The notes beneath the pieces were generated by a model. The model did no database searches, was not told the origin of the DNA, and saw nothing but the letters and a program-made list of their open reading frames with translations. The translations under genes and the position numbers were made by a program. Source: Candidatus Bathyarchaeia archaeon (GTDB lineage Archaea > Thermoproteota > Bathyarchaeia > Bathyarchaeales > Bathycorpusculaceae). From it: 64,000 nt of DNA. Positions 1-64,000 of the stretch are shown in pieces; position 1 is the first letter of the stretch; each line of letters starts with the position of its first letter. Location: positions 1-64,000 of the forward strand of contig JBEKXL010000010.1 in assembly GCA_049512075.1 (NCBI GenBank), given 5' to 3'.

Positions 1-274
1 AGATGCTAATCGATATTGGAAATTGAGCTACAATCTTACAACCGGTGGTGAAGAGAAAAATCGCTGAATTCTTCGTCCTCTTACGACATTCTATAACCAA
101 CTGCTCACATTCTGACCCCTCGTGATTCCAAGCTTCCACAATGCAATTGAAAAATTCACTCGCATCAACCTTATGCAGCATTGCGATTCTGGCAAGGTTC
201 TCCAGAATCCTTCCATCTTTGTATGAATACATGCTCGGAGGCCTGCCTCTACCTCTCCAAATTTGTTTAGCCAT
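1..274 (-). CDS. hypothetical protein with N-terminal AT-hook-like motif (partial, runs off window)
   Basis: Manual translation MAKQIWRGRGRPPSMYSY... is open to base 1. Confidence 0.6.
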   Translation of the reverse strand, partial: MAKQIWRGRGRPPSMYSYKDGRILENLARIAMLHKVDASEFFNCIVEAWNHEGSECEQLVIECRKRTKNSAIFLFTTGCKIVAQFPISISI

Positions 275-791
275 CTAACTTGTTTCCACTCTGTTGTTTT
301 TGACGCGCAAATCCATCGCTAAAATAATAGAACTGGAACGCGCATGTCAGTATTCTCAACATCACTTATATAGCTTGACTGCCAAGCGCGCGCTACCACG
401 ATATACAGAAGAAAACATCGGTAGCTTGGGGTTATTATGCACATAAGACAGGTTCTATCGATCTTATCGTGGTCGCTATTTGAAAGGGGACTTGAACCCG
501 CGCGCGCTGACCCATTGGCCTTTGCTTTTGACGTTCAACACTGTAGGCGTGACTCATCGAAACCACCAAAGGGTCTTGAGTAACGGCATAAAACCTGTCA
601 ATACGAAAGTTCACAATGCACGCTGAGCCAGCCTCATCATTATAGAGTCTGTTAGCCCTCCCACCACGCTTTTCGAATCGTTTTAGCCCTCACATTCGTC
701 GTTTCCTTCAGCTTTTTCACCAAGACTTGAACCTTGCGAAGTTCAGCGCACGCGCTATAAGATTTGTCCTTGAGCAAACACCGCAAAAAGT

Positions 792-856
792 CTGTATACA
801 AAAGCATCAACTAAATACACGAAAAAAGAGGGAATTGTGCGGGAGACATCCTCCAT
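792..856 (-). repeat. dispersed bipartite site, copy A (complete)
   Basis: Reverse complement GATGTCTCCCGCACAATTCCCTCTTTTTTCGTGTATTTAGTTGATGCTTTTGTATACAG aligns with 59128-59185; halves recur at 34742, 53044 and 53308. Confidence 0.85.
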
Positions 857-925
857 TCCTTAATAGCAAGGTTTAAGGGTTAATGCGTTGTTTAGGTTTC
901 GAATGTTTTCGGGAAGGTCTGAAGT

Positions 926-1477
926 TTGAGCAAGCAACAAGTCACTTTGGAAGAACGGAAAGCTGAGACCCTGATCAAACTCAGGGGTTACAAGCTGATT
1001 AAGAAACAAAAACATGAAGATGCGATAGGCTACATTGTTAATATGCCGAAGGAGAAAGAGAAAGCCTTGATATGGTGCGTCCCAGGCGAGACGACCGTGG
1101 GCATAAACAGCGTAAACCGTGTCACAAAGGCAATGAAGGACGCTGAAGTGGAAAGAGGAATAATCGTCACGGATGGAAGATACACGCATGCGGTCAAGCT
1201 TGGTGCAAAGAAGAAAAAAATAGAGCTATTGCCAAAAACCTTCCCGGCCTTCGACCTGTTCGAACACAAGCTTGTTCCAAAACATGAAATCCTGACGGAC
1301 GAAGAGAAGGAACAGTTGCTCGTACAGTACAAGGTTCACGCTTATCAACTGCCACAAATAAGCTCCTTAGACCCATGCGTCAAAGCAATAGGCGCCAAGC
1401 CGGGCGATATACTGCGCGTAATCAGGAAAAGCCCGACGGCCGGCGAATACATATCCTTCAGGTACGTAGTCGAATAA
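926..1477 (+). CDS. rpoH: RNA polymerase subunit Rpo5/RpoH with N-terminal extension
   Basis: C-terminal HKLVPKHEIL...QLPQI...DP...GAKPGDILRVIRKSPTAG...FRYV; about 105 aa extra N-terminal domain. Confidence 0.93.
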   Translation: MSKQQVTLEERKAETLIKLRGYKLIKKQKHEDAIGYIVNMPKEKEKALIWCVPGETTVGINSVNRVTKAMKDAEVERGIIVTDGRYTHAVKLGAKKKKIELLPKTFPAFDLFEHKLVPKHEILTDEEKEQLLVQYKVHAYQLPQISSLDPCVKAIGAKPGDILRVIRKSPTAGEYISFRYVVE

Positions 1478-1540
1478 CTTGTCTGCCGGTCTCAAGTAAT
1501 ACCTTAATTAGTCAGCTGTTCATTACTTGCTTTTCTTCGT

Positions 1541-2515
1541 TTGGTGCGAAAAGTGGCGCCGATAATTCGAATTCAGAATCTCACCAAAAAGTTCGGAAAC
1601 GTGGCCGCAGTAGATCATTTAAACTTAGACATCGAAGATGGCGAGATTATCGGTCTTTTGGGACCAAACGGCGCCGGCAAGAGCACTACTATTCTGATGC
1701 TCGCCACCGTCATCAAACCCACAGAGGGCACGGCCTGCGTAGGCGACTATGACATAAGGAAACAACCCGAAAAAGTGCGTGGAATGCTAGGCATAGCTTT
1801 CCAAGAACCCAAGATGCTGTTCGTGAGCACGCCCTGGGACGTTGTCAACTGGCACGCCAAAGTCTGCGGTTTGCCCACGGGCGAGCGAAAGCGAAGAGTG
1901 AAGGAAGTACTGAATACAGTGGACATGTGGGACGCACGCAAGAAGAACGTTCACGCGCTCTCAGGCGGAATGCGCAAGAGGGTAGAGATGGCGAAGGTTC
2001 TCATACAGAGACCAAAAATAGCCATCGTTGACGAACCCACAGCCCAGATCGACATCGTCGGCAAGCACAAGATTTGGAACATGCTCTACGAGCTCCGAGA
2101 CGAGGGAAGCACCATCATTCTGGCGACAAACGAGCTGTATGAGGCTGACAGGCTTTCGGACCGAGTTGGAATAATGCACAAAGGCAAACTGCTCGTGTGC
2201 GACACGCCTAAAAAGCTTAAGGACAGCATCGTAGGAGGAGACATCGTTGACGTGCAACTCGAGAAGGCTCCGCCAGTGGGAGTCGTTGAAGAGTTGAAGG
2301 GTCTCAAAGAAGTCGTGGACGTTCTGCAGCTCAAGCCCTTAAGCCTCCGCCTTTACCTGAACCGGGTGGAAGAAGTTGTCCCAAGAATAATGAGCCTTTT
2401 CGTTAAGCACAACGCGCCCATCCTTTCCTTCCGCATGAGTGAACCCAGCCTCGACGACGTGTTCGCCCACTACACCGGTTTGACCATTGAAGAAGCGCAG
2501 AAAGACAAGGAGTGA
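1541..2515 (+). CDS. ABC transporter ATP-binding protein (DrrA-like)
   Basis: GPNGAGKST, LSGGM, IVDEPT; C-terminal EPSLDDVF. Confidence 0.93.
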   Translation: MVRKVAPIIRIQNLTKKFGNVAAVDHLNLDIEDGEIIGLLGPNGAGKSTTILMLATVIKPTEGTACVGDYDIRKQPEKVRGMLGIAFQEPKMLFVSTPWDVVNWHAKVCGLPTGERKRRVKEVLNTVDMWDARKKNVHALSGGMRKRVEMAKVLIQRPKIAIVDEPTAQIDIVGKHKIWNMLYELRDEGSTIILATNELYEADRLSDRVGIMHKGKLLVCDTPKKLKDSIVGGDIVDVQLEKAPPVGVVEELKGLKEVVDVLQLKPLSLRLYLNRVEEVVPRIMSLFVKHNAPILSFRMSEPSLDDVFAHYTGLTIEEAQKDKE

Positions 2516-3582
2516 CACCGTCAACGAACAAGCTTTTCCTAGTAATCGAAAGAGATGTCCGCCTGTTTTTCCAGTACAGGTTCATGATTATCATGCGAGC
2601 CATTTGGTTCGTTTCGCAAATAGTCTTGTTCGGGCTAATCGCTTCACGTATGATCAACATACCAACGCACACGTTGACGACTGGGACTACGTACTTGCAA
2701 CCTAATCAGACGTATGTGTTCGATATCAATGTAACCCGCGATCTGAATTCCATACTTGTCAACGCTTCATCTGCGCAAGGGCATGGTGATGTTCACGTGT
2801 ATTTTCCGAATGGCACCTTGGCTGGTGGTGGGCACTTCGATCCCACAGCTGGCAACTACAGCTTGCAATTCGGGTTCAACACCCCTGACGTTGGTTTGTG
2901 GTCTGTGAAGATCGTATCCGCTGATGCAGCAGATAACTATTCGCTGACAGCTTACTCGCTTCTCGATTACTTTCGATACTACGTAGCTGGCTTGTCCATA
3001 ATGACGCTTTACTCAGCTGCCATATTCATCGGGTTTGACCTTTATGAAGAAGCTGAACATGGAGTTTTTGAATATCTGCTCAGCCTTCCCGTGTCAAGGC
3101 GGCAACTGGTTCTAGGTCGATCGATTGGCGGAGGGTTGAGAGCCTTCATCTACGTTGGACCCTTGATAGCCGTGTCGTTGTACGTCATCGGGTCGCTGAA
3201 CCCCGTTGCCTTTTTGATCTCTCTTTTCGCGCTCTTCCTGTTCGCCTTTGGAATTTCGGGAATGAGCATCACACTGGCGGTCATCATAAAATCCAGTGAC
3301 CGTTTTGACATCTTGATGGGCGTCTTGGACGCGTTGATCGTTCGCCTGAGCACGGCGATGTACCCGTTGGCAGTCCTGCAAGCTTCAAGTCCGTTGTACG
3401 CTGGGCTAGCCACTTTGAACCCTCTTACATACGTTACAGATCTTTTCCGATGGGGAACAGCCGTCACACCTTTGGACAACCCGCTGTTGCCGGTGCTTGT
3501 TGTGGTCGCGTTCTTCGGATTCTTCACTTTTGTGGGCGTAACTATCTATGATAAGCGGATCGAGGGCGGAGGTTGGCAATGA
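2512..3582 (+). CDS. ABC-2 type permease with inserted extracellular domain
   Basis: Multiple TM segments, LSLPVSR, NPLTY; overlaps ATPase stop. Confidence 0.88.
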   Translation: MTPSTNKLFLVIERDVRLFFQYRFMIIMRAIWFVSQIVLFGLIASRMINIPTHTLTTGTTYLQPNQTYVFDINVTRDLNSILVNASSAQGHGDVHVYFPNGTLAGGGHFDPTAGNYSLQFGFNTPDVGLWSVKIVSADAADNYSLTAYSLLDYFRYYVAGLSIMTLYSAAIFIGFDLYEEAEHGVFEYLLSLPVSRRQLVLGRSIGGGLRAFIYVGPLIAVSLYVIGSLNPVAFLISLFALFLFAFGISGMSITLAVIIKSSDRFDILMGVLDALIVRLSTAMYPLAVLQASSPLYAGLATLNPLTYVTDLFRWGTAVTPLDNPLLPVLVVVAFFGFFTFVGVTIYDKRIEGGGWQ

Positions 3583-3583
3583 T

Positions 3584-4360
3584 ATGAGCCAAGTCATCCA
3601 CATCATAGAGCATGACTTCAGGAATTTTCTGCGCTACAAAATGTGGCTCGTAGGCCTGATCACGATGAACCTCGCCGACTTGTTCATCACTGCCGTCGTT
3701 TACAACAAAGTGTTGAACCCAAACCTAACCATAAAGAATTACTTCAGCTTCTTCGCCCCAGGCCTCGTCGTCACCGGCTTGTTCGCCTCAGCCTTCATGA
3801 TAGGCCGAGAAATCAACATGGAACGCCGACGAGAAGTGCACCACTACATGCTGTGCTTGCCCATGACACGTATGGAATTGGCCCTCGGACGCGTCCTCTC
3901 AGGAGGAATGCGCGGCATGATCTACATGTCCCCACTACTGGCAACATGCTTTGTTTTTCTTGGCCTTCCAACGTTGCCACAGTTCTTCGTCATTTTGGGA
4001 CTACTGTTTCTCACGGCCATCGGCATATCCGGTCTAAGCATAGCCATCGCAGTTTCAACAACAAGCCTAGAAAAATTCGTCACAGCCAGAGGCCTAGTCT
4101 ACTACGCACTGTTCTTCTGCAGTAGCGTCTTCTACCCCCTTTCACTGATTCAGCAGCTTGGACAAGAAGGGAAGTTCCCAGCCGTGTTGGTAACATTCGC
4201 AGAAATCAACCCCCTGAGCAGCACCTCTGACACCATTCGCTCGTTCCTGCTGGGCTCTCCACAGTTCTCCTATTACTCGATCCTGAATGTCGTTGTCTTT
4301 TCAGCCATCTTCACTCTGAGCGCGGCATTTGCCTACATTAAGATAATCGAGCGCAAATAA
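3584..4360 (+). CDS. ABC-2 type permease
   Basis: FFAPGL, LPMTR, SSVFYP, NPLS motifs; ATG at 3584 follows the previous stop. Confidence 0.88.
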   Translation: MSQVIHIIEHDFRNFLRYKMWLVGLITMNLADLFITAVVYNKVLNPNLTIKNYFSFFAPGLVVTGLFASAFMIGREINMERRREVHHYMLCLPMTRMELALGRVLSGGMRGMIYMSPLLATCFVFLGLPTLPQFFVILGLLFLTAIGISGLSIAIAVSTTSLEKFVTARGLVYYALFFCSSVFYPLSLIQQLGQEGKFPAVLVTFAEINPLSSTSDTIRSFLLGSPQFSYYSILNVVVFSAIFTLSAAFAYIKIIERK

Positions 4361-4453
4361 CGCGTTTTGAAACCTCAAAACATTGACCAACACGGCGGGA
4401 AACATTAACTATATCTCGCACGCACATAGATTCTATGATGGCCGCATCTTCCG

Positions 4454-6160
4454 TTGGGTGAAATATTGGTTCAAAGCTCAAAACGTCAAGACGAAAAGCT
4501 GACCGAAGAGATCATGCGCTTTAGCAGACACATTGCAGGGTCTTCGCGAATCGCTGCGGCATGCTTGTGCAGTAACTATTCAAGTTTGTCGATGTCAAGG
4601 ACAGTTGCCCAGGTCTTGCTGGTTATAGAAGATTTTCAGCCTAGACTGATGAATTATGTCAAGGCTCTCGGCGTGAGCAGTCTAGTGGTTTTGGCGGTCG
4701 ACAAATGGGTTTTCGAAAGGGATGTGGACAGGGGTCTTCTGGGTGAAGCTCTCGCGGGCGGACTGATTTTTCCGTACAAGCCAATGGTCAATGAGGAGTA
4801 TTTGTACCTTCAAGAAATCATGCTGAAGAGACGCCTCATCCTAGAACTTCTCCAGAGCCTCGTTCTGGACTTTCCAGAGCTTTCATACGAGTTCTACATA
4901 AAGCCAGAGTACTTCATGTTCGAGACTTGGCTGACGAGGGCCAGGCTTTTTCCACCCATGCTCGATTCCTTATCAAACCTTGTCAAAGAAGAGAAGGGTC
5001 TCCAACAAACTCTGGGCGGGTTTTTGGACGCTCTGAAGAAGCTGGAGGAAGACAGATATATCCGCCTTTCCGAGGGCTATGTGAAGATTTCAAAGGAGTT
5101 CGTCGATAAAGCGAGAACTCGAAAGGTTCGGTTCACAAGTCTTTTGAAGACAGGGCATAGGGCGCTTTTTGCTTCCTTGTTGGGGATGCTTCCGCAGATG
5201 TTGAATGTTCTTTCGCAGAACACTGAATCACTCTTCAGCTTTCAGAGAATTCTCAAGGAAGGCGCAAGGGCTGGGATGCCAATCGACGACCCGAAGAACC
5301 TTGTGTACGTCAAGACTGCCAGTGGCCTTGTTCCATTGGCGAACAGGATGGACATTGGAGCCTTTGCCAGAAAAGTTCTCAGGGCAGACGGAAGCGCCCA
5401 AATCAAAGTCGCGAGCATCGGGGGTATCTTGAACGATGTTTACCTAGTGAGTGCCAGTATTGATGGCAAAGAGAAAAGGGTTGTTGTAAAAAGGTTCAGA
5501 GACTGGTCAAACTTCAAATGGTTTCCTCTCACGCTGTGGTCTGTCGGAACTAGAACCTTTGCTGTTCTGGGAAGTTCAAGACTTGAGAGAGAATGTGCAA
5601 TAAACCGATTGCTTCACTCAGAAGGTTTTGCGGTGCCAGAGCTCTTGTACGTGAGTCCAAATGAGCGTTTGGTTTTTATGGAATACGTTGTGGGAGAAGA
5701 CCTCAGCAACGCAGTGAGAAGAATCGCCGTTTCAAAGAATGATAGTGAACTGAAGAAGGACTTTGAACTGATGGCAAAGGTTGGCAACTTGTTCGCCAAG
5801 GTTCATGCGCTGGGTGTTTCCTTAGGCGATACAAAGCCCGAGAACGTTCTGGTTGACAGAAAGGGCGATCTCTACCTCACTGACTTGGAGCAGGCCGGCC
5901 GAAACGGAGATAGAGCGTGGGACGTCGCAGAATTCCTATACTATTCTGGCCATTATATTTCGCCGTTTGCCGACGCGCGTCGGGTGGAACTGATGGCAAA
6001 GGCATTCATTGCAGGCTATTTGCAGGCTGGCGGAAACATCAAGACGGTCGAGAATGCGGGCAACGCGAAATACACGAAGGTCTTCAGCGTGTTCACCTTT
6101 CCACACGTGATGCTCATTCTCTCGAATGCATGTAGAAAAGCGGAACAATTGAAGGAATAG
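4454..6160 (+). CDS. protein with C-terminal atypical kinase domain (RIO/Bud32/Kdo-like)
   Basis: VVVKRF, MEYV, HxxGxSLGDTKPEN, LTDLEQ, WDVAEF. Confidence 0.8.
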   Translation: MGEILVQSSKRQDEKLTEEIMRFSRHIAGSSRIAAACLCSNYSSLSMSRTVAQVLLVIEDFQPRLMNYVKALGVSSLVVLAVDKWVFERDVDRGLLGEALAGGLIFPYKPMVNEEYLYLQEIMLKRRLILELLQSLVLDFPELSYEFYIKPEYFMFETWLTRARLFPPMLDSLSNLVKEEKGLQQTLGGFLDALKKLEEDRYIRLSEGYVKISKEFVDKARTRKVRFTSLLKTGHRALFASLLGMLPQMLNVLSQNTESLFSFQRILKEGARAGMPIDDPKNLVYVKTASGLVPLANRMDIGAFARKVLRADGSAQIKVASIGGILNDVYLVSASIDGKEKRVVVKRFRDWSNFKWFPLTLWSVGTRTFAVLGSSRLERECAINRLLHSEGFAVPELLYVSPNERLVFMEYVVGEDLSNAVRRIAVSKNDSELKKDFELMAKVGNLFAKVHALGVSLGDTKPENVLVDRKGDLYLTDLEQAGRNGDRAWDVAEFLYYSGHYISPFADARRVELMAKAFIAGYLQAGGNIKTVENAGNAKYTKVFSVFTFPHVMLILSNACRKAEQLKE

Positions 6161-6162
6161 GC

Positions 6163-7449
6163 ATGGTTAAACAAGAAGCGACCCTTAACTTTCTACGGCG
6201 GAGTGAGCGAGATCGGCGGCAACAAAATTCTGCTCAGAGACGGAGACACGAGAGTTTTCTTTGAGTTCAGCATGTCCTTCAGCATGAAAAGACAGTTCTA
6301 CTCACCGCCCTTTCTCTCACCCAAGAGCGAGAAAAGCTTGCAAGAGCTTGAGATTTTACCAAAGCCTGACGGCATCTACAAGTTGGACAGCAGGCCGCCG
6401 GAAGTCGACGCTGTATTCGTTTCTCACCGCCACTTGGACCACTCAACCTACTTGTCCTTCATAAATCGTCAAATCCCTATCTACTGCAGCGAAACAACAC
6501 AAACCATTCTGCAAGCTCTGGGCGAAACGTGCAGAACCGACTTGGAGTTTTGCGTCAAGGACATCCCCTTCAAATCATTGAGAACGGGAGGAAAGCTGAA
6601 AGTTGGCAGCCTAGATGTCCAGCCAGTTCATGTAGACCATTCTGTGCCAGGCGCATATGGCTTCGTAATCAACGCATCCCGAGGCACGGTGGTGTACACG
6701 GGAGACTTTCGAATCCACGGCGCCAAACCGGAGATGACCCGTGATTTTGTGGACAGGGTGTGAGAAGCAGAACCCGTAGCGGTGATCACTGAAGCCACGG
6801 ACATGACCGGTGCGTCGATTTCCTCTGAAAAAGAAGTTGAAGAAAAATTGAACTGTATCGTCAGCGAGGCAGAAGATATTGTGCTTGCCGAGTTTGCTTA
6901 GCCGATGTTGACCGGTTGAACAGTTTCTTTCGAATCGCCAAGAAGAATGGGCGGTGCCCAGCTGTCTCACTCAGACAAGCCTGCCTGTTGGAAGCACTGC
7001 GAACTGATAGGGGTTCAAGTGTCCTGAACTTGAATGATAAGAATGTTCTGATCTTTCGAAAGTCGAAGGAAAGACGCGATAAATGGGAAAGCCAAGTCTT
7101 AGAACAATACGCGGGCAAGGTCATCGACGTGTTCGAAGCTCCGAAGCAACAGTGCAGGGTAGTGTTAGGCTTGTCTCCCTACGATTTCGAAGAGCTCGTC
7201 GAAATCCAGCCGCAAGCAGGCAGCTGCTACGTTCTATCTGCGTCGGAACCCTTCAACGAGGAAATGGAGATTGACTTCAAAAGGCTCGCCAACTGGCTGG
7301 ATCATTACGGCCTGCCTCAGTACCACGTACACGTTTCAGGGCACATAATCCCTTTGCAGCTCAAGTCTCTTCTAAAGGAAATGGACGCGGCGAAAGTCTT
7401 CCCTATACACACAGAAAATGCTGAATTGTTCGGCAGGTTCATGCGAGAC
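6163..7449 (+). pseudogene. MBL-fold metallo-hydrolase / RNase J-like (beta-CASP) pseudogene
   Basis: EIGGN, SHRHLDH, VDHS, YTGDF, HVSGH, PIH motifs; frameshift near start, TGA at 6761, stop/frameshift near 6900, insertion at 7449; displaced 3' end at 12453-12503. Confidence 0.88.
7434..7449 (+). repeat. attL core, 16 bp
   Basis: CAGGTTCATGCGAGAC, identical to 12437-12452. Confidence 0.95.
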
Positions 7450-8404
7450 TACCCAAGAAATCGAGGAACCTACCGCAAACACACAGACAACACCACAAGA
7501 ACAAGCAATACTTAACGCACTAATCCCAATGGAACAAGAAATACCCGACAAACGACAATTCCAAAACCAAAAATACCGCCTCCTAAGGCTTGCCAAAAAC
7601 GCAAACATCCTAGACCAAAAAGCAGTCACTACATACATAACAACACTAAAAAGAAAAGACCAAACAACAGCATCAAAAGGATACCAAAAATGCCTATTCA
7701 CAACCTACTCACGATTTTGCAGACTCAACCAAATACCATTCTACCGACCAAGAATGAAATGCACGTACCCAATACCGCTAATACCAACAACCGCCAACAT
7801 CGAAAAAATAATAAACGCCTCAACCCGAAGAGGAGCAACAATCTTCAAAATAATGGCAGAAACCGCCGTAGAAGGAATGGAACTACACAAAACACACCGA
7901 AACCAAATAGATGCAGAAAACGGAATAATCAGCATCAAAGGATGCAAAGGACACACAAACGGACTATACAAACTAAAAACAACAACAGCCGAAATGCTCA
8001 GACAATACCTAGCCAAACACCAAGACCCCTACCCATTCCCAGACCCAAGAGCCATGAGCGAATGTTGGCAATACTACCGACGAAGAGCATCAAGAAAACT
8101 ATGCGAACCCGAACTGATGAAAATAACTCTAAAAAGCCTAAGAAACTACGCAGGAGCAATATTCTACTACGGAAAAGGAAACAAAGACCCAATCGCAACC
8201 CAACGCTTCATGCGACACACACGACTAGACACAACACAACACTACCTACAAGCAATCATTATACCCGAAGATGAAGAATACACAACAAAAACCGTACAAC
8301 TCGGAACACCAACAACACTAAAAGAAATCACCGAGTTATCCGACAACGGATACCAAAAATTCACAGAAGCCGACGGATACCAAATATTCAGAAAACGGAA
8401 ATGA
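7434..8404 (+). CDS. tyrosine recombinase/integrase, C-terminal part of att-partitioned gene
   Basis: KG-K, SLRNY, MRHxxxxTTQHY, tail GYQKFTEADGYQIFRKRK; native N-terminus lies at 12376-12452. Confidence 0.9.
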
Positions 8405-8413
8405 GGAACAAAA

Positions 8414-8599
8414 ATGAACAAACCAAAAACCGACTATACACTCGTGGAAATCAACGGAACAAACTACCCAATCGGAATCCGAATACTAGAACCCAACGAA
8501 GAAATACCACCAATCCAAAGACCCCGCAACACCACCAAAGCCATACTAATAAAAGCAGGCTTCAAACACGTCACAGAAACAGGCAAAAAACGCAAATAA
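8414..8599 (+). CDS. small protein resembling the integrase C-terminal tail
   Basis: LIKAGFKHVTETGKKRK; GAGG precedes ATG. Confidence 0.5.
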   Translation: MNKPKTDYTLVEINGTNYPIGIRILEPNEEIPPIQRPRNTTKAILIKAGFKHVTETGKKRK

Positions 8600-8652
8600 A
8601 AAGTTAAGCGCACACGCTAACAACAAACAAAAACGGGCCACATGCCATCAGG

Positions 8653-8709
8653 CACACAGATTAGACACCAAATGTATCAGGCCACACAGATTAGACACCA
8701 AATGTATCA
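8653..8709. repeat. tandem direct repeat, 27 bp x2 (30-bp period)
   Basis: CACACAGATTAGACACCAAATGTATCA at 8653 and 8683. Confidence 0.9.
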
Positions 8710-9128
8710 AAACGCCTAAAATTACGAAACTACATATATCAGGCGTAACAACAGATACAACGAATCAAAATCAACACGACCAGACACAACGTATCAAAAT
8801 CACACACCATGACGACAACGCCCTAAAAAATCGGGACAAACAACAACACTACACCGAACTACACCGTTAAGCAAAGCCAAAAACCCGAATCAAGGTAAAC
8901 CAAAACAACCCTCTCAAGCAGTAACCAAAACACCTAACCATGCTCAAAAATATCAAATGAAACAACAAATAACAATAACAATAACAATTACACCAACGCA
9001 TCAGGACAAACAACCCACTTGAGAACACAGAAACTGTCATCCACCTTAATAACACCAGAAACTGGAATCCACTTAACGCTAAAAACCAAGACCAACAGGC
9101 CAAACAACAACAACAAAAACCAAATCCC

Positions 9129-9231
9129 TTGGAGCGCAACAAAAAAACACCCAAAGGCATTGGAGCGCAACAAAAAAGCGCAAAAGCCATTGGAGCGCAA
9201 CACAGAAACCCAAAGGGATTGGAGCGCAACA
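9129..9231. repeat. iteron-like array, TTGGAGCGCAACA x4
   Basis: Copies at 9129, 9160, 9190, 9219 (period 31/30/29). Confidence 0.88.
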
Positions 9232-9765
9232 CAGAAACGCCCACTGCAGAAAAACCGCACTCAGGCTCCCTGAAGGGAGCCAAGGCATCATGGGCGCGCA
9301 AAGTACGCTCCACGAAAAACAAACAAAACGATGCAATCCAAGAATGGCAAACGTTCCAGCACAGCTCCAAACACAAAAACCAAATAATTGAAAACACAAC
9401 AGACAGACACTAAAACTTGAACACACAACACAAACAGCCAAAAATACCAAGACCAAAGGCCAACCACAACAAACAAACGAATCCAACGATTCAAAACAAC
9501 GTCAACAGACAACACGACAAAGCCAACACCAAAACTAAAACAAACGAATCTAACAATTCAAACAACAAAGGCACCTTCTAACGAAGAACACCAACAACAG
9601 ACAAAATAACAACACCACACACAGTTCTATTTAATCAAGCTGATTCATTATGTCGCGCTCAGCTCCGCCTCGCGCTCCAACACAAACAAAAACAGACAAA
9701 CACACAAAAACAATGATGAACCTAATCATGCTAACAAACAACAAAAAAGGAAAGAAGGAAACTAT

Positions 9766-10068
9766 TCACAACTCAACACGGAAAAGTTGGACCCAAACAC
9801 CAGACACCGCCAACTTACCATACCAAAAACCCTCACTCACCCGAAAACCGACATACCTAGGAACCTCCTCACAAAACCTCTCACAAACATCATCATCCGA
9901 CTCATAAGCCTCACCAAACACAGTAAAACCCACAGCACCACTCCGAACACACTCCCAACCAATACGTTGACAAACCTCACCATCAAAACAACACGGAGCA
10001 CAAACAGGAACCTCCTCACCAAACCGATTAACACGAGTAACTACATTATCATTCTTCAGAACAATCAC
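9766..10068 (-). CDS. hypothetical Cys-rich protein
   Basis: Overlaps stop of the upstream ORF; followed by T-tract terminator. Confidence 0.55.
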   Translation of the reverse strand: MIVLKNDNVVTRVNRFGEEVPVCAPCCFDGEVCQRIGWECVRSGAVGFTVFGEAYESDDDVCERFCEEVPRYVGFRVSEGFWYGKLAVSGVWVQLFRVEL

Positions 10069-10265
10069 CTCCGCAACCTCCCATCTAAAACAATCTTACT
10101 AATCTCAGAAACAACACGCGCACAACCACCACGACAAAACCGACTACCATCAAAACTCCAACCCAAATGCAAAAGATAATCCGCCTCAGAAACAAACACA
10201 CCACCACAAACCCGACAACAACAAAAACCAGAATTACCCTTCACAGAAAACCCTCCAGCAACCAC
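10065..10265 (-). CDS. small C2H2-like zinc finger protein
   Basis: CRVCGGVFVSEADYLLH. Confidence 0.6.
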   Translation of the reverse strand: MVAGGFSVKGNSGFCCCRVCGGVFVSEADYLLHLGWSFDGSRFCRGGCARVVSEISKIVLDGRLRR

Positions 10266-10305
10266 AATAAAAAAAGGGAAAATAGTGTTCCATCAGCATC
10301 ACCAT

Positions 10306-11442
10306 CTAACCTATCTTCCTACCGAAACGGTCACGCGAAACAGGAACCCAATTCTCCACGCCTCCACCATCTACCAAATCGTCGTAAAAAGAACCATTAA
10401 CACCACACTTAATCCGAGCCAACACATCAACATCAGAGCCAACATAACGAAACTCCTCAAGCGGACGCTGGCACAATGGGCAAAGCTCCTTAACCATCTT
10501 CGGCGTAACATGCAAACCACGATACGACGCAACGCCCCACCAAGTCAACAAACGAGCACCCTTAACCCCAACAGGAACACTCGCATGAGCCAACTCGTAA
10601 CTTATTGTCTTACGAATACTCCGACGAACCTCAGCCCGACCTGAAACACGGTCACGAGCAACCTTGATAATCCAACCCGTCTTACCATACTGCTCACGAA
10701 CCTTAGCCTCGAACCCATGGCAGCCCGAACAGGCCGAAACACTAGCAAAATCAACTTTAGGACAGTTTCGACAATTATAACCACCACGAATCCAACCAAG
10801 ATTATGCACATGCGGGCCATAATACCAACCCCGACCCCTAGTGTAACGGAAAGCGTGAACAACATCACAACCACCCAAAAAACCAACACCCTTCAAAACC
10901 TCACGAGACAAAAGCTTCAACTCACTACCATCAGTAACATGATAAAGCTTCATAGGAACAGAAGTGATAACATGTTCGACAAGCCCAAAATGCTTCGAAC
11001 CCTCATTTAGCCTTTCCTCAGCCCTCACACTCTCACGAAAAGCAACGCGACGGTAACACTCAGGACATGAATAACGGTCACACGAGTGCCGCCCATTCTT
11101 CATATACACCTTACCCTCAGCATGAACAATTTTACCCTCAGCATCAAAATGGTCATGATGGTCTTTAACATTCAAACAACCTTTAAAAACACCAAATTGA
11201 CCACAATTATCCTTCGTAACAGAACCCTTACCGACTAACGTCAGACCTTTATAGTAAACCCACATCGCAGCCGACTCAACATCAGCCGAAGCATGTTCAA
11301 TCTCATTCTCCTCATAAACTCGAATAGCCTCGGAATCGTCCACCATGTCCCTAACGGCTTCACCGTCAACAAAACGACCAAACTCATCCAAAAACAACAC
11401 CCTCCGTAATACGCCTACAACACTCGGTAAACCACACCCCAA
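10306..11442 (-). CDS. HUH-superfamily rolling-circle replication initiator (start uncertain)
   Basis: Zn motif HSCDRYSCPEC, motif I HVITS, motif II PHVHNLG, motif III YELAH, C-terminal CPLC. Confidence 0.8.
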   Translation of the reverse strand: MGCGLPSVVGVLRRVLFLDEFGRFVDGEAVRDMVDDSEAIRVYEENEIEHASADVESAAMWVYYKGLTLVGKGSVTKDNCGQFGVFKGCLNVKDHHDHFDAEGKIVHAEGKVYMKNGRHSCDRYSCPECYRRVAFRESVRAEERLNEGSKHFGLVEHVITSVPMKLYHVTDGSELKLLSREVLKGVGFLGGCDVVHAFRYTRGRGWYYGPHVHNLGWIRGGYNCRNCPKVDFASVSACSGCHGFEAKVREQYGKTGWIIKVARDRVSGRAEVRRSIRKTISYELAHASVPVGVKGARLLTWWGVASYRGLHVTPKMVKELCPLCQRPLEEFRYVGSDVDVLARIKCGVNGSFYDDLVDGGGVENWVPVSRDRFGRKIG

Positions 11443-12085
11443 CCAAACCCGAACATCGCAGACGTACTACGGAAAAAAACATCGTGGAAACAAAACATTT
11501 TGAAAACAGGCTACTCAACAGTAACCACCTTCCTCGGAGTAAAACGCAAACCGCCCCTACGAAGTGGACAAGCCACAACTTTACCATTAGGCTCAACATG
11601 CGTACAAGAACCCGACTCAGAAACACACCAACGCCTAAAGTCAAAACGACACGGTCTAGTCAAATAAACCACTCCCAACTAGAAAACCTAAATGGAACAA
11701 TTTTCTAGGGAATATATTTGTCTTCATACCACTTACCTCTTGGCACAACGCCCACCCGCGCCAGCAAAAGAAGAACAACTAAGAACCTAACCAGAACAAA
11801 ACCACAAAAAACCACCAAAACCAACAATTCAACTTAAACCGCACAGAGAACTCAAACCCCAAGCAGCACCACACAGCAGACCAAACAGAGTCTCAAAATC
11901 ACTCAATCAAACATAAACATCACAACAGTTCTTCCTCTGCTTTGCGCTCAGGCGAACCTTGCGCAATATCTAACTAGCAAAACAACTATAAAAATCCATC
12001 CAAATATGAAAAGTCACGAAACGCACACAGAAACGCATGTCAGTCCTCGAAGACATAAGCCTTTCCCCTTCGCAAAAGCTTCAGG

Positions 12086-12379
12086 GTGCGCCTCAATCGC
12101 AATTTTTTACTGAAACAAAATGCCATACACGAACCTCGCAATCCTAAAAAATTGCTCATTCGGGAAAGGCATATTGTCTTCTCGTTCACAAAACGAACTA
12201 AAAGGAAGGTGCTCTGCATGTGCACAACCCAAGAACAATGCGAGTATAAGCCTAAACTCGCTAGGCAACCAACAAAAAGAACCCTAGAAGAAATCAGATA
12301 CGGCCAACTATGGGCCGAAATCGAACTACCAAAACTCTTAACAGAAACAAAAACCACACCAGAGGAGGTGAAACAATGA
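12086..12379 (+). CDS. hypothetical protein coupled to the integrase start (start uncertain)
   Basis: Stop overlaps ATG 12376 (ATGA). Confidence 0.4.
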   Translation: MRLNRNFLLKQNAIHEPRNPKKLLIRERHIVFSFTKRTKRKVLCMCTTQEQCEYKPKLARQPTKRTLEEIRYGQLWAEIELPKLLTETKTTPEEVKQ

Positions 12380-12452
12380 ACAAACAAGAACAAACACAAG
12401 ATACGTGCAACATCAAACTTAGTCAACCAGATAAGACAGGTTCATGCGAGAC
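12376..12452 (+). CDS. N-terminal fragment of the partitioned integrase
   Basis: GAGGAGGTGA then ATG; MNKQEQTQDTCNIKLSQPDKT-GSCET reads the att repeat in the same frame as the integrase. Confidence 0.8.
12437..12452 (+). repeat. attR core, 16 bp
   Basis: Identical to 7434-7449; followed by LKGKVVLVEKGKEYRI*, completing the MBL gene. Confidence 0.95.
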
Positions 12453-12558
12453 CTTAAAGGAAAAGTGGTCCTCGTCGAGAAAGGAAAAGAGTACAGAATC
12501 TAAAGCAATACTTTGGTCTATTCATCAGATTAGAAAATCAGAAGTGGACTTTGGGTTG

Positions 12559-13197
12559 TCAGCCAAGGTCGACGATCGAGCCACGGGGCAAGCTACCGGG
12601 TATCTCTCTCATGATCATCAGGGCTGCACCTACGCTTGTTCTGATTTCAACGGTCAGCTTGCTGTATGATGCCAGCGCATACGTGTCTCCTAGGTTTATG
12701 ACGAGGTATGCCTTTGCGTTTTGCTTGAGAGTGGTGTCAGTAGCGAACTGACTGTTGTAGATGAAGCAGGTGGCGTTCGGAGCATTGGTCACGCTCGCCA
12801 TTAAGTTGGCAATGTCTGTCTCATTCGACGTCACCGCCCCACTGTAAATGTTCGCAAGTGAAAAGTTCCCTCCTTCCACTGCAACAACAACAGTGTGCAC
12901 AGCCAGGTCCACGTCCTCTTGGCCCACGGCCAGCTTCAGCGGAATTGCAAGATACGTTACGTTCCCGTTGGAGTTTGTTTCACCTGTTACAAACCCGTCA
13001 AGTTCAAGGGCGCTGGTAGCTTCCTTGATGCCCTTGTCAATAGTTGATTTAGCTGTTTGAGACGCGTAAAAACCCATGTTTATCACAACGTAGGCTAGGG
13101 CTGCAGCGATCACCACGAAGGCGATAAGCACGATTGCAGCCTCTATACCTACGATGCCTCGGTTTTTTCCACCCCTACGTTGCAGCCTTTTTCCCAT
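12559..13197 (-). CDS. flaB: archaellin (FlaB/ArlB family)
   Basis: Class III signal peptide NRG|IVGIEAAIVLIAFVVIAAALAYVVINMG; C-terminal IVDLG. Confidence 0.85.
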   Translation of the reverse strand: MGKRLQRRGGKNRGIVGIEAAIVLIAFVVIAAALAYVVINMGFYASQTAKSTIDKGIKEATSALELDGFVTGETNSNGNVTYLAIPLKLAVGQEDVDLAVHTVVVAVEGGNFSLANIYSGAVTSNETDIANLMASVTNAPNATCFIYNSQFATDTTLKQNAKAYLVINLGDTYALASYSKLTVEIRTSVGAALMIMREIPGSLPRGSIVDLG

Positions 13198-13604
13198 CGT
13201 GTCCCACTCGGTCACAACTTTCTGTTCGCAAATAGAACAATGAAATTTCGCTCTTAAACCTTCTTTCCTTAGAATAAATAGTTTGATTCGACTCATTACA
13301 TTCGTATGTTCAAACAAGAGCTACTTTTCTGTCTCAGAAAATTAACTAGAACTACCTATTTGCAAGTCTTGTTCTGAATCAGAACGTGTTGCTTAGGGTC
13401 GATATGAAATGTGTAGGAAGGTTTCTCAGTCCACGAATTGACCTGTCGTGAAATGAGGCAGAAGACCCTAAGAAACGCTGGGCGCGCCACCTGAATTCGT
13501 GAGGCAGCCGTGAAATCCTCCTTGTTTGCTGAGAAGACCCTAACCGTGTTGATGGCAAGATCAAACGTTGCCTAGGAGCCTGAAAAACGCAATATCTGCC
13601 TTAG

Positions 13605-14798
13605 TCATTCGCTTGTGTGAGGCATGAACTGCCATTTTTCTTGCTCAGCGTACATTTTCCTGAGTATTTCTGTTGCTTTTTCTCTGTCCAACGAAAGAAG
13701 AAGCTTCGCGATGTGTTTGCACAGTTTCTTGGTTGCCAGAACTCTCTCCCAATCAGCGCAATCGTGTGAAATCGTTGCAGCTTCTACATTTATGACTATA
13801 TGGTAGTCTCTAATTACAGCATTGATTCGACTCGCATTCTGCTCTCGGATGGTTAGTTCACCGTTGTCGATCTGTTCAGCCCTCCGCAATCTCTCCGATG
13901 GAACGAAATAGTGAATCAGACTCTCAAAACTCATATCTCTAGGTTCAACAAAGCTTTCCAGCGTAGAACTCTTCAGTTCGGCTGAACTCTGCAGATATTT
14001 TTCGATCTTGTTCTTAGCATCAGCCTGTTTCGCGTTTATGTTTCCAATAATTTCCATGACTTGGAGACAGTTTTCAACAGCGTAGCCGTGGTAATGGTTG
14101 TTGAAATAGCCAAATATCTTTCCGACTTTTCCGGCGACATCCTTTACTTTCGGTATCCATGGTTCGAGCTCCTGGACGGAATAGCGGTAGTCGTACCACG
14201 GTCTTTGGCCGCGTCCGTGCCATCTGAAATATGCGATGTCTGAAGTTAGATGGATATCTGAAGGGAGCAGAGGTTCGTCGACGATTGTGTAGGCAACGCG
14301 ATATTTCTCGAGCAGACTCCAAGTCTCACTTCTCATCCAAGACTTTTCTCGAAACTCTACGGCGAACCTCACTTGGGTGGGGAGTATTTTGAAGAAGCTT
14401 TCCAGTTCTTGAGGTCGATAATCAAACTTTGGCGGAAGCTGAATGAGTATGCACCCGAGTTTTCCGCTGAGAATAAGAGGCTCCATGAGCTGAATGAACC
14501 TCTCTAGATCATGTTCTGCCCCTTCGTTTAAACTCAGTTTCTTATCGTGCGTGATGAGCCCAGGCAGTTTCGCCGCGTAGATGAAGCCTTCAGGCGAGTA
14601 TCTCGTCCATCCCATGACTGTGCCTTTTGATGGGTATCTGTAGAAGGTAGAGTCGATTTCAACCGTTTTGAAGATCTTAGAGTACGCGCGAAGCTTACTC
14701 TTGTCCATCTTCGTGTAGAACGGGCCGACCCATTCGTTGTAGCTCCATCCTGAAGTGCCTAGAAGGACGTTATCGGGAATTGAGGCCAAACCGTTCAT
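13605..14798 (-). CDS. DUF72 protein with C-terminal SWIM-like zinc finger
   Basis: GTSGWSY, VEIDSTFY, QLPP, AVEFR, YFRWHG, YFNNH; HDCADW...LCKH. Confidence 0.88.
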   Translation of the reverse strand: MNGLASIPDNVLLGTSGWSYNEWVGPFYTKMDKSKLRAYSKIFKTVEIDSTFYRYPSKGTVMGWTRYSPEGFIYAAKLPGLITHDKKLSLNEGAEHDLERFIQLMEPLILSGKLGCILIQLPPKFDYRPQELESFFKILPTQVRFAVEFREKSWMRSETWSLLEKYRVAYTIVDEPLLPSDIHLTSDIAYFRWHGRGQRPWYDYRYSVQELEPWIPKVKDVAGKVGKIFGYFNNHYHGYAVENCLQVMEIIGNINAKQADAKNKIEKYLQSSAELKSSTLESFVEPRDMSFESLIHYFVPSERLRRAEQIDNGELTIREQNASRINAVIRDYHIVINVEAATISHDCADWERVLATKKLCKHIAKLLLSLDREKATEILRKMYAEQEKWQFMPHTSE

Positions 14799-15715
14799 CT
14801 CATCACACGTTCTAACCTATCGGCGACTTCGTCTAAATCGTTGTAGGTCGCCTCTGGCAGCTTCTCCAGCAGGTTTTCTACGCGGATTCTTTTGGTTTCG
14901 GTTAGATCAAAGATTTTCCATCCTTGGCTGCGTATCAACTCTTGCTTTGTTGATGGAAATCTTGCATCTTCGCTCAGAACCTCTTCGAGCGAATCTAAGC
15001 CCGTCGACCTTGTAACCATCGGAAACTGCCCCGTTTGCTTGTAGGTTTTGAGCCTCGCTGCGTCCTTGTACATTCTAACAAAGTGGAAGCTCATAACTAT
15101 CTTTTCGGACTTTCCACTTGAGGCTTTTTTGTCTATTTCTACAAGTTCCTCATCAGTAGGCTGGTACACATTGTGTTTCCCCTTTCCGAAAAGTCTGGTG
15201 TAGAGCATGTCAGATTCATACGCCGGCATCTCGGCCCTTGAAAGGTCCGTGCAGTGGACAATGTTGTATTCTTGCATGGTCTTGAGCAATTCAGGAGGAA
15301 GCTGTGAGGATCTTACCCCTCTGATTTCGAGAGCTAGCCGAAGCTTTCGGAGACTCACTGAGGAAAGTAGACTGTGAAAATTCGTGATTGACGTCTCAGT
15401 TAGTTCAAAAGAGGGCGGCACTTGGAGATGCATGACCTCGGCGTCCAGCGTGCTGCATATCTGGTTCATGCGTTCAAATGCTTCAAACGTCTCCTCCACG
15501 GGCTGAAGCTTGTACAGGTGCGTTATTGATTGATGTGCTCTGACTGAAAACTTGAAATCCGGGGGAACATGTCTTCTCCATTTCTCAACCTCTTTCAGTA
15601 GGGGTATTTGATAAAAAGTAGAGTTGACTTCCACAAAATTAAAGATTCTTGAGTAAGCCGTCAGCGATCCGAGCCCCGGAACTCGAAAGTATGCCCACCC
15701 ACCCGTTCCGATCAA
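14795..15715 (-). CDS. DUF72 protein with C-terminal DUF2795-like domain
   Basis: GTGGWAY, VEVNSTFY, LQVPPSF; RFPSTKQELI...LEKLPEATY. Confidence 0.85.
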   Translation of the reverse strand: MIGTGGWAYFRVPGLGSLTAYSRIFNFVEVNSTFYQIPLLKEVEKWRRHVPPDFKFSVRAHQSITHLYKLQPVEETFEAFERMNQICSTLDAEVMHLQVPPSFELTETSITNFHSLLSSVSLRKLRLALEIRGVRSSQLPPELLKTMQEYNIVHCTDLSRAEMPAYESDMLYTRLFGKGKHNVYQPTDEELVEIDKKASSGKSEKIVMSFHFVRMYKDAARLKTYKQTGQFPMVTRSTGLDSLEEVLSEDARFPSTKQELIRSQGWKIFDLTETKRIRVENLLEKLPEATYNDLDEVADRLERVMR

Positions 15716-16288
15716 ATACTCTTTAAAAGTTCACCACACTCCTGTTCTACTCAAGATTACGCAGCCAAGCAACAGTAATCTTCCACTCAAGTCCAACGCA
15801 CGCATGAAACGCACATGAGCCATCCTTCTGTTTGATCTGCGATTTTCAAAGGGAACCCGCGGGATTTATGCCTTTTTCGTACGCATCAATCACTCAGCTC
15901 ACGCATTTCAGCGAAAGGTTTCTCTTAGGAGTTGGCACAGTTTTCCCGATTTCCTCGAATCATATTTGGATCTTATGGTGGATCTAGGGGTATGGTACAC
16001 CAGCGCACGCATATCGAAGGCTGGAGAGACTTTTTAGAGTATCTTTGTTGGTGAGAAATCCTAATGGATTTGGAGAAGATGCTGATGGGTTCTCGAACAT
16101 TTGCCATCGAAGGAACCAGTTTGCCCAGCCTGCTTTCTAGCCGATATGTATACTCGTGTGATGGATGTCTTTAGCCCAGAGCGGGAGAGACAGATCCTGG
16201 AACGCGCTGCATTTGATTGTTGATTTGAACCACGAATCCTAAACTCTCAGCGTATGTTTTCCAGTGTAATTGTATGTTTTTTAGTCCA

Positions 16289-17539
16289 TCACTTAGCCTT
16301 TCTGAAAAGCATACGGTTTGTGTTTGGGTTGTTGCAGATATACGTCCATCCTGATTCTATCAGCTTCCCAGCTTCTTCGTCAGTGGCGACGGAGGCGAAA
16401 TAGAACCTTTCGTCCTGTTGGGGTCTGAGTTGTTCCGTCCAATGCAGATATTTCTCCGTGTTCGAAAAGTGCTTATGGCCCAGGTTATGCTGAACTTCTA
16501 AGGCTGATATGCCGTTGAGAATGTCCGTCGTGGCCCTGACGTGCCTGAATGTGTGAAAGTGAATCTTGATGAAGCTGGGTCTTACGTTCTTGTCAGCCAC
16601 TCTCTTACGCTGGATATGGAACTCCTGACAGTACACGCCGTTCTTAGGGTTGAATACATACGTGTCATATTTGCGGGGAAGACTGTTCAGCAGGTCTATG
16701 AGGGTTCTTGAAACTCTGAGCCCGTACCTGGGAAGACTGCCCTTCTCGGGGTGAGTGATCGCAATCTTGCAGCTTTCAAAGTTGATGTCCGTCCATTCTA
16801 GCTTGTGAGCTTCTCCCCGGCGACATCCAGTTTCTAGCAGCGCACGACAGAATATTCCTAGCCTCTTGGAGAGTCCGGCGATGAACAGAAAGCAGTCTTG
16901 TTCTGTTGGGATGTAGGGCATTTTCGGCTCGTAGTTGACTTTGATAGGCTCCCACTGGATCCCGAAGAGTTTGCAGTATGATTTGTATGACTGGACGAGT
17001 AACCACTTCGTAGGTGTCGGATAATTCTTTACCGCTAGGACCGTTTCGACCGTTTCTGAGGTGTTCAGGTCTGCTCCGTCACGCATAAGTTGGGCTAGAT
17101 GCTGTATTCGAAGCTTAATGGTGCTTGGCTGTAAACCGCGTTTGAGACATTTCCATTCGAACTGTGCTAGTATTCCTTCCTTATCTCCCGCAACCTTCAC
17201 TATGGTTGCAGATGTCAAGTTTTTCGTTCCTGGCCAGGATACGCACACTTGACCGCCCCTCTCTCTATCTTTAATCGTTTTTATTTTTTTATGTCCAAAA
17301 CTGAACCTAAGACCGCAAGCACGGCACAGGTAACGCTGAGTCTGAGAACCATCACTAAGCTGTCGTAAACCATCTTTGTAAAGAAGACTTGAACCACATT
17401 GAGGACATTTTCGGGGTCTGGACGACTGTTGCGGCTCGTTTTGGCTTACGAACTCCCCAGTAGTTTCGCCGCTTATGAAGTTAGTTGCGTTGTGGGAGAC
17501 AGCCATTCCAAACCCCTCACTTGAAAAGTCAAGCCTCAC
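16289..17539 (-). CDS. tyrosine recombinase/integrase with N-terminal zinc ribbon
   Basis: CPQC...QRYLCRAC; ETGCRRGE, HTFRH, LGH, TEKY; tail GWTYICNNPNTNRMLFRKAK. Confidence 0.93.
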   Translation of the reverse strand: MRLDFSSEGFGMAVSHNATNFISGETTGEFVSQNEPQQSSRPRKCPQCGSSLLYKDGLRQLSDGSQTQRYLCRACGLRFSFGHKKIKTIKDRERGGQVCVSWPGTKNLTSATIVKVAGDKEGILAQFEWKCLKRGLQPSTIKLRIQHLAQLMRDGADLNTSETVETVLAVKNYPTPTKWLLVQSYKSYCKLFGIQWEPIKVNYEPKMPYIPTEQDCFLFIAGLSKRLGIFCRALLETGCRRGEAHKLEWTDINFESCKIAITHPEKGSLPRYGLRVSRTLIDLLNSLPRKYDTYVFNPKNGVYCQEFHIQRKRVADKNVRPSFIKIHFHTFRHVRATTDILNGISALEVQHNLGHKHFSNTEKYLHWTEQLRPQQDERFYFASVATDEEAGKLIESGWTYICNNPNTNRMLFRKAK

Positions 17540-17546
17540 GTTTCAT

Positions 17547-18626
17547 TCAACGGTGCTCTCCGCGTATTTTGGCTAGTACGGACTCTATGGTGTCGTCTAT
17601 TCCGTTCTCACGTCTGAACGACTGAATCTCATTCACAACTTCGCTTCGTTTAGCGTCAAACTGAGATAGCACACTTTCTCCAAGCCCATTCCAATGTTCG
17701 CCACCGTAGAGCAAGGCGTCTTCATAGATTTTTTGGGCTTCCACTGGATTCATTAGAAGGGCGTTAAGTTCAACTTTCCTTCGACCAAACGCTTTAATGT
17801 AGTTCTGAACATAAGGCAAGTGAAAATGAGCATGGTTAGGATTCCCTAGGTCTTGGCCACTTGACGTTATCAGGTTGTTTATCCAAGGCAAGGCCAAGTT
17901 TTCAATCTGAACATGAGTCAGAGCGAACCTTTCAATAATCAAATCTCGCGGATCGTAGCCATGCGTACCGTCGGACCAAACATGATGTTGAACGTCCTCA
18001 AGATTCTTTCGCAAATTGTCATACTGATAGACTCCTGGCGGATCATGATCTGTGCCGACCATAAGCACACATTCCAAACCCTTTTCTTCAGCTTCCTTGA
18101 ATCGTCTACCATATTCATCCCTCTGAAACTTGCTGGACCATCCCTTAGTTGTGGCAATAGGAACATGAAAGCGGGAGCTAGTCGGCAGCCAGAGAGTTTT
18201 CAAGTCTATCTTTTCCACGATACATTGAATATAGAAACGCTCACCTTCCCACCAGTCAGGAACATAGTATTTCTCCGCGTTCTGAGCTAAAGACAACAAT
18301 CGACCCAAATACTGAACGGGTGTTATGTCGTGCGGTATTTCAACACATGAAAAGGCTCTGCTCTCATCCTTGGCTAGAAAATCGCAAGGAATATAGCCCA
18401 AGTCCTCGGCTTCATGTATCAAACGCTCGGCAAGGTCAATGTCATCTTTCGTTATCAAGCCGAACCCAGCCAACTGATAGCCCCATCCTCTAGCCGATAC
18501 TGCGAAACCGATTCTGTCACCCAAAGCTTGCACGTTGTCAGAAAATCGTCGTAGCATGTGCAATCGGTCTAACGACTTGCCTTTTGGCAATTCAATATGA
18601 ACGTCACTGATGTTTATCTCGCTCAT
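17547..18626 (-). CDS. Toprim-domain protein (TopoVI-A/Spo11/JetD-like fold)
   Basis: IVEK, TKGWSS, DHDPPG (DxD), ERFALT, ELNAL. Confidence 0.75.
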   Translation of the reverse strand: MSEINISDVHIELPKGKSLDRLHMLRRFSDNVQALGDRIGFAVSARGWGYQLAGFGLITKDDIDLAERLIHEAEDLGYIPCDFLAKDESRAFSCVEIPHDITPVQYLGRLLSLAQNAEKYYVPDWWEGERFYIQCIVEKIDLKTLWLPTSSRFHVPIATTKGWSSKFQRDEYGRRFKEAEEKGLECVLMVGTDHDPPGVYQYDNLRKNLEDVQHHVWSDGTHGYDPRDLIIERFALTHVQIENLALPWINNLITSSGQDLGNPNHAHFHLPYVQNYIKAFGRRKVELNALLMNPVEAQKIYEDALLYGGEHWNGLGESVLSQFDAKRSEVVNEIQSFRRENGIDDTIESVLAKIRGEHR

Positions 18627-19317
18627 CTAAATCGCCTTCCGCAACCGAACCATGTCGGCGGCGTAAGCGTCATAAAGCCGCTGAATGTCTGTTAGAACGC
18701 CATTCCGAACTAGCTCAGGCACTTCGAGACTTGCCAAAACTTCAGCAACACTCATAGACCTAGGAGATTCACCCTCACGTTTCTTAGACGCAAACAGTTT
18801 CTCACGGGCCTGAACAAAAGACAGCTCACCTTTCTGCATGGCCTCGAAAATGCCGGGATCCTCAAGAATCAATAGCCGTTGAGCCACATAAGATCGCGAC
18901 TTACCGACGTCTTTTGCGATTTGTTCTTCCGTCTGTCCTTCGTCGGTCCGAGCCCTAAACTCTAAAGCCAATTCACTATCAGAAAGGTTTTCTCTATGAA
19001 TGTTCTCAGCGATTCTTCTATTCGCAATTTGCCGTTTACTCTTTTTTTTTCTCTATGACAATACAGCGTATGCTTTGCCAGTTCAGAAGTGCAGCAGCCC
19101 TAAACCGTCTTTCGCCCTCTTCAATCTCGAATAAAAACTCTTCATTCGGAACTCGATAAACGATAATAGGCTCAATGAGGCCGTCTTTTGCCATGCTGGA
19201 GGCTAATTCTCGCAGTTTTTGTTCGTCAAAGACTTTTCTCGGTTGATTCGCGTCTACCCTAACTCTATCCAACGGAATTTCGATTATTTGTTCTGATTCG
19301 TTGTTGCTTGCGCTCAT
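18627..19317 (-). pseudogene. parB: ParB/Spo0J family protein, frameshifted at an A9 tract
   Basis: NQPRKVFD, GLIEPI, GERRFRA; removing one A gives ...ENIHRENLS...IAKDVGKSRSYVAQRL. Confidence 0.85.
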
Positions 19318-19681
19318 GTTCTAAATCCTCATTGAGAATCCAAAAAAGCCGAGAACGCCATTCTGAATATTGCCTTGGCATAGAATTGAACCCAAGAGAA
19401 AAAGTGTTACGGCGTAACGCCCTAACACGGTGAAGTTTTTCTTACCTCTAGATATGAGAAAAACTGAAGCCTTAGCCTTGATGTCTGGCGTTATGCAGTC
19501 CATAGGAAGCGTCAGAATCTCAGTCTCAACCATGAATCTCAAGCTTCCTTCGGCATAGATGAACCTGCAGGATCCAAATCAGAAAAGTGAAGCACGTTTG
19601 CTGACGCAAGAATAGGACGCAAAAGGTCTATTGCAGAGCGCATTTCGACGTATAAGAGGACGTAATACTTGGCTCTCTGTT

Positions 19682-19882
19682 TCATGTTTTCACCTCTGGC
19701 GTAGGGACCTCTTGTTCATGGGCTTTAGTAGTCAGGACGGACAGTTCTTGCAGCAATCTCGTTGCAGCATATCGGTAGAAATTAGAACGGGTCATCCTCA
19801 ACTTTTTGCGCGTCTCTTCAATTAGAGAATCCATGTCAGTTGAAACCCAGAATGTCCGACGCTTACCTTTTGAGTTTATCAC
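19682..19882 (-). CDS. ribbon-helix-helix regulator
   Basis: RRTFWVSTDMDSLIEETRKKLRMTRSNFYRYA. Confidence 0.7.
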   Translation of the reverse strand: MINSKGKRRTFWVSTDMDSLIEETRKKLRMTRSNFYRYAATRLLQELSVLTTKAHEQEVPTPEVKT

Positions 19883-19905
19883 TTCATCACCTCAAATCAT
19901 ACGTA

Positions 19906-19964
19906 GTGCTAAAGTTGTGCATAACTCTTTTATAGTTTATCGTGCTAAAGTCATTCGTAAAGTT
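19906..19964. promoter_or_regulatory. putative operator repeats in divergent promoter
   Basis: GTGCTAAAGT at 19906 and 19942 flanking TTTTATA; partial copy CGTAAAGTT at 19956. Confidence 0.45.
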
Positions 19965-21366
19965 ATTCAGAAAGGTTTTGACCATGCGAGGTTTTGGAGA
20001 CGATCAGATAACAAGGACGAAGAAAGCGAAAACTACTGTTCTCCAAGCTTTGGAAGACGGAGAATGGCATAGGTTCAATGAGATAGTTGAGATAACCAAA
20101 ATGAGCCCTGCTACCGTTTCAAAATACCTCAAAGGCTTCAAGAAAGAAGTCGAGAAAAAAAGGGACCTGAGAAGTGGCAAATATCCGATCCCTGTATCCT
20201 ACAAGTTGACAGACCTGGGCCAGAAAACATTGGCAGAAAGAAAAACGCTCGACCACATTGAAACACCAAACAAGACCTTCTTTGAGGCTGAAAACAAAAA
20301 CACTCTTCCTGAGATGCTGTTAGGGGCTCGACAAGATATTGCCCAGTTGATTCCTGTCAAGTCATGGTATGATTTGAGTCCAGAAGGCAAGGTATTCATT
20401 GACACTCTGTTAGTTTTTGATGAGGAACACAAAGAGAAAATGACAGCAATAGTGAACGAGTTGAAACAGAGAAAAGAATGGCCAGAGATTTATCTGGGAA
20501 CCTTATGCTCAGAATTCGTTGACCTTTTTAAGAGCGTCATCAGAACTGCCGACAACACTGAAACTGCCAAACAAAGGGAAATGTGTGAGAAGACAGATCT
20601 AGTTCGAGTGCGAGACATGATATTGGAAGAAAAGAAGGCCTTGAATTTTGAGGCTACCTTACTGCTTCATTTCGACGGCAAAAAAGTTGTTAAAGCAGTA
20701 AATTGGGAAAAGCTCTTGCAGAATGTCGAAAAAGGAGACAGCATAATGAACCAAGGGTATAACGAATACAAGGAAGCTATAAGCAAGCCAGGCCTTGGAC
20801 GGAAAAGCTGGACAATCGAGACGGCAATCATCGACATAAGAAACACAGAAACAACTGAACTCCCGAACTTCTTAACAAAGTCTCTTAAGGTTTCTCTCCC
20901 TGAAATAGAGAACATTAGAAAAGACCCCTGGAACGTTCTGAACAGTCCATCGAAGCTCAAAGAAGCCCTCGTACAAAGGCTCACAGAACGCATTGCTGTC
21001 ACGAAAGGATTCAACCACGATCAACATACATATTTGCCCCCATCTAAAGATGAGATCAGAGAGGCCAAGGCTGAAGTCAGAAAAACAATCGAGGAAATGC
21101 TCAAGGATGGAATAATAGAGATTGCCCCCCTTTACCTCTTCAAGCTGGACAAAGAAAAGGCTAAGGAAGCTCAGTCAAAAGCCCAAAAAAGTTATCCTTC
21201 TCCTTATGGCTCTTTTATAGCTCAGGCTTTCGGGTTGAATAGTGACTCTCAGGAAAAAGTCAATGATGACAACTGCAAGGGCAAGACTGACCGGTATCAT
21301 CCAAGGGAACTGGCAAACCTTTCTTATGAAGGCAAAATCGACAAGGCTTCACAGAATCAACATTGA
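19942..21366 (+). CDS. winged-helix (ArsR/MarR-like) N-terminal domain protein
   Basis: HRFNEIVEITKMSPATVSKYLK...YKLTDLG; true start probably ATG 19984. Confidence 0.75.
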   Translation: MLKSFVKLFRKVLTMRGFGDDQITRTKKAKTTVLQALEDGEWHRFNEIVEITKMSPATVSKYLKGFKKEVEKKRDLRSGKYPIPVSYKLTDLGQKTLAERKTLDHIETPNKTFFEAENKNTLPEMLLGARQDIAQLIPVKSWYDLSPEGKVFIDTLLVFDEEHKEKMTAIVNELKQRKEWPEIYLGTLCSEFVDLFKSVIRTADNTETAKQREMCEKTDLVRVRDMILEEKKALNFEATLLLHFDGKKVVKAVNWEKLLQNVEKGDSIMNQGYNEYKEAISKPGLGRKSWTIETAIIDIRNTETTELPNFLTKSLKVSLPEIENIRKDPWNVLNSPSKLKEALVQRLTERIAVTKGFNHDQHTYLPPSKDEIREAKAEVRKTIEEMLKDGIIEIAPLYLFKLDKEKAKEAQSKAQKSYPSPYGSFIAQAFGLNSDSQEKVNDDNCKGKTDRYHPRELANLSYEGKIDKASQNQH

Positions 21367-21408
21367 CACGCTGTGTCAATGAATCATCATTACTACGCTG
21401 TGGTAATG
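21361..21408. repeat. twin palindromes/hairpins
   Basis: CATTGACAC-GCT-GTGTCAATG and CATTACTAC-GCT-GTGGTAATG. Confidence 0.8.
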
Positions 21409-21612
21409 AAGACTTCAAAAAGTTTCTTATGCTTGAGAGAAAAGAAGGCCAAGTTTCTACAGTCTTCTTAACCTTCTGTTTCCCACCAAGCTCATCCGAT
21501 ATGCGTGTTAAACCAATTAAGAATAGGTATTAAGTAATAAAAGGTTTGCGGTCACAAACCTGTTCTGAGAGATTCTGAACTCGGTTTTCTTTTTTCTAAT
21601 AAGGAGATATAC

Positions 21613-21909
21613 GTGTTAAACCAAAATCAACGTAGCGTCTTCTCCGATATGGAGCCAGTACCAAAAACTCAGTTTTTTAACCCTGAGAAGTTAGACCGTT
21701 GCGGCGGAAGCTGTGACCTACACGGAAACAATTTTGCCCTAGCCCTGAAAGTGTCGGCAGCTCAGAAATTGAAGGCGTACATCTTTCTTGTGGAAGCGTT
21801 TGACCTGGCGGTTGAACAAGGCAAGCTAGAAACAGCAAAAGGATTCTGGAATGAACTAGCCAAGTATGACACGGAAACCGTGAAGTCGCTGGAGAACCTA
21901 GTTCTATGA
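21613..21909 (+). CDS. hypothetical protein
   Basis: AAGGAG RBS; coupled to next ORF by ATGA. Confidence 0.55.
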   Translation: MLNQNQRSVFSDMEPVPKTQFFNPEKLDRCGGSCDLHGNNFALALKVSAAQKLKAYIFLVEAFDLAVEQGKLETAKGFWNELAKYDTETVKSLENLVL

Positions 21910-22616
21910 ATGAGCAAGTGGCACAGCGTGACACTTTCACCACTGAACCGCACAGCTACATAAAACGCGGAAACAATACGGTTCGAGCTAGATGCATCGA
22001 GTTCATAGAAACCCTAGCCATCCAACAAACAAAAGAACTGCCAGTGGACGCTGCCAAACAACAGTTTCACAACATCATAGACCACTGGGACCGCACAACC
22101 ATGAAAGCCTATTTTGGAATACAACCACACACAACCACCGAGAAGATAGACCGTGACAAACAGTATAGCTCAGGAACAAACAGCCACGCCACTATAACAC
22201 TGAGAAGAACCGCAAAGGAAGTTAAAGGATACCTAGAACTGTTGGGCCTAGTTCACTATGAGAAACGCGGTCAAGTCTATTTCATGGTTCTGGAAAATTG
22301 CCAAATCATACCTGAGGTTGTGAAAACCAGTAACACTGTTGCGTCCAATGATAATTTCTCTCTCACATCTAAAGCCATTCCTAAAAACGTCGTTGTGAAC
22401 CCTATGGCTAGGTCCATGCAACTGGGTTCACACATTGCGGAAGAGGGTGAGAGAGAGGGGGGGAGGATCATAATAGGAGAGAGAAATCGGTCGAGTGAAA
22501 GTGATTTACTTTCCACACCAACTAAGCTGACCCCTGAAGAATCCGCTATCCTCCACGCAAAGGTTCAGGGAGCTTGTGCCATAGTTAACGGAAACACAGC
22601 AACTAGGAGAGACTAA
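21906..22616 (+). CDS. hypothetical mobile-element protein, possibly wHTH
   Basis: 236-aa ORF in operon; GYLELLGLVHYEKRG wing-like motif. Confidence 0.65.
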   Translation: MNEQVAQRDTFTTEPHSYIKRGNNTVRARCIEFIETLAIQQTKELPVDAAKQQFHNIIDHWDRTTMKAYFGIQPHTTTEKIDRDKQYSSGTNSHATITLRRTAKEVKGYLELLGLVHYEKRGQVYFMVLENCQIIPEVVKTSNTVASNDNFSLTSKAIPKNVVVNPMARSMQLGSHIAEEGEREGGRIIIGERNRSSESDLLSTPTKLTPEESAILHAKVQGACAIVNGNTATRRD

Positions 22617-22638
22617 CACGGAAGAGTACCCAAAAGGC

Positions 22639-23097
22639 ATGATAGGCATACAAGCTCTCCTAGACGAATTGGCAGACCTTCGCGCACGATGTAAAGCCTT
22701 GGAGCTTCAGAATAAGATGCTGCGCGAGAGGGTTGAGCAACGGTTCCAGGCTACAGCTAAGGCTTTTGATCCTAGCGCGTTTGATAGTATGAGGGCTCTT
22801 ATCGTGCAGATGTTCTTGAAGTTGGAGCCCACCGCTATGCTTACAATGGAGGAACTGAAGGACGAATTTGAAGTCAGGTATCCAAACATCAACAGTGCCA
22901 ATATTCCCAGGCGCGTTTTTGAACTAAGTCAACCCGACGGAAAATTCGGCCATAAATTAGGACGAAAACAAGACGGTGACGTTGTTCGATATTTCTTGTG
23001 GTTGCAGGAATCGGTGCAAGTTGTTTCTGGAATGTTAGAACAAAAGCAAGAAATAGCCCAAAACCTAGAAAAAGCTAGGCTCCAGACGCGCCCTTGA
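22639..23097 (+). CDS. coiled-coil plus wHTH-like protein
   Basis: N-terminal heptads; SANIPRRVFEL helix. Confidence 0.6.
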   Translation: MIGIQALLDELADLRARCKALELQNKMLRERVEQRFQATAKAFDPSAFDSMRALIVQMFLKLEPTAMLTMEELKDEFEVRYPNINSANIPRRVFELSQPDGKFGHKLGRKQDGDVVRYFLWLQESVQVVSGMLEQKQEIAQNLEKARLQTRP

Positions 23098-23617
23098 AAA
23101 GCCTAACAAATTGTTTCGGAGACAGAAGCAGGACCATAGCCGAAATTGCGATAAGAGAAGTCGCAACATACGTCAAAATAAACCACCATGAAGACCCGGC
23201 AAGGTCAACACTAAAAACCATGAAAAGCTGACGCCACAACGTTGCGCTCATGCCGTCAACAGATACGTTTTCCAAGGCCGCCGTACCCATAGGTATCAAA
23301 ACATGACCACTCGTTGAAAGGTAGAGAGGGGGTTGCCAGAGGTCGAAGCATCCACTGAACGCCGCCCATGAAGCTAAACCGACTCGAAGCATGGCTCCCA
23401 TCCTGTTCTGTTTGTAGAGGGCAAGAGAAACAATAGCGCCGAATATGACCGAGAGAAGGATAACCCACCCGAGATTATAGAGCAAATAGGCAAAGGGGCT
23501 GTAAAGAGTCAAGAACCAAGATTGCGAACTCAGGTAAGGCACGATTAGGAAAGCCCAAAAGAAACCGAGAAACAATAGACTCGCTACGGTTCCAAGTTCA
23601 GCGCGACGCGAAGGCAA
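23075..23617 (-). CDS. membrane protein
   Basis: About four hydrophobic segments. Confidence 0.7.
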   Translation of the reverse strand: MPSRRAELGTVASLLFLGFFWAFLIVPYLSSQSWFLTLYSPFAYLLYNLGWVILLSVIFGAIVSLALYKQNRMGAMLRVGLASWAAFSGCFDLWQPPLYLSTSGHVLIPMGTAALENVSVDGMSATLWRQLFMVFSVDLAGSSWWFILTYVATSLIAISAMVLLLSPKQFVRLFKGASGA

Positions 23618-23652
23618 CGTGACTCACAACAGAAAAAAGGGAAAAGAAGGGT

Positions 23653-24465
23653 CTAGTCTATTTCGACAACCTTGAAGCCCAGAGGCTCTAGTTCGCTGTT
23701 GATGTTGTGAACATATTCTAAGACTTGAGCATCAGCCTTGCTTCCCTCTCCACTCATCAATTCGCTCCGAGCTGCTTCAAAATCGCCAGATTCCTTAAGT
23801 TCGCCTTCCTCGGCTGTCTTTGCAGGAAGACCTGACTTAACTTCTTTTTCCGCATGAATCTCTTGAGCGCGTTCCAAAATCTCAGCCTTCGACGGAAGAG
23901 TGTGCTTCTTTTCCTTGGCCTCTTTAGACTCAGACACCTTCATTTCCAGCTTTTTAGCTTCCTCTTTCGGAACGACCCTATACTTGCGAACAACCTTCTC
24001 TCTTGGTCCTTGAGTCTTTGCATTTTTGGTATCGACGCCCTTGAGGTCAGTGTGTGCCGTGTCTTTGATCCAAATTTCCATAGGCACTTTTCGCTTGGCT
24101 GCTTTCGCTAAGTCTGCTGCTTGCGCTCGCTTACTCTTGTGGCTGAAAATCAAACGTCCATTAGGAGTATCAACGCCGGGAAAGTCGAGCCTATTCGGAC
24201 TGTGCAACCATGCTTCAAGATTCGTCGTTATCTCAGCAAGCTTCACACGGTCTATAGCCTGGCTTCTCTTGCTTCGTTGCGAGAAGGCCATTTCAGCAAC
24301 TAGCTTATCGCTCTTATGAAAATCTACGTTCCTGTTGATTCCGGGGTATTTGTCGCCGTGGCCGTGACCGTTACCGTGTAGCGCCCTAGAACCCGTAGGA
24401 AGAACTCTCCTAGACCTCAAATAGTATTCGGATGAACCATGCTTCTTTTGGTAACTCATTCTCAA
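23653..24465 (-). CDS. hypothetical protein with duplicated ~44-aa motif
   Basis: FSQRSKRSQAID...W...DFPGVDT and FSHKSKRAQAAD...W...DLKGVDT. Confidence 0.75.
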   Translation of the reverse strand: MRMSYQKKHGSSEYYLRSRRVLPTGSRALHGNGHGHGDKYPGINRNVDFHKSDKLVAEMAFSQRSKRSQAIDRVKLAEITTNLEAWLHSPNRLDFPGVDTPNGRLIFSHKSKRAQAADLAKAAKRKVPMEIWIKDTAHTDLKGVDTKNAKTQGPREKVVRKYRVVPKEEAKKLEMKVSESKEAKEKKHTLPSKAEILERAQEIHAEKEVKSGLPAKTAEEGELKESGDFEAARSELMSGEGSKADAQVLEYVHNINSELEPLGFKVVEID

Positions 24466-24486
24466 TCACTGATAGAAAAAAGCAGC

Positions 24487-24726
24487 TCAGGTTCTAGTGT
24501 CTATCAGAAGTTCAGAATCAAGCTTTTCCAAGCGTTTCGTTTCACGCTCGACGTCCAGTTTGATAACCCTGTAAACTTCAGCTAAAGGATGATGATTCTT
24601 CAGAGTGCCCATGCCTTGAAGGACACGCTCTAGATCCTCAACCAAAACCCTTTTGCAGTTAAGACTCAAAACTGGAAGAATATCGCCTAGAGTCATGTTC
24701 TTCAAGGTTTCTTCTATTGTTACCAT
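24487..24726 (-). CDS. hypothetical protein
   Basis: Coupled to upstream ORF; followed by T-tract. Confidence 0.55.
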   Translation of the reverse strand: MVTIEETLKNMTLGDILPVLSLNCKRVLVEDLERVLQGMGTLKNHHPLAEVYRVIKLDVERETKRLEKLDSELLIDTRT

Positions 24727-25151
24727 TCTTCTTCCTCTTCAGCGTCTTCGTCCTCAAAATCCTCTTCGTCGTCTTCTTCAGGTTCATCTTTTACTTCAAC
24801 AAGGTTGTTTCCGAAGCCGGGCAAGTGAGGCTCAACCTTGAAGCCATCTTCATCTTCCTCTTCCTCTTCATCTGTGGGTTCTTCCTTTGAATCCTCTTTC
24901 TCATCGCTCTCTTCTACCTCAAGCTTCGGAGTACGTGGATGCCAAACCTCTTCCTCAGTCACAACACTCACAGTTTTCCTAATGGAATTAGTATTTTCCC
25001 CTTTAGGCGATATGTACGAAGCCATCAGCCGATCAAACACGTCCTGAATCTGTTCTCCCCGGTGCTTTGCCTCAGCTCTGAAGTTCGCCCACAAAAGCTT
25101 ATTGAAGCTGACGCTTGTTACCTTCCTGTCTTCACTCGACAAGTCGCACAA
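24720..25151 (-). CDS. RHH-like protein with acidic tail
   Basis: KVTSVSFNKLLWANFRAEAKHRG...VFDRLMASY; D/E-rich C-terminus. Confidence 0.65.
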   Translation of the reverse strand: MCDLSSEDRKVTSVSFNKLLWANFRAEAKHRGEQIQDVFDRLMASYISPKGENTNSIRKTVSVVTEEEVWHPRTPKLEVEESDEKEDSKEEPTDEEEEEDEDGFKVEPHLPGFGNNLVEVKDEPEEDDEEDFEDEDAEEEEEW

Positions 25152-25685
25152 CCTCTTAACAGAAAAATACTAAAGCCACACGTAGGTTTCCCATCAAATA
25201 CTACTAGTAGAACACAGGTCCATACACCCCCACCCCAGCCATTATTTTACTATAATGCGTTCAAGAAAACTGGAAAATCGTGCGCGGGTAACTAATGACC
25301 CCCGATGTCACATCTGAAAGCATGGACTCCAGATGCCTTTTAATATAGATTAAAAATGAGCTATGAAGACTCACCTAATAGTCACTCAGAAAAAAAAGGA
25401 AAGAAAAAATCCATTATTAGCGCCCAGTTTAGCCCATGAAACACGCTGACCGACCCTCTAACTCTTAAACGATATGTGTGTACGTATGCCCCGCTAATCC
25501 CTCCCCCTACAATACTAAAGCTATATTATGACAGCGAAACAACGGAGAAGAGGAGAACGATAAGTATGAACATCGGGGGGCTCTCTCTTTCTCCATGCCC
25601 TTCCCTACCTTTTAATACCTGTTAAAAAGTTTCATCGAGAACAGTATATGTATCTGACGGAATTTTTTTGAAAGAATTTCGATGA

Positions 25686-26699
25686 TTAAAGACTCTTGAT
25701 TGGGCTTTGAAGATATGAAGGCGTCAAACACGGCTCGCAACGCTTCCAGACGCGACGCCACTCTTCAGGACCGATAGTCGTGTACGTGTTTTCCATCTTG
25801 GCCTTTCCTTTGGACCCATGCCCCATCAGCGCCTCGATGTCAGTTTCAGTTATTACACGTGCCATGTGAACAACTGAGCGAAACCCGTGTCTAAGGCTGT
25901 GAGGACTACAAGGGTTAGTCTTGCCTTGCCACTTACCCATGAACTCAATAGCCCTAGTCTTAAAATAGGAGTCAACGCTTTCGACGGACGTGTCGAACAA
26001 CCTGGAATCAGGATAAAGAGTCTTGCCTTTTAAGTATTCCAAGAGAGCGTCAATCGTCCACTTGCCGCAGAAGGTCACGAATCGAACCCCAGTCTTAGAA
26101 CGCCCAGCAAGTCGGAAGTCTAACAGAAGCGGAGACACCTTCCCCAGTTCCTTTTCAACATCTGCATAAGTCAAACTCAAACAATCCGAAACCGATAGAC
26201 CTGATTGAAACATCAGCCTTCCGAGAGCTTGATATGCGGGAAGCTTGAACAGAACCAAGAACCTTGCCACTTCGTCAGCGTCAGCCCATTCATGCGTGAG
26301 AACTTGCACATCGTCATTGGGCATACCAAGATAATCAAGCGTCAGAGAAACCTTGCGATACTTCGCATAACCCTGAATCGAAGCCAAATAGGTTCGCGTA
26401 CTTTTGGGAGCCTTACCCGACATCACAAGACAAGTCTTAAATGAGCGAAGAAGAGGCGCTGCATAATCAACCTTCTCAGCAAGTGGCCTACGGTCATCAT
26501 CATCCACCTTTTGTATGAAGCTGTCAACCGAACCCTCTCCCCGAGCGCATAGAAACTTAGCAAAGAAAGACAAGGCCGTTCTGTACGTCCGACTTGTGGA
26601 AGGCTTCACCAGGGTCAAGAACAACTCGGTCTTTTCTCCCAGTTCAGGAACTCCCTTAAACTCTAACGATAACGGTTCTGTTTGATTCTCCACTGTCAA
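25686..26699 (-). CDS. tyrosine recombinase/integrase
   Basis: STSRTY, QSGLSVSD, RSKT, HSLRHGF, LMGH, NTY. Confidence 0.9.
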   Translation of the reverse strand: MTVENQTEPLSLEFKGVPELGEKTELFLTLVKPSTSRTYRTALSFFAKFLCARGEGSVDSFIQKVDDDDRRPLAEKVDYAAPLLRSFKTCLVMSGKAPKSTRTYLASIQGYAKYRKVSLTLDYLGMPNDDVQVLTHEWADADEVARFLVLFKLPAYQALGRLMFQSGLSVSDCLSLTYADVEKELGKVSPLLLDFRLAGRSKTGVRFVTFCGKWTIDALLEYLKGKTLYPDSRLFDTSVESVDSYFKTRAIEFMGKWQGKTNPCSPHSLRHGFRSVVHMARVITETDIEALMGHGSKGKAKMENTYTTIGPEEWRRVWKRCEPCLTPSYLQSPIKSL

Positions 26700-27016
26700 A
26701 CACCTACACTAGAAAAAAGCACTTAAAAGATAAGCGTCTTCCATGCCTCTTAAAACAACACGTATATATAGGTTATTTTGTACCCCCCCACCAAATACTA
26801 TAATTCTTACATACCCAGGCAAACAGAGAGTTTCAGAGAACACAGTATGTACGACCCCCCGCCTCGCAAACTCTATCTATGGAGAAACAGCCAATTTTAA
26901 TTCAAGTTAAAAATGCTACCTAGACCCAACAATACATAGTCTCGTTTTTTTCAAAAACAAAAACTTTCCCTATGTAGAAACATCATCGTTTAGACCGTTC
27001 CAAAGGATACACCCGG

Positions 27017-27508
27017 TCAATGAGACGCGGCATCGTCAGCTATCTCTTTAGCATACATGCGCCAAAACTTCATGTGCGATGGGCTTCTCCTTCTTTTCTT
27101 CTGGTACTCCTTGAGATTTATTTCGAAGGGTTTTTTGACGATGGTGCGCGGGTTCATGTTCTTTGGGTCACAAAGGTAGTCTCGACAGATCTCTGGTTTG
27201 GTGTCATGTATCCAGCATTCAAATTGGTTCTTACCATAAGCCTTCCTCAGAAAAGGACACAAGGAAAGCTCATCACCATTCTGTGGACTGAACCACATTT
27301 CCATGTTTGCATCTTCCTTCAAGTAGTGAATGAGTTTCTCCGTATCATAAAGCAGCATATCGAAACAAGCATCATCCCAAGCAAAACAGTACCACAAAAT
27401 GTCAAACTTTATTTGCTCGACCCATCTCTTGATGTCTTCCACAGTGACATCATACAAATCTCCAAGCTGAACGCAGCAACTCCCGCATCTTTCACACTTT
27501 CGCTCCAT
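27017..27508 (-). CDS. YkgJ-family cysteine-cluster protein
   Basis: CERCGSCC...CPFL...CWIHDTKPEICRDY. Confidence 0.85.
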   Translation of the reverse strand: MERKCERCGSCCVQLGDLYDVTVEDIKRWVEQIKFDILWYCFAWDDACFDMLLYDTEKLIHYLKEDANMEMWFSPQNGDELSLCPFLRKAYGKNQFECWIHDTKPEICRDYLCDPKNMNPRTIVKKPFEINLKEYQKKRRRSPSHMKFWRMYAKEIADDAASH

Positions 27509-27705
27509 GAATCCCTCTAAGGTTATTTGATTATTTAAGAAAAAAGAAGGGAAGGCTGAGTGGTTCAGTCTTCAGTATTTTCTGAACCTGAGATTTGAGT
27601 GGCCATGTCCGGCTTCTCAGTCTTGCCTTTAGGCTTGAACCCTCTCGGTTTCGCCCCGGTCGACGGCCGCGGTTGATCGTACTGCAGGTGCTTATCGCCA
27701 CACAT

Positions 27706-28107
27706 TCAAATCAACCTCAATAGAAAAAAGCGAGCGTTCTCAACGCTTCCGTTTCTTGCTAGCCCCTCTGAAGTCAACAAAGCTAGACCATAGCCGAAAA
27801 GTGAAATGACAACTCCAACTGCCACAGCGATATATTGCGTGTAACGAGCAACTGAGACTAGACCTTGAAAGCCTCCTACTTGGTAGGCAAGGTTAAGCTC
27901 TTGCGAAGACCCGGTCAACTGTAGAATGTACCAGAGTGATTGCATGTCCAGAGGCAAGGTTTGAAAGAGAAGGTATCCGAAGAGGCCTCCGAGAACTATT
28001 GTGGCTATGGTTCCGAGGATTCGGTTTCCTTTCCCATAAACGATAAAGGCTCCTAGGGACAGGCCGAGCGCGAATGTTATGAGTACGTCAAGCATGAAGT
28101 CAATCAT
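27706..28107 (-). CDS. membrane protein
   Basis: Three hydrophobic segments; RBS upstream of ATG 28107. Confidence 0.65.
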   Translation of the reverse strand: MIDFMLDVLITFALGLSLGAFIVYGKGNRILGTIATIVLGGLFGYLLFQTLPLDMQSLWYILQLTGSSQELNLAYQVGGFQGLVSVARYTQYIAVAVGVVISLFGYGLALLTSEGLARNGSVENARFFLLRLI

Positions 28108-28205
28108 TCTCCCGCGACCTCTAAAAGAAAAAAGGCAAGCGAGAGGGATCATTCCGCAGGGATCAGGCTCAGGTCGTGACAATTCAAATGATTGGACGGA
28201 AGACT

Positions 28206-28499
28206 TTACCTTTTTCTAGGAGCCCGGTTATCCTCTTGCGTGGTCCTCTCAACGCTGGAAGAAAAAAGGGAGTCTGTATCATTGAATGGAAACAGCAGAA
28301 CGGTTGGACAGAAACCCACCATCACAGCCTCAAAGAAAACTATTGCGATGTAGACAAAGGGATTCGGCCCAACAATGCCACCGCTTTTTTCCAACATGGC
28401 AGAAGGTAGAAAAGAAGCAAACTCGCATATTACCGCTATCGGACCACAAAGCAGAATCAACACATTAAAGGCTATCACTACAAGGCTTTTCAGCTTCAT
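28206..28499 (-). CDS. small membrane protein
   Basis: Two TM segments; GAGGT RBS. Confidence 0.55.
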   Translation of the reverse strand: MKLKSLVVIAFNVLILLCGPIAVICEFASFLPSAMLEKSGGIVGPNPFVYIAIVFFEAVMVGFCPTVLLFPFNDTDSLFSSSVERTTQEDNRAPRKR

Positions 28500-28542
28500 A
28501 ACGAACCTCTAAAAGAAAAAAAGATACGATTCTTCGTTGCCT

Positions 28543-31500
28543 TCAATGTTTTCGTCTTCGCACAGCAACAACCGCAAGGCACACGACCCCAACCAACACG
28601 GCAACGGATATGAGGACCAGTTCAAGGTGAGCCGTTATCCATCCTTGCACATCGAAACCCCCTAGACCCGATGTCGCGCCCACTTGAATGTTCACGTGAC
28701 TAACAACAGTTTGGATACCGCTCTGAAAAGTGAATTGACTGGAAACCTGAACAGAATAGTTTCCGTCCGCAACGCTGGAAGGCACAGTCACCCCGACCTG
28801 TATCGTGTTGCCAGATCCCAATGTCAACGGCAAAACAGGCCCTGTCAGCCAGTCAGCACCTGCCCCCTGAAAAGTAATCTGGGTCAAAAAGACGTTGGTC
28901 GGGGAAGCCCATGAAACAGGAATCAACGCTGTCGCTGAACCGCCTGGGGCCACGCTCACGGAACAGTCACTAACTTGGATATTCAAGCCTCCAGAACTAG
29001 GACCGCTTGGTCCTGAAGGACCAGAGGGCGCAGAAATCGAGACAGAAAACATCACAGTCGCTTGCCCAACGGTTCCAACCGTGTTATTGGCAAAATCGTA
29101 GAAAGTGTAGGAACTGCCATCTACAAAACCAGCCAAATACATGATGCCAGCAGTGTAAGACTCGTTCGAAGCATATATCCAAGCGGTTCCGTTTTTGCAG
29201 TTAAACCATTCCTGATCAATCGTTCCGCCCGAAGCTGAAAACTGGACTGGAATAGTGTCTGAAGTGTACGTGGTGTTCGTTGGGTTCGTTATGGTAACGG
29301 TAACGCTTGTTAGGGAAAACACTGGCTGCGCTGTGGTGTTTCCCGTTATCGTGAACGTGAGAGGATTGCTAGAGCCTCCCGAAGAACCGTTCACCAGCCA
29401 ATTACTCCAATCATATCCGCTACTATTAGTCTCATAGATGGCTACGGTTGCCCCAGACGTGTAGTTTGTGTACGTTCCAGCAACAGGATTAGTTGCTCCA
29501 CCTGTGCCACTGCTGATGGTGAGGGTAGGGTCTAGTGTCAACGTGTAATTTGCGGAGGCGAACACTCCTGCTGTCGTGTTATAGACTTTGACGTTCCAGA
29601 CATACATACCATAAGCCGGGAAGGTATATGAAAAACTGTTCGCCGTATTGTTAGCTACGGCGGTCTGGTTGTTCTGCACGTTCTGCCAAGTTCCTGAGGC
29701 GTTTACCCATAGACTCGCGTTCTGAATAGTGTCTCCAACACAGATGGGAGTATAGGTTAACGTGGCAGACAGCGACGTTTGCGACGTGCTGTTTGATGGG
29801 CTGTTCAGAGTGACAATCAGCGAAGCATACAGCAGGGTAAGCGTGTAGTTCGAAGAGGCAAACGTGGACATGGAAGAATTGTAAACCTGAACGTTCCAAA
29901 GGTATGTGCCGTTAGAATTGAACGTATAGCCTATTGTATTTTGGGTGTTATTCGCTACTGCCGTAGTGTTGCCTTGAGTGGCAGCCCATGATCCAGTAAC
30001 ATTCGTCCAGAGAGTAGTGTTTTGGATAGTGTCCCCAACGCAGACTGGAGTATACACAAAACTTATTGCCCGGGAATATTGGGAGTAGCCGTTTGAAGGA
30101 GAGTTTAAGGTAACTGTGACATATTCGGCTGTAGTCGTCAGCGTTTTGATACCGGTGTTGTTAAGGTTGTTGCTGGAATCAGCAAACCAGTATTCCCACT
30201 GAACAACAACCCCGACTGTAGAGTTCAACGTTTTCGTGGTGTTTGCAAGGTAAGAGGATCCGCTGATATTCACAGCAGAATCGTTCACCCATGGGCCTGT
30301 GCTGTTTGTTCCAAACGTGTAATTTGTCAGGGCCACATTGTCTGCAAGCGTCACGCTAAAGTTGCAGGGATACCCAGCCACAGTCGAGTTAGTGTTCGGG
30401 TTGCTGTAGGTTGGGGCAGTAGTGTCTCCAGCGACCGCTGCCGCTTTGAAAGTTGCGATGCAACCAGAATAATATGCGCTAGAAAGCGGTGTAGTTCCAG
30501 AGTTTGCCGTTCCAGTCGAATTTACAATTTTTTCCAGATAAGCAGAACCAACATTAGTGTAGTCGCTTCCGTCAAACTGACCGAAAGCGTTTGTCGGAGC
30601 AGTTTGGTCTTTTCCGTTTGTCGTAATAACTCCAATCCACAGTTCGCTCGCTTGTGTTGTGGTTGCCGTTGTACCTGTGTCAGTGGTAGTGCTACTTCCC
30701 CCGTTTGTCGCTGTCTTGTCAAGAAAGGTAGTTGTGTTCAGTCCAGAATATTCGCAAACGTCTGCAATAGCTCCATAGTTAGGTGCTGCACTCATCGTAA
30801 CGTTAAGGGAACTACTGGCTCCTGCACCTACTACGCCATACCAAATTTCAGCGTCCCATTCGCTGTTGTAGGCGTTGTTTGCCTGTTTCGTCCATGTTAC
30901 TCCAGTTTCGCTTATGCTACTCACTGTGGAAGGGCCACTAGGAAACATTGAAGAAGAAATGGTCGCTATAAGCACGTTTCCCGATGTTGGAGCCGCCCCC
31001 ATAGTGACGGTGACGTTGATTGTGATTGAAGTGCCTCTTGCTGGACCTTGAACCCTAACTATTCCCGTAGGAGCCCCATCAAGTTTGAACGTGGCTATGC
31101 AACCCAGCAAACCCGAAGCAGAATCCCCTGTAATTCCAGAGTTCGCCGCACCAGTGGAAGTCACAAATTTCTCCAAGTACGCCACGTTGACCTGTTGGTA
31201 TCCAGCTCCATCAAACATTATGAAACCGTTGGTAGGATTCCAAGCATGGTAAGGAGGCGAAACTCCACCCTCATCGAATGTTGCTCCTATCCATAGCTCG
31301 TTTGCTTGTGTCGTTGTGGCTGTCGTGCCAGTGTCTATGAATGGCCCTGCAGAACTGTTCGTAGCGGTTTTATCTACTGGGCTGCTGCTGATTCCTGAAT
31401 ATTCACAAACGTCAGCTACGCCACCGTTTGCAGCGTTTCCGCTTAGGGTAACGTTTAGGGAAGCTGACGCTCCAGCACTTACCGCTCCTAACCATATTGC

Positions 31501-31821
31501 CAGGTCTTGCCATCCGCTAGTGGTGTCAACAGCTTGACTCCATGTTACACCCGTTTGAGATATGCTACTTATTGAAACAGCACCACCGTTACCGCGTGTT
31601 CCTATCGCGGCTATAAGCGAGTTACCTGAAGTTGGCGCTGCAACCATCGTTACAGTAATGTTAATGCCAGTGGTTGTTCCTCTTGCATTGCCCTGAACCC
31701 TCAGTATTGAACCAGTAGCATAAACAGGCTTGATTTGTCCAGCCAAAAACCCGAACATTCCAACCAAAAGCATAACGCAAACAGCGAGACCGACAAGTTT
31801 TCTACGGTTCATAATCTTCAC
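28543..31821 (-). CDS. large secreted, membrane-anchored surface glycoprotein/adhesin
   Basis: Signal peptide, duplicated ~210-aa domain (RVQGxARG...CIATFK), Ig-like repeats, many N-x-S/T sequons, C-terminal TM plus RRRKH. Confidence 0.88.
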   Translation of the reverse strand: MKIMNRRKLVGLAVCVMLLVGMFGFLAGQIKPVYATGSILRVQGNARGTTTGINITVTMVAAPTSGNSLIAAIGTRGNGGAVSISSISQTGVTWSQAVDTTSGWQDLAIWLGAVSAGASASLNVTLSGNAANGGVADVCEYSGISSSPVDKTATNSSAGPFIDTGTTATTTQANELWIGATFDEGGVSPPYHAWNPTNGFIMFDGAGYQQVNVAYLEKFVTSTGAANSGITGDSASGLLGCIATFKLDGAPTGIVRVQGPARGTSITINVTVTMGAAPTSGNVLIATISSSMFPSGPSTVSSISETGVTWTKQANNAYNSEWDAEIWYGVVGAGASSSLNVTMSAAPNYGAIADVCEYSGLNTTTFLDKTATNGGSSTTTDTGTTATTTQASELWIGVITTNGKDQTAPTNAFGQFDGSDYTNVGSAYLEKIVNSTGTANSGTTPLSSAYYSGCIATFKAAAVAGDTTAPTYSNPNTNSTVAGYPCNFSVTLADNVALTNYTFGTNSTGPWVNDSAVNISGSSYLANTTKTLNSTVGVVVQWEYWFADSSNNLNNTGIKTLTTTAEYVTVTLNSPSNGYSQYSRAISFVYTPVCVGDTIQNTTLWTNVTGSWAATQGNTTAVANNTQNTIGYTFNSNGTYLWNVQVYNSSMSTFASSNYTLTLLYASLIVTLNSPSNSTSQTSLSATLTYTPICVGDTIQNASLWVNASGTWQNVQNNQTAVANNTANSFSYTFPAYGMYVWNVKVYNTTAGVFASANYTLTLDPTLTISSGTGGATNPVAGTYTNYTSGATVAIYETNSSGYDWSNWLVNGSSGGSSNPLTFTITGNTTAQPVFSLTSVTVTITNPTNTTYTSDTIPVQFSASGGTIDQEWFNCKNGTAWIYASNESYTAGIMYLAGFVDGSSYTFYDFANNTVGTVGQATVMFSVSISAPSGPSGPSGPSSGGLNIQVSDCSVSVAPGGSATALIPVSWASPTNVFLTQITFQGAGADWLTGPVLPLTLGSGNTIQVGVTVPSSVADGNYSVQVSSQFTFQSGIQTVVSHVNIQVGATSGLGGFDVQGWITAHLELVLISVAVLVGVVCLAVVAVRRRKH

Positions 31822-31851
31822 AATAGAAAAAAGAATGGGAGAATGAACCTT

Positions 31852-32133
31852 CTACGCTCTGAAGGTGTACGTCACTTGATAGGAATTCTGTTCTGCATCC
31901 TGCTGTTTCTTCCGCTTGTTCGGGTCTGGACCTTTCAGCCAGGCCTCGTGCATCTGCCTAACAGAAACCTCACGACGCTCACCGTCAACCATGCTTATGC
32001 CTTCGTTTGATTCTTCTGTTTCTTTCCGCTTGTCCGGGTACGGGCCTTTCAGAAATGCTTCGCGGATCTGTTTCACAGAAACCTCGTCGTTATGGTTTTC
32101 CGATTGAGTCTCCATTTCTGTCACCAATTTCAC
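31852..32133 (-). CDS. small protein with internal repeat
   Basis: EVSVKQIREAFLKGPYPDKRK / EVSVRQMHEAWLKGPDPNKRK. Confidence 0.6.
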   Translation of the reverse strand: MKLVTEMETQSENHNDEVSVKQIREAFLKGPYPDKRKETEESNEGISMVDGERREVSVRQMHEAWLKGPDPNKRKKQQDAEQNSYQVTYTFRA

Positions 32134-32198
32134 GGATCAAACCTTTCGTCCTTAAGTATCCCACGGAAAAAAAGGGGAAATTAGAGTTTACTTTCGAC

Positions 32199-32579
32199 CT
32201 ACGGATGAAACCTTTCGTCCCCGAGTATCGCATAGAAAACCGACTTCAGGCCAAACCAGTCCATGATTTCTATGCCGGTGGTAGCTTCCACCTCAGCCCT
32301 GATGTTGTCAACCACTAAGTATTCAAGGTACTTGATTGCATTGGGATCGTGGGCTTCAGGTGTTTTTCTCAGGAAGTCCATGATTTTCCTTGGCATTCGC
32401 AACGTGACAGTTTCATATTCGACGTCTAGCTGTTTGTCTTCAGTGGGTTCTTGTTTTTCTAGGAACTGTTCAACCGCCCTTTTGATAACGTCTTCAGGCT
32501 TTTCCTTGGTTTCCTGACAGTATCTAGTGAGAAGTTTTTCTGTTAGTGGAGTCAGTTTTATTCCTGCAAAAGTTTCCAT
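32199..32579 (-). CDS. RHH-like DNA-binding protein
   Basis: Two beta-alpha-alpha-like units (IKLTP...EDVIKRAVEQFL; ETVTLRMPRKIMDFL). Confidence 0.6.
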   Translation of the reverse strand: METFAGIKLTPLTEKLLTRYCQETKEKPEDVIKRAVEQFLEKQEPTEDKQLDVEYETVTLRMPRKIMDFLRKTPEAHDPNAIKYLEYLVVDNIRAEVEATTGIEIMDWFGLKSVFYAILGDERFHP

Positions 32580-32582
32580 GCT

Positions 32583-32860
32583 TCACGCCCCCAGCTTTTT
32601 CTTGTGCTCTTTGAGAAGATCCTCAGTTATTTCTTGAACATACTCGTCAATCGTTTGGCCACGTGCCTCGGCAGCCTTTTCCATCAAGTCATAAGTCTCG
32701 TTTGGCAAAAAGACTTTCCGAACCTTGCTTCTTTGGATCCTTCCATATTCCCGGCTGATCGCATATTCGATAGTGCTAACGTCGTTTTTGACGCCTAAGT
32801 GTTCTTTGACTGCTTGAAACCGTTTCGTGTTTTCATCGTCTAATGTTATGTTCAATTTCA
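32583..32860 (-). CDS. double RHH-like DNA-binding protein
   Basis: MKLNITLDDE...; KVFLPNETYDLMEKAAEARGQTIDEYV; AAGGAG RBS. Confidence 0.65.
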
Positions 32861-32893
32861 TTCGTTTCTTTCTCCTTTTGTGTACGGTAGTTG

Positions 32894-32946
32894 TATAATG
32901 TTGCACGATAGGTATTTAACATTTGCGAAAGTATTATAATGTTGCA
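32894..32946. promoter_or_regulatory. putative operator direct repeat
   Basis: TATAATGTTGCA at 32894 and 32935, between divergent RHH genes, flanking TATTTAA. Confidence 0.55.
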
Positions 32947-32976
32947 TAAACGATAAATGAGTGCAAGTGATTGTGT

Positions 32977-33141
32977 ATGTCTGGAACAGAAATGAAGCGA
33001 GTGAGAGTTTTCGCAACCATTCGGGAAGACGTTGAACAGTGGACCCAGAAGGAAGTTGAGAAAGGTAGATTCAGAAATCGGTCACACGCCATTGAGTACG
33101 CTTTGCTGCAACTCATGGACCCTGAAAAGAAGGAGGCTTGA
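32977..33141 (+). CDS. CopG/RHH regulator (below ORF-track cutoff)
   Basis: MSGTEMKRVRVFATIREDVEQWTQKEVEKGRFRNRSHAIEYALLQL. Confidence 0.75.
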   Translation: MSGTEMKRVRVFATIREDVEQWTQKEVEKGRFRNRSHAIEYALLQLMDPEKKEA

Positions 33142-33353
33142 GGTTTTGAAGAAACCCGAGGACATGAGTTTGCTTGAGGTAATCCGTGAATTACACGCTC
33201 AGTTTTTGCGTGAACAGGCCCCGATGGAAAAACGAAAGGAAGCATAGGCGCACGTGGAATAGACGCGGCCTAATTTTCACCCTACTCTCCAGTATCCCGG
33301 AAGGTCTTCTCTCCTCACGTTTCTTAAGTCTCTAACAGTCTATCGTTCTCTTC

Positions 33354-33527
33354 ATGGAAACCAAGAATTGTCCCAAATGCGGCGGTGAAATGTCAGGAGA
33401 CCGGCAACTGGGCTCGTACACAGAAATAACATTGAAGAAAGGAGAACAGTTCATAGGCGATAGAGTGCAAGCTTTCTATTGCGTCAAATGCGGTTACATC
33501 GAACTGTACCGGGAAAACAAGGAATAG
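33354..33527 (+). CDS. small zinc-ribbon protein (below ORF-track cutoff)
   Basis: CPKCGGEM...AFYCVKCGYIELY. Confidence 0.75.
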   Translation: METKNCPKCGGEMSGDRQLGSYTEITLKKGEQFIGDRVQAFYCVKCGYIELYRENKE

Positions 33528-34040
33528 CCTTGAAGGATCCCTAAGCACTTTTTCACTGAAAAACCTTAATGATTATTGCATTTGAGCAGGTCTATATCGA
33601 GGAGCCATTCTCGCAAGTTTTCTTTTTCGTCTTTTTCTAGTGCATTCAGACTTGTAGCTTTGGAACGCACTGTTTTCTTTTTCACCATTCATGCCATTCA
33701 AACCTTTTCCGCAACGATACATCTGCGACCTATAAAAACATATCTTAAGCTTTACGACAATATGCTCGAATATGCTTCAGTTAACTTCAGTTATGTTTGA
33801 CTTTTTCAACGGAATACCTAGGCTTTTTCTACACAACTCTAGGGCTCCGACAGAAGAATCACGGAAAACCCCGAGTCTGCGCGGCCTCCCCTGCTAGCCG
33901 GAAGACTTGCCCCTTGAACCGCTTTTTGGTGATTTAGTGTGCAAGACAGACTCAAAAGCGGGTTTTTCTCAAAAGAAAAAAGATTGTGCAATTTGGATGG
34001 AGTTAGACAGGGAAAAAAGAGAAGATTATGCAAGTCGTCC

Positions 34041-34673
34041 TTAGTAGTAGTATGTTATTGTTACGGTTTCAGTTGCTCCATTGACTAAGTTGCCGTTGCC
34101 TACTTCGATTTGTATGCTTGAAGAGGGCAAAATTGGAAAGCTTGCAGTGTCACCCGCACTTACGACTATTTCTTGGTTGAAACTCACTCCATGTGAAGAG
34201 TAGATTGCCTTAACGTGAGTGCCAGCAACGCTTGAACTTTGAACCCAGACGGAAACGTATCCCGCATAACTTGCCGAAAGAGTCCACAGGGTGTATGAAC
34301 TTGCTGGTTGACTTATCGTTTGATCACTCACCCAGACTGTAGAGTCGGCAAGGTTGGCAATATTATAGAAGTTTGTGTAGTCTTCGTCTGTATGATGATG
34401 GTCAGCAACATAAGAATTGTAGGTAGTAATGTTACCAGAGAGCCACGCTTGTGTTTGACTAAGCAATGTTTCGTTTCCAGCTAGCCATTCTTGAAGTTGG
34501 TCGATTTTGGCTTGGAGAGCAGCGTTTGACGAACCTGATGTTGGCGAATAACTCACATAGGCCATCACGCCTAGACTCGCCACTAGAATGATGCAGACCA
34601 TTCCTAATGTTATAGCAACACTTCTTCTGACCATTTTCCTTGGTTTAGTTTCGCTTGGTTTTGTTTCATTCAT
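34041..34673 (-). CDS. membrane-anchored coiled-coil/beta-sandwich protein
   Basis: N-terminal TM (VAITLGMVCIILVASLG), short coil, C-terminal TVTITYYY. Confidence 0.75.
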   Translation of the reverse strand: MNETKPSETKPRKMVRRSVAITLGMVCIILVASLGVMAYVSYSPTSGSSNAALQAKIDQLQEWLAGNETLLSQTQAWLSGNITTYNSYVADHHHTDEDYTNFYNIANLADSTVWVSDQTISQPASSYTLWTLSASYAGYVSVWVQSSSVAGTHVKAIYSSHGVSFNQEIVVSAGDTASFPILPSSSIQIEVGNGNLVNGATETVTITYYY

Positions 34674-34741
34674 TTTTAAACCCCTAGTTAATCTCCTATT
34701 GCTACACATATATGATTTCTGTTGAGTCGATGTTTGGAAGA

Positions 34742-34775
34742 GAAAAAAGGGGGATTGTGCGGGAGACATCTCCAT
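34742..34775 (-). repeat. dispersed site, copy C (GTCTCCC/T-tract half only)
   Basis: ATTGTGCGGGAGACATC identical at 834-850 and 34754-34770; flanks also match. Confidence 0.85.
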
Positions 34776-34870
34776 CTTTAGAATCTTTAACTCTAATCAA
34801 TAGGTCTTGTAGTGCGCTTGGATTCACAACGTATAAGTGAACGTAGCAACTCTTGATATTCACGATTTGA

Positions 34871-35110
34871 ATGAATTTTCCAACACGGTCCAACCATCAA
34901 GCGCAGGTGCTCTTTCATACGTTAGGCCTAAGCTGCCTAGGGGGAGCCATTTTCCTGCAGCTCTTGGTGTTCACGGACATACTTCAACACGGGTACTTCA
35001 TGGCCGTGGAGAACAATCCAGCTATCTTGTCCTTTGAAATACTTCTGACCTTTTTCTCTGCCATATACTTCGTATACATGTACCAACGCTTCATTCGTTC
35101 GATGAGATAA
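34871..35110 (+). CDS. small membrane protein
   Basis: Two hydrophobic segments. Confidence 0.55.
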   Translation: MNFPTRSNHQAQVLFHTLGLSCLGGAIFLQLLVFTDILQHGYFMAVENNPAILSFEILLTFFSAIYFVYMYQRFIRSMR

Positions 35111-35223
35111 ACGCAAAATCAACGCGTGTTTTCTGTCTTCTGGATCGAATTGAGAAACAGATAGAAAATGTTAAATAACTTCTGACCAGAAAAGCGTCAA
35201 TAGGCTTGCTTGGAGGGTAGAAA

Positions 35224-35964
35224 ATGAGAACATTGGTAAAACTGAGTTTGATTCTTATTGTATGCATTTTGACCTTATCAATGGTTTGTAGGGTGAGGGC
35301 GCAGGTTGTGGGAGATAATGTAAAGAATTTCTTCGACTCAGAGATGCCTGGCTTAAGTATTCAGGCTAACGCAACAGCGGAAACTCGGCCCGGGGGAACC
35401 CTGACAGTATGGCTTCTCATCATACCTCAGCCTGAAACAAAAGTCCACGTGGATTCCTTCAGACTCGATGTTTATGGTTTTCTGAATGGAACAGAGAGGG
35501 TTTCAATTGGAAACGTCAACGACAGCAACTTGCCAAATGAGGCGGAAAGCGATTACAACGAGACCTTCACTGTCCCAGACGGGGTTTCAGGTGTGACCTT
35601 TGGAGAGATCACGTTGACCTATTCGATAAGCCTTGGAGCCTTAGAGTTAACATTTCCGAACGCCGTGAGCGGCTTCTACATGACTCATATTGAAGACACG
35701 CTTCTCGAAAGCCTTCAAAGTCAGCTCAAAGATTTGAATGGCAGTTACACCCAACTGAAGGGTGATTACTCCAACCTGACGAACGCCTACCTTCAACTTA
35801 ATCAGACCTACCTGCAGCTGCAGCAGAACTACACGTCGCTGCAAGGCAGTATGGGTATGCTTGACAGCACGAGAAGCGTGGCGGTTGTTCTTGCCATAAC
35901 GACTGTCTTCTTCGTGATCTCAACGGTCTTCATGGTCATGCGTCGACCGAAAGAAAGTTGGTAG
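35224..35964 (+). CDS. secreted/membrane protein with coiled coil and C-terminal anchor
   Basis: Signal peptide, Y/L heptads, TM plus RRPK. Confidence 0.8.
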   Translation: MRTLVKLSLILIVCILTLSMVCRVRAQVVGDNVKNFFDSEMPGLSIQANATAETRPGGTLTVWLLIIPQPETKVHVDSFRLDVYGFLNGTERVSIGNVNDSNLPNEAESDYNETFTVPDGVSGVTFGEITLTYSISLGALELTFPNAVSGFYMTHIEDTLLESLQSQLKDLNGSYTQLKGDYSNLTNAYLQLNQTYLQLQQNYTSLQGSMGMLDSTRSVAVVLAITTVFFVISTVFMVMRRPKESW

Positions 35965-36046
35965 GTAATGAATTGCTTGCCAAGCGCCGCTTTATATGGA
36001 AATGTGGTCAGCGTGAGTCAACCGAACCTCGGAGCACGTGAGTTCG

Positions 36047-37378
36047 CTACTGTTTGTGTAGTTTCTGTGCCGCTATGAAAGTTAGCCCGTGTCGGGTCAG
36101 AGCTTCGGCTGTGACGTTGAGCGCGTCGTGTTTGTCGAGATAGTTGGTCACGAGTTTAGGCATCAATCCCTTCTCCGTGATGTCTTTTTCGGGCATGAAA
36201 TAGTCCAAGATGTCTGACGGGTGTTCCCTTTTTTCCTCAGTTTCGGGTTTTCCGCCTTCGTGTTTTGCACTGATGTTTCTTACGTGGTTTGCGAGTTGCA
36301 TAAGCTCATCTGTGCGGTCGTAGGGTTGTCTCACGATGTTCTTGTAGGCTTCAGTGATGTGATGCTCAATGCGGACGATGTCTTCAAAGCCAAACGCTTT
36401 TCTAACGTAAGCAGAGAGCTCAATCGTCTCGTTATTAACGGAGTTTGAAAGGTTGAACCCGATGAGCGGAGTGGAACCGTCATCCCGGCTGAAAAGTTTT
36501 GCAGTCATCAACGTCCACAGGATTGAGTAGGGATTGTCGTTTCCCAGAAACACTGAAATCTTGAATTCAATGTCAATTCCCAGTTTTCGGAGCCAATATC
36601 CCAGCAAAACCGTGCCCGAATTCGTGTTCAAGACCTGGGGAAGGCCATATTCCGTGTAATATTTGAGAAACTCGTCTACCCACTTCAACGTGTAATCATT
36701 CGGAACTCCGACTCCTCCAAAATACCCTGTGATAGTGTCCGCGCCGCCGAGATGAATGTTAACGGGTTTGCCGTCTGGCCCCTGCATTGTGCCTTTAGTG
36801 TCTAACGTTTGAACGTAAGAGGCTCCTACAACCTGCATCGCAGCTGCAAAGGCTACGACGTCGTCGTCTTCAACCTGCTCTTTTATCGAACGCACCCGTA
36901 TGTAACGGGCGGGCATCAAGTTTTTCTGTGCAATAGCTCTCTTTGCCTCTTCAATAATCCATGGGAAGAAGTTGAACGCGCTGATTTCCAGTGTGACAGC
37001 GAAAGACTCGTCGAACTTTGTCGACTCCATCTTTTTTCCCAGAATTTTCTTCCGGTATTCAGGGATGCTGGTAAAGGCCTCTTCATCCCGCCTTTTCATC
37101 AGCCATTGGAGGTCCTTGACGAAGGATGATTTCTTCCTCTCAAGCCTGCCCATGAGGTTTTCAATCCTGTGAGCCTCCTTGGCTCTGCGGTTAATCTCAT
37201 CCACGCCACCGTACTTCTCAACAACTTGCAGAACACCGTCGATGAGGGGATTATCCTTCTGTAACAAGAAACTGTTTATCTCCCTCAAGTTCTCTTCGTC
37301 AATCCTCAGTCTCTCCCTAAGATCGGCCAAAATAGTCACTTCCGCCTCTAACTTTTGGATCTCAAACGATTTAAACAT
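36047..37378 (-). CDS. conserved hypothetical protein
   Basis: 443-aa ORF with enzyme-like motifs (LDTKG, HLGG, GYFGG, EHH, KHEG). Confidence 0.8.
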   Translation of the reverse strand: MFKSFEIQKLEAEVTILADLRERLRIDEENLREINSFLLQKDNPLIDGVLQVVEKYGGVDEINRRAKEAHRIENLMGRLERKKSSFVKDLQWLMKRRDEEAFTSIPEYRKKILGKKMESTKFDESFAVTLEISAFNFFPWIIEEAKRAIAQKNLMPARYIRVRSIKEQVEDDDVVAFAAAMQVVGASYVQTLDTKGTMQGPDGKPVNIHLGGADTITGYFGGVGVPNDYTLKWVDEFLKYYTEYGLPQVLNTNSGTVLLGYWLRKLGIDIEFKISVFLGNDNPYSILWTLMTAKLFSRDDGSTPLIGFNLSNSVNNETIELSAYVRKAFGFEDIVRIEHHITEAYKNIVRQPYDRTDELMQLANHVRNISAKHEGGKPETEEKREHPSDILDYFMPEKDITEKGLMPKLVTNYLDKHDALNVTAEALTRHGLTFIAAQKLHKQ

Positions 37379-37557
37379 TTCAGACCATTTGCGTACAAAC
37401 CTAAATTCCGCTTTGCTTAAGCAGAAGGAAGAACTACTTCGCCGGCTAAAGAGCTGATGGTCGTCAGCTGGAAAACATGCACAAACGTTGTGGTTTTGCC
37501 ATCATAAGACTCAAATGATATAAGAAGCCTTGTTCGAATAAGGCGTGGAGACTAACC

Positions 37558-39036
37558 ATGTACAAGCCAGAGGGCATTCTCCCCGCGTTGGTGACTCCGT
37601 TCACGGACGATGGGAAAGCTGTTGACGAACAGCGGCTGCGCACTTTGGTTAACCACTGCATCGAGTTAGGGGTTCACGGGGTTGTTCCGTGTGGGACGAC
37701 CGGCGAGTTTGTGAACCTCACGGACGAGGAGAAGAAGCGTGTAATCAAAATCGTGGTTGACGAAGTGAACGGTCGAGTTCCAGTGATTGCTGGAACAGGA
37801 GCAAGCGGCACAGACGAAGCTGTGGAATTGACGAAATACGCAAAGGACATCGGTGCCACCGCCGCGCTCGTAGTCACACCGTTCTACCTGAAACCAGCAG
37901 ACCGCGGAATATACGAGCACTACTACACGATAGCAAACAAGGTAGACTTGCCGATAATTCTTTACAACATTCCGCAGTGCACAGGTTTATCCCTTCCCTG
38001 GCAGATGGTTGAGGATTTAGCACAGATACCAAACATCGTGGGCGTGAAAGACAGCAGCGGACAGTTGAGCTTCATCTTGGCTGTCCTCGAAAAAGTCAGG
38101 GACAAAATAAACGTCCTGTGCGGACACGACGAAGTCGTCGTGGCGGCACTCGCAGCCGGATGCTCGGGGGCAATCCTTGCAAGTGCCAACATCATGCCCG
38201 ACATCTGGATTCAGATTTATGACCATGTGAAAAAGGGCGAATTACAACAGGCCCGCGAACTTCAATACAAAGTGCAGAAAATAGCGAGGATAATAGCGGG
38301 AAGCGGCGCAGTAGGGACAAAAGAAGCACTGAAGATGATGAAAATCAAGGTCGGCCCGGTGAGAATGCCGTTGAGCGTTGGGGGAGAATTGACCTACGAA
38401 TCAAAAGAGGAGCTGCGGCTTGACCTGGAAAAAATAGGGAAAGTGCAGCCGAAACAGGTAACCTTTGAACTGGCCGAGAAACCGTTGGAAGATCGTTTTG
38501 CGACCGTGGACATCACCGCCGAAGAGATTAAGAGCTTCAAACTGCGCGTCGGCGAAGCACTAGCTGGGCAGGGGGCAGAGGTGGCCCACATTGACATCCT
38601 TGTCGGAACGAAAACTGGTCCAGTGGCAGAAGCTTTCACAAAAGCTAAGGCAACACCAACGCGGGGACATGAACCGCTTCTAGCAATCCTAGAGCCAAAC
38701 CTGTCAGTCAAACCAATCACCCTAATCGTTCCAACAGTCACAATCACAGGCATGCGGCAAGCAAGCATGGTCTATGGTCCAGCCCAAACAGCCGTGGCCA
38801 AAGCAGTCATCGACAGCGTCGCAGACGGCACGATTCCGAAAGAAGCCGTTGAAGAATTAATTATCATCGCAAACGTTTTCGTTCATCCCTCAGCCGTTGA
38901 CCGGCAGCGTGTTTACATAAACAACTACAAGGCGATGCGACATGCCGTGCGCAAGGCCTTGGAGAACCGGCCCAGCATGGACGAGCTAATGGAGAACAAG
39001 GACCGGTCAAAACATCCTTTCAAGTACACACCATAG
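37558..39036 (+). CDS. dapA: DapA-family aldolase fused to formaldehyde-activating enzyme (Fae)
   Basis: N: ALVTPF, GTTGE, YNIP, GVKDS. C: VGEAL...EVAHID...PNL.VKP...GPAQ.AVAKAV.DSV.DG.IP...VFVHP...NY.A. Confidence 0.9.
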   Translation: MYKPEGILPALVTPFTDDGKAVDEQRLRTLVNHCIELGVHGVVPCGTTGEFVNLTDEEKKRVIKIVVDEVNGRVPVIAGTGASGTDEAVELTKYAKDIGATAALVVTPFYLKPADRGIYEHYYTIANKVDLPIILYNIPQCTGLSLPWQMVEDLAQIPNIVGVKDSSGQLSFILAVLEKVRDKINVLCGHDEVVVAALAAGCSGAILASANIMPDIWIQIYDHVKKGELQQARELQYKVQKIARIIAGSGAVGTKEALKMMKIKVGPVRMPLSVGGELTYESKEELRLDLEKIGKVQPKQVTFELAEKPLEDRFATVDITAEEIKSFKLRVGEALAGQGAEVAHIDILVGTKTGPVAEAFTKAKATPTRGHEPLLAILEPNLSVKPITLIVPTVTITGMRQASMVYGPAQTAVAKAVIDSVADGTIPKEAVEELIIIANVFVHPSAVDRQRVYINNYKAMRHAVRKALENRPSMDELMENKDRSKHPFKYTP

Positions 39037-39045
39037 TGAACTCAG

Positions 39046-39846
39046 TTGGCAGAACGGAGAATACTTAATGGCGACTACGCGCTTCTTAGCTTGGGCCCGC
39101 GAAAGACTTACATGATTAGAGTCGAAAATGGAAAGAGCTTCCACACCCACAAAGGCTTCATAAAGTTTGACGACCTAATCGGGAGAGAATACGGCTCCAC
39201 GGTTGAGAGTAGCCTAGGTTTCGAATTCACGGCTCTGAAACCGTTGCTCCATGACTATATCATGAAGTCCGCCCGGCAAACTCAGATAACTTATCCGAAG
39301 GACATAGCCCTCATCGTAATGTTCAGCGGGATAGGTCCGGGAAGCAGCGTTGTTGAGTCTGGGACAGGAACAGGCGCCCTGACCACGGCGCTAGCCCACT
39401 ACGTCCAGCCAAACGGCAGAATCTACAGTTACGAAATCAGAGGAGAATTTCAAAAAACGGCTGAGAAAAACTTGACCCGCGCAGGCTTGATCGACTACGT
39501 CGAGCTGAAGAACAAGGATGTCACGACTGGGATGGATGAGAGAGACGTCGATTCCGTAATACTCGATTTGGCAGTTCCATGGATGGTCGTTCCGCACGCT
39601 CAAACCGCCTTGAAGCCATGTGGAACGATAGTTTCCTTCAGCCCAACAATAGACCAAGTCGTCAAGACGGCTGAAGCCTTGAAAGAAAACGGTTTCGTGA
39701 GCATGGAGACAATCGAATGCCTCATGCGCGGAATGCAGGTCGAAAGGGGAAAAACGCGACCCCACACCTTAATGACTGGGCACACCGGCTACATCACCTT
39801 CGCCCGCAAAGCGATAAAGACTCAACCCGCCAACTCCAAACCATGA
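39046..39846 (+). CDS. trmI: tRNA (adenine-N1)-methyltransferase
   Basis: HTHKG, QITYPKD, ESGTGTGALT, LDLAVPW, TRP...HTGYI. Confidence 0.92.
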   Translation: MAERRILNGDYALLSLGPRKTYMIRVENGKSFHTHKGFIKFDDLIGREYGSTVESSLGFEFTALKPLLHDYIMKSARQTQITYPKDIALIVMFSGIGPGSSVVESGTGTGALTTALAHYVQPNGRIYSYEIRGEFQKTAEKNLTRAGLIDYVELKNKDVTTGMDERDVDSVILDLAVPWMVVPHAQTALKPCGTIVSFSPTIDQVVKTAEALKENGFVSMETIECLMRGMQVERGKTRPHTLMTGHTGYITFARKAIKTQPANSKP

Positions 39847-40583
39847 TTCTCGAGCTCCAGTACGTTTCTCTAGAGTTTCCAGAGGTAGGGACAACTTGCT
39901 GAAAAATTCCTATTGAGTCAGGATTCATTTTCAAGATATTGATTTTGGCTTCTGAAATTAGATATTAGTAGTCAATGCAAAATCAGACAATTGTAGCTTC
40001 AAAAGCAAGATAAGAATCGGTGTGCGAATTGAAGACCAAAAAAAGGAACTTAACAAACGACAAGAAAGACAGTGCCACATTGGAGCTTGGAAGCCCCAAT
40101 TCATCCAACGTTTCCAGAGAGGAAGGAAAAAGAGGAGCAAGAGAACCTCTATACCTGCTTCGGTACGAATAGGTGAACGTCCGCTTCATTCTTCCGACAC
40201 AATGTCGCGCGTGATCCCAAACTTGACGGCAATCTACGTCTGAGTAGACATCACAGTCATCTTGTATACGATATTCCGGTTTCCTCAAGTATGTCAGAAG
40301 ATACTCATAGAGAATTAGCGTGATGCTCAAGTTGCTCAACAAGTGCCGTCCGTGTAACTCTGAGATCTCATCCTGATGTCAATCTAATGCCTTCTCATCA
40401 TCCGGCAAAGTTCAAGTAACAAAGCCGAAAATAAAAAGGTTCGCCATCATGTATTGTCGCAATTTCAGTGTTCTAGGCGGCCACCTGGACACGCGCACGT
40501 GAATCCGGAATCCATATTTCAGATTCATAAGAGAGTTAAATAGGTACACTCTACTTATCGGCTTAACCTTTGGAGGATAGTCC

Positions 40584-40766
40584 TTGAGGCAGTCATTGAC
40601 ACTTAAGCAACGAAGAGACTTAAGCACCAAGATGTTCAAGGTTTTCAAACAAGACGTTAAGGGGCTTTCTGCAGAATTGCAAGGAATATTGTTAGACGAC
40701 TTGGTCACGGCTTTCCAAAATAGAATAAACGTGTTAATTCGAGCACAGGAAAAAAGGAGCTACTAA
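40584..40766 (+). CDS. small hypothetical protein
   Basis: GGAGG RBS; helical sequence LLDDLVTAFQNRI. Confidence 0.6.
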   Translation: MRQSLTLKQRRDLSTKMFKVFKQDVKGLSAELQGILLDDLVTAFQNRINVLIRAQEKRSY

Positions 40767-40851
40767 TGTAGAGTAATTAGGAAAAAGACGTAGTTTAAAT
40801 CCGTAAAAGCTTTATATAAAAAAGGCGGTAATATGGCAAAAAGAGGTTTGG

Positions 40852-41148
40852 ATGATGAGACGTTCCAAACTTGAGATGTATATCGACATACTCAAAGTGT
40901 TAGCGCACCGTGGGCCATTGAAGCTTACTCACATCATGTATAAAGCTAACGTTAATTGCAGCGTCTTGAAAGAATACTTAGACTTTCTCATAAAGCAGAA
41001 CCTCGTCGAAGAAAGAATGGTAGGCAAGAGACGAGTCGTCTACGCTGTAACCCAAAGAGGCATAACAGTACTCAAGTACTTCAGAGAACTGAAACAAGTC
41101 CTGCCGATAGTTGAAGAGCTTAGAAACAGAGTCCCAGTACCGTACTAA
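40852..41148 (+). CDS. winged-helix transcriptional regulator
   Basis: RRSKLEMYIDIL...LTHIMYKANVN...YAVTQRG. Confidence 0.88.
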   Translation: MMRRSKLEMYIDILKVLAHRGPLKLTHIMYKANVNCSVLKEYLDFLIKQNLVEERMVGKRRVVYAVTQRGITVLKYFRELKQVLPIVEELRNRVPVPY

Positions 41149-41492
41149 TCAACCCTCCATTTTTGCACGGCCACATCTACTAACCCAAAGTTTTCTACGA
41201 AAAGAACCAAATGATAAAGCTGATTCTTTTGCGTTGCGCACGCGCCCCTAGGCGGGGCACGAGCCTTCTTGACAGAACGAATCTCGACCCTTTTTAATTC
41301 TCGAGTCTCCATTATAACGCTCTGCACGTTTTCAAACGCTGAGAAAGTAGCAGCGATTTTGGCAAGTCTCCAATGAGCCTGTATTTGTTTTGACCATTTG
41401 TTTTGTGAATAATTATGTGTGTGTCGTAAGACTTAATAAACCGCTTCTCATCTACCATACTGTAGACGCGTAAGACAGACGAGGAAGATGCA

Positions 41493-41870
41493 TTGTCCAA
41501 TCAAGAAATTGTGGGCAAGAGGCCTTTGCAGGTTCTGGAGAAGATTCGCGAGAACTTGGAGAGGCTCAACGAGAAAATAGAAGTAATGATTGAATTGCAA
41601 AAACATGGGAGGAAAGATTTACAGCCGCCTCTTTCTGACGCCCCTTTGGATGTGATGACACTGCTCTCGCTGCCAGATCATTTGAGAAAGACTGCTATGA
41701 CGCTTTGCAGAATGGGCCGTGCCACGGCTAACGAGATTTCTGAACAGACAAAGAGAGCGAGGGCTGTAGAAAGCGCTTATCTGAATCAGCTGGTGATCAT
41801 GGGCTACGTAAAGAAGGAGAGGAACGGCAGGAAAGCTTACTTTTTCGTGGACCGGGACACTCAAGGGTGA
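41493..41870 (+). CDS. coiled-coil plus wHTH regulator
   Basis: ATANEISEQTKRARAVESAYLNQLVIMGYVKKER. Confidence 0.8.
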   Translation: MSNQEIVGKRPLQVLEKIRENLERLNEKIEVMIELQKHGRKDLQPPLSDAPLDVMTLLSLPDHLRKTAMTLCRMGRATANEISEQTKRARAVESAYLNQLVIMGYVKKERNGRKAYFFVDRDTQG

Positions 41871-42649
41871 TAATAATGGGCAAAATAGTGGCTGTACACT
41901 CATACAAAGGCGGAACAGGAAAAACTCTTCTTTCTATCAATCTGGCCGCGGCCTTGGCCGAACACGGCAAAAAAGTTTGCCTATTCGACCTTGACTTTCG
42001 AGCCCCAAGTCTCGCCACACTCTTGAAGATTGAAAAGTCAGAGTGTTGGCTCAACGATTACTTGAACGGAACATGCGAGATTGACAAAGCACTGTTGGAT
42101 CTAAGCGACAAAGTCCATAACAGTGGTAAACTCTTCGTCGGGCTTGCCAACCCTGCCACTGAAGCAATAAGAGACATGTCGGCTAAGGACAGAAAATGGG
42201 AAATGCGCGCCCTGGGAAGACTCTTGGCCCTCAGAACTTCTTTACTGAATGGCAAGGGTTTTGACTACCTACTCATGGATACGAGTCCAGGACTGCAATA
42301 CTCCTCTATAAACGCCATAGTAAGCGCTGACCTAGTGCTCGTGGCAACGACCTTCGACCGATCGGACGTCGACGGAACAAGACGCATGCTACGTGAACTG
42401 TACGACCTGTTTGAGAAGAAGACCGAGGTCGTCCTGAACAAGGTGCTTGACGCTTCTTCGAAAACGGGAAAAGAAGAGATAGCATCCAAAGTAAACGATG
42501 TATACCAGGTTCCACTGCTGGGGATAGTGCCTTGCTTCTGCGACATTCTGAAGGCGAGAGGGGGAATCATATTTGCCCAGGAGAAGCCTGACCATCCTTT
42601 TACGAGAATCTTGGAGGAGATGGCGGCAAAGATAGACAAAATGGCCTAA
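41867..42649 (+). CDS. MinD/ParA family ATPase
   Basis: Deviant Walker A KGGTGKT, DLD, DTSPG. Confidence 0.9.
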   Translation: MIIMGKIVAVHSYKGGTGKTLLSINLAAALAEHGKKVCLFDLDFRAPSLATLLKIEKSECWLNDYLNGTCEIDKALLDLSDKVHNSGKLFVGLANPATEAIRDMSAKDRKWEMRALGRLLALRTSLLNGKGFDYLLMDTSPGLQYSSINAIVSADLVLVATTFDRSDVDGTRRMLRELYDLFEKKTEVVLNKVLDASSKTGKEEIASKVNDVYQVPLLGIVPCFCDILKARGGIIFAQEKPDHPFTRILEEMAAKIDKMA

Positions 42650-42667
42650 TGTGGCCTACGTGTAGTC

Positions 42668-42787
42668 CTATTTCGCGGCTATCTTGTTCATGAGCACGTA
42701 GATCCTACAAGTTGTGCACTTCTCATATTCCTTCTGGTCACAGCGGTTGCATATTATCCGGCTTAGTTCCATAACCTCTGAACTCAT
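42668..42787 (-). CDS. 39-aa CxxC..CxxC microprotein
   Basis: MSSEVMELSRIICNRCDQKEYEKCTTCRIYVLMNKIAAK; AAGGAG RBS. Confidence 0.55.
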   Translation of the reverse strand: MSSEVMELSRIICNRCDQKEYEKCTTCRIYVLMNKIAAK

Positions 42788-42931
42788 CAGTTTCGTCTCT
42801 CCTTATACTGATAACAAGACTCGGGCTTAGGCTATATAGCGTATTCCGACTCAGTAATATTTCGTGCAAAAAACTTATACAATGGAAGAAACACTCTTAC
42901 GAATTCACGCAGTCATGGAGATAGCACGTTA

Positions 42932-43576
42932 TTGACCAGCTCGGCAATCATCCTTGCAGGCGGCCTTTCCAGCAGGTTCGGTCAAGATAAAGGACTGCTC
43001 CACCTGGCGGGAAAGCCACTCGTAAGACACGTTCTGAATGCAGTCGTCAATGTTGTGGACGAGAAGATAGTGGTGGTCAGCTGTAGAGAGCACGTTGACA
43101 AATACCTTAAGGCAACTGGTGGATGTGCAAGCATCCTAGTTGACAGAGGTAACACGCACAGCCCACTTGCTGGAGCATTGACCGGTTTCGAAGAAGCACA
43201 TGGGGAATACTCGCTTCTTCTTCCATGTGACACCCCTCTCGCCTCAAGAGACATTCTATCATTGCTACTTGAACTGTGCCCTGGAAGAAATGCGTGCGTC
43301 CCCCGATGGCCCAACGGTTACGTAGAGCCCCTACAAGCGGTTTACCGCACAGAATCCGCCCTAGAAGCGTCCAACGTGGCTTTGTGCGCTGGAAAGCTCA
43401 ACGTGCAAGCAATGCTGGACAGGCTGCAGTTTGTGCGCTACGTTTCCACGCTGGTCTTGCAGCAGCTTGACCCGGAGCTTAGAACGTTCTTCAACGTTAA
43501 CACTCCTCTAGATCTGAAGAGGGCTGAGCAGATGTTGAACCGTCCTTGCCCACGCACGTTTGTGCCTTCCAAGTAA
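42932..43576 (+). CDS. mobA: molybdenum cofactor guanylyltransferase
   Basis: ILAGGLSSRFGQDKG, PLAG, PCDTP, EPL.A.Y, FFNVNTP.DL. Confidence 0.9.
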   Translation: MTSSAIILAGGLSSRFGQDKGLLHLAGKPLVRHVLNAVVNVVDEKIVVVSCREHVDKYLKATGGCASILVDRGNTHSPLAGALTGFEEAHGEYSLLLPCDTPLASRDILSLLLELCPGRNACVPRWPNGYVEPLQAVYRTESALEASNVALCAGKLNVQAMLDRLQFVRYVSTLVLQQLDPELRTFFNVNTPLDLKRAEQMLNRPCPRTFVPSK

Positions 43577-43577
43577 T

Positions 43578-44876
43578 CTAATGTCCGCCAGTGCGGGCTT
43601 GTTTAGCGTATTTTTCCGTTTCTGCGAAGAGTTTTCCTATGTCACTTTCGGAATGTTCAGTGCTTAGGACGCCGTTGTGCGTCGGCAATAAGAAGAGCCC
43701 GTTCGTTATCAAGGCCAAAGCATAGCTGATGAGCTTCTTCCTATCCGCAGCAAAGGCGGCAATTGCATCATTGACTCTTTCCTTCGTGAAATGCGTGTTA
43801 AAAATGGAGCCTGCTCCCGTGAGTTGCACATCAAGCCCATGTGTTTCGAAAATGTCCAACAGCTCTTGTCTAACTCGGGTTCCAGCTCTGTTCAAACTCT
43901 CTATCAATTTGCCATCCTCCAGCAGTTTCAATGTTGCCAAGCCAGCCGTCATCGTTACCGGGTTAGCGGCAAAAGTTCCACCATGGAAGGAGTAATCTGG
44001 ACGTTGATGAGCGACGCTGTCCAGGTGCTCCATGATTTCGCTGGGTCCACAAAATGCGCCTATGGGAAAGCCTCCACCCAGAATCTTTCCTAGCACAGCT
44101 ATGTCCGCTTTCACGCCGTAGTACTGCTGAGCCCCTCCGGGCGCCAGCCTAAAACCTGTAATCACCTCATCAAAAATCAGCAGTGTGTTTCTCTCATCAC
44201 AGTATTCTCGAAGCCCTTGCAAGAACTCTTTTTCCGCGGGAACGCCTCCACCCGCTCCCAGAACGGGCTCGATTATTATGCACGCGACCTCTTCGCTTCT
44301 CAGTCTTTCCCTTACCCCTTCCAAATTGTTGTAGGGCAGAATGATCGTGTCTTGAGTTGCTCCGGCTGTTAATCCAGCCGATTCTGGAAGGTCAAAGGGG
44401 TACTTTACGCTCACCTGGAGTGCGTCGTAGCCTCCATGCCATCCGCCTTCAAACTTCGCAATCTTGTCCTTTCCAGCATACGCCCTTGCCAATCGTGTAG
44501 CATACATATTCGCCTCCGTCCCAGAGTTCGTGAACCGAATCATTTTTGCGTTCGGAACCATCTTCGCAACCTGCTCGGCCAGTTTGATCTCTAACTCATG
44601 GCAAGTTCCATAGTGCGTACCTTTTTGAAGCTGCTCTCTTACGGCATTCGTTACGGCCGGGTATCCATGGCCCAGGATGAGAGCGGTGTGTCCTAGCCAG
44701 AAGTCCACGTACTCGTTGCCGTCGACATCGTACAGTCTACTTCCTTTTGCTCTGGCAGTGTAGAAGGGGTACGGCTCAAAGTAGTGTACGCCGTAGGAAA
44801 CTCCTGCCGGAAGAACCTTTTTCGCCCTCTCATACAAGATTCTGGAATTGGGCGTTTTTGAAACATAGCCTGACAT
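43578..44876 (-). CDS. hemL: class III aminotransferase, glutamate-1-semialdehyde aminomutase-like
   Basis: DVDGNEYVD, NSGTEA, FDEVITGFR, GKILGGGFP, GTFAANP. Confidence 0.8.
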   Translation of the reverse strand: MSGYVSKTPNSRILYERAKKVLPAGVSYGVHYFEPYPFYTARAKGSRLYDVDGNEYVDFWLGHTALILGHGYPAVTNAVREQLQKGTHYGTCHELEIKLAEQVAKMVPNAKMIRFTNSGTEANMYATRLARAYAGKDKIAKFEGGWHGGYDALQVSVKYPFDLPESAGLTAGATQDTIILPYNNLEGVRERLRSEEVACIIIEPVLGAGGGVPAEKEFLQGLREYCDERNTLLIFDEVITGFRLAPGGAQQYYGVKADIAVLGKILGGGFPIGAFCGPSEIMEHLDSVAHQRPDYSFHGGTFAANPVTMTAGLATLKLLEDGKLIESLNRAGTRVRQELLDIFETHGLDVQLTGAGSIFNTHFTKERVNDAIAAFAADRKKLISYALALITNGLFLLPTHNGVLSTEHSESDIGKLFAETEKYAKQARTGGH

Positions 44877-45183
44877 TCCTAGCTCGCCACGGTTTCATTT
44901 TTCCACGCAGTCTTATTATGGTTTCCATTCGTTCAGTCAAGCATAAGCAACGCAGGTGGCCTGCGCACATAGAAAAAAAGGCTCAAAGTTAACTAAGCGA
45001 TCCCTTTCGTAACCGTCAATTCGATTTGCAAAAACTTAAGTCATCTTCATTACTGTTGACTACATCGAACAGAGAAGAACCTGACTTGTTTGGCTCCATA
45101 GGAATTGCTGCTCGGTCGACAAACGATGCGATTGACATGAATGTTAGTTTGAAGTGGTTCTTTTTTATGTTTTCATGTAAAGA

Positions 45184-45903
45184 TTGGAGTTCGAGGCCAT
45201 GCAGGTTTTGTGCGAAGTGATAATTTCGATTCTAAAAGTTTCGAAAGGTGAACCTGTTTTACATGAACTTGTTAAGAGGGAGGCGAAGCTTCCCTCGGAG
45301 ACCACGGAGAGATTGCTTCAAACTTTGCAGAGTTATGGGCTGGTTTATTTGCTCGATGGGTTTTTGCAAACTAGTGCTTTACAACGCGTTAGCTTGGCCG
45401 CGCGTGCGCTGGAGCTGGGTGCTGACTATGAGCGAGTGAGCGGTTTTTTGGAGTGGAAAGAGTTTGAGAGTATAACCGCGGTTGCACTCGAAATGCATGG
45501 CTACACAGTTAAGCTTAACTTGCGATTCAGGCAGGGCGGACGCAGGTGGGAGATGGACATCGTCGGTTGTCGTAGACCGCTAGTTGTCTGTGTAGACTGC
45601 AAGCACTGGCGCCGCGGCCTGTACCCATCAAAGCTGAGGGGAGTTGTCGATGAGCAGGTGAAGCGGACGGTGGCTTTTTCTGAGTCCCTGCCGAATCCAG
45701 CTGTTAGAGTTGAGTGTGCTTCATGGGAAGAGGCGAGATTTGTTCCTGTTGTTGTGTCGTTGGTGCCCGCGAGTTTCAAATTTCATAATGGGACACCGGT
45801 CGTTCCGATTCTCCAACTGCAGGACTTTCTCGTTCAACTTCCAATGTGTTCGGACTCGTTGAGGAGGTTCGACAGGGCGCAGCCGCATCTCAAGACTGAG
45901 TAA
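45184..45903 (+). CDS. PD-(D/E)xK nuclease-domain protein (Mrr/NERD-like)
   Basis: WKEFE...EMDIV...VDCKHW. Confidence 0.78.
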   Translation: MEFEAMQVLCEVIISILKVSKGEPVLHELVKREAKLPSETTERLLQTLQSYGLVYLLDGFLQTSALQRVSLAARALELGADYERVSGFLEWKEFESITAVALEMHGYTVKLNLRFRQGGRRWEMDIVGCRRPLVVCVDCKHWRRGLYPSKLRGVVDEQVKRTVAFSESLPNPAVRVECASWEEARFVPVVVSLVPASFKFHNGTPVVPILQLQDFLVQLPMCSDSLRRFDRAQPHLKTE

Positions 45904-47758
45904 TAGTCTCCAGCAAGGGTTTCTTCGCAAACCTTATGGCAGGGTAAACACCTGAAGCAAATGTTGCGACTAAGGCCAGAAGAAGCCAACCGGTTATTTC
46001 AATGACCGTATAAGTCGTCACGAGCGGTTCCTGCACCAATATTAGCAAAGTGGTAATTACCCCGAAGGCTATTCCAACCGCGTAACTGCCCAGTAGGACT
46101 ATTAGACTTTGTGCGGAAACAATGGCTAGAACGGTTCTGGGCCGGGCACCTAGGGCTCTGAGAATGCCAAACTCCTGCCGCTGTTCATTCATAGTGAGCA
46201 TAACATACCCTAACAGGCTCAGGGATGCCGCGATCAAAGAGAACAAGGGCAGAAACATAATCGTGGACCAAAGGAAATTAAGGAAGCCAACGCTCTTGTC
46301 CACAGCCTCGTCGAGCTCGTAAACTTGGAAACCCGAGTTTGCAACAGTCGCGTTTATCCTATTCAAGATGTCTGTCTCATTCACTGACGAGTCAAGCTTG
46401 ACCATGAGCACGTTAGTTCCTGACAAGCCTGAGATGGCCTGCAACGTCGTAAGAGGAACGTACGTGACGTTTCCATTGTTGATAGGGTCGAGGCAGACGC
46501 CGACCACACTGAGATCCTCGTTAGAGATTCTGATTTCCTGAATCAACGGTTCGGAAAACAGCTTTTGACCGATAGTATCGCCGACCACCGCTTCTGCTGT
46601 TTGATTATTGGCTAGAAACCTACCTTCCAACGACCAGTCATTCAGCACGTTCCCTGGGTCGACGCCCACGACAAGAGATTCTCCCTGGCGACTATCTCCG
46701 ACACTTCTTGTTTCCGCTGTGCTGCTTCCAAAGATGATTCCGGGGACTTCTTTAACTGGCTCCTCCAGGACCAGGCGGGCGTCTAGACCTGTGATTCCGT
46801 CTATGGAACGCAATTGGCTGGAAAGACTGGAGGGGATTAGATATCTTTCATCTGTGTAGTTGAACTGAGTGGACTTTTGTCCTTCGTAGAATTCTGAGAG
46901 CAACAGTTTGTACTGGTTGATCATGTCTGGATGTGCTATCAGCAGCATGTTTCTTCCAACGGCTTTCTCAACCCAGCTTCTGGTGGTGTCTTCAGCGATT
47001 AGACCTCCTGCAACGGCCACCGTGACCAAGAGGAAAACGATGCTCAGGCAGAGGACGATTCTGAGGGTGGCTGATTTGCGGCGGACGAGGGTTCTCACTG
47101 CTATTTTCAGGGAGACGCCTGACTTTGACATGATTTTGAAGCCTGGCTCTTTTGCCAGCCCAAGGTAATGCGCCGGTGAAAGGGCTTTTGCGGGCTCAGC
47201 CCTAATCGCTGAAAGAACCGGTGTGACTCCAAGAATGAGTGAAAGTGCAAAGAACACGATGAATACTGCAAACGGTATCCACAGGCCAGTTGGTTGTTGC
47301 GAGAATTGCAAACCAAGACTGTTCAAGAGGCTCGTCGAAGCCATGTCCATTAGAACGCCTAAGATCGTGCCGGCGAAACAGCCCACAAAACCCACGACTA
47401 GGAGTTCGGTGAAGAAATAGCCAAAAAGTAAGTCGTTTGGGCATCCTGCCGCCTTCATTAGTCCAATATCTCTTGTCCTCTGTGATGTCATGATAAAGGC
47501 CGTGAAAGAAATCATCACAATTCCAGCCGCAGAAATCAGAATCGCGAGCAGCGTTATGAAAGGGGAAAATATCTGGGAAAAACCGGTGGTGAGTTTGTCC
47601 TCGACCATTGATGATATGCCAAACCCCATCTTTTGTGCGAAGAGGAGCAGAAAGAGCGTCGAAGCGACACACAGTGCCAAGCTGATGATTACCAGGCTCG
47701 TCTGCATCTTTCTGCGAAGCAGATCGTTGATTGAAAAAGAAGTTTCACTCATTTTCAC
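45890..47758 (-). CDS. FtsX/MacB-like ABC permease
   Basis: QRTRDIGLMKAAG and EQRQEFGILRALGA motifs, TM segments. Confidence 0.9.
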   Translation of the reverse strand: MKMSETSFSINDLLRRKMQTSLVIISLALCVASTLFLLLFAQKMGFGISSMVEDKLTTGFSQIFSPFITLLAILISAAGIVMISFTAFIMTSQRTRDIGLMKAAGCPNDLLFGYFFTELLVVGFVGCFAGTILGVLMDMASTSLLNSLGLQFSQQPTGLWIPFAVFIVFFALSLILGVTPVLSAIRAEPAKALSPAHYLGLAKEPGFKIMSKSGVSLKIAVRTLVRRKSATLRIVLCLSIVFLLVTVAVAGGLIAEDTTRSWVEKAVGRNMLLIAHPDMINQYKLLLSEFYEGQKSTQFNYTDERYLIPSSLSSQLRSIDGITGLDARLVLEEPVKEVPGIIFGSSTAETRSVGDSRQGESLVVGVDPGNVLNDWSLEGRFLANNQTAEAVVGDTIGQKLFSEPLIQEIRISNEDLSVVGVCLDPINNGNVTYVPLTTLQAISGLSGTNVLMVKLDSSVNETDILNRINATVANSGFQVYELDEAVDKSVGFLNFLWSTIMFLPLFSLIAASLSLLGYVMLTMNEQRQEFGILRALGARPRTVLAIVSAQSLIVLLGSYAVGIAFGVITTLLILVQEPLVTTYTVIEITGWLLLALVATFASGVYPAIRFAKKPLLETITQS

Positions 47759-48506
47759 TAATCAGCCTGCCGTCTTCCAAACAGAGTTTTTGCTGGGCTA
47801 GCTCAAATATGTGTTCGTCATGGGTTGCGACAATGATGGTTTTCCCGCCCTCCTTCAGTGTTGAGAGTATTTGAATGATTTTTGCGCTCGTTTTCACGTC
47901 CAAGTTTCCGGTAGGTTCGTCGACAAGAAGCAAAGGCGGGTCATTTGCCAACGCGCGGGCAAATGCGACGCGCTGTTGTTCACCGCCGCTCAGTTGAAAC
48001 GGGAAGTGTTCCGTTCTGTTCTCCAGGCCTACGAGACCCAACAGCTCATTTACGCGTCCTCTTATGTGTTCTTCGTTCTTCCTGGCCCATTCCATCGGAA
48101 ACGCAACGTTTTCGGCAACGGTCAGTGTTGAAACGAGATTGTAGGATTGAAAAACAAACCCGACATTACGGCATCGAAAACCCGCCAAGAAATCCTCGTC
48201 CCTAGCCCCTAAATTCTCCCCGTAAACAATAATCTTCCCGCTTGTCGGTTTGTCTATCCCGCCGACAATGTTCAGAAGTGTAGTCTTTCCTGAACCGGAA
48301 GGACCGCTAACAACAGTGAACTCTCCTCTTTTAACCTCAAAATCTATGTCTTTCAAAACCTCAACCTTGAGGGCGTTCGCTTCGTAAACCTTGCCCAAGG
48401 AAGATGCTGACACGACAGTTATGATTTCCTTCATTAACGGCAACTCCTTTCTCTCTTTGAAGTGAAGAAGCAAGAGCATCAAAATGAAGGTTGCGATAGC
48501 CATCAA
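47745..48506 (-). CDS. LolD/MacB-like ABC ATPase (start probably 48434)
   Basis: [27 protein letters not shown]. Confidence 0.92.
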
Positions 48507-48593
48507 TAGGCATCATTTTGCACGCGTTAGGTGGCTCAATACTAACGTCATTCTATTCTCGCGCGTTCCGTTCGAAGTATTCGTTGCGCCTCC

Positions 48594-49106
48594 CTATGAA
48601 GCGGGGACTCTTAGACGTTCCTGCCTCTTTTCCTCGGTTGGCCCAATGTTGACGGCGCCTTTTTGTGGTCCAATCGTTTCCTTCCGTTCAGCTATGTCAA
48701 AGTTTCCCCTGTCTCGCTTGAGGATTCTTGCTTTTTCTGGAAGTCTGCCTTTTTCGTAGTCTCGCCAGCCGATTTCCTTGAATATCCATCTTTTGCCCAG
48801 ATGTGCCGCGAGCACGGCGTGTTTGTGTAGATTGTCGGTGGGAACGAGTTCATTCAGGAATCTGAAGAGTTTTTCGATTTGTTGTTTCGGAAAGTAGGCG
48901 TAGTACTTTGCGTTTTTGACTTCGAAGGCATACATGTCTGAGTTCTTTCTTGCCATTATGTCTGGCAGAGGGTTGAGGCTTGGATTGCTGACTGGAACAC
49001 GTACAGCGTTGTATCCGTTTTTTTGCAAAAGTTTTACGAGAGCGTTTTCGGTGTAGAAGCCCCTCTTTCGCCATCTGCGAATGGCATCTTTGTCAACCTG
49101 CTTCAC
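48594..49106 (-). CDS. Holliday junction resolvase-like nuclease (Hjc family)
   Basis: GFYTENAL...GYNAVR..S...PDIMA...FEVK. Confidence 0.75.
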   Translation of the reverse strand: MKQVDKDAIRRWRKRGFYTENALVKLLQKNGYNAVRVPVSNPSLNPLPDIMARKNSDMYAFEVKNAKYYAYFPKQQIEKLFRFLNELVPTDNLHKHAVLAAHLGKRWIFKEIGWRDYEKGRLPEKARILKRDRGNFDIAERKETIGPQKGAVNIGPTEEKRQERLRVPAS

Positions 49107-49164
49107 TGATAGCTTTTCTCCCAGTCTAGAGGATTTGCAGCTTTGGTTTGTGTTTGCTGCCTCC

Positions 49165-51417
49165 TCAGTTCTGAGGGTTCCTATGGTTCTTGTGCTTATA
49201 AGTCTGAACTGGAACTCTGAGCATTGGTTTGTCGACCAAGCATTCTCTCAAGTAGTCGTCGAGGGTTGCTGCTGGAACAACTTCTATCGTGTAGTCGTTA
49301 ACGTCGATGGAGTTTTCGAAGTTTTTCTGTGGAATGACCACCTTCTTGAATCCCCAAGCTTCTGCGGCCTTTATTTTCTCGTTAACGCCTCCTACAGCTG
49401 TTACGTGAATGGAGTCTCCGACGCCCAGGTTGATTTCCCCTGTGACTGCCACGTCTTGTCTGACAGGTTTTCCTTCGATGAGCGAGCACAGAAGTATGGT
49501 CATTGATACGCCTGCCGATGGTCCGTCCACACCGTAAGACTGGGCGAAGTCAATGTGGGTCAGGTAGTCTTGGGCTATGTCCGCGCCGTATTTTTGCAGT
49601 ATTACGCTTCTGACCTTGGCGATGCTGTCTGAAATGAAGCTTTGGCCTTTTGCTACTCCGGTGACTTTGTAGTAGCCCTTGAAAGAGTAGTTTCTTGGAA
49701 GCTCGCTTCTCTTGACCATCTGGGCCTTCACGTTTAGGACGCTGCCTGTCATTTCGCCGCTGTAAGGATCTTTAACGACTGCCAACCCGTGAATTTGGCC
49801 GAGTTTGACCCCTTTCGGCTTTATTTCTAGGAGCTTTCCCCTTTCGTTCATGTCGTGTTCTAGCATTTGCCTCTGTATGGTCTTGCAGTGTTGTCCAACG
49901 GCTTCTAGCACGTGTCTTCTTTCGACGCTTTTGCTGTCTTCGTTGGTTGCAAGCGTTGAAGCGGTTTTTATTATGGAGATTAGAGTTCTGAAACGGGTTG
50001 TCAACGCGTCTTTTTTGTCACTTTTGCGTCGGCCTTCTTCGACTATTTCGAGGCATGCTTCTCGGCTGAATGGAATGAGGTTGAATCGTTTTACCTCTTG
50101 CGCTATGAACTGCACGTATCTGCGTCGGTTTTCCACGGTGTTAGGCATATCATTGTTCATTCTGACGACTTTGCCGTAGCCGTAGATCCTGTCCATCAAT
50201 GCTGGGTGAAGCTGGCCTATGCTGTCGAAGTTGCCCGCGCCGACGAGGAATGTTATTGTGGGAACAGGTTCTGTTGAGACGGCCATGGCTGCTGTGTCGC
50301 TACCGCCAAATCTACCTCGCAACGTTATAGGGAGTTTTCCGTCTTCGAGCACCGTTAAGAGTGTCACTGCTTCTTCAGGGTCAAGGTTTTTTATCTCGTC
50401 GATGTATAAGATGCCGAGGGACGCGATATGCACGTCTCCAGCGCTGACTCTTTGGTGTTCAGGTGTTCCCAAGCCCCCTGTTTGGTATGGATCCCATGCG
50501 ATTGAGCCGAAGAGTTGCGCGCTTTTGTGACCAGTTGCATCTATGAACGGAGCGTGGCCAGAGGTGTTGTCAACGATGAGTTTCGGGACATCTGTCTGCT
50601 GAGCCCCACCGATGCCCTTCATGTTTCCCATGCCTCCCATCTTCGAGAACCACCAAAGGAAGACTCCGAAGAAAATTAGGCTCCCACCGGGTATGAATGT
50701 TAAGGGTACGAGACCCACGAACCTTTGTACGAGGAAATCTGAGAAACCGCTGTAGGTGCTGCGGAGGGCGTCGCTGGCCCCTTGCCACATCTGCCAAGCC
50801 TGAAACATGAAGTAGAATCCCAAGCCTATCAAGAATAGGCCCAGCACTATCATGAATATTTGTAGAGCCTTGAACCCCACTTTTGTAAGGAATTTTCTCT
50901 TGAGATCTCTAAGCTGTTCTTTCTGGATGATTTTCTTTGCTTCTCCTGCCTTGTGGATGGATATTTTAGGTTGGCTCGGCAGCAACTGGTTTTTCCAACA
51001 GACAGCGTCAAACAGCTTTATGCCGTTCTCTTTGTAGACTTGGGTAAGTTTTTCTGCCAGTGCTTTGCCAATGAGCGATTTGCCGGTTCCAGGGTCTCCC
51101 AGCAGGAGAAGATAAGGCCCTGGGCTGATTACGGTTTTGACAGCATGGTTAGATTTGTCCGCCGTGCTCCAACTTTCGTACCACTTGTTTTCCTCTAGCC
51201 ATTTGAGCTTATGCACCCATTCGTCCAAGCATAAGAAGCATTCTTTGAGCGCTTGTTCCTGTCCTATAGCCCAATTTATCAGATTGTCATCTACTGGGAA
51301 ACCTTCGGTGTTCTTGAAGTTTCCCCAGTCCCATTGTACATTGACCTTTCTCCCGTCCACGTTCCTTTCGAGCGTTTCAACCTCGTTCCCGAAACCGTCG
51401 ATAGACAAACATGCCAC
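49165..51417 (-). CDS. lonB: membrane-bound ATP-dependent Lon protease (LonB)
   Basis: GDPGTGKS, TM insertion, YIDEI, DGPSAG, AVTGEI, GGVNEKI.AA. Confidence 0.9.
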   Translation of the reverse strand: MACLSIDGFGNEVETLERNVDGRKVNVQWDWGNFKNTEGFPVDDNLINWAIGQEQALKECFLCLDEWVHKLKWLEENKWYESWSTADKSNHAVKTVISPGPYLLLLGDPGTGKSLIGKALAEKLTQVYKENGIKLFDAVCWKNQLLPSQPKISIHKAGEAKKIIQKEQLRDLKRKFLTKVGFKALQIFMIVLGLFLIGLGFYFMFQAWQMWQGASDALRSTYSGFSDFLVQRFVGLVPLTFIPGGSLIFFGVFLWWFSKMGGMGNMKGIGGAQQTDVPKLIVDNTSGHAPFIDATGHKSAQLFGSIAWDPYQTGGLGTPEHQRVSAGDVHIASLGILYIDEIKNLDPEEAVTLLTVLEDGKLPITLRGRFGGSDTAAMAVSTEPVPTITFLVGAGNFDSIGQLHPALMDRIYGYGKVVRMNNDMPNTVENRRRYVQFIAQEVKRFNLIPFSREACLEIVEEGRRKSDKKDALTTRFRTLISIIKTASTLATNEDSKSVERRHVLEAVGQHCKTIQRQMLEHDMNERGKLLEIKPKGVKLGQIHGLAVVKDPYSGEMTGSVLNVKAQMVKRSELPRNYSFKGYYKVTGVAKGQSFISDSIAKVRSVILQKYGADIAQDYLTHIDFAQSYGVDGPSAGVSMTILLCSLIEGKPVRQDVAVTGEINLGVGDSIHVTAVGGVNEKIKAAEAWGFKKVVIPQKNFENSIDVNDYTIEVVPAATLDDYLRECLVDKPMLRVPVQTYKHKNHRNPQN

Positions 51418-53043
51418 CTACTGTGACCTTTCTCTATCAGAACACGTCGTGATGGAGAATTAAAGCGGTTATTTCGAAATCTGCAATATGAAGAAACTGA
51501 TAACATACCGCTAGCCAAATGCTGAAGTGCAGCGTATGACCAGTGTTTTGAACGAGTTTCCGATTTGACTGTTTTTCTGTTTGGCCAGCTTTTCCTGCCC
51601 TTTTCTCTGCAACTGCTGCGTTTCGAAGCTGTTACTGTTCGAAGGTTGACCTTTCGAAAAAGGCTCAGTTTTTCCTCATCTGGGACAAAATCGCAAAGCC
51701 TGAATCAGGCCCAAATTTCAAAAAGGAACCCTTTTCAACCCGTTCTGTCAAGCTTAGCGCGCGCTTAAACGAATCATGCTTAAAAGCTAGTTTCGACTGT
51801 AAGCTTGGTTCTGAATGGATAAATTGTCGATACTATCTCCACTTTGATCCTAGGAAAGTGAAATACAAACCTAGTAGGTAGTGAGAATCTTAATCGTGGT
51901 ACTCTAGCAGAAATAAGTAGACATTCTAAGAAGAAGGATGAAGATGGTTTACGCAAATATTTTGAAAACCACGAATATGTATAGTTTATAACTAGATCAT
52001 TAGATATTAGAGAGAAGGTTCTAGGCCCTTTCCAACTGTCTGATCAGGCATTGATTTTTGATAAAAGAATGCTCATTTCTCAAAGTTTTCAGCACTAACA
52101 GTTTAACTAGAATGTGCAGTTTTAGATCCTCTTAAAGCATGTATAAAACCAGTATCCTCAGAGTATTTTTCTGGTAGTCAAAAATGAATAGACTAGAATT
52201 ACTCTTCTTTAACAGAATAGAACTATTAGCTTAGAGAACTAGACAGTGTTTAGAGACTGGATACGTGGATGGCTAGGGCCTCATACAAATACTGTCGATA
52301 ATCTCCATGCGAAGCAAAGTGTTAACTGCCAATGTTAATTGTACTATGAACCATTATGTGCAGAATTCCACTGTTCCCAGGATCCAGTGAAAACTTGGCT
52401 GTTTAAACAGCCCATGCACTAGTATTACTAAAGGAACGTAGACTCTAGAACTTATAGAGAGAGAGTCGGAGTGACGTTAGTAGTGCAGCGTTACCGTTAC
52501 CGTTACTTTGGTACATTCATCATATTTACTTCAATGCTTCTATGGACTTTATACATGCTTTTTCGGTGACTATTCGTATCCATGGTAAACTTACTCTTTT
52601 TAACATAGTCAAAAGCGAAGTATTTACGTTTTTATGGAGACTAAGCCTTGAATGTCACCCATGCCATAAGAACCCAAGTTTACAGTCTAAAGCTACAATA
52701 GGACTCTATTCGAGTTTCTAGGCTTAATGTTGACCGTGGCCTTATAGAAAAACCGGCGAAAATCTCCATGCGAAAGCTCCGCCCTATACTTCGGGGTTAC
52801 TTCGAGCCTCTGACAGGCTTTCCTCCTAGGGAATTATCAGTAGTATCGATCCTGGTTATGCAGCTAACGCGTGTCCAGTGCCAAGGCGTTACTGGTTGGT
52901 CAGGGTTGAACAAATGAAGGTTGAGGCATGGTTTTTGTGTTCCTAGGCTACGGAGAAGGAGGCAAACTAGATTCTGGGTGTTCCAGGGATGTTGAGTTTC
53001 TCCTTGTTGAGAGTGTCTATGCACGGCAGCAGGCGCAGGGATA

Positions 53044-53328
53044 CTCGTTGATGCTTCTGTATACGATTCGGGAAGCTGGTTTTGAGGTCTCACCAAGATT
53101 TTGCGTTTGGTGCCATGGGGCTGAACATGCTTTTTTCTTGACGGTTTTCCATGAGTGCAGCAAGTTGCACTGTCTGCTATAGGCTATATGGCCAATGTTT
53201 TCGCTCGTCTCAGATGCAGATTTTACTGTTTGGTGACTGTGGTTGTATAGGTATTACTTGTAGTTTCAACATTTCACCAGCTTCTCCTCTAGAGAAGGAG
53301 CGAAGGGCTGTATACAAAAGCATCAACG
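53044..53328. repeat. inverted pair of the dispersed core (copies D and E)
   Basis: CTCGTTGATGCTTCTGTATACG at 53044-53065; CTGTATACAAAAGCATCAACG at 53308-53328. Confidence 0.88.
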
Positions 53329-53405
53329 AAAGTTCCCAGTTCTGAATTCTTCGACAGCCAGCGGAGCTGAAAAGTATTAAAGTGGTTTTGACCTAAGTCT
53401 GGCTT

Positions 53406-53954
53406 ATGAAAACTGCACAAGTTTTAAAAGAGTTTTCTGTCACGGGCGGACACAAAATTGTTCTGAGAACTCCCAGGTGGGAGGACCTGGATGATCTGCT
53501 GGAGCTTATCAACTCGGTCGTCGACGAAGGGGCCGAGATAAGCAGGGATGAGAAGGTTTCGAGAGAGGAGGAGATAGATTGGCTTTCGGGACTACTAGCT
53601 CGCTTAGAGAGAGGCAAGACCTTTTTCCTAGTTGCCGAGGTCAAAGGCAGAATCATCGCGTCTTCCGATATCAACCGGCAGATTGGATTTCAGAAGCATG
53701 TCGGCGTGGCTGGTATAGTCATTAAGAAGGGTTTCAGAGAGTTAGGCATCGGAACTGCGATGATGCGCGTCTTGATTGAGCAGGCAAAAAAGATGGGTAT
53801 GGAGATTTTGACTCTTACCGCCTTCGCAAATAACAAGCGAGCGATACACGTTTATGAGAAGGTTGGGTTCGTGCAGACTGGTCTGATTCCGAAGAAGCAT
53901 TTGAAGCAAGGCAAATACATAGATGAAGTGATAATGACCAAGCTGTTGGAGTGA
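53406..53954 (+). CDS. GNAT family N-acetyltransferase
   Basis: FRELGIGT, NKRAIHVYEKVGF. Confidence 0.9.
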   Translation: MKTAQVLKEFSVTGGHKIVLRTPRWEDLDDLLELINSVVDEGAEISRDEKVSREEEIDWLSGLLARLERGKTFFLVAEVKGRIIASSDINRQIGFQKHVGVAGIVIKKGFRELGIGTAMMRVLIEQAKKMGMEILTLTAFANNKRAIHVYEKVGFVQTGLIPKKHLKQGKYIDEVIMTKLLE

Positions 53955-53961
53955 AGCTGCC

Positions 53962-54378
53962 ATGGCAGACTTTAAGGTTTTCAACATGAACATCAGCTTT
54001 GCCACAAAGGGAGAGATAGAATTCATAGATTTGACTGACCAGATTCAGGCCGCCGTTGCTAAGTCACGAATCAAGAACGGAATGGTGCACGTGTTTGCGC
54101 CACACGCTACGGGGGTGATTATCCTTACGGAAAACGAGCAGGGCCTGTTGGAAGACATCAGAAAATTCCTCGAAACGACCGTTCCAAGGAACGGAAACTA
54201 TGTTCACCCTTCTAACGCACACTCACACCTGCGATCGATGCTGCTGCCTCCTGACAGAACGCTCCCTGTCATTAACGGTCATGCAGAGTTTGGAACGTGG
54301 CAATCGCTCATGTTCGTAGAAACAGACGTTTACCCGAGGAGACGGACAGTGATCGTTCAAGTCATGGGCGAGCCCTAG
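53962..54378 (+). CDS. yjbQ: YjbQ/UPF0047 family protein
   Basis: PHATG...ENE, NAHSHLRS, FGTWQS. Confidence 0.88.
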   Translation: MADFKVFNMNISFATKGEIEFIDLTDQIQAAVAKSRIKNGMVHVFAPHATGVIILTENEQGLLEDIRKFLETTVPRNGNYVHPSNAHSHLRSMLLPPDRTLPVINGHAEFGTWQSLMFVETDVYPRRRTVIVQVMGEP

Positions 54379-55065
54379 ACTGGCCCACGGAGTAGATGAG
54401 GGACGGAGCCCTAAATTTGGCGGCGCAAACCCTTTTTGGACCTTGGTCCGACGCTTATCCCTGCAGAAAACGCCATGACTCCACTCAAGGTTGCACAGAC
54501 TTTTCCGACTTGCGGTACTCTTGGCGTGCGGGAAAAGGAATGAACAGACGGATTAGCCAAAGCGCCGTTGAACTTGCTTCGTTAAGCCTTGCACATCGCC
54601 CACGTTCGACATTGGGACGCGTGGTGGGTGCGCCCTCTTTTTCTTTCAGGCGTCTCTGGGTTCGCGTCAATTCTGTTCTTCAAACTTCACAGGCCATGGT
54701 TGGATTGACGGTTTTGCGGCATTCCGGCTGGAAGGATTGGCGCGTGGTTTAGCTGTTTCTGCAAATTTCCACGTATTCGATTACATTTCGGGCCTACTGA
54801 AGGACGGTAGCTTCGTGGAATCTTCTGGATAGCAAGAATGCGGCCATTGAACATCCTTCTTCGAAGCGTTTGGCATTGATAAAGAGCGAAAACAGTATTG
54901 CCATTAAGCAAATAATGATGATGTCTTTGTCGGCAGCCCATGTATTTATAAGCTTCGAGAAGTTTCGAATACCCTTTTTTGCTGCATCGCCAGCGATAAT
55001 AGAAAAACGGTTATTAGTTTGCCCTCCGTCTCAACTTCGCTGTTGGGGATAAGTGTGCTTGTCGT

Positions 55066-55902
55066 TTGAGATACAGGACTTGCCAGACATTATCAGGGGT
55101 AATTGCGCTGATAAACTTGAGCAGAGAAACCAGGGTGCAGAAGTCTTTGCTCAAGCACAGGATAGACAGGGTCTATGTAAACGACGTGTGCGTTGAAATG
55201 GAGGACTTCGACAGAACCCTCGGCGAGATGGTTTCAGAAGGACTAATCCTCGAAGAAGGGGAGATGGTGCAACTCACCGACAAAGGTACCAAGCTTGGCA
55301 AGGAGTGGCAGAGCTTGCTGTTGATGAAAGAGCCTATCATTGAGGTTGTGGCAGGGTTGGTTGATGGTTCAATCACGGGGCTTGTTGTAATCCTTTCAGC
55401 TTTCATCGCTGGCTTGACTGTTAAGGCCGCTGCTTTTGCCGCGTTCCTCACGTTATCATCTGTTGCAATAACCAATTTCTAGAGTTTTTTCCTCGGAGGA
55501 ATAACCGAGGGCCTAGCTGACATGATGACGCTCCAAACACTGATGAACTACAGTTTGAGTGACATTCCAGACAAGAGCGAGCGAGAAAAGTCGCTGATGC
55601 TCGTCAAGCACTTGTTTACAGTCCTGCACAAGGACATAAACCGTTCAAACCTTCTTGCAGCCTTGATATGCGGCACAACCTCTTTCACGGCGGGCATAAT
55701 ACCAATAATGGTCTACTTCGTTTTAACGAAACCCCTGAACATTATCCTATCCCTCGCCATAGTTGCCACGGTTACGGGCTTCTTTCTGGTTCGCTACCGC
55801 TACAAAAAGTCCAAGGTACATTGGAAGATAACACTGCTCGAAACGGCCGTAATCGTCCTGATCCCTGTCATCGTCTCACTGCTAATCGGAGGCATCGCCT
55901 GA
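55066..55902 (+). pseudogene. wHTH plus VIT1/CCC1-like membrane protein with one in-frame TAG (55480)
   Basis: GLVDG motif; the two ORFs share a frame separated only by TAG. Confidence 0.65.
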
Positions 55903-56299
55903 GCCTTGAAGTTTCAGCCATGTCTCGATGAAGATGGCCTCCTGGAAAGCACGCCCAAAAGATTAACGCCGCATTTTCGTTCATGCTTCACAGGGGCCAG
56001 AATGGTCAAATTTAAAACTTTAACCAAATTGAGTCGCATTTCGTAATTTAGATTTGCCTGTTTTTTGTAAATTCTGGAGGGTCCACGTTTCTTCGAGTGA
56101 AAAACTGTGAACAGGTTGATATTCCAAGGGTGTTTCAGTCAGCAGTCACGTTGAGGCCATTGTTAATTGCTCGAATAGTTCTGTGGTGGACAGGCTTAAA
56201 CGATGCCTGGACTCGTTAGGCAGGAGTCCAACAAGTTGCCGCTTCGCTGATCTCTTAAATACTTCGGCAAGCTTCGAAGCCTCATGATAGCGCAGACCT

Positions 56300-57367
56300 C
56301 TAGCTGAGGTTCGGCAGAGGTGTTTTCGTTCCTTGGCCTTTTCCCAGCAATAGTCCTATGCCTGCCCATTGAAAAACGAAGTAGGACACGACTAGTTTGA
56401 ACCATAGGGTTACGACCCTCGTTAGCAGAGTTGCGGAGACGCTGATGGCAGCTGGGATGCCGAGTAAGGCGTAAGAGCCGCTTACTATTATTTCCGTGAA
56501 GCCTAGGAAGGACACTCCTACGGCTTGCAGGCTTCCTGTCAGGGCGTACACAATGAGCACCTTGTCCACTGGCGCAGGGTATCCCAGCGAAGCAAAGGTT
56601 AAGAAGGTTATCGAAATGTCAAAACCCCACGCTAGAAGAGAGAGTGAAATCGGTCGGGCTAGGGCCTTAGGATTGGCACTTAGAGTCCGTATTCCTTCAT
56701 GAAACCTTTTCAGCAGTTGTTCTGCTCTCTCTCGGAAATCTTGGGGGTTCCAGCGATCTCTCAGTACAAAGCATCCGGCGCGAACAATCCAGCCAAGTAT
56801 CTTTCCTGTTGCCTTCTCGTTAGCGCTCAAGTATAGGATCATGAAGAGTGAAAAGACTGTTAAGAACAAGACGACAGTAACGAACAGGAGTACATTGCTT
56901 GAAGGAGTGTAGTTCAACGCCAAGAGAGCCAAACCAAAAATCAGGCTGCCGACTGTAACCGCTGTCACGATGATTTTTTGACTAACAACGGAAGCTACAA
57001 TTCTCCCCGGTTCCTGACCTGAAGACTTAGACAGCATGTAGGCCTTTGAAAGGTCTCCGCTCCAGCCTGGATCTGGAACGACGCTGTCAAAGAACATGCC
57101 TGCCCATGCGAACAGCAGGACTTCACGAATCTTGGTCTTTATGTCGAGGTTGCGTAGCAGACTTCGCCAAGCCAGCGTGTAGAACAACACGCTTGCCAAG
57201 AAGGCAACGAAGGCTGAGGTGTACCAGAAAAGGTTTGTATGTTTGATTACGTCCACAACGTTTACGGTGCCTATATAATAGTAGAGATAAAGAACAAGCA
57301 CGGCTAACCCGATGCCGACAAATAGAAGAATCCTTCTGGTAAGCCGGGGCTTCGGCGCTACGCTCAT
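56300..57367 (-). CDS. UPF0104/LPG-synthase TM (flippase-like) protein
   Basis: Multi-TM; W..LL, GMFFDSVVP...SGDLSKAY, TLLTRVVTLW. Confidence 0.85.
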   Translation of the reverse strand: MSVAPKPRLTRRILLFVGIGLAVLVLYLYYYIGTVNVVDVIKHTNLFWYTSAFVAFLASVLFYTLAWRSLLRNLDIKTKIREVLLFAWAGMFFDSVVPDPGWSGDLSKAYMLSKSSGQEPGRIVASVVSQKIIVTAVTVGSLIFGLALLALNYTPSSNVLLFVTVVLFLTVFSLFMILYLSANEKATGKILGWIVRAGCFVLRDRWNPQDFRERAEQLLKRFHEGIRTLSANPKALARPISLSLLAWGFDISITFLTFASLGYPAPVDKVLIVYALTGSLQAVGVSFLGFTEIIVSGSYALLGIPAAISVSATLLTRVVTLWFKLVVSYFVFQWAGIGLLLGKGQGTKTPLPNLS

Positions 57368-57685
57368 GCAGCCGTTTCCTCTGTGTTGGTGAAGGCCTGA
57401 GAACAGTTAAATGCTTATTGCTTTTCACCGTCAAAAACACGAGACTTGCTGTCTAGATGTGCCAAGTGGGCAGGTAAATGTGCAATCTTTCAACGTGCGT
57501 CAGAGGCTTTCTCTGAAGTCTCGTATTCTGTCCTCCAAACCCGATTTGCCCATTATGGGTTTATCAGAACCTTTTCGATATTCGTCCGCGATTTGAGATT
57601 CGACGCCGCTCTCCTTCTTCTCAATTGTTTTCAGGTGCGTGTGTCTTTTATATACTGAAATCATTGTTGTTATGTTTGTGTCCGT

Positions 57686-58141
57686 ATGAGCGAAGACGTC
57701 TTTGAGAAACCGTTAGTAATGAAGGATTTTTTGAAAGAAAGAAGGAAAGCAAAGGCCAAGAAACCGAGGAAACCCAGGCTGTATGAGAAGGTGAAGAGGG
57801 TACCAGAATCTAAGAGACAGAAGCGACATAGTAAGTATTCAGAACTGGTCAATGCGATAGCTAAAGAGAAGGAGGGGACCTACAAAGTGTTGTTGCATTC
57901 CATAAAAGAAGATCTAACACCCTGGGGTGCATACCCTTCAATTGAGAAGGTGTTGATTCAAATAGCCAAGCGTGATGGAGTGGACTTTAGCATGGCCGTC
58001 AGAAGGCAGGTTCAGACCAAGAGGGGGATGAGGACCTACGTTTCCTATCCCGAATACGTCAAGTGGAAAGAAGGTAATTTGAGGCTGAGAATAGTAAACG
58101 GGGAGCTCTTCATAGAGAAGAAGACGGACAGACCGCTCTGA
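57686..58141 (+). CDS. basic hypothetical protein
   Basis: 151-aa ORF; TTTATATA upstream. Confidence 0.65.
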   Translation: MSEDVFEKPLVMKDFLKERRKAKAKKPRKPRLYEKVKRVPESKRQKRHSKYSELVNAIAKEKEGTYKVLLHSIKEDLTPWGAYPSIEKVLIQIAKRDGVDFSMAVRRQVQTKRGMRTYVSYPEYVKWKEGNLRLRIVNGELFIEKKTDRPL

Positions 58142-58977
58142 GCATTTGGGTATTCGGGCACTGTGCTTATCTGAATCCTGTAGAAGTGCGAGAGATTCAT
58201 CCATGCCTCGTTTGAAGAGTCAGTTCCGTGAATGTAGATTGGATAAGTCCTGTTCGGATAATCGATGTCTTCTTTCACGTAGCCATACAAGCTGTAGAAA
58301 TCACTGTTTTCTGCCTCAAAACTATCTTTATTGCAGTAAAGATTCAGTAATGGGCCACCCCAGCTCGCAATCTCCCTGAATTCCAGATGCAGAAAATTGC
58401 TCATTTGGATTGCGTAGTGGTTTTTATCGGTGTCAAGGATTTTGATGTCGCTGAAAGATCAGTAGGATAAATGGTAGTCTTGATCCGCGTCATCGGTGAT
58501 ACCGTAGCCCGTGCGGTTTTGTGTGAACCAGATGCCCAAATCTCTTATCTGGACCCCGTTCCTTTGTCCTTGTATGGGTATTGCATCCATGCTGGGCCTG
58601 GTTACCTTCAGAACCGTACCTTTTAGGTAGACGGGTGGATCATCAGGAAGCCCCGAAGGAGTGTTAGCGGAGGCTCCTTCCAATATGACTCCGTCGCGAT
58701 CAATGGTTATCCAGCCTTCGTAGTCGCCCGGTTTCAGGTGGATTATGCCGCCTCCGCCGGGCATAGCATCTAAGGCCTCTTGGAAGAGTTGAGTGAAATT
58801 TGTGCCGGAAAAATCAATGGACCCTGTTGAACCATTTTGGGCATAATAGTAGGATCCTTCGACCCATACAGTGTAGCAACTGTTGACCACATTTGGACCG
58901 GAATTAGGGGGAATTTGGCCAACGCGCAAAGCTCCAACAACGTAGCCTATAGTGGCTGCTAGCAAGACCCCCAGCAC
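58142..58977 (-). pseudogene. degraded surface beta-helix-like protein
   Basis: YYAQNGSTG...FQEALDA...IHLKPGDY; in-frame TGA at 58459; 3' end apparently truncated. Confidence 0.6.
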
Positions 58978-59127
58978 AATAGAAGCGCGCGCGCTAAAAC
59001 TTCGTACTCGTTTGCCGAAAGGATAACTTGATATTCCTTAGGGAATCAAAATGAATGAGACTTACCAAAAAAAGCACACCAACCAATGAAAAGCGGCCGG
59101 GGTGAGGTACACTCGGCATAGTCGGGT

Positions 59128-59185
59128 GAAGTCTCCCACAAGCAATTCTCTTTTTTTGTGTGCCTCGTTGATGCTTTTGTATACG
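59128..59185 (+). repeat. dispersed bipartite site, copy B (complete), 60 bp upstream of integrase
   Basis: GAAGTCTCCCACAAGCAATTCTCTTTTTTTGTGTGCCTCGTTGATGCTTTTGTATACG. Confidence 0.85.
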
Positions 59186-59245
59186 GGACCATTGATAGTT
59201 GAACCAAATACATGGGAAATGAAACAATAGGGTGGTATTATATCA

Positions 59246-59875
59246 ATGTATGAGCATCGTTACAAGTACGGCAAACAGAAGGCCATAATGACTGTTGAAG
59301 AGTTCAAAGAGAAGCTAGAGGCTTCCCCGGTGAAACTTGAACAGAAGGCTTTTCTTGTTCTTTTGTGGCATTCTGGAGCGCGAAAAAGTGAGGTGTACGA
59401 AAGAGTCAAAGATGACATAGAAATCACTGAAGCACATGTCATTGTTGATTTTCATCAGCGGAAGAAACATGGTGAGACCGTGCCGCCTTTGAAGATTCCT
59501 AGGAAGTTCTACGGTGTCGAAGAATATCTTGTGCCACACCTCTTGAAACCTAAAAGGGTGAATTCCAAAACAGTCTATTCTTATGAAACATGTGAAGGAA
59601 AGCCAGTCATACATTCGAGCCAGGTAGAAGCCAAATGGCTCTTTCCTCAAATCGGCAGCTCAACAGCCTGGCGCGCATCTAAGAAAGTTTTAGGTGAAGA
59701 GTTCTATCCTCATTACTTCAGACTGAGGAAACTGAGCAAGATAGGAATGAACCGGGAGAAAGGCAGCATAACACACCTCAAAGCAGTTAGTGGAATCAAA
59801 AGCCTGAAGGCGCTAGAAGCCTACTTGGGATATGATCAGGAAGCTCAGGATGAAGCAATGGAAATCAGCGAATAA
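59246..59875 (+). CDS. minimal tyrosine recombinase (catalytic domain only)
   Basis: HSGARKSE, RKKHG, PHYFR, LEAYLG. Confidence 0.85.
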   Translation: MYEHRYKYGKQKAIMTVEEFKEKLEASPVKLEQKAFLVLLWHSGARKSEVYERVKDDIEITEAHVIVDFHQRKKHGETVPPLKIPRKFYGVEEYLVPHLLKPKRVNSKTVYSYETCEGKPVIHSSQVEAKWLFPQIGSSTAWRASKKVLGEEFYPHYFRLRKLSKIGMNREKGSITHLKAVSGIKSLKALEAYLGYDQEAQDEAMEISE

Positions 59876-60021
59876 GAGCGGTAAATATAGGATACATAAA
59901 CTAAGGGAGCCAACAGTTCAGGAAGGCCGCGCTCGCCAAGAGGAAGATGAGCGACTCAGGCCGTGCAAAAACCAGCGAAGACCTGAAACAAAAAAAGGAG
60001 TGTTGATTGAGTTCGCTTTGT

Positions 60022-62391
60022 CTAAACAACGGTGACCGTTTTGATGATGGGATATGTTGCTGCTCTGTTTCCTGCAAGATCAATGATGTAGATTTTAACA
60101 GTGTAGGTTCCAGGTGACACATTAAGGTTTGAGCTGTCTTTGCCGTTCCAGATTACGCTGTGGAAGCCGCTGGATTGGAGAACAGTACTGAGGAGAGTTC
60201 TTTTCAGAGCGCCTGTGCTGTTATATATTCCTATCGTGGCATAGCAGCTTTCGGATAACGTGTAGTTGATCTTTGTAGTCTGAGCACTTGATGGCTTGAA
60301 CGATGTCGGATAGACTGAGACGGCTGTGACGCTTGGCGGTTTAGTGTCAACGGTGACTGTGCCTGCTTTTGTCGTAAAGGCGACGCCTTGCAAGTCCTTT
60401 CCGCTGAGGCTCACTGTGTAGGTTCCGTCTGGAACTCTGTAGCCCGTGCTGTTCTTCCCGTCCCAGATGATTGAAAGGCTGGATCCGGTTCCCGTCCAAG
60501 TTCTTAACGTGGTGCTTGATGAAGTTTTCACCTGTAGGTTCCAATTCGTGGTGGAGCTGAATGTTGCTTTAATGGTGGTGTTGTCTTTTGTCCCGTCGCC
60601 GTTTGGACTGAAGGGGTTCGGTGAAATCGTGAATGAAGTAACCGTGGGTTTAGGTTCATACCGTGCAGTGTAGACTCCGGCTGAAGTTATAGTTAACGTT
60701 GTGCTTGTTGAGCCTGTGCTCCATTGATAGAATGGGTGACCATTTGCGTCTGTGCTGGGGACTTTGAAAGTGTGGGTTCCAGTTAACCCTGTAAAGATAT
60801 GTGGGGTCGTATAGCCCGTTGCGACGCCATCCTCAGTAATCGGCAGCGCTAGCCATGCGTCAACGGCACACCAGGACCAAATAGTAGCAGAGTATCCTGC
60901 TCTGTAGCGCCCAGTGTAAACTCCCGCTGAGCTGACCGTTATGGTTTTGTCTGTCCAGCCTGTGCTCCAATCGCTGAACGGGTGACCTGCGGTGTCAGTG
61001 CTTGGAAGTGTGAAGGTGTGGGTGCCGGTTAATCCCGAGAAGATGTGGGGAGTACTGTATCCTGTCGCGATTCCGTCCATAGTGATGGGTTCAGGTATCC
61101 ATCCTTGAATGTAATCCCAAGCCCAAATAGTGGCAGAGTATCCTGCTCGGTACCGTGCAGTGTATATTCCCGCTGAGCTGACCGTTATGGTTTTGTCTGT
61201 CCAGCCTGTGCTCCAATCGCTGAACGGGTGACCTGCGGTGTCAGTGCTTGGAACTGCAAACGTATGCGTTCCCGTCAAGGTCGTAAACGTGTGGGGAGTC
61301 GTGTAGCCTGTGGCGACGCCGTCCATAGTGATGGGTACGCTTTGCCAGCCGTGAATGTAGTCCCAACCCCAAATGGTAACGGAGTATCCGGTCTCCGGCG
61401 GCTCATATCTCCAGAAGTTATTATGCAAATTTGTCTCTGATGATGCGCCTCTTACACCATAGAAGTAACCGTTTGCGTTGCATAAGCCTCCACCTTCAAC
61501 AGGGTTAGGTGTGTTTGCCAAAGTTTCCCAGCTGTTCGATGCAATGTGGTATCGCCAGAATCCATTAGTGTCGGAAACGCCGTTGAAACCGCCCCATGCA
61601 TAGAAGTATTTGCTTCCGTCGTAGGCAAGTGAGCCTGCCCACCAGATGCTGCTTGGCACGTTTGCCATAGCAGACCAACTGTTCTTTGAGAGGTCGTACC
61701 GCCAGAAACCACTGCCCTGTCCACCTTGAAGTGCATAGATGTAGTTTCCAGAATTCCAGGCCATAGAGCATCCGCCTCCTGCAGCAAAAGGCAGGTTTGC
61801 CATGGCGGTCCAGCTGTTCCCCGAGATGCTGTACCTAAAGAAGTGGTTTGACGTTGAAAACCCGATGGCGTAGATGTAGTCACCGCCAGCCCATGCTAGA
61901 GCCGAATGGTATGGGTCTTCGGATAGTTTTTTCATTTGAGTCCAGCTGTTTCCTGAGATACTGTATCGCCAGAAGTCCCAGTCTCCTCCGCCGATATATC
62001 CTCCAGTGTATCCATTCAGTTTGTAGATGTAGTCTCCGCCAGTCCAAACTAAGTCTTGGCCGCTCTGCGGTGCAGATGTAGGGATGTTTGCCATGTAGGT
62101 CCAGCTGTTCCCTGAGATGCTGTACCTGTAGAACATGTTGTCAGTCTCTCCTGCGCTCATATAGATGTAGTTCCCGCCGGTCCACACAGTGCCTACTTCA
62201 TACCATAGAGGTTCCGGCGTGTTAGCCATTGAAATCCACGTATTAGACGATGCATAAACAGCAGAGATTGCGAAAGGCAAAATTAAGAGCGGGAGCAACA
62301 TCATAGAAACCATTAGCTTCAGCCCAAATTCTCTACATGAAATCTTCATTTTCATCAATCTCCAAATTTTCCTTGTCAGTGCCACAAGCAT
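60022..62391 (-). CDS. secreted Kelch-repeat protein with three ~82-aa repeats and two FlgD Ig-like domains
   Basis: Repeats YIYxxxG...FxRYSISGNSW; ISPNPFSPNGDG, WDGKNS..VPDGTY, WNGKDS..VSPGTY. Confidence 0.88.
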   Translation of the reverse strand: MLVALTRKIWRLMKMKISCREFGLKLMVSMMLLPLLILPFAISAVYASSNTWISMANTPEPLWYEVGTVWTGGNYIYMSAGETDNMFYRYSISGNSWTYMANIPTSAPQSGQDLVWTGGDYIYKLNGYTGGYIGGGDWDFWRYSISGNSWTQMKKLSEDPYHSALAWAGGDYIYAIGFSTSNHFFRYSISGNSWTAMANLPFAAGGGCSMAWNSGNYIYALQGGQGSGFWRYDLSKNSWSAMANVPSSIWWAGSLAYDGSKYFYAWGGFNGVSDTNGFWRYHIASNSWETLANTPNPVEGGGLCNANGYFYGVRGASSETNLHNNFWRYEPPETGYSVTIWGWDYIHGWQSVPITMDGVATGYTTPHTFTTLTGTHTFAVPSTDTAGHPFSDWSTGWTDKTITVSSAGIYTARYRAGYSATIWAWDYIQGWIPEPITMDGIATGYSTPHIFSGLTGTHTFTLPSTDTAGHPFSDWSTGWTDKTITVSSAGVYTGRYRAGYSATIWSWCAVDAWLALPITEDGVATGYTTPHIFTGLTGTHTFKVPSTDANGHPFYQWSTGSTSTTLTITSAGVYTARYEPKPTVTSFTISPNPFSPNGDGTKDNTTIKATFSSTTNWNLQVKTSSSTTLRTWTGTGSSLSIIWDGKNSTGYRVPDGTYTVSLSGKDLQGVAFTTKAGTVTVDTKPPSVTAVSVYPTSFKPSSAQTTKINYTLSESCYATIGIYNSTGALKRTLLSTVLQSSGFHSVIWNGKDSSNLNVSPGTYTVKIYIIDLAGNRAATYPIIKTVTVV

Positions 62392-62515
62392 TGTAATTGC
62401 TAGTTAATATAATCTATGAAAGATAGTTCTATTGCTTTATTAGCCACGCGCTTCCATATCGCTGATTAGACTCGCTCCACCTCATGCGTGCACTGGCGCC
62501 TAACTCAAGATCATT

Positions 62516-62932
62516 CTAAGAACATGCCCCATTAACTTCGATCTGTTCTTGATTGGATATTGTGAATAGGTCAGGTCTCTGCTGCTTCAGGTTGACCAAG
62601 GCATCACTCAGAGTGCCCTCTAGAAGAAGTCTGTCCCATGCGATGATTCCTTCAAGTTTCGTTTTCTCTTTCTTAAGAATGTCCGTTTCGGAGTCCAAAG
62701 CGGTTTTCTCTCTATGAAGGTTGTTCACTATTTTGTTTAGTTCGTCTCTTTGTTGAAAAAGAGCTTTGGTTTCGTCTTGTACTCTGATAACTAGCTGTTT
62801 CTTGTAGCGAAGATTTCTAATAGCCGCTGGAGATCTATCGAGTTTTTGAGCTATATCTCGAGCCGTTAATCCTTCTTTGGTAAAAGTCTCTAGTTGTGCC
62901 AGCTCTTCCTTTGTGGTTCTTCTGCCACCCAT
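62516..62932 (-). CDS. HTH plus coiled-coil protein
   Basis: GLTARDIAQKLDRSPAAIRN. Confidence 0.72.
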   Translation of the reverse strand: MGGRRTTKEELAQLETFTKEGLTARDIAQKLDRSPAAIRNLRYKKQLVIRVQDETKALFQQRDELNKIVNNLHREKTALDSETDILKKEKTKLEGIIAWDRLLLEGTLSDALVNLKQQRPDLFTISNQEQIEVNGACS

Positions 62933-63134
62933 CTCTTACCGTCTCCAACAGATCTCTAATCGTCACAAACCTATCGCTTAAGTGTCTCATAAAAGTCTCG
63001 TTTCTGTCACTTTCTGAGGAATAACTTGTTATGCACTATACTACGCACTATATCGAGTTCATGGGAAATTGATGGAAAATAGGGAGATACCCAAAGGGGG
63101 ATATATACTGCGAACTATGCTGCGCGAGCGTGTA

Positions 63135-63512
63135 CTACTGCTTATCCTGCAATAGTTTCCTCGCTTCCTCGAGCATTTTTTCTGCATTCGCTGATCTTGA
63201 TAGTTCAAGCGTGCCAATGAGTTGAAAGAGATTCTTCTCATGCTCAGCAGAAAACTTCAGCAGTGCTTTCAGCAACTCTGGGGAGATCTGTTCCTTTAAA
63301 CTGAAATAGACTCCGGGAGGCCTTAATTTTGTATGAACTACTCGGAAAACCTTGCCTTCCTCCGTCAGCCTATCTAGAACCTTCTTGCTTCCGCTTTCTG
63401 AATAAGCACGCTTGAAATGTTTCTGAATATACTTCAGAAGGTCACTTTCCCTAGTATTGCCAAATTCAGACAAATAGTCCAAAACTGCTTGTTCCACTTC
63501 CATAAAGTGCAC
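63135..63512 (-). CDS. winged-helix protein
   Basis: KKVLDRLTEEGKVFRV. Confidence 0.65.
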   Translation of the reverse strand: MHFMEVEQAVLDYLSEFGNTRESDLLKYIQKHFKRAYSESGSKKVLDRLTEEGKVFRVVHTKLRPPGVYFSLKEQISPELLKALLKFSAEHEKNLFQLIGTLELSRSANAEKMLEEARKLLQDKQ

Positions 63513-63547
63513 CTAGTGTACTCGTTGCGTTCACCTTTCCTTCTTAG

Positions 63548-63575
63548 CTTCGGACAGATTAAACCTTCGGACAGA
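63548..63575. promoter_or_regulatory. putative operator direct repeat
   Basis: CTTCGGACAGA at 63548 and 63565 between divergent regulators. Confidence 0.55.
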
Positions 63576-63587
63576 GAAGTGAAACAA

Positions 63588-63725
63588 ATGAAAAACCTAA
63601 GAATCACTGTAAGAGTGGAAGAACCCGATAGGCAGAAAATCGAACGGCTTATGCACGATGGCAAATTCAAAAACATGAGCCAAGTATTGCGCAGAGCTCT
63701 TCAAGAATTTCTAAAAACTCAATAG
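63588..63725 (+). CDS. CopG/RHH regulator
   Basis: MKNLRITVRV...KFKNMSQVLRRALQEFL. Confidence 0.8.
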   Translation: MKNLRITVRVEEPDRQKIERLMHDGKFKNMSQVLRRALQEFLKTQ

Positions 63726-63740
63726 AAGGCTCGTTTCAGA

Positions 63741-64000
63741 ATGGCCGAGGACTCTGGAGAACCAAAGAACAGAGAAAAGCTGTTCAACCATCTGAAGGAG
63801 CTTCAAAAGCCCCTTTCAATCGAGCACCTTCAGGAGATTCTCGGTTCAACTGTTAAGCATGATGATGATAACAAAGCAATCGCTTTTCTTTGCATGCTTC
63901 TCACTTACACAGAACAAGACCAAACGAATATCGGCTTTCTAGCGGAATCCAGCACTGGCAAAAGCTATATTCCCTTGGAATTGGCAGGGTATTTCCCTAC
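63741..64000 (+). CDS. P-loop NTPase, probable element replication protein (partial)
   Basis: Manual translation: NIGFLAESSTGKSY (Walker A-like). Confidence 0.65.
   Translation, partial: MAEDSGEPKNREKLFNHLKELQKPLSIEHLQEILGSTVKHDDDNKAIAFLCMLLTYTEQDQTNIGFLAESSTGKSYIPLELAGYFP

Follow-up and report, generated by a model that had tools for sequence, protein, structure and literature searches.

What explains a short, two-part repeat that recurs at five scattered places in one archaeal contig? The DNA analyzed here is a 64,000-nt window from Candidatus Bathyarchaeia archaeon (GCA_049512075.1 JBEKXL010000010.1:1-64000), in which two modules, X and Y, stand fused in some places and separate in others. 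All five places named in a preliminary description do hold the repeats where it had put them (Table 1). That description took X and Y as the halves of a single site and the separate copies as products of its recombination; we favor another answer, to which we assign a probability of about 0.6, namely that X, an island-end module, and Y, a host cis-element, are two different elements that became fused in one family of integrative elements. Of the preliminary reading, X as an element end is thereby retained, while Y as a half-site and the recombinational origin of X-only and Y-only copies are given up.

Table 1. Features of the window, in window coordinates
Feature	Position	Strand	Basis or context
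Y, exact 18-mer	794-811	-	Fused to X at 821-856; T-run plus spacer between them, 16 nt
X, island-end module	821..856	-	Profile match E 1e-7; outer edge 856 faces the syntenic Rpb5 side
Integrase-like genes of the 27-kb island	7418-8404(+), 16289-17539(-), 25686-26699(-)		Pfam matches
Inserted island	7450..34780	.	Synteny limits and junction sequences
X without Y	34739..34777	-	Best profile match, E 2.9e-10; right edge of the 27-kb island
Y, 1 mismatch (TTCT)	53047-53064	+	Lon/Hjc side of a divergent intergenic region
Stretch between Y boxes, 245 bp	53065..53309	.	Alignment of 14 genomes
Y, exact 18-mer	53310-53327	-	78 nt upstream of the GNAT-UPF0047 operon, reverse-complement relative to the gene
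Left att direct repeat, tRNA-His element	59009..59109	+	Similar to the 100 nt that run up to tRNA-His position 15 (contig joint)
X, diverged	59124-59158	+	15 nt inside the att repeat, reads into the tRNA-His element
Y, exact 18-mer	59167-59184	+	61 nt upstream of the integrase-like ORF
Short ORF with tyrosine-recombinase catalytic domain, 209 aa	59246..59875	+	tRNA-His element; PF00589

The Y 18-mer (GTTGATGCTTTTGTATAC) has four matches in the window against 0.06 expected, a number reached by 0/100 shuffles, and the 17-mer core of X has two, exact at 834-850(-) and 34754-34770(-), against 0.13 expected (reached by 1/100 shuffles). The diverged X at 59124-59158 is missed at ≤3 mismatches and scores E 0.9 with the genome-wide X profile; it is colinear with the copy at 794-856 through a 37-nt inverted match of 86%. 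The window is only a sample of the genome, which adds two Y copies (C10:67892 and C14:64655) and contains approximately 39 X-like copies in all.

A class-wide Y box in front of conserved genes

Y had been described as a dyad, but the logo of 206 dereplicated instances is asymmetric, with an upstream extension of approximately 10 nt (A.TG.GTTTt) that brings the element to approximately 28 bp overall. It is present in 29/41 relatives (0 for a reversed-pattern control), in 2-14 copies per genome, and in at least 139 stretches of public sequence, nearly all from Bathyarchaeia. Where the box varies, the variant is common to all copies within a genome (GTATCC in 4/4 copies of G040, GTCGATGC in 2/2 of G009, and likewise 2/2 in G030). 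In 23/215 instances a partner box, TGGTGA, follows Y at a distance of 30-39 nt; within 140 nt of Y it occurs downstream in 43 instances and upstream in 6. The exact 18-mer had no match in the literature searched. Its 100% identity across hundreds of sites is stricter than is usual for operators.

The copies checked are all intergenic and their orientation is fixed for each orthologous gene, with gaps to the start codon of 63-68 nt for MobA, 79-95 nt for the Mrr-like gene, 84-133 nt for Hjc, 69-106 nt for UPF0047/GNAT, 48-57 nt for Nnr and 61 nt for the integrase-like gene at 59246. By crude ORF calls, a gene starts within 250 nt at 68 of 110 Y loci and at none of the other 42. Neighbors outside the cluster described below include GDH (4 loci, 60-76 nt), PolD, ribosomal proteins, PGK and similar genes, and a scan of 56 further neighbors returned no recombinase or transposase (0/56). 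The preliminary description had itself named fixed promoter distances in stable syntenic loci as the observation that would overturn its view, and this is how Y is found, alone and throughout the class, rather than as half of a site.

Y is most likely the binding site of a putative regulator. It is a host cis-element, kept at a fixed distance of approximately 50-130 nt and in fixed orientation before orthologous housekeeping genes throughout Bathyarchaeia, and would be bound by one sequence-specific DNA-binding protein, e.g. a regulator or promoter-recruitment factor. Two conserved HTH neighbors, a wHTH (Sso10a-like) and an AspA-like HTH in an operon with MinD/ParA, do not track the presence of Y: both occur in Y-less genomes and are absent from one Y-bearing genome. 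As an 18-bp box that is kept with unusual strictness throughout a class of uncultured archaea and is shared by DNA-repair, proteolysis and central-metabolism genes and by the integrase of an element, Y defines a candidate regulon and a bait for its putative binding protein, and makes gene regulation testable in the abundant, barely cultivated Bathyarchaeia.

The inverted Y pair at 53 kb

The only place in the window with two facing Y boxes is a divergent intergenic region, and Y at 53047-53064 holds the same position in G002, G003, G012, G001, G045 and others. The sequence between the boxes contains conserved short blocks (TCACCAAG, GTAGGCTA, GGTATTAC and TCACCAG). Rfam gave 0 matches in the window and none at E≤10 in 52900-53500, and the consensus fold of the 14-genome alignment contains only a Y:Y helix. 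The pair had been taken for a recombination product; it consists instead of two divergent upstream regions (Hjc/Lon and GNAT/UPF0047), conserved over many genera.

Could Y nevertheless be a site-specific recombination site (a shufflon, inverton or att core) for a tyrosine recombinase, with 53047/53327 bounding an invertible segment and the other copies leading to inversions or integration in the region? The pair is inverted with sharp borders, the copies within a genome covary, and gene order varies at Y, Lon being found on one flank of the pair in G000 and G045 and on the other in G006. A distance of 61 nt separates one Y from an integrase-like gene, and G030, alone in having an integrase beside the pair, carries there a homolog of the 59246 integrase. 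Asymmetric recombinase sites also exist, as in the sfx sites of the R64 shufflon. These points are outweighed by a distance and orientation that are fixed to at least eight different orthologous housekeeping genes, by the lack of recombinases among the 56 further neighbors, and by integrase homologs close to Y in only three of the loci examined. Relative to Lon, the orientation of the interior of the pair differs in 1/12 genomes, being reversed in G018, but this case depends on one flanking gene that is itself mobile in G006. A single orientation, with no alternative joint, was found in the contigs of four runs, a weak argument given that contigs drop rare variants. We consider a recombination site unlikely.

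Y on the chromosome

Y copies are grouped: G041 has all four of its copies inside 6 kb, and G044 and G045 each have three of four inside 8 kb and 10 kb, respectively. In every one of five complete chromosomes, the distance from the best-scoring orc1/cdc6 gene to this cluster amounts to 95.5-99.95% of the half-circle. Regional clustering opposite orc1 is not predicted by a pure regulon model, and its recurrence in five complete chromosomes merits attention.

One explanation would make Y the mark of a chromosomal domain, terminus- or centromere-like (matS/parS-like) and bound by a structural protein, with copies carried by integrative elements that land there. Beyond the clustering and its antipodal position, this would suit the gene for a MinD/ParA-like ATPase and the AspA-like HTH gene inside the cluster, and a near-perfect identity like that of parS. 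Yet Y also stands far from the cluster, at the GDH, PolD and ribosomal-protein loci, the copies checked are all intergenic with gene-specific spacing, and the ParA/HTH operon is also found in genomes that lack Y, where nothing like a Y box lies near it. The antipodal position may moreover be inherited, the five chromosomes being related, and an origin beside that orc1 gene is an assumption. A domain mark appears improbable on this balance. Y might also be the recognition sites of a new chromosome-level system of Bathyarchaeia opposite the origin, serving terminus organization or site-specific recombination and hijacked through Y copies borne on att arms, much as IMEX elements exploit dif; its placement at promoters would then be secondary, and we regard this reading as unlikely.

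Two specific candidates were rejected. Y is not the ORB box of a replication origin, where inverted boxes enclose an AT-rich stretch beside orc1/cdc6: orc1 lies on other contigs and, in five complete genomes, approximately 180 degrees from the Y cluster. Nor is it an archaeal dif, its logo being asymmetric and its copies numbering 2-14. A dif-like 11-N-11 dyad in the interior of the Y pair was absent, at ≥9/11, from 12/14 genomes, and none was conserved. The regulator-bound promoter box remains our preferred reading of Y.

X at the ends of integrated islands

X has a consensus of approximately 36-40 nt, AAGTGGAGAT-N-TCTCCCGCRCAAtCCCC-T5-7, in which an imperfect dyad (GTGGAGAT and ATCTCCCGC) is followed by a C-tract and then a T5-7 run; the sequence first described is real, but X extends further 5' (AAGTGG) than was written. 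A profile scan of the genome returns 39 copies under E 1, of which 23 are strong (E<0.01), and wherever two lie less than 3 kb apart they are in direct orientation (8/8 pairs). Among relatives, X was found in only one family (f1, 13/24 genomes, vs 0/16 in other families; controls 0). One IMG/VR contig terminates 14 nt from an X.

When six copies were compared with sister genomes, the outer edge of X lay near a synteny break in four. In these four and in the tRNA-His element, the edge is 4-15 nt from the break or the end of the att repeat, and each copy reads from host DNA into inserted DNA. The breaks seen against same-genus genomes are 4-10 nt away at window 856, window 34777 and C4:99722: homology of 4/4 genomes begins at 866-868 beside the first, with non-syntenic DNA leftward, and at 34781 (G002, G004), 34805 (G003) and 34807 (G001) beside the second. 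At C12:3140, synteny with two of the four genomes stops 8 nt from the outer edge, and with the remaining two at 71 and 132 nt. The copy at C3:9309 is at a break with opposite or ambiguous polarity, and that at C13:42878 showed no synteny on either flank. The view of X as the end of an element is thus borne out at 856, 34777, C4:99722 and C12:3140 and by the att-repeat end at 59109, and the claim that X reads from host into island holds for the junction copies; tyrosine integrases lie in both islands of the window. X is an island-end (att-arm) module because of its observed position at synteny breaks and att ends, its inward polarity and the tRNA pieces that flank it; neighboring copies are likewise observed in direct orientation.

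The X at 34742-34775 does sit, as first described, at the right edge of an island and reads inward. The left junction of this 27-kb island follows ...GCGAGAC, within the 3' end of an MBL-fold gene, and no clear direct repeat was found at its other end in the junction sequences. Sister genomes hold 3.7 kb (G002), 15.9 kb (G004) and ~0.27 kb (G003) at the same site, the G002 and G004 islands being without X. An enrichment of X near integrase genes, proposed as a check, was not significant genome-wide compared with random points, with 3 of 23 copies inside 5 kb (P 0.25) and 6 of 23 inside 10 kb (P 0.06), and no excision or circular junctions were seen at X islands in the assembled contigs.

We propose that X is the conserved terminal module of islands that enter by site-specific integration, placed on the element side of a junction that would carry a partial att repeat, in many cases a 15-31-nt duplicate of one end of a tRNA gene. 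Beside the crossover, it may serve as a binding arm for the integrase or an accessory protein, and its T-run would stop transcription arriving from the flank or, in the circular form, from an att-proximal gene. X is a nucleotide-precise marker of integrated-island ends in one Bathyarchaeia family, which can serve to bound mobile DNA in metagenome-assembled genomes when neither integrases nor tRNA repeats suffice by themselves, and it suggests that one arm module is common to elements with many targets.

tRNA pieces beside X

tRNA-like DNA lies directly outside 11/39 X copies, the figure for randomly placed windows being 71/3000 (P 2.5e-9). The pieces are copies of parts of intact tRNAs, 31 nt long for Asn, 28 for Leu, 22 for Arg, 23 for Glu and 15 for His, the intact counterpart of the tRNA-Asn piece being found at the end of another contig. 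Among 30 X copies read by eye in relatives, eight have a reverse-complement T-arm/acceptor piece and three a forward 5' part. The repeat had been assigned to non-tRNA loci, which is true of part of them; X is strongly tied to tRNA fragments, and the 59.1-kb copy belongs to a tRNA-His element.

This association also allows X to be read as an RNA module, either the 3' handle and terminator of a small-RNA family or, as in Nanoarchaeum, the complementary trailer/leader belonging to split tRNA genes. X has a terminal T-run and a small hairpin; tRNA 5' halves stand forward before it and 3' parts reversed, such that its reverse complement precedes a 3' half; and the genome, 99.8% complete, yields only 36 tRNAs above the Rfam cut-off and, with ARAGORN, none for Asp, Lys or Phe. 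The 3' pieces, however, duplicate intact tRNAs and begin at the variable loop rather than at position 38, two 5' halves are without any partner half with a matching acceptor strand, no conserved promoter stands at a fixed distance upstream of X, and at least one missing tRNA is an intron-containing gene that went undetected. X is, moreover, placed exactly at synteny breaks. An RNA role is accordingly very unlikely, and the Nanoarchaeum-type split tRNA in particular was rejected, with 3' pieces that copy intact tRNAs and no partners found.

The X-Y fusion of the tRNA-His element

The two modules meet in the element at the right of the window. Its att repeat pairs 59009-59109 with 66400-66509 (BLAST blocks 29/30 and 15/15), and 59095-59109, which precedes X, equals the first 15 nt of tRNA-His (C10:66496-66569; piece C10:66495-66509). 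G004 has just 250 bp between tRNA-His and the flanking gene, an empty site. As first described, the composite at 59128-59184 lies approximately 60 bp (61 nt) before an integrase-like ORF, whose match to PF00589 has E 1.2e-4, under the curated cut-off (E 6.5e-4 in the genome scan). G045 conserves the sequence that runs from Y to ATGTATGA, up to the integrase start codon.

Ten such composites occur in eight genomes, six of the ten with a His-like 5' piece. Their X-Y spacing is 15-16 nt in the six measured, and therefore no reading frame is kept. The fusion forms the leader of the tRNA-His element's integrase gene, and the copy at 794-856 is a decayed end of an element of this type. In tRNA-His-specific elements, Y between X and the integrase gene could wire the integrase or the att arm to a host factor.

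That X and Y form one bipartite recombination site, with X-only and Y-only copies arising by exchange at the X/Y boundary, is hardly credible: full, X-only and Y-only forms are all present and X copies do lie at island edges, but Y-only copies are syntenic across many genera and families where X was not found, X-only copies are approximately 10x commoner than composites and have partners of their own in the tRNA pieces, the X-Y spacing is constant, and the predicted hybrid junctions at the X/Y boundary were not seen in assembled contigs.

Comparison with known systems

Archaeal dif, the XerA site, is a single 28-bp site in which a 6-bp spacer separates two inverted arms of 11 bp (Cortez et al. 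2010, PMC2958812). Measured against it, Y is also highly conserved and intergenic, with its main cluster opposite the presumed origin; it differs in being asymmetric, in its 2-14 copies and in having no 11-N-11 dyad between paired boxes. Invertible promoters and the R64 shufflon resemble the Y pair more closely in layout, short inverted repeats bounding a 245-bp segment between divergent genes, and sfx sites are asymmetric too. Unlike those systems, most genomes with Y have no adjacent recombinase, nearly all show one orientation, and single copies of the repeat also stand at many other promoters.

In Nanoarchaeum equitans, split tRNA genes yield halves that are joined via complementary trailer and leader sequences. 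X resembles this arrangement in that tRNA halves abut a sequence that, in reverse complement, stands before other halves. It departs from it in that the X-linked halves are duplicates, the 3' parts lack a 37/38 junction and there are no matching partners; a single shared X handle would also lack specificity.

Integrative elements that target tRNA genes with tyrosine integrases include lambda/P4-type islands and the archaeal pNOB8-type and SSV-type elements. Like their att junctions, X stands at the island/host junction beside a duplicated tRNA piece, integrase genes lie inside X islands, and neighboring X copies are direct repeats, as after serial integration. By contrast, one X module is common to islands with differing targets, namely the tRNAs for His, Glu, Asn, Leu and Arg and sites outside tRNA genes, one being the 3' end of the MBL-fold gene; X was found at a single island end, and repeated arm-type sites were not seen.

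Bacteria wire SOS boxes into integrase promoters, and LexA boxes are known upstream of integron intI and in CTX phage. Y differs from LexA boxes in its asymmetry, its regulator is putative, and a role in integrase control would follow from its placement; as in those systems, a box of chromosomal promoters is found approximately 60 nt upstream of the integrase gene of an element.

Occurrence and distribution of X and Y

Two short modules recur in this genome: X, an island-end module of ~36-40 nt that closes with a T-run, and Y, an 18-nt box; where the two stand side by side they are called a composite. The preliminary description, made from sequence alone, recorded both and treated them as one bipartite recombination site, with X-only and Y-only forms as possible recombination products. 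Both sequences are present in the window as it described them. Y (GTTGATGCTTTTGTATAC) occurs four times against 0.06 expected, the 17-nt X core has two exact occurrences against 0.13 expected, and a diverged X at 59124-59158 is colinear with the copy at 794-856 (37-nt match, 86%).

Across the study genome (2.73 Mb, 86 contigs, rated 99.8% complete), Y is found six times with at most one mismatch, five times on C10, the contig whose first 64,000 nt (C10:1-64000) form the window, and once on C14. A profile search for X returned 39 copies at E<1, of which 23 reach E<0.01, spread over many contigs. Among 41 genomes, the study genome and 40 relatives, Y is present in 29, representing six families, and a reversed-pattern control gave 0 in all; the X core is present in 14, all within one family of relatives (13/24 vs 0/16 elsewhere; control 0). 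Exact Y was also detected in at least 139 public stretches when one genome per species was scanned, nearly all labelled Bathyarchaeia or Bathyarchaeota and two labelled bacterial bins. A viral collection yielded one Y and, for the X core pattern, six matches, two being real X copies with a T-run and four coding look-alikes; neither a composite nor a relative of int59246, the short tyrosine-recombinase-like ORF downstream of Y, was found there. No mention of the exact Y 18-mer was found in the papers that could be searched, and neither module appears in the passages where two Bathyarchaeia papers (PMC10848311, PMC11697101) deal with integrases and tRNA.

Positions of X, Y and associated features (positions without a contig name are on C10)
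Feature	Position	Relation
X	821-856	homology to same-genus genomes starts at 866-868 (4/4 genomes)
X	34739-34777	two genomes homologous from 34781 on, the others from 34805 and 34807
X	C4:99722	4/4 genomes homologous up to 10 nt before X
X	C12:3140	two genomes homologous from 8 nt away, the others from 71 and 132 nt away
X	C3:9309	synteny break present, polarity ambiguous
X	C13:42878	neither side syntenic
First island	7450-34780	X at right end
Integrase-like gene, first island	7418-8404	starts at left end
tRNA-His element, direct repeat (~100 nt)	59009-59109	ends with first 15 nt of tRNA-His; followed by X
tRNA-His element, Y	59167-59184	follows X
tRNA-His element, int59246 (209 aa)	59246-59875 (+)	61 nt downstream of Y
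tRNA-His element, second integrase	65126-66442	beyond window; followed by intact tRNA-His
Y pair	53047-53064 (+), 53310-53327 (-)	245 bp between
Y	67892	conserved KH/MBL-fold position
Y-to-gene gap, MobA		63-68 nt
Y-to-gene gap, Mrr-like		79-95 nt
Y-to-gene gap, Hjc		84-133 nt
Y-to-gene gap, UPF0047/GNAT		69-106 nt
Y-to-gene gap, Nnr		48-57 nt

X at junctions and tRNA pieces

X lies at junctions with a fixed polarity and is linked to att repeats. Synteny with four same-genus genomes breaks beside the first four X copies in the table, and X reads into the non-syntenic DNA in all clear cases. The proposed recombination site or element end is thus partly supported for X, by synteny breaks and polarity, and not supported for Y; genome-wide, X copies showed no significant proximity to integrase genes relative to random points. 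No promoter-like conservation was seen upstream of X.

The DNA outside the 5' edge of X is often a piece of a tRNA gene, either the reverse complement of the 3' part (acceptor end or CCA, T-arm, to the variable loop) or the forward 5' part. Windows upstream of X match a tRNA of the study genome in 11/39 cases, compared with 71/3000 random windows. The pieces are duplicates of intact tRNA genes (Asn 31 nt, Leu 28, Arg 22, Glu 23, His 15) and no partner halves were found, which led to rejection of a split-tRNA reading; the idea that X is the terminal inverted repeat of a mobile tRNA intron was also rejected, since neighbouring X copies are in direct orientation in 8/8 pairs. Upstream of the RIO kinase gene (C10:69450-69730), two tandem units of tRNA fragment and X (Arg 22 nt, Asn 31 nt) lie 170 nt apart, and the same host flank carries a His fragment, X and Y in the sister genome G004 and in another genome. 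These differing units make the flank look like an integration hot spot.

Only 36 tRNA matches pass the Rfam cut-off in this 99.8% complete genome, and ARAGORN found no Asp, Lys or Phe tRNA in it. An intron-containing tRNA that went undetected by tRNA searches lies near C28:19876. A count of 36 tRNA genes is also given for a complete Bathy-6 genome (PMC11697101).

Window islands and the composite

On its left the first island joins the host within the 3' end of an MBL-fold gene, right after ...GCGAGAC, at a point common to G004. In the sister genomes this site holds 3.7 kb, 15.9 kb or ~0.27 kb, without X. The island region 7000-12000 has an extreme strand composition, with a GC skew of -0.16 to -0.44 and an AT skew of +0.34 to +0.60, the plus strand being A/C-rich; this strand carries a perfect tandem pair of 27 nt at 8653-8709 and repeats of ~30 nt at 9108-9243, and the ORFs called in 8.9-11.4 kb have no Pfam family match.

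The second island, a tRNA-His element, extends from 59.1 to 66.5 kb and so past the window end; G004 has tRNA-His without this insertion. Ten composites were found in eight genomes, six of the ten with a His-like 5' piece upstream, and in the complete chromosome G045 conservation runs from Y to the start codon of the integrase, after which the gene is cut at a (GC)n tract. The His-like pieces, the constant layout and this conserved stretch identify the composite as the att-arm and integrase-gene leader of a tRNA-His-specific element family. The 794-856 copy, which lies at a synteny break, is a remnant. A shared reading frame through X and Y (DVSRTIPSFF..VDAFVY), which looked possible from three copies, was rejected, since T-run and spacer together span 15 or 16 nt among the six composites measured and the frame is not kept. 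An SSV-type split integrase was likewise rejected: the arrangement does not follow the logic of an N-terminal fragment, and int59246 is provided with a start of its own downstream of Y.

The alternating GC tract GCGCGCGC is over-represented genome-wide (646 vs 28 expected; e.g. window 741-752 and L181:18480-18490), and GC tracts recur at junctions and deletion scars, for example directly behind the retained integrase start codon of G045 and within a C14 tRNA-His fragment. Window 1-387 is 98% identical to C36:8748-9134, a repeat at which the assembly probably broke off, and 926-1477 encodes a fusion of an N-terminal Mrr-like/inactive restriction-endonuclease domain with the C-terminal domain of RNA polymerase Rpb5.

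Y upstream of housekeeping genes

Y occupies conserved promoter-proximal positions. The Y pair is syntenic, lying between LonB/Hjc, which read away from it, and the GNAT-UPF0047 operon in the study genome and many other genera. Larger stretches of ten genomes place Y in a conserved cluster comprising RIO kinase, a KH protein, an MBL-fold protein, wHTH, an AspA-like HTH, a MinD/ParA-like ATPase, MobA, an Mrr-like nuclease, FtsX/ABC, Hjc, (Lon), GNAT/UPF0047, Nnr and a macro domain, where it sits in intergenic gaps at a distance and orientation specific to each gene. The inverted pair, previously regarded as a possible recombination product, is therefore two conserved divergent upstream regions with Y in the same sense relative to each gene.

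A gene start lies within 250 nt of Y in 68/110 oriented loci, with a mode of 60-83 nt. At 4 loci outside the cluster Y lies 60-76 nt from glutamate dehydrogenase, and its other neighbours there include PolD, ribosomal proteins, PGK and CTP synthase. The 56 proteins scanned from Y loci that lacked a neighbour among the window-gene and recurrent Y-neighbour-family queries, these included, contain no integrase or transposase. Fixed promoter-proximal positions in stable syntenic loci are what the preliminary description had itself set against a recombination site, and that reading of Y is not sustained.

The Y logo is asymmetric, with conservation extending ~10 nt upstream. A second box, TGGTGA, follows 30-39 nt downstream in 23/215 instances, and within 140 nt of Y it lies downstream in 43 instances and upstream in 6. 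Near Y this partner box reads (C)TGGTGA(A), often then GTAATAC (19 instances vs 0 in control; window 53065-53309 and other Y loci). Y variants such as GTATCC and GTCGATGC are common to all copies within one genome, which points to one trans-acting partner. The Y pair region has no Rfam family match, and its consensus fold contains no helix apart from Y with its own inverted copy; single-sequence folds (z -3.5 and -4.2) derive from the terminal Y:Y helix only.

Alternative readings of Y

Y copies are strongly clustered, and in 5/5 complete chromosomes (G041-G045) the distance between the better-scoring orc1/cdc6 gene and the main cluster is 95.5-99.95% of the half-circle; G042 and G043 have additional copies within 12-400 kb of that gene. 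Gene order around the Y pair also differs: the study genome and G045 have Lon on one side, G006 has it on the other, and in G018 the interior of the pair is reversed relative to Lon. This clustering opposite orc1, the gene-order differences and the failure of the cluster's two conserved HTH genes to track Y lead us to retain two rivals to a promoter-proximal regulatory box, each improbable: that Y organizes the chromosome, and, just as doubtfully, that it is a recombination site. Contigs of four runs from the source population show one arrangement of the Y pair, and no inversion or excision joint was seen in these assembled contigs, which do not show absence. In each of two runs, one contig matches the Y-to-Y unit alone (>=90% alike), with both flanks unrelated and the match cut exactly at the outer Y-box ends.

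A dif site was rejected for want of a dif-like dyad and given the asymmetric logo, and an origin (ORB) because the orc1 genes lie elsewhere. The wHTH at 40852-41148 and the HTH at 41493-41870 were rejected as Y binders, since their presence does not track Y across genomes. The former is a 98-aa Sso10a-like winged-helix protein, 86-100% identical in 23/41 genomes, far above its neighbours (59-93%), and has several paralogues in the genome.

Proposed roles

X would be the element-side arm adjoining the crossover, and its T-run may act as a terminator. Y would be bound by a host sequence-specific protein, which the tRNA-His element might in turn use for integrase control or to shape the att arm. 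As a class-wide signal, Y makes a regulon in uncultured archaea testable. Both kinds of element are known, the att arm and the regulatory box, and X and Y are each a new variant.

What the first reader, a model, noticed from the sequence alone, without database searches (positions are those of the whole stretch)
37558..39036. DapA-type pyruvate aldolase fused to formaldehyde-activating enzyme
Seen: an intact DHDPS/NAL barrel (GTTGE, Tyr, Schiff-base Lys) joined to a full Fae domain with its AHID His. Established: Fae condenses formaldehyde with H4MPT, and the familiar fusion partner is Hps. Inference: the aldolase may cleave or form a pyruvate-formaldehyde adduct (such as 4-hydroxy-2-oxobutanoate) and channel C1 to or from H4MPT. 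That would be an unrecognised C1 route. No other lysine pathway genes are in the window, and a large uncharacterised enzyme-like gene is divergently transcribed.
Basis: partly seen in the sequence, partly recalled or inferred. Interest (0 to 1): 0.75.

Follow-up and report, generated by a model that had tools for sequence, protein, structure and literature searches.

The report
Pyruvate aldolase fused to formaldehyde-activating enzyme
An uncultured archaeon carries a widely conserved gene that joins a pyruvate aldolase, wrongly labelled as a lysine-pathway enzyme, to a formaldehyde-handling domain, which suggests an undescribed link between one-carbon metabolism and pyruvate.

Summary
Window 37558-39036(+) encodes a 492-aa protein with a DHDPS/NAL aldolase domain (aa 4-290) and a full Fae domain (aa 331-488). 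The genome is a 99.76% complete Bathyarchaeia MAG.

It is not DapA:
- dapB, lysA, lysW and asd were not found in the genome.
- The Arg that DHDPS structures carry in 'P-[SG]-R-T' is Cys141 here, and is never Arg in 43 of 43 fused homologues.
- Bathyarchaeal DapA inside asd-dapA-dapB clusters keeps that Arg and is only 27-29% identical.
- True dapB was found in 1 of 57 carrier genomes against 53 of 144 non-carriers.
- The fused aldolase domains form one clade inside an Arg-less group.

The fusion also occurs in Asgard lineages and Korarchaeota. An uncharacterised TIM-barrel gene, here 36047-37378(-), lies beside it in 67 of 112 loci.

Best reading (inferred, not shown): pyruvate + formaldehyde <-> 4-hydroxy-2-oxobutanoate, coupled to H4MPT through Fae. 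The direction is unresolved. One genome places the fusion directly before thrB-thrC while lacking asd and hom. No paper describing the fusion turned up in my searches.

The parts
37558..39036 (+). Whole fused gene, 492 aa: class I pyruvate aldolase (DHDPS/NAL family) joined to a formaldehyde-activating enzyme domain
   Evidence: ORF; both Pfam domains; 120 of 120 listed homologue clusters have both domains
37567..38427 (+). Aldolase domain (aa 4-290). Catalytic set kept: T47/T48 (GTTGE), Y110, Y136, K164. The position of the DHDPS Arg is Cys141
   Evidence: PF00701 E 4.6e-82. Alignments to three DHDPS structures show Arg where the query has Cys. Column counts over 43 fused proteins: K164 43/43, Y136 43/43, position 141 = C15/A12/V7/T5/L4
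38428..38547 (+). Linker, about aa 291-330, variable in sequence
   Evidence: Lies between the two Pfam envelopes. Low column conservation at aa 295-330
38548..39021 (+). Fae domain (aa 331-488) with 'AHID' His344 and C-terminal 'HPF'
   Evidence: PF08714 E 5.9e-61 and TIGR03126 214.3 bits against cut-off 118. PDB 1y5y Fae E 3e-35 over chain residues 3-166 of 169. H344 in 41 of 43, G350/G354/P355 in 43 of 43
36047..37378 (-). Conserved partner gene ('F2', 443 aa): N-terminal helical region plus TIM barrel, no known family, divergently transcribed
   Evidence: No Pfam or NCBIfam hit. AlphaFold model pLDDT 86.8 with a TIM barrel at aa 125-440. An F2 or shorter F15 homologue lies within 600 bp of the fusion in 67 of 112 non-duplicate loci. 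Found in 43 of 57 carrier genomes against 13 of 144 non-carriers (combined with the carrier list)
37379..37557 (.). Divergent intergenic region. ATATAA at 37518-37523 and GGAG at 37547-37550 lie upstream of the ATG
   Evidence: Read directly. Promoter and ribosome-binding roles are inferred, not tested
39046..39846 (+). Downstream neighbour: TrmI/GCD14-type tRNA methyltransferase. Syntenic in the window's order, probably unrelated in function
   Evidence: PF08704 E 2.4e-42. A homologue lies in 52 of the 121 loci examined (41 loci including the window stretch plus 80 GTDB loci), 118 of which carry the fusion

Best explanation
The gene encodes a bifunctional enzyme that is not a lysine-pathway DapA. 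The N-terminal domain is a class I (Schiff-base lysine) pyruvate aldolase. It has lost the arginine that binds aspartate semialdehyde, so it should take a small aldehyde without a carboxylate. Because it is permanently fused to a formaldehyde-activating enzyme domain, that aldehyde is most likely formaldehyde. The proposed net reaction is methylene-H4MPT + pyruvate + H2O <-> H4MPT + 4-hydroxy-2-oxobutanoate, with Fae keeping free formaldehyde low. Shown: the domain architecture, the retained pyruvate-aldolase catalytic residues, the absent Arg, the absence of a DAP pathway, the presence of an H4MPT C1 gene (Mch), a single-origin fused clade, and a conserved TIM-barrel partner. Inferred: the substrate, the product and any channelling. 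The direction is unresolved. One option is cleavage with formaldehyde trapping, as archaeal Fae-Hps is thought to work, for example in breakdown of homoserine or a 2-keto-3-deoxy-tetronate; I put this at about 0.25. The other is synthesis of 4-hydroxy-2-oxobutanoate and then homoserine by transamination; I put this at about 0.2. The conserved TIM-barrel partner probably catalyses an adjacent, still unknown step.
For: Architecture and conservation.
Not DapA:
- dapB, lysA, lysW and asd were not found in the own genome; the asd model rings in 14 of 14 control genomes.
- Arg is replaced by Cys141 in alignments to 2yxg, 3pud and 3a5f, and is never Arg in 43 of 43 fused proteins.
- Bathyarchaeal DapA in asd-dapA-dapB clusters reads 'IP-GRTG' and is 27-29% identical to the fused aldolase domain.
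- True dapB occurs in 1 of 57 carriers against 53 of 144 non-carriers.
- 29 fused aldolase domains plus one 296-aa stand-alone row form one clade (SH-like 99). It sits inside a 79-row group with no Arg at that site, apart from a 38-row clade in which 37 rows carry the Arg and which holds the four bathyarchaeal DapA (support 96).
Catalytic set kept.
Fae domain intact.
H4MPT context: four Mch matches, one of them cut by a contig end, and a separate Fae-Hps.
Links to homoserine-derived pathways:
- G031 has the fusion, then thrB (NF002288 298 bits, cut-off 194), then thrC (376 bits) on one strand. G031 has no hom match and only a 1.1e-8 asd match.
- hom lies beside the fusion in G163 and G135.
- HcyBio lies two genes upstream in 7 family-f20 loci.
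Chemistry precedent: pyruvate + formaldehyde -> 2-keto-4-hydroxybutyrate (Keq 250 per M) -> homoserine -> threonine works in vitro with an aldolase, aspartate aminotransferase, homoserine kinase and threonine synthase (PMC3439479, passages read).
Against: - No activity, ligand or expression data exist.
- TIGR00674 (dapA 'equivalog') scores above its cut-off. It does so for Arg-less paralogues too.
- The links to threonine and methionine genes are a minority. Of the 121 loci examined, 118 of which carry the fusion and 6 are duplicates, thrB is nearby in 1, thrC-like genes in 3, hom in 4 and HcyBio in 10.
- 23 of 57 carriers have none of asd, hom or thrB. Family f4 carriers lack a convincing thrC. 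So a homoserine role cannot be general.
- thrB without asd and hom occurs in 9 carriers but also in 8 non-carriers.
- The partner gene is missing from 14 of 57 carriers, including 0 of 9 in family f20. It is not within 8 kb in two close relatives, L093 and L098.
- Some distant fused members lack the Schiff-base Lys (P0128, P0133), and a paralogous subtype has a degenerate Fae domain. In those members the Fae-like part may be structural.
Confidence: 0.45

Rival explanations
1. The aldolase acts on another 4-hydroxy-2-oxo or 2-keto-3-deoxy acid, releasing glyoxylate, glycolaldehyde or glyceraldehyde as HOGA, YagE/YjhH or KDG aldolases do. The Fae domain then works independently, either as a general formaldehyde scavenger or merely as a pentameric scaffold.
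For: The nearest stand-alone relatives are a large, functionally unassigned Arg-less group of the DHDPS family. The 'KDSSG' motif is shared with stand-alone paralogues that read 'GSNGE...KFTG'. A paralogous subtype has a degenerate Fae domain, without the AHID His and with a truncated C-terminus, which suggests a structural role at least there. Fae has been used as a fusion scaffold in PDB 8ub7.
Against: In the window's subtype the Fae domain is conserved like an enzyme: H344 in 41 of 43, many invariant Gly and Pro residues, and a score well above the equivalog cut-off. The genome already has Fae-Hps, so a second, permanently fused Fae calls for a local source or sink of formaldehyde. The fusion has been held in one clade across phyla.
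Confidence: 0.3
2. Specific anabolic version: the fusion is the first step of a natural pyruvate + C1 route to homoserine (4-hydroxy-2-oxobutanoate, then transamination). It would replace aspartate kinase, Asd and Hom for threonine and possibly methionine synthesis.
For: G031 has the fusion, thrB and thrC in a row with no asd or hom found. Carriers are depleted in asd (18 of 57 against 107 of 144) and hom (17 of 57 against 109 of 144). Nine carriers have thrB but neither asd nor hom. The own genome has hom and a thrC-type gene but no asd. The route works in vitro (PMC3439479).
Against: Eight non-carriers show the same thrB-without-asd/hom state. 23 of 57 carriers lack asd, hom and thrB together, and family f4 lacks thrC. 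Family f20 has both asd and the fusion in 8 of 9 genomes (asd was weak, 1.9e-8, in G173). The depletion could equally reflect auxotrophic, scavenging lineages. Related genomes are not independent observations.
Confidence: 0.2
3. It is a genuine 4-hydroxy-tetrahydrodipicolinate synthase (DapA) that happens to be fused to Fae, as the databases name it.
For: TIGR00674 scores 257.8 bits against a cut-off of 206. The best PDB matches are all DHDPS entries. Sources name it so.
Against: The Arg is absent in 43 of 43. dapB, lysA and asd were not found in the genome. dapB occurs in 1 of 57 carriers. The true bathyarchaeal DapA is a different protein. The tree separates the two.
Confidence: 0.03

Closest known systems
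Fae-Hps (bifunctional formaldehyde-activating enzyme / 3-hexulose-6-phosphate synthase of archaea, NF009833)
   Same: A Fae domain is fused to an aldolase-type TIM-barrel lyase whose co-substrate or product is formaldehyde, in an H4MPT-using archaeon. The same genome encodes one.
   Different: The domain order is reversed, with Fae C-terminal here. The partner is a class I pyruvate aldolase of the DHDPS/NAL family, not an OMP-decarboxylase-fold Hps. The carbon partner would be pyruvate, not ribulose-5-phosphate. NF009833 matches only the Fae part (180.8 bits against a cut-off of 274).
DapA / DHDPS (4-hydroxy-tetrahydrodipicolinate synthase, TIGR00674)
   Same: Same fold and the same catalytic Lys, Tyr and Thr set. 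The HMM score is above the cut-off.
   Different: It lacks the Arg aligned to DHDPS 'P-[SG]-R-T'. Its genomes have no DAP pathway. It falls in a separate clade from Arg-bearing DapA.
2-keto-4-hydroxybutyrate / 2-keto-4-hydroxyglutarate aldolases (pyruvate + formaldehyde aldolases)
   Same: The proposed reaction. PMC3439479 (passages read) uses such an aldolase for pyruvate + formaldehyde and cites Lane, Shapley and Dekker 1971 for the mammalian enzyme. That the mammalian enzyme (HOGA1) belongs to the DHDPS family is recalled, not tested here.
   Different: None of these is fused to Fae or tied to H4MPT. The enzyme used in PMC3439479 is the KDPG-aldolase type, a different family. Engineering papers seen in the listing use class II aldolases.
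Ketopantoate hydroxymethyltransferase PanB
   Same: Transfers a C1 unit at the formaldehyde level from a methylene-pterin to a 2-oxo acid, giving a 4-hydroxy-2-oxo acid.
   Different: A different fold and a metal-dependent mechanism. The own genome has a normal panB within a complete CoA operon, so the fusion does not replace it.

Membership tests
DHDPS/NAL class I pyruvate aldolase superfamily (PF00701) | Profile match over the whole barrel | tested here: met
   PF00701 E 4.6e-82, profile positions 2-286 of 289
DHDPS/NAL class I pyruvate aldolase superfamily (PF00701) | Schiff-base Lys, active-site Tyr and the G-x-T-G-E Thr pair | tested here: met
   K164, Y136 and T48 in 43 of 43; T47 and Y110 each in 42 of 43 fused proteins. 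Aligned to the same columns in three DHDPS structures. The residue roles are recalled
DapA (EC 4.3.3.7, TIGR00674) | HMM score above the curated cut-off | tested here: met
   257.8 bits against 206.15. Arg-less stand-alone paralogues also pass, so the cut-off does not discriminate here
DapA (EC 4.3.3.7, TIGR00674) | Arg that binds the carboxylate of aspartate semialdehyde (E. coli R138; numbering and role recalled) | tested here: not met
   Cys141 aligns to the Arg of 2yxg, 3pud and 3a5f. Arg in 0 of 43 fused proteins. The internal control, DapA of asd-dapA-dapB clusters, has Arg in 4 of 4
DapA (EC 4.3.3.7, TIGR00674) | Genomic context of a DAP pathway (dapB, lysA) and supply of the substrate (asd) | tested here: not met
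   In the own genome dapB gave only sub-threshold hits of 16-17 bits, and lysA and asd gave none. dapB over the cut-off in 1 of 57 carriers
DapA (EC 4.3.3.7, TIGR00674) | Groups with Arg-bearing DapA in a tree | tested here: not met
   FastTree: the fused clade (SH-like 99) lies in a 79-row Arg-less group, and the DapA clade of 38 rows is elsewhere. The IQ-TREE run did not finish. The root is midpoint only
Formaldehyde-activating enzyme Fae (PF08714 / TIGR03126) | Full-length profile match above the cut-off | tested here: met
   TIGR03126 214.3 bits against 118.05, positions 2-160 of 160. 1y5y E 3e-35
Formaldehyde-activating enzyme Fae (PF08714 / TIGR03126) | Conserved His of the 'AHID' motif and the C-terminal 'HPF' (catalytic role recalled, not verified in a paper) | tested here: met
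   H344 in 41 of 43; H486 and P487 in 40 of 43. Lost in the paralogous subtype
Formaldehyde-activating enzyme Fae (PF08714 / TIGR03126) | Host uses H4MPT | tested here: met
   Four Mch (PF02289) matches, one cut by a contig end, in the own genome. H4MPT biosynthesis genes were not searched
Formaldehyde-activating enzyme Fae (PF08714 / TIGR03126) | Homopentamer with the active site between subunits (recalled) | not testable with these tools
   No oligomer prediction was run
Fae-Hps bifunctional enzyme (NF009833) | Hps (OMP-decarboxylase fold) domain | tested here: not met
   NF009833 matches only aa 329-488, at 180.8 bits against a cut-off of 274
4-hydroxy-2-oxobutanoate (2-keto-4-hydroxybutyrate) aldolase activity | Catalysis of pyruvate + formaldehyde <-> 4-hydroxy-2-oxobutanoate | not testable with these tools
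   Inference only
Peptidase U32 family (for the partner gene F2/F15) | PF01136 profile match | tested here: inconclusive
   One of three F15 members scanned reaches E 2.8e-4 (20.7 bits, cut-off 22.4) and another E 0.11. The two F2 members, including the window's gene, have no hit. The ESM Atlas nearest clusters are partly labelled U32. VIA-align gives Z 11.4 to U32 Mk0906 within a flat list of TIM barrels

The most novel reading that the evidence does not exclude
Bathyarchaeia and Asgard archaea possess a natural, H4MPT-linked 'pyruvate + C1 -> C4' route. In it the DapA-like/Fae fusion, working with the conserved unknown TIM-barrel partner, makes 4-hydroxy-2-oxobutanoate from methylene-H4MPT and pyruvate. 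This feeds homoserine, threonine and methionine synthesis without aspartate kinase, Asd or Hom. It would be a natural counterpart of the engineered 'homoserine cycle' step, and a new way for Wood-Ljungdahl C1 units to enter biomass.
Probability: 0.2. Interest if true: 0.9.

Novelty: new variant of a known kind. Interest (0 to 1): 0.7.

Why it matters
Bathyarchaeia and Asgard archaea are among the most abundant uncultured archaea in sediments, peat and soils. Their carbon metabolism is inferred almost entirely from annotation. This gene is annotated automatically as '4-hydroxy-tetrahydrodipicolinate synthase' or 'formaldehyde-activating enzyme'. That would wrongly credit these genomes with a lysine-pathway step.

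If the fusion links methylene-H4MPT and pyruvate through 4-hydroxy-2-oxobutanoate, it would be a natural example of a reaction so far seen, in the papers I found, in engineered C1 assimilation (listing). It would add a C1/C3 junction to the archaeal Wood-Ljungdahl network. It could also explain how some lineages keep thrB and thrC without asd and hom.

The conserved gene pair gives experimenters a defined two-gene target that can be expressed in E. coli.

Tried and rejected
Ketopantoate replacement idea. I tested whether the fusion replaces PanB. Rejected: panB co-occurs with the fusion rather than excluding it (29 of 57 carriers against 42 of 144 non-carriers; in the window's order 8 of 12 against 1 of 39). 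The own genome also has a complete CoA operon with PoK, PPS, PanE, PanB, a PLP decarboxylase, Dfp and PPAT.

General homoserine replacement. Not supported as a general rule (see the Against line).

Identity of the partner gene. All of these left it unassigned:
- Pfam and NCBIfam gave nothing.
- A profile search against PDB sequences gave nothing below E 6.5.
- The F15 model (pLDDT 73.4) hit class II aldolases in Foldseek at TM about 0.5.
- The F2 model (pLDDT 86.8) gave only weak, flat TIM-barrel lists: best Foldseek E 8.3e-4 and best VIA Z 11.8.
- A homologue search returned only 'hypothetical protein'.
- hhalign of F2 against F15 gave probability 43%. Their kinship rests on that, on the shared motif and on the joint profile.

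Complex prediction of the fusion with F2: verdict 'no answer', score 0.00. It is not used as evidence either way.

Expression: no RNA holder was listed.

Literature. Searches found no paper describing a DHDPS-Fae fusion. PMC11291895 (passages read) mentions only Fae-HPS. The original Fae structure paper was not found in the library, so the roles of Fae residues are recalled.

Neighbourhood. No universal neighbour other than F2/F15 was found. TrmI, a kinase-like gene and a beta-lactamase-fold gene are syntenic only within the window's order.

Full report
WHAT IS THERE. The window is contig C10 of a 2.73-Mb genome in 86 contigs, 99.76% complete. Sources name its close homologues Candidatus Bathyarchaeia. 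ORF 37558-39036(+) encodes 492 aa. Pfam finds DHDPS (PF00701, aa 4-290, E 4.6e-82) and Fae (PF08714, aa 331-488, E 5.9e-61). NCBIfam gives TIGR00674 dapA at 257.8 bits (cut-off 206) and TIGR03126 one_C_fae at 214.3 bits (cut-off 118). The fusion is not an assembly artefact. All 120 listed homologue clusters have both domains at 481-505 aa. 57 of 201 sampled Bathyarchaeia genomes hold a full-length or contig-cut fused gene.

IT IS NOT DapA. Five lines of evidence agree.
1. The own genome gave no dapB (only 16-17-bit hits), no lysA, no lysW and no asd. The asd model rings in all 14 control genomes.
2. In the three printed alignments to solved DHDPS structures (2yxg, 3pud, 3a5f), the motif 'P-[SG]-R-T-[AG]' aligns to 'P-Q-C141-T-G'. 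That this Arg (E. coli R138) binds the carboxylate of aspartate semialdehyde is recalled knowledge. Across 43 fused proteins from 41 loci the position reads C15/A12/V7/T5/L4 and is never Arg. K164, Y136 and T48 are invariant, and T47 and Y110 are each kept in 42 of 43.
3. There is an internal control. In Bathyarchaeia that do have a DAP pathway, a 343-aa DHDPS-family gene sits between asd and dapB. It reads 'IP-GRTG', 'GTTGES' and 'KEATGD', and is only 27-29% identical to the fused aldolase domain.
4. dapB over its cut-off (plus one split dapB in G193) is found in 1 of 57 carriers (G163, which also has the separate cluster DapA) against 53 of 144 non-carriers.
5. In a FastTree of 166 rows, the 29 fused aldolase domains plus one 296-aa stand-alone protein form one clade (SH-like 99). 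That clade is nested in a 79-row group in which no sequence has the Arg (support 91). Of the 54 Arg-bearing stand-alone sequences, 33 sit with the four bathyarchaeal DapA in a separate 38-row clade (support 96), and the other 21 lie in other groups outside the 79-row group. The tree has a midpoint root only; the IQ-TREE run did not finish.
The TIGR00674 score above cut-off is therefore over-inclusive here. Arg-less stand-alone paralogues pass it too.

THE Fae DOMAIN LOOKS FUNCTIONAL. It matches the whole profile and Methylobacterium Fae (1y5y) over chain residues 3-166 of 169. It keeps H344 (41 of 43), G350, G354 and P355 (43 of 43) and the C-terminal HPF (40 of 43). The genome has four Mch matches, one cut by a contig end, and a separate Fae-Hps on C1, so H4MPT-dependent C1 metabolism is present.

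DISTRIBUTION. At 50% clustering, about a dozen fused representatives exist, down to 36% identity. Source names include Lokiarchaeota/Promethearchaeota (a cluster of 112 members, 54% identical), Thorarchaeota, Korarchaeota/Thermoproteota and one Anaerolineae MAG contig of 3.9 kb. Of 80 species-representative loci, 68 are labelled Bathyarchaeia or Bathyarchaeota. The other 12 comprise six Promethearchaeota, one Promethearchaeati (LC30), Atabeyarchaeum, Thorarchaeota, Hodarchaeota, one Thermoproteota and one 'uncultured archaeon'. A paralogous subtype has a degenerate Fae-like domain, with no AHID His and a truncated C-terminus. It sometimes lies in tandem with the normal type (G015, G057, G051). 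Two distant members lack the Schiff-base Lys.

A CONSERVED PARTNER. The divergently transcribed 443-aa gene at 36047-37378(-) ('F2') has no Pfam or NCBIfam hit. It shares the motif FK[IVL]S[VI]F.G..NP with a shorter form ('F15', about 316 aa).
- Adjacency: of 118 loci with the fusion (6 duplicates, so 112), 67 have F2 or F15 within 600 bp and 5 more within 5 kb. 40 show none in the fetched flank, and 11 of those have under 1.5 kb of upstream DNA.
- Orientation varies. It is divergent in most Bathyarchaeia and co-directional, immediately upstream, in Promethearchaeota, Thorarchaeota and Hodarchaeota.
- Co-occurrence: in the class sample the family is present, counting strong matches, in 43 of 57 carriers against 13 of 144 non-carriers. 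It is absent from all 9 family-f20 genomes.
- Two close relatives (L093, L098) have none within 8 kb.
- The F2 model (pLDDT 86.8) is an N-terminal helical region plus a TIM barrel. Fold and sequence searches give no family. A weak U32-peptidase signal exists for F15.

LINKS TO HOMOSERINE CHEMISTRY (A MINORITY OF LOCI).
- In G031 (96% complete, 30 contigs) the order on one strand is: AbrB-like gene, fusion, homoserine kinase (NF002288 298 bits, cut-off 194), threonine synthase (376 bits), Asp/Asn-tRNA synthetase. That genome has no hom match and only a 1.1e-8 asd match.
- hom abuts the fusion in G163 and lies just upstream of a broken copy in G135.
- The homocysteine-synthesis gene HcyBio lies two genes upstream in 7 family-f20 loci.
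- Carriers are depleted in asd (18 of 57 against 107 of 144) and hom (17 of 57 against 109 of 144).
- The own genome has hom and a thrC-type gene but no asd and no recognisable thrB.
Against a general role:
- 23 of 57 carriers have none of asd, hom or thrB.
- Family f4 lacks thrC.
- thrB without asd and hom occurs in 9 carriers and also in 8 non-carriers.
- Family f20 has both asd and the fusion (asd strong in 8 of 9 genomes).
Related genomes are not independent, so none of these ratios is a statistical test.

MECHANISM. Shown: a pyruvate-type class I aldolase with an altered aldehyde site, covalently joined to an intact Fae, in H4MPT organisms without a DAP pathway. Inferred: the aldehyde is formaldehyde and the C4 compound is 4-hydroxy-2-oxobutanoate. 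The net reaction would be methylene-H4MPT + pyruvate + H2O <-> H4MPT + 4-hydroxy-2-oxobutanoate. The aldol step is chemically established with other aldolases (Keq 250 per M). It has been chained in vitro through aspartate aminotransferase, homoserine kinase and threonine synthase to threonine (PMC3439479, passages read). By analogy with Fae-Hps, the cleavage-and-trap direction is at least as likely as synthesis, and the data here do not decide between them. Oligomeric state (for example a pentameric Fae ring joined by aldolase dimers) is speculation.

NOVELTY. Seven literature searches found no description of this fusion. The Atabeyarchaeia paper mentions only Fae-HPS. Supplements could not be read. 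The domains belong to known families. The architecture, the predicted reaction in nature and the conserved partner are undescribed, hence 'new variant of a known kind'.

VERDICT. The DapA label is rejected. Interest 0.7.

Noticed in passing
window 8001-12000: Strong strand composition bias: GC skew -0.38 and -0.44, AT skew +0.59 and +0.37 in two consecutive 2-kb windows, far from the rest of the window.
   Followed up: no
G000:C5:43580-44440 (L002 1483-2379, -): A stand-alone 298-aa DHDPS-family paralogue ('GSNGE...VP-KFTG...KDSSG', no Arg) that also passes the dapA HMM cut-off (218.5 bits). It lies 8-20 kb from three Mch paralogues on the same contig (C5:52083, 61354, 63337).
   Followed up: partly
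G000:C1:373619-374095 (L003 973-2682): The Fae-Hps ORF reads 569 aa from the first ATG. The Fae domain starts near residue 176, so there is a long, low-complexity N-terminal extension or a mis-set start.
   Followed up: no
G000:C4:114026-124011 (L089): A complete archaeal CoA operon (pantoate kinase-like GHMP kinase, PPS, PanE, PanB, PLP decarboxylase, Dfp, PPAT) sits directly beside a phage-type integrase and a D5-primase-like gene.
   Followed up: no
G015:C13:12717-15610; G057:C7:3198-6090; G051:C4:1206-4118: Tandem pairs of fused genes: one normal type and one with a degenerate Fae-like domain. In G015 and G057 they are preceded by the F15 partner gene.
   Followed up: partly
G135:C8:518030-520183 (L066): A fused gene broken by stop codons (2 TGA, 1 TAA) directly downstream of hom. 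The genome keeps asd, thrB and an F2 copy elsewhere.
   Followed up: no
Bathyarchaeia class sample (families f11, f1): Many genomes with asd, hom and a high-scoring thrC have no NF002288/TIGR00191-type homoserine kinase (0 of 14 in f11). This points to an unrecognised homoserine kinase in this class.
   Followed up: no
G024, G075, G088, G111, G150, G156, G159, G198: Genomes with thrB but no detectable asd, hom or fusion. Their source of homoserine is unexplained; MAG incompleteness is possible.
   Followed up: no
L147 6981 onward (G110, family f4): A 328-aa PALP-fold gene lies directly downstream of the fusion in a genome where TIGR00260 found no thrC at 1e-20.
   Followed up: no
P0287 (cluster of P0124): One fused protein is labelled 'Anaerolineae bacterium' on a 3.9-kb MAG contig. 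This is either a binning error or a transfer to Chloroflexota.
   Followed up: no
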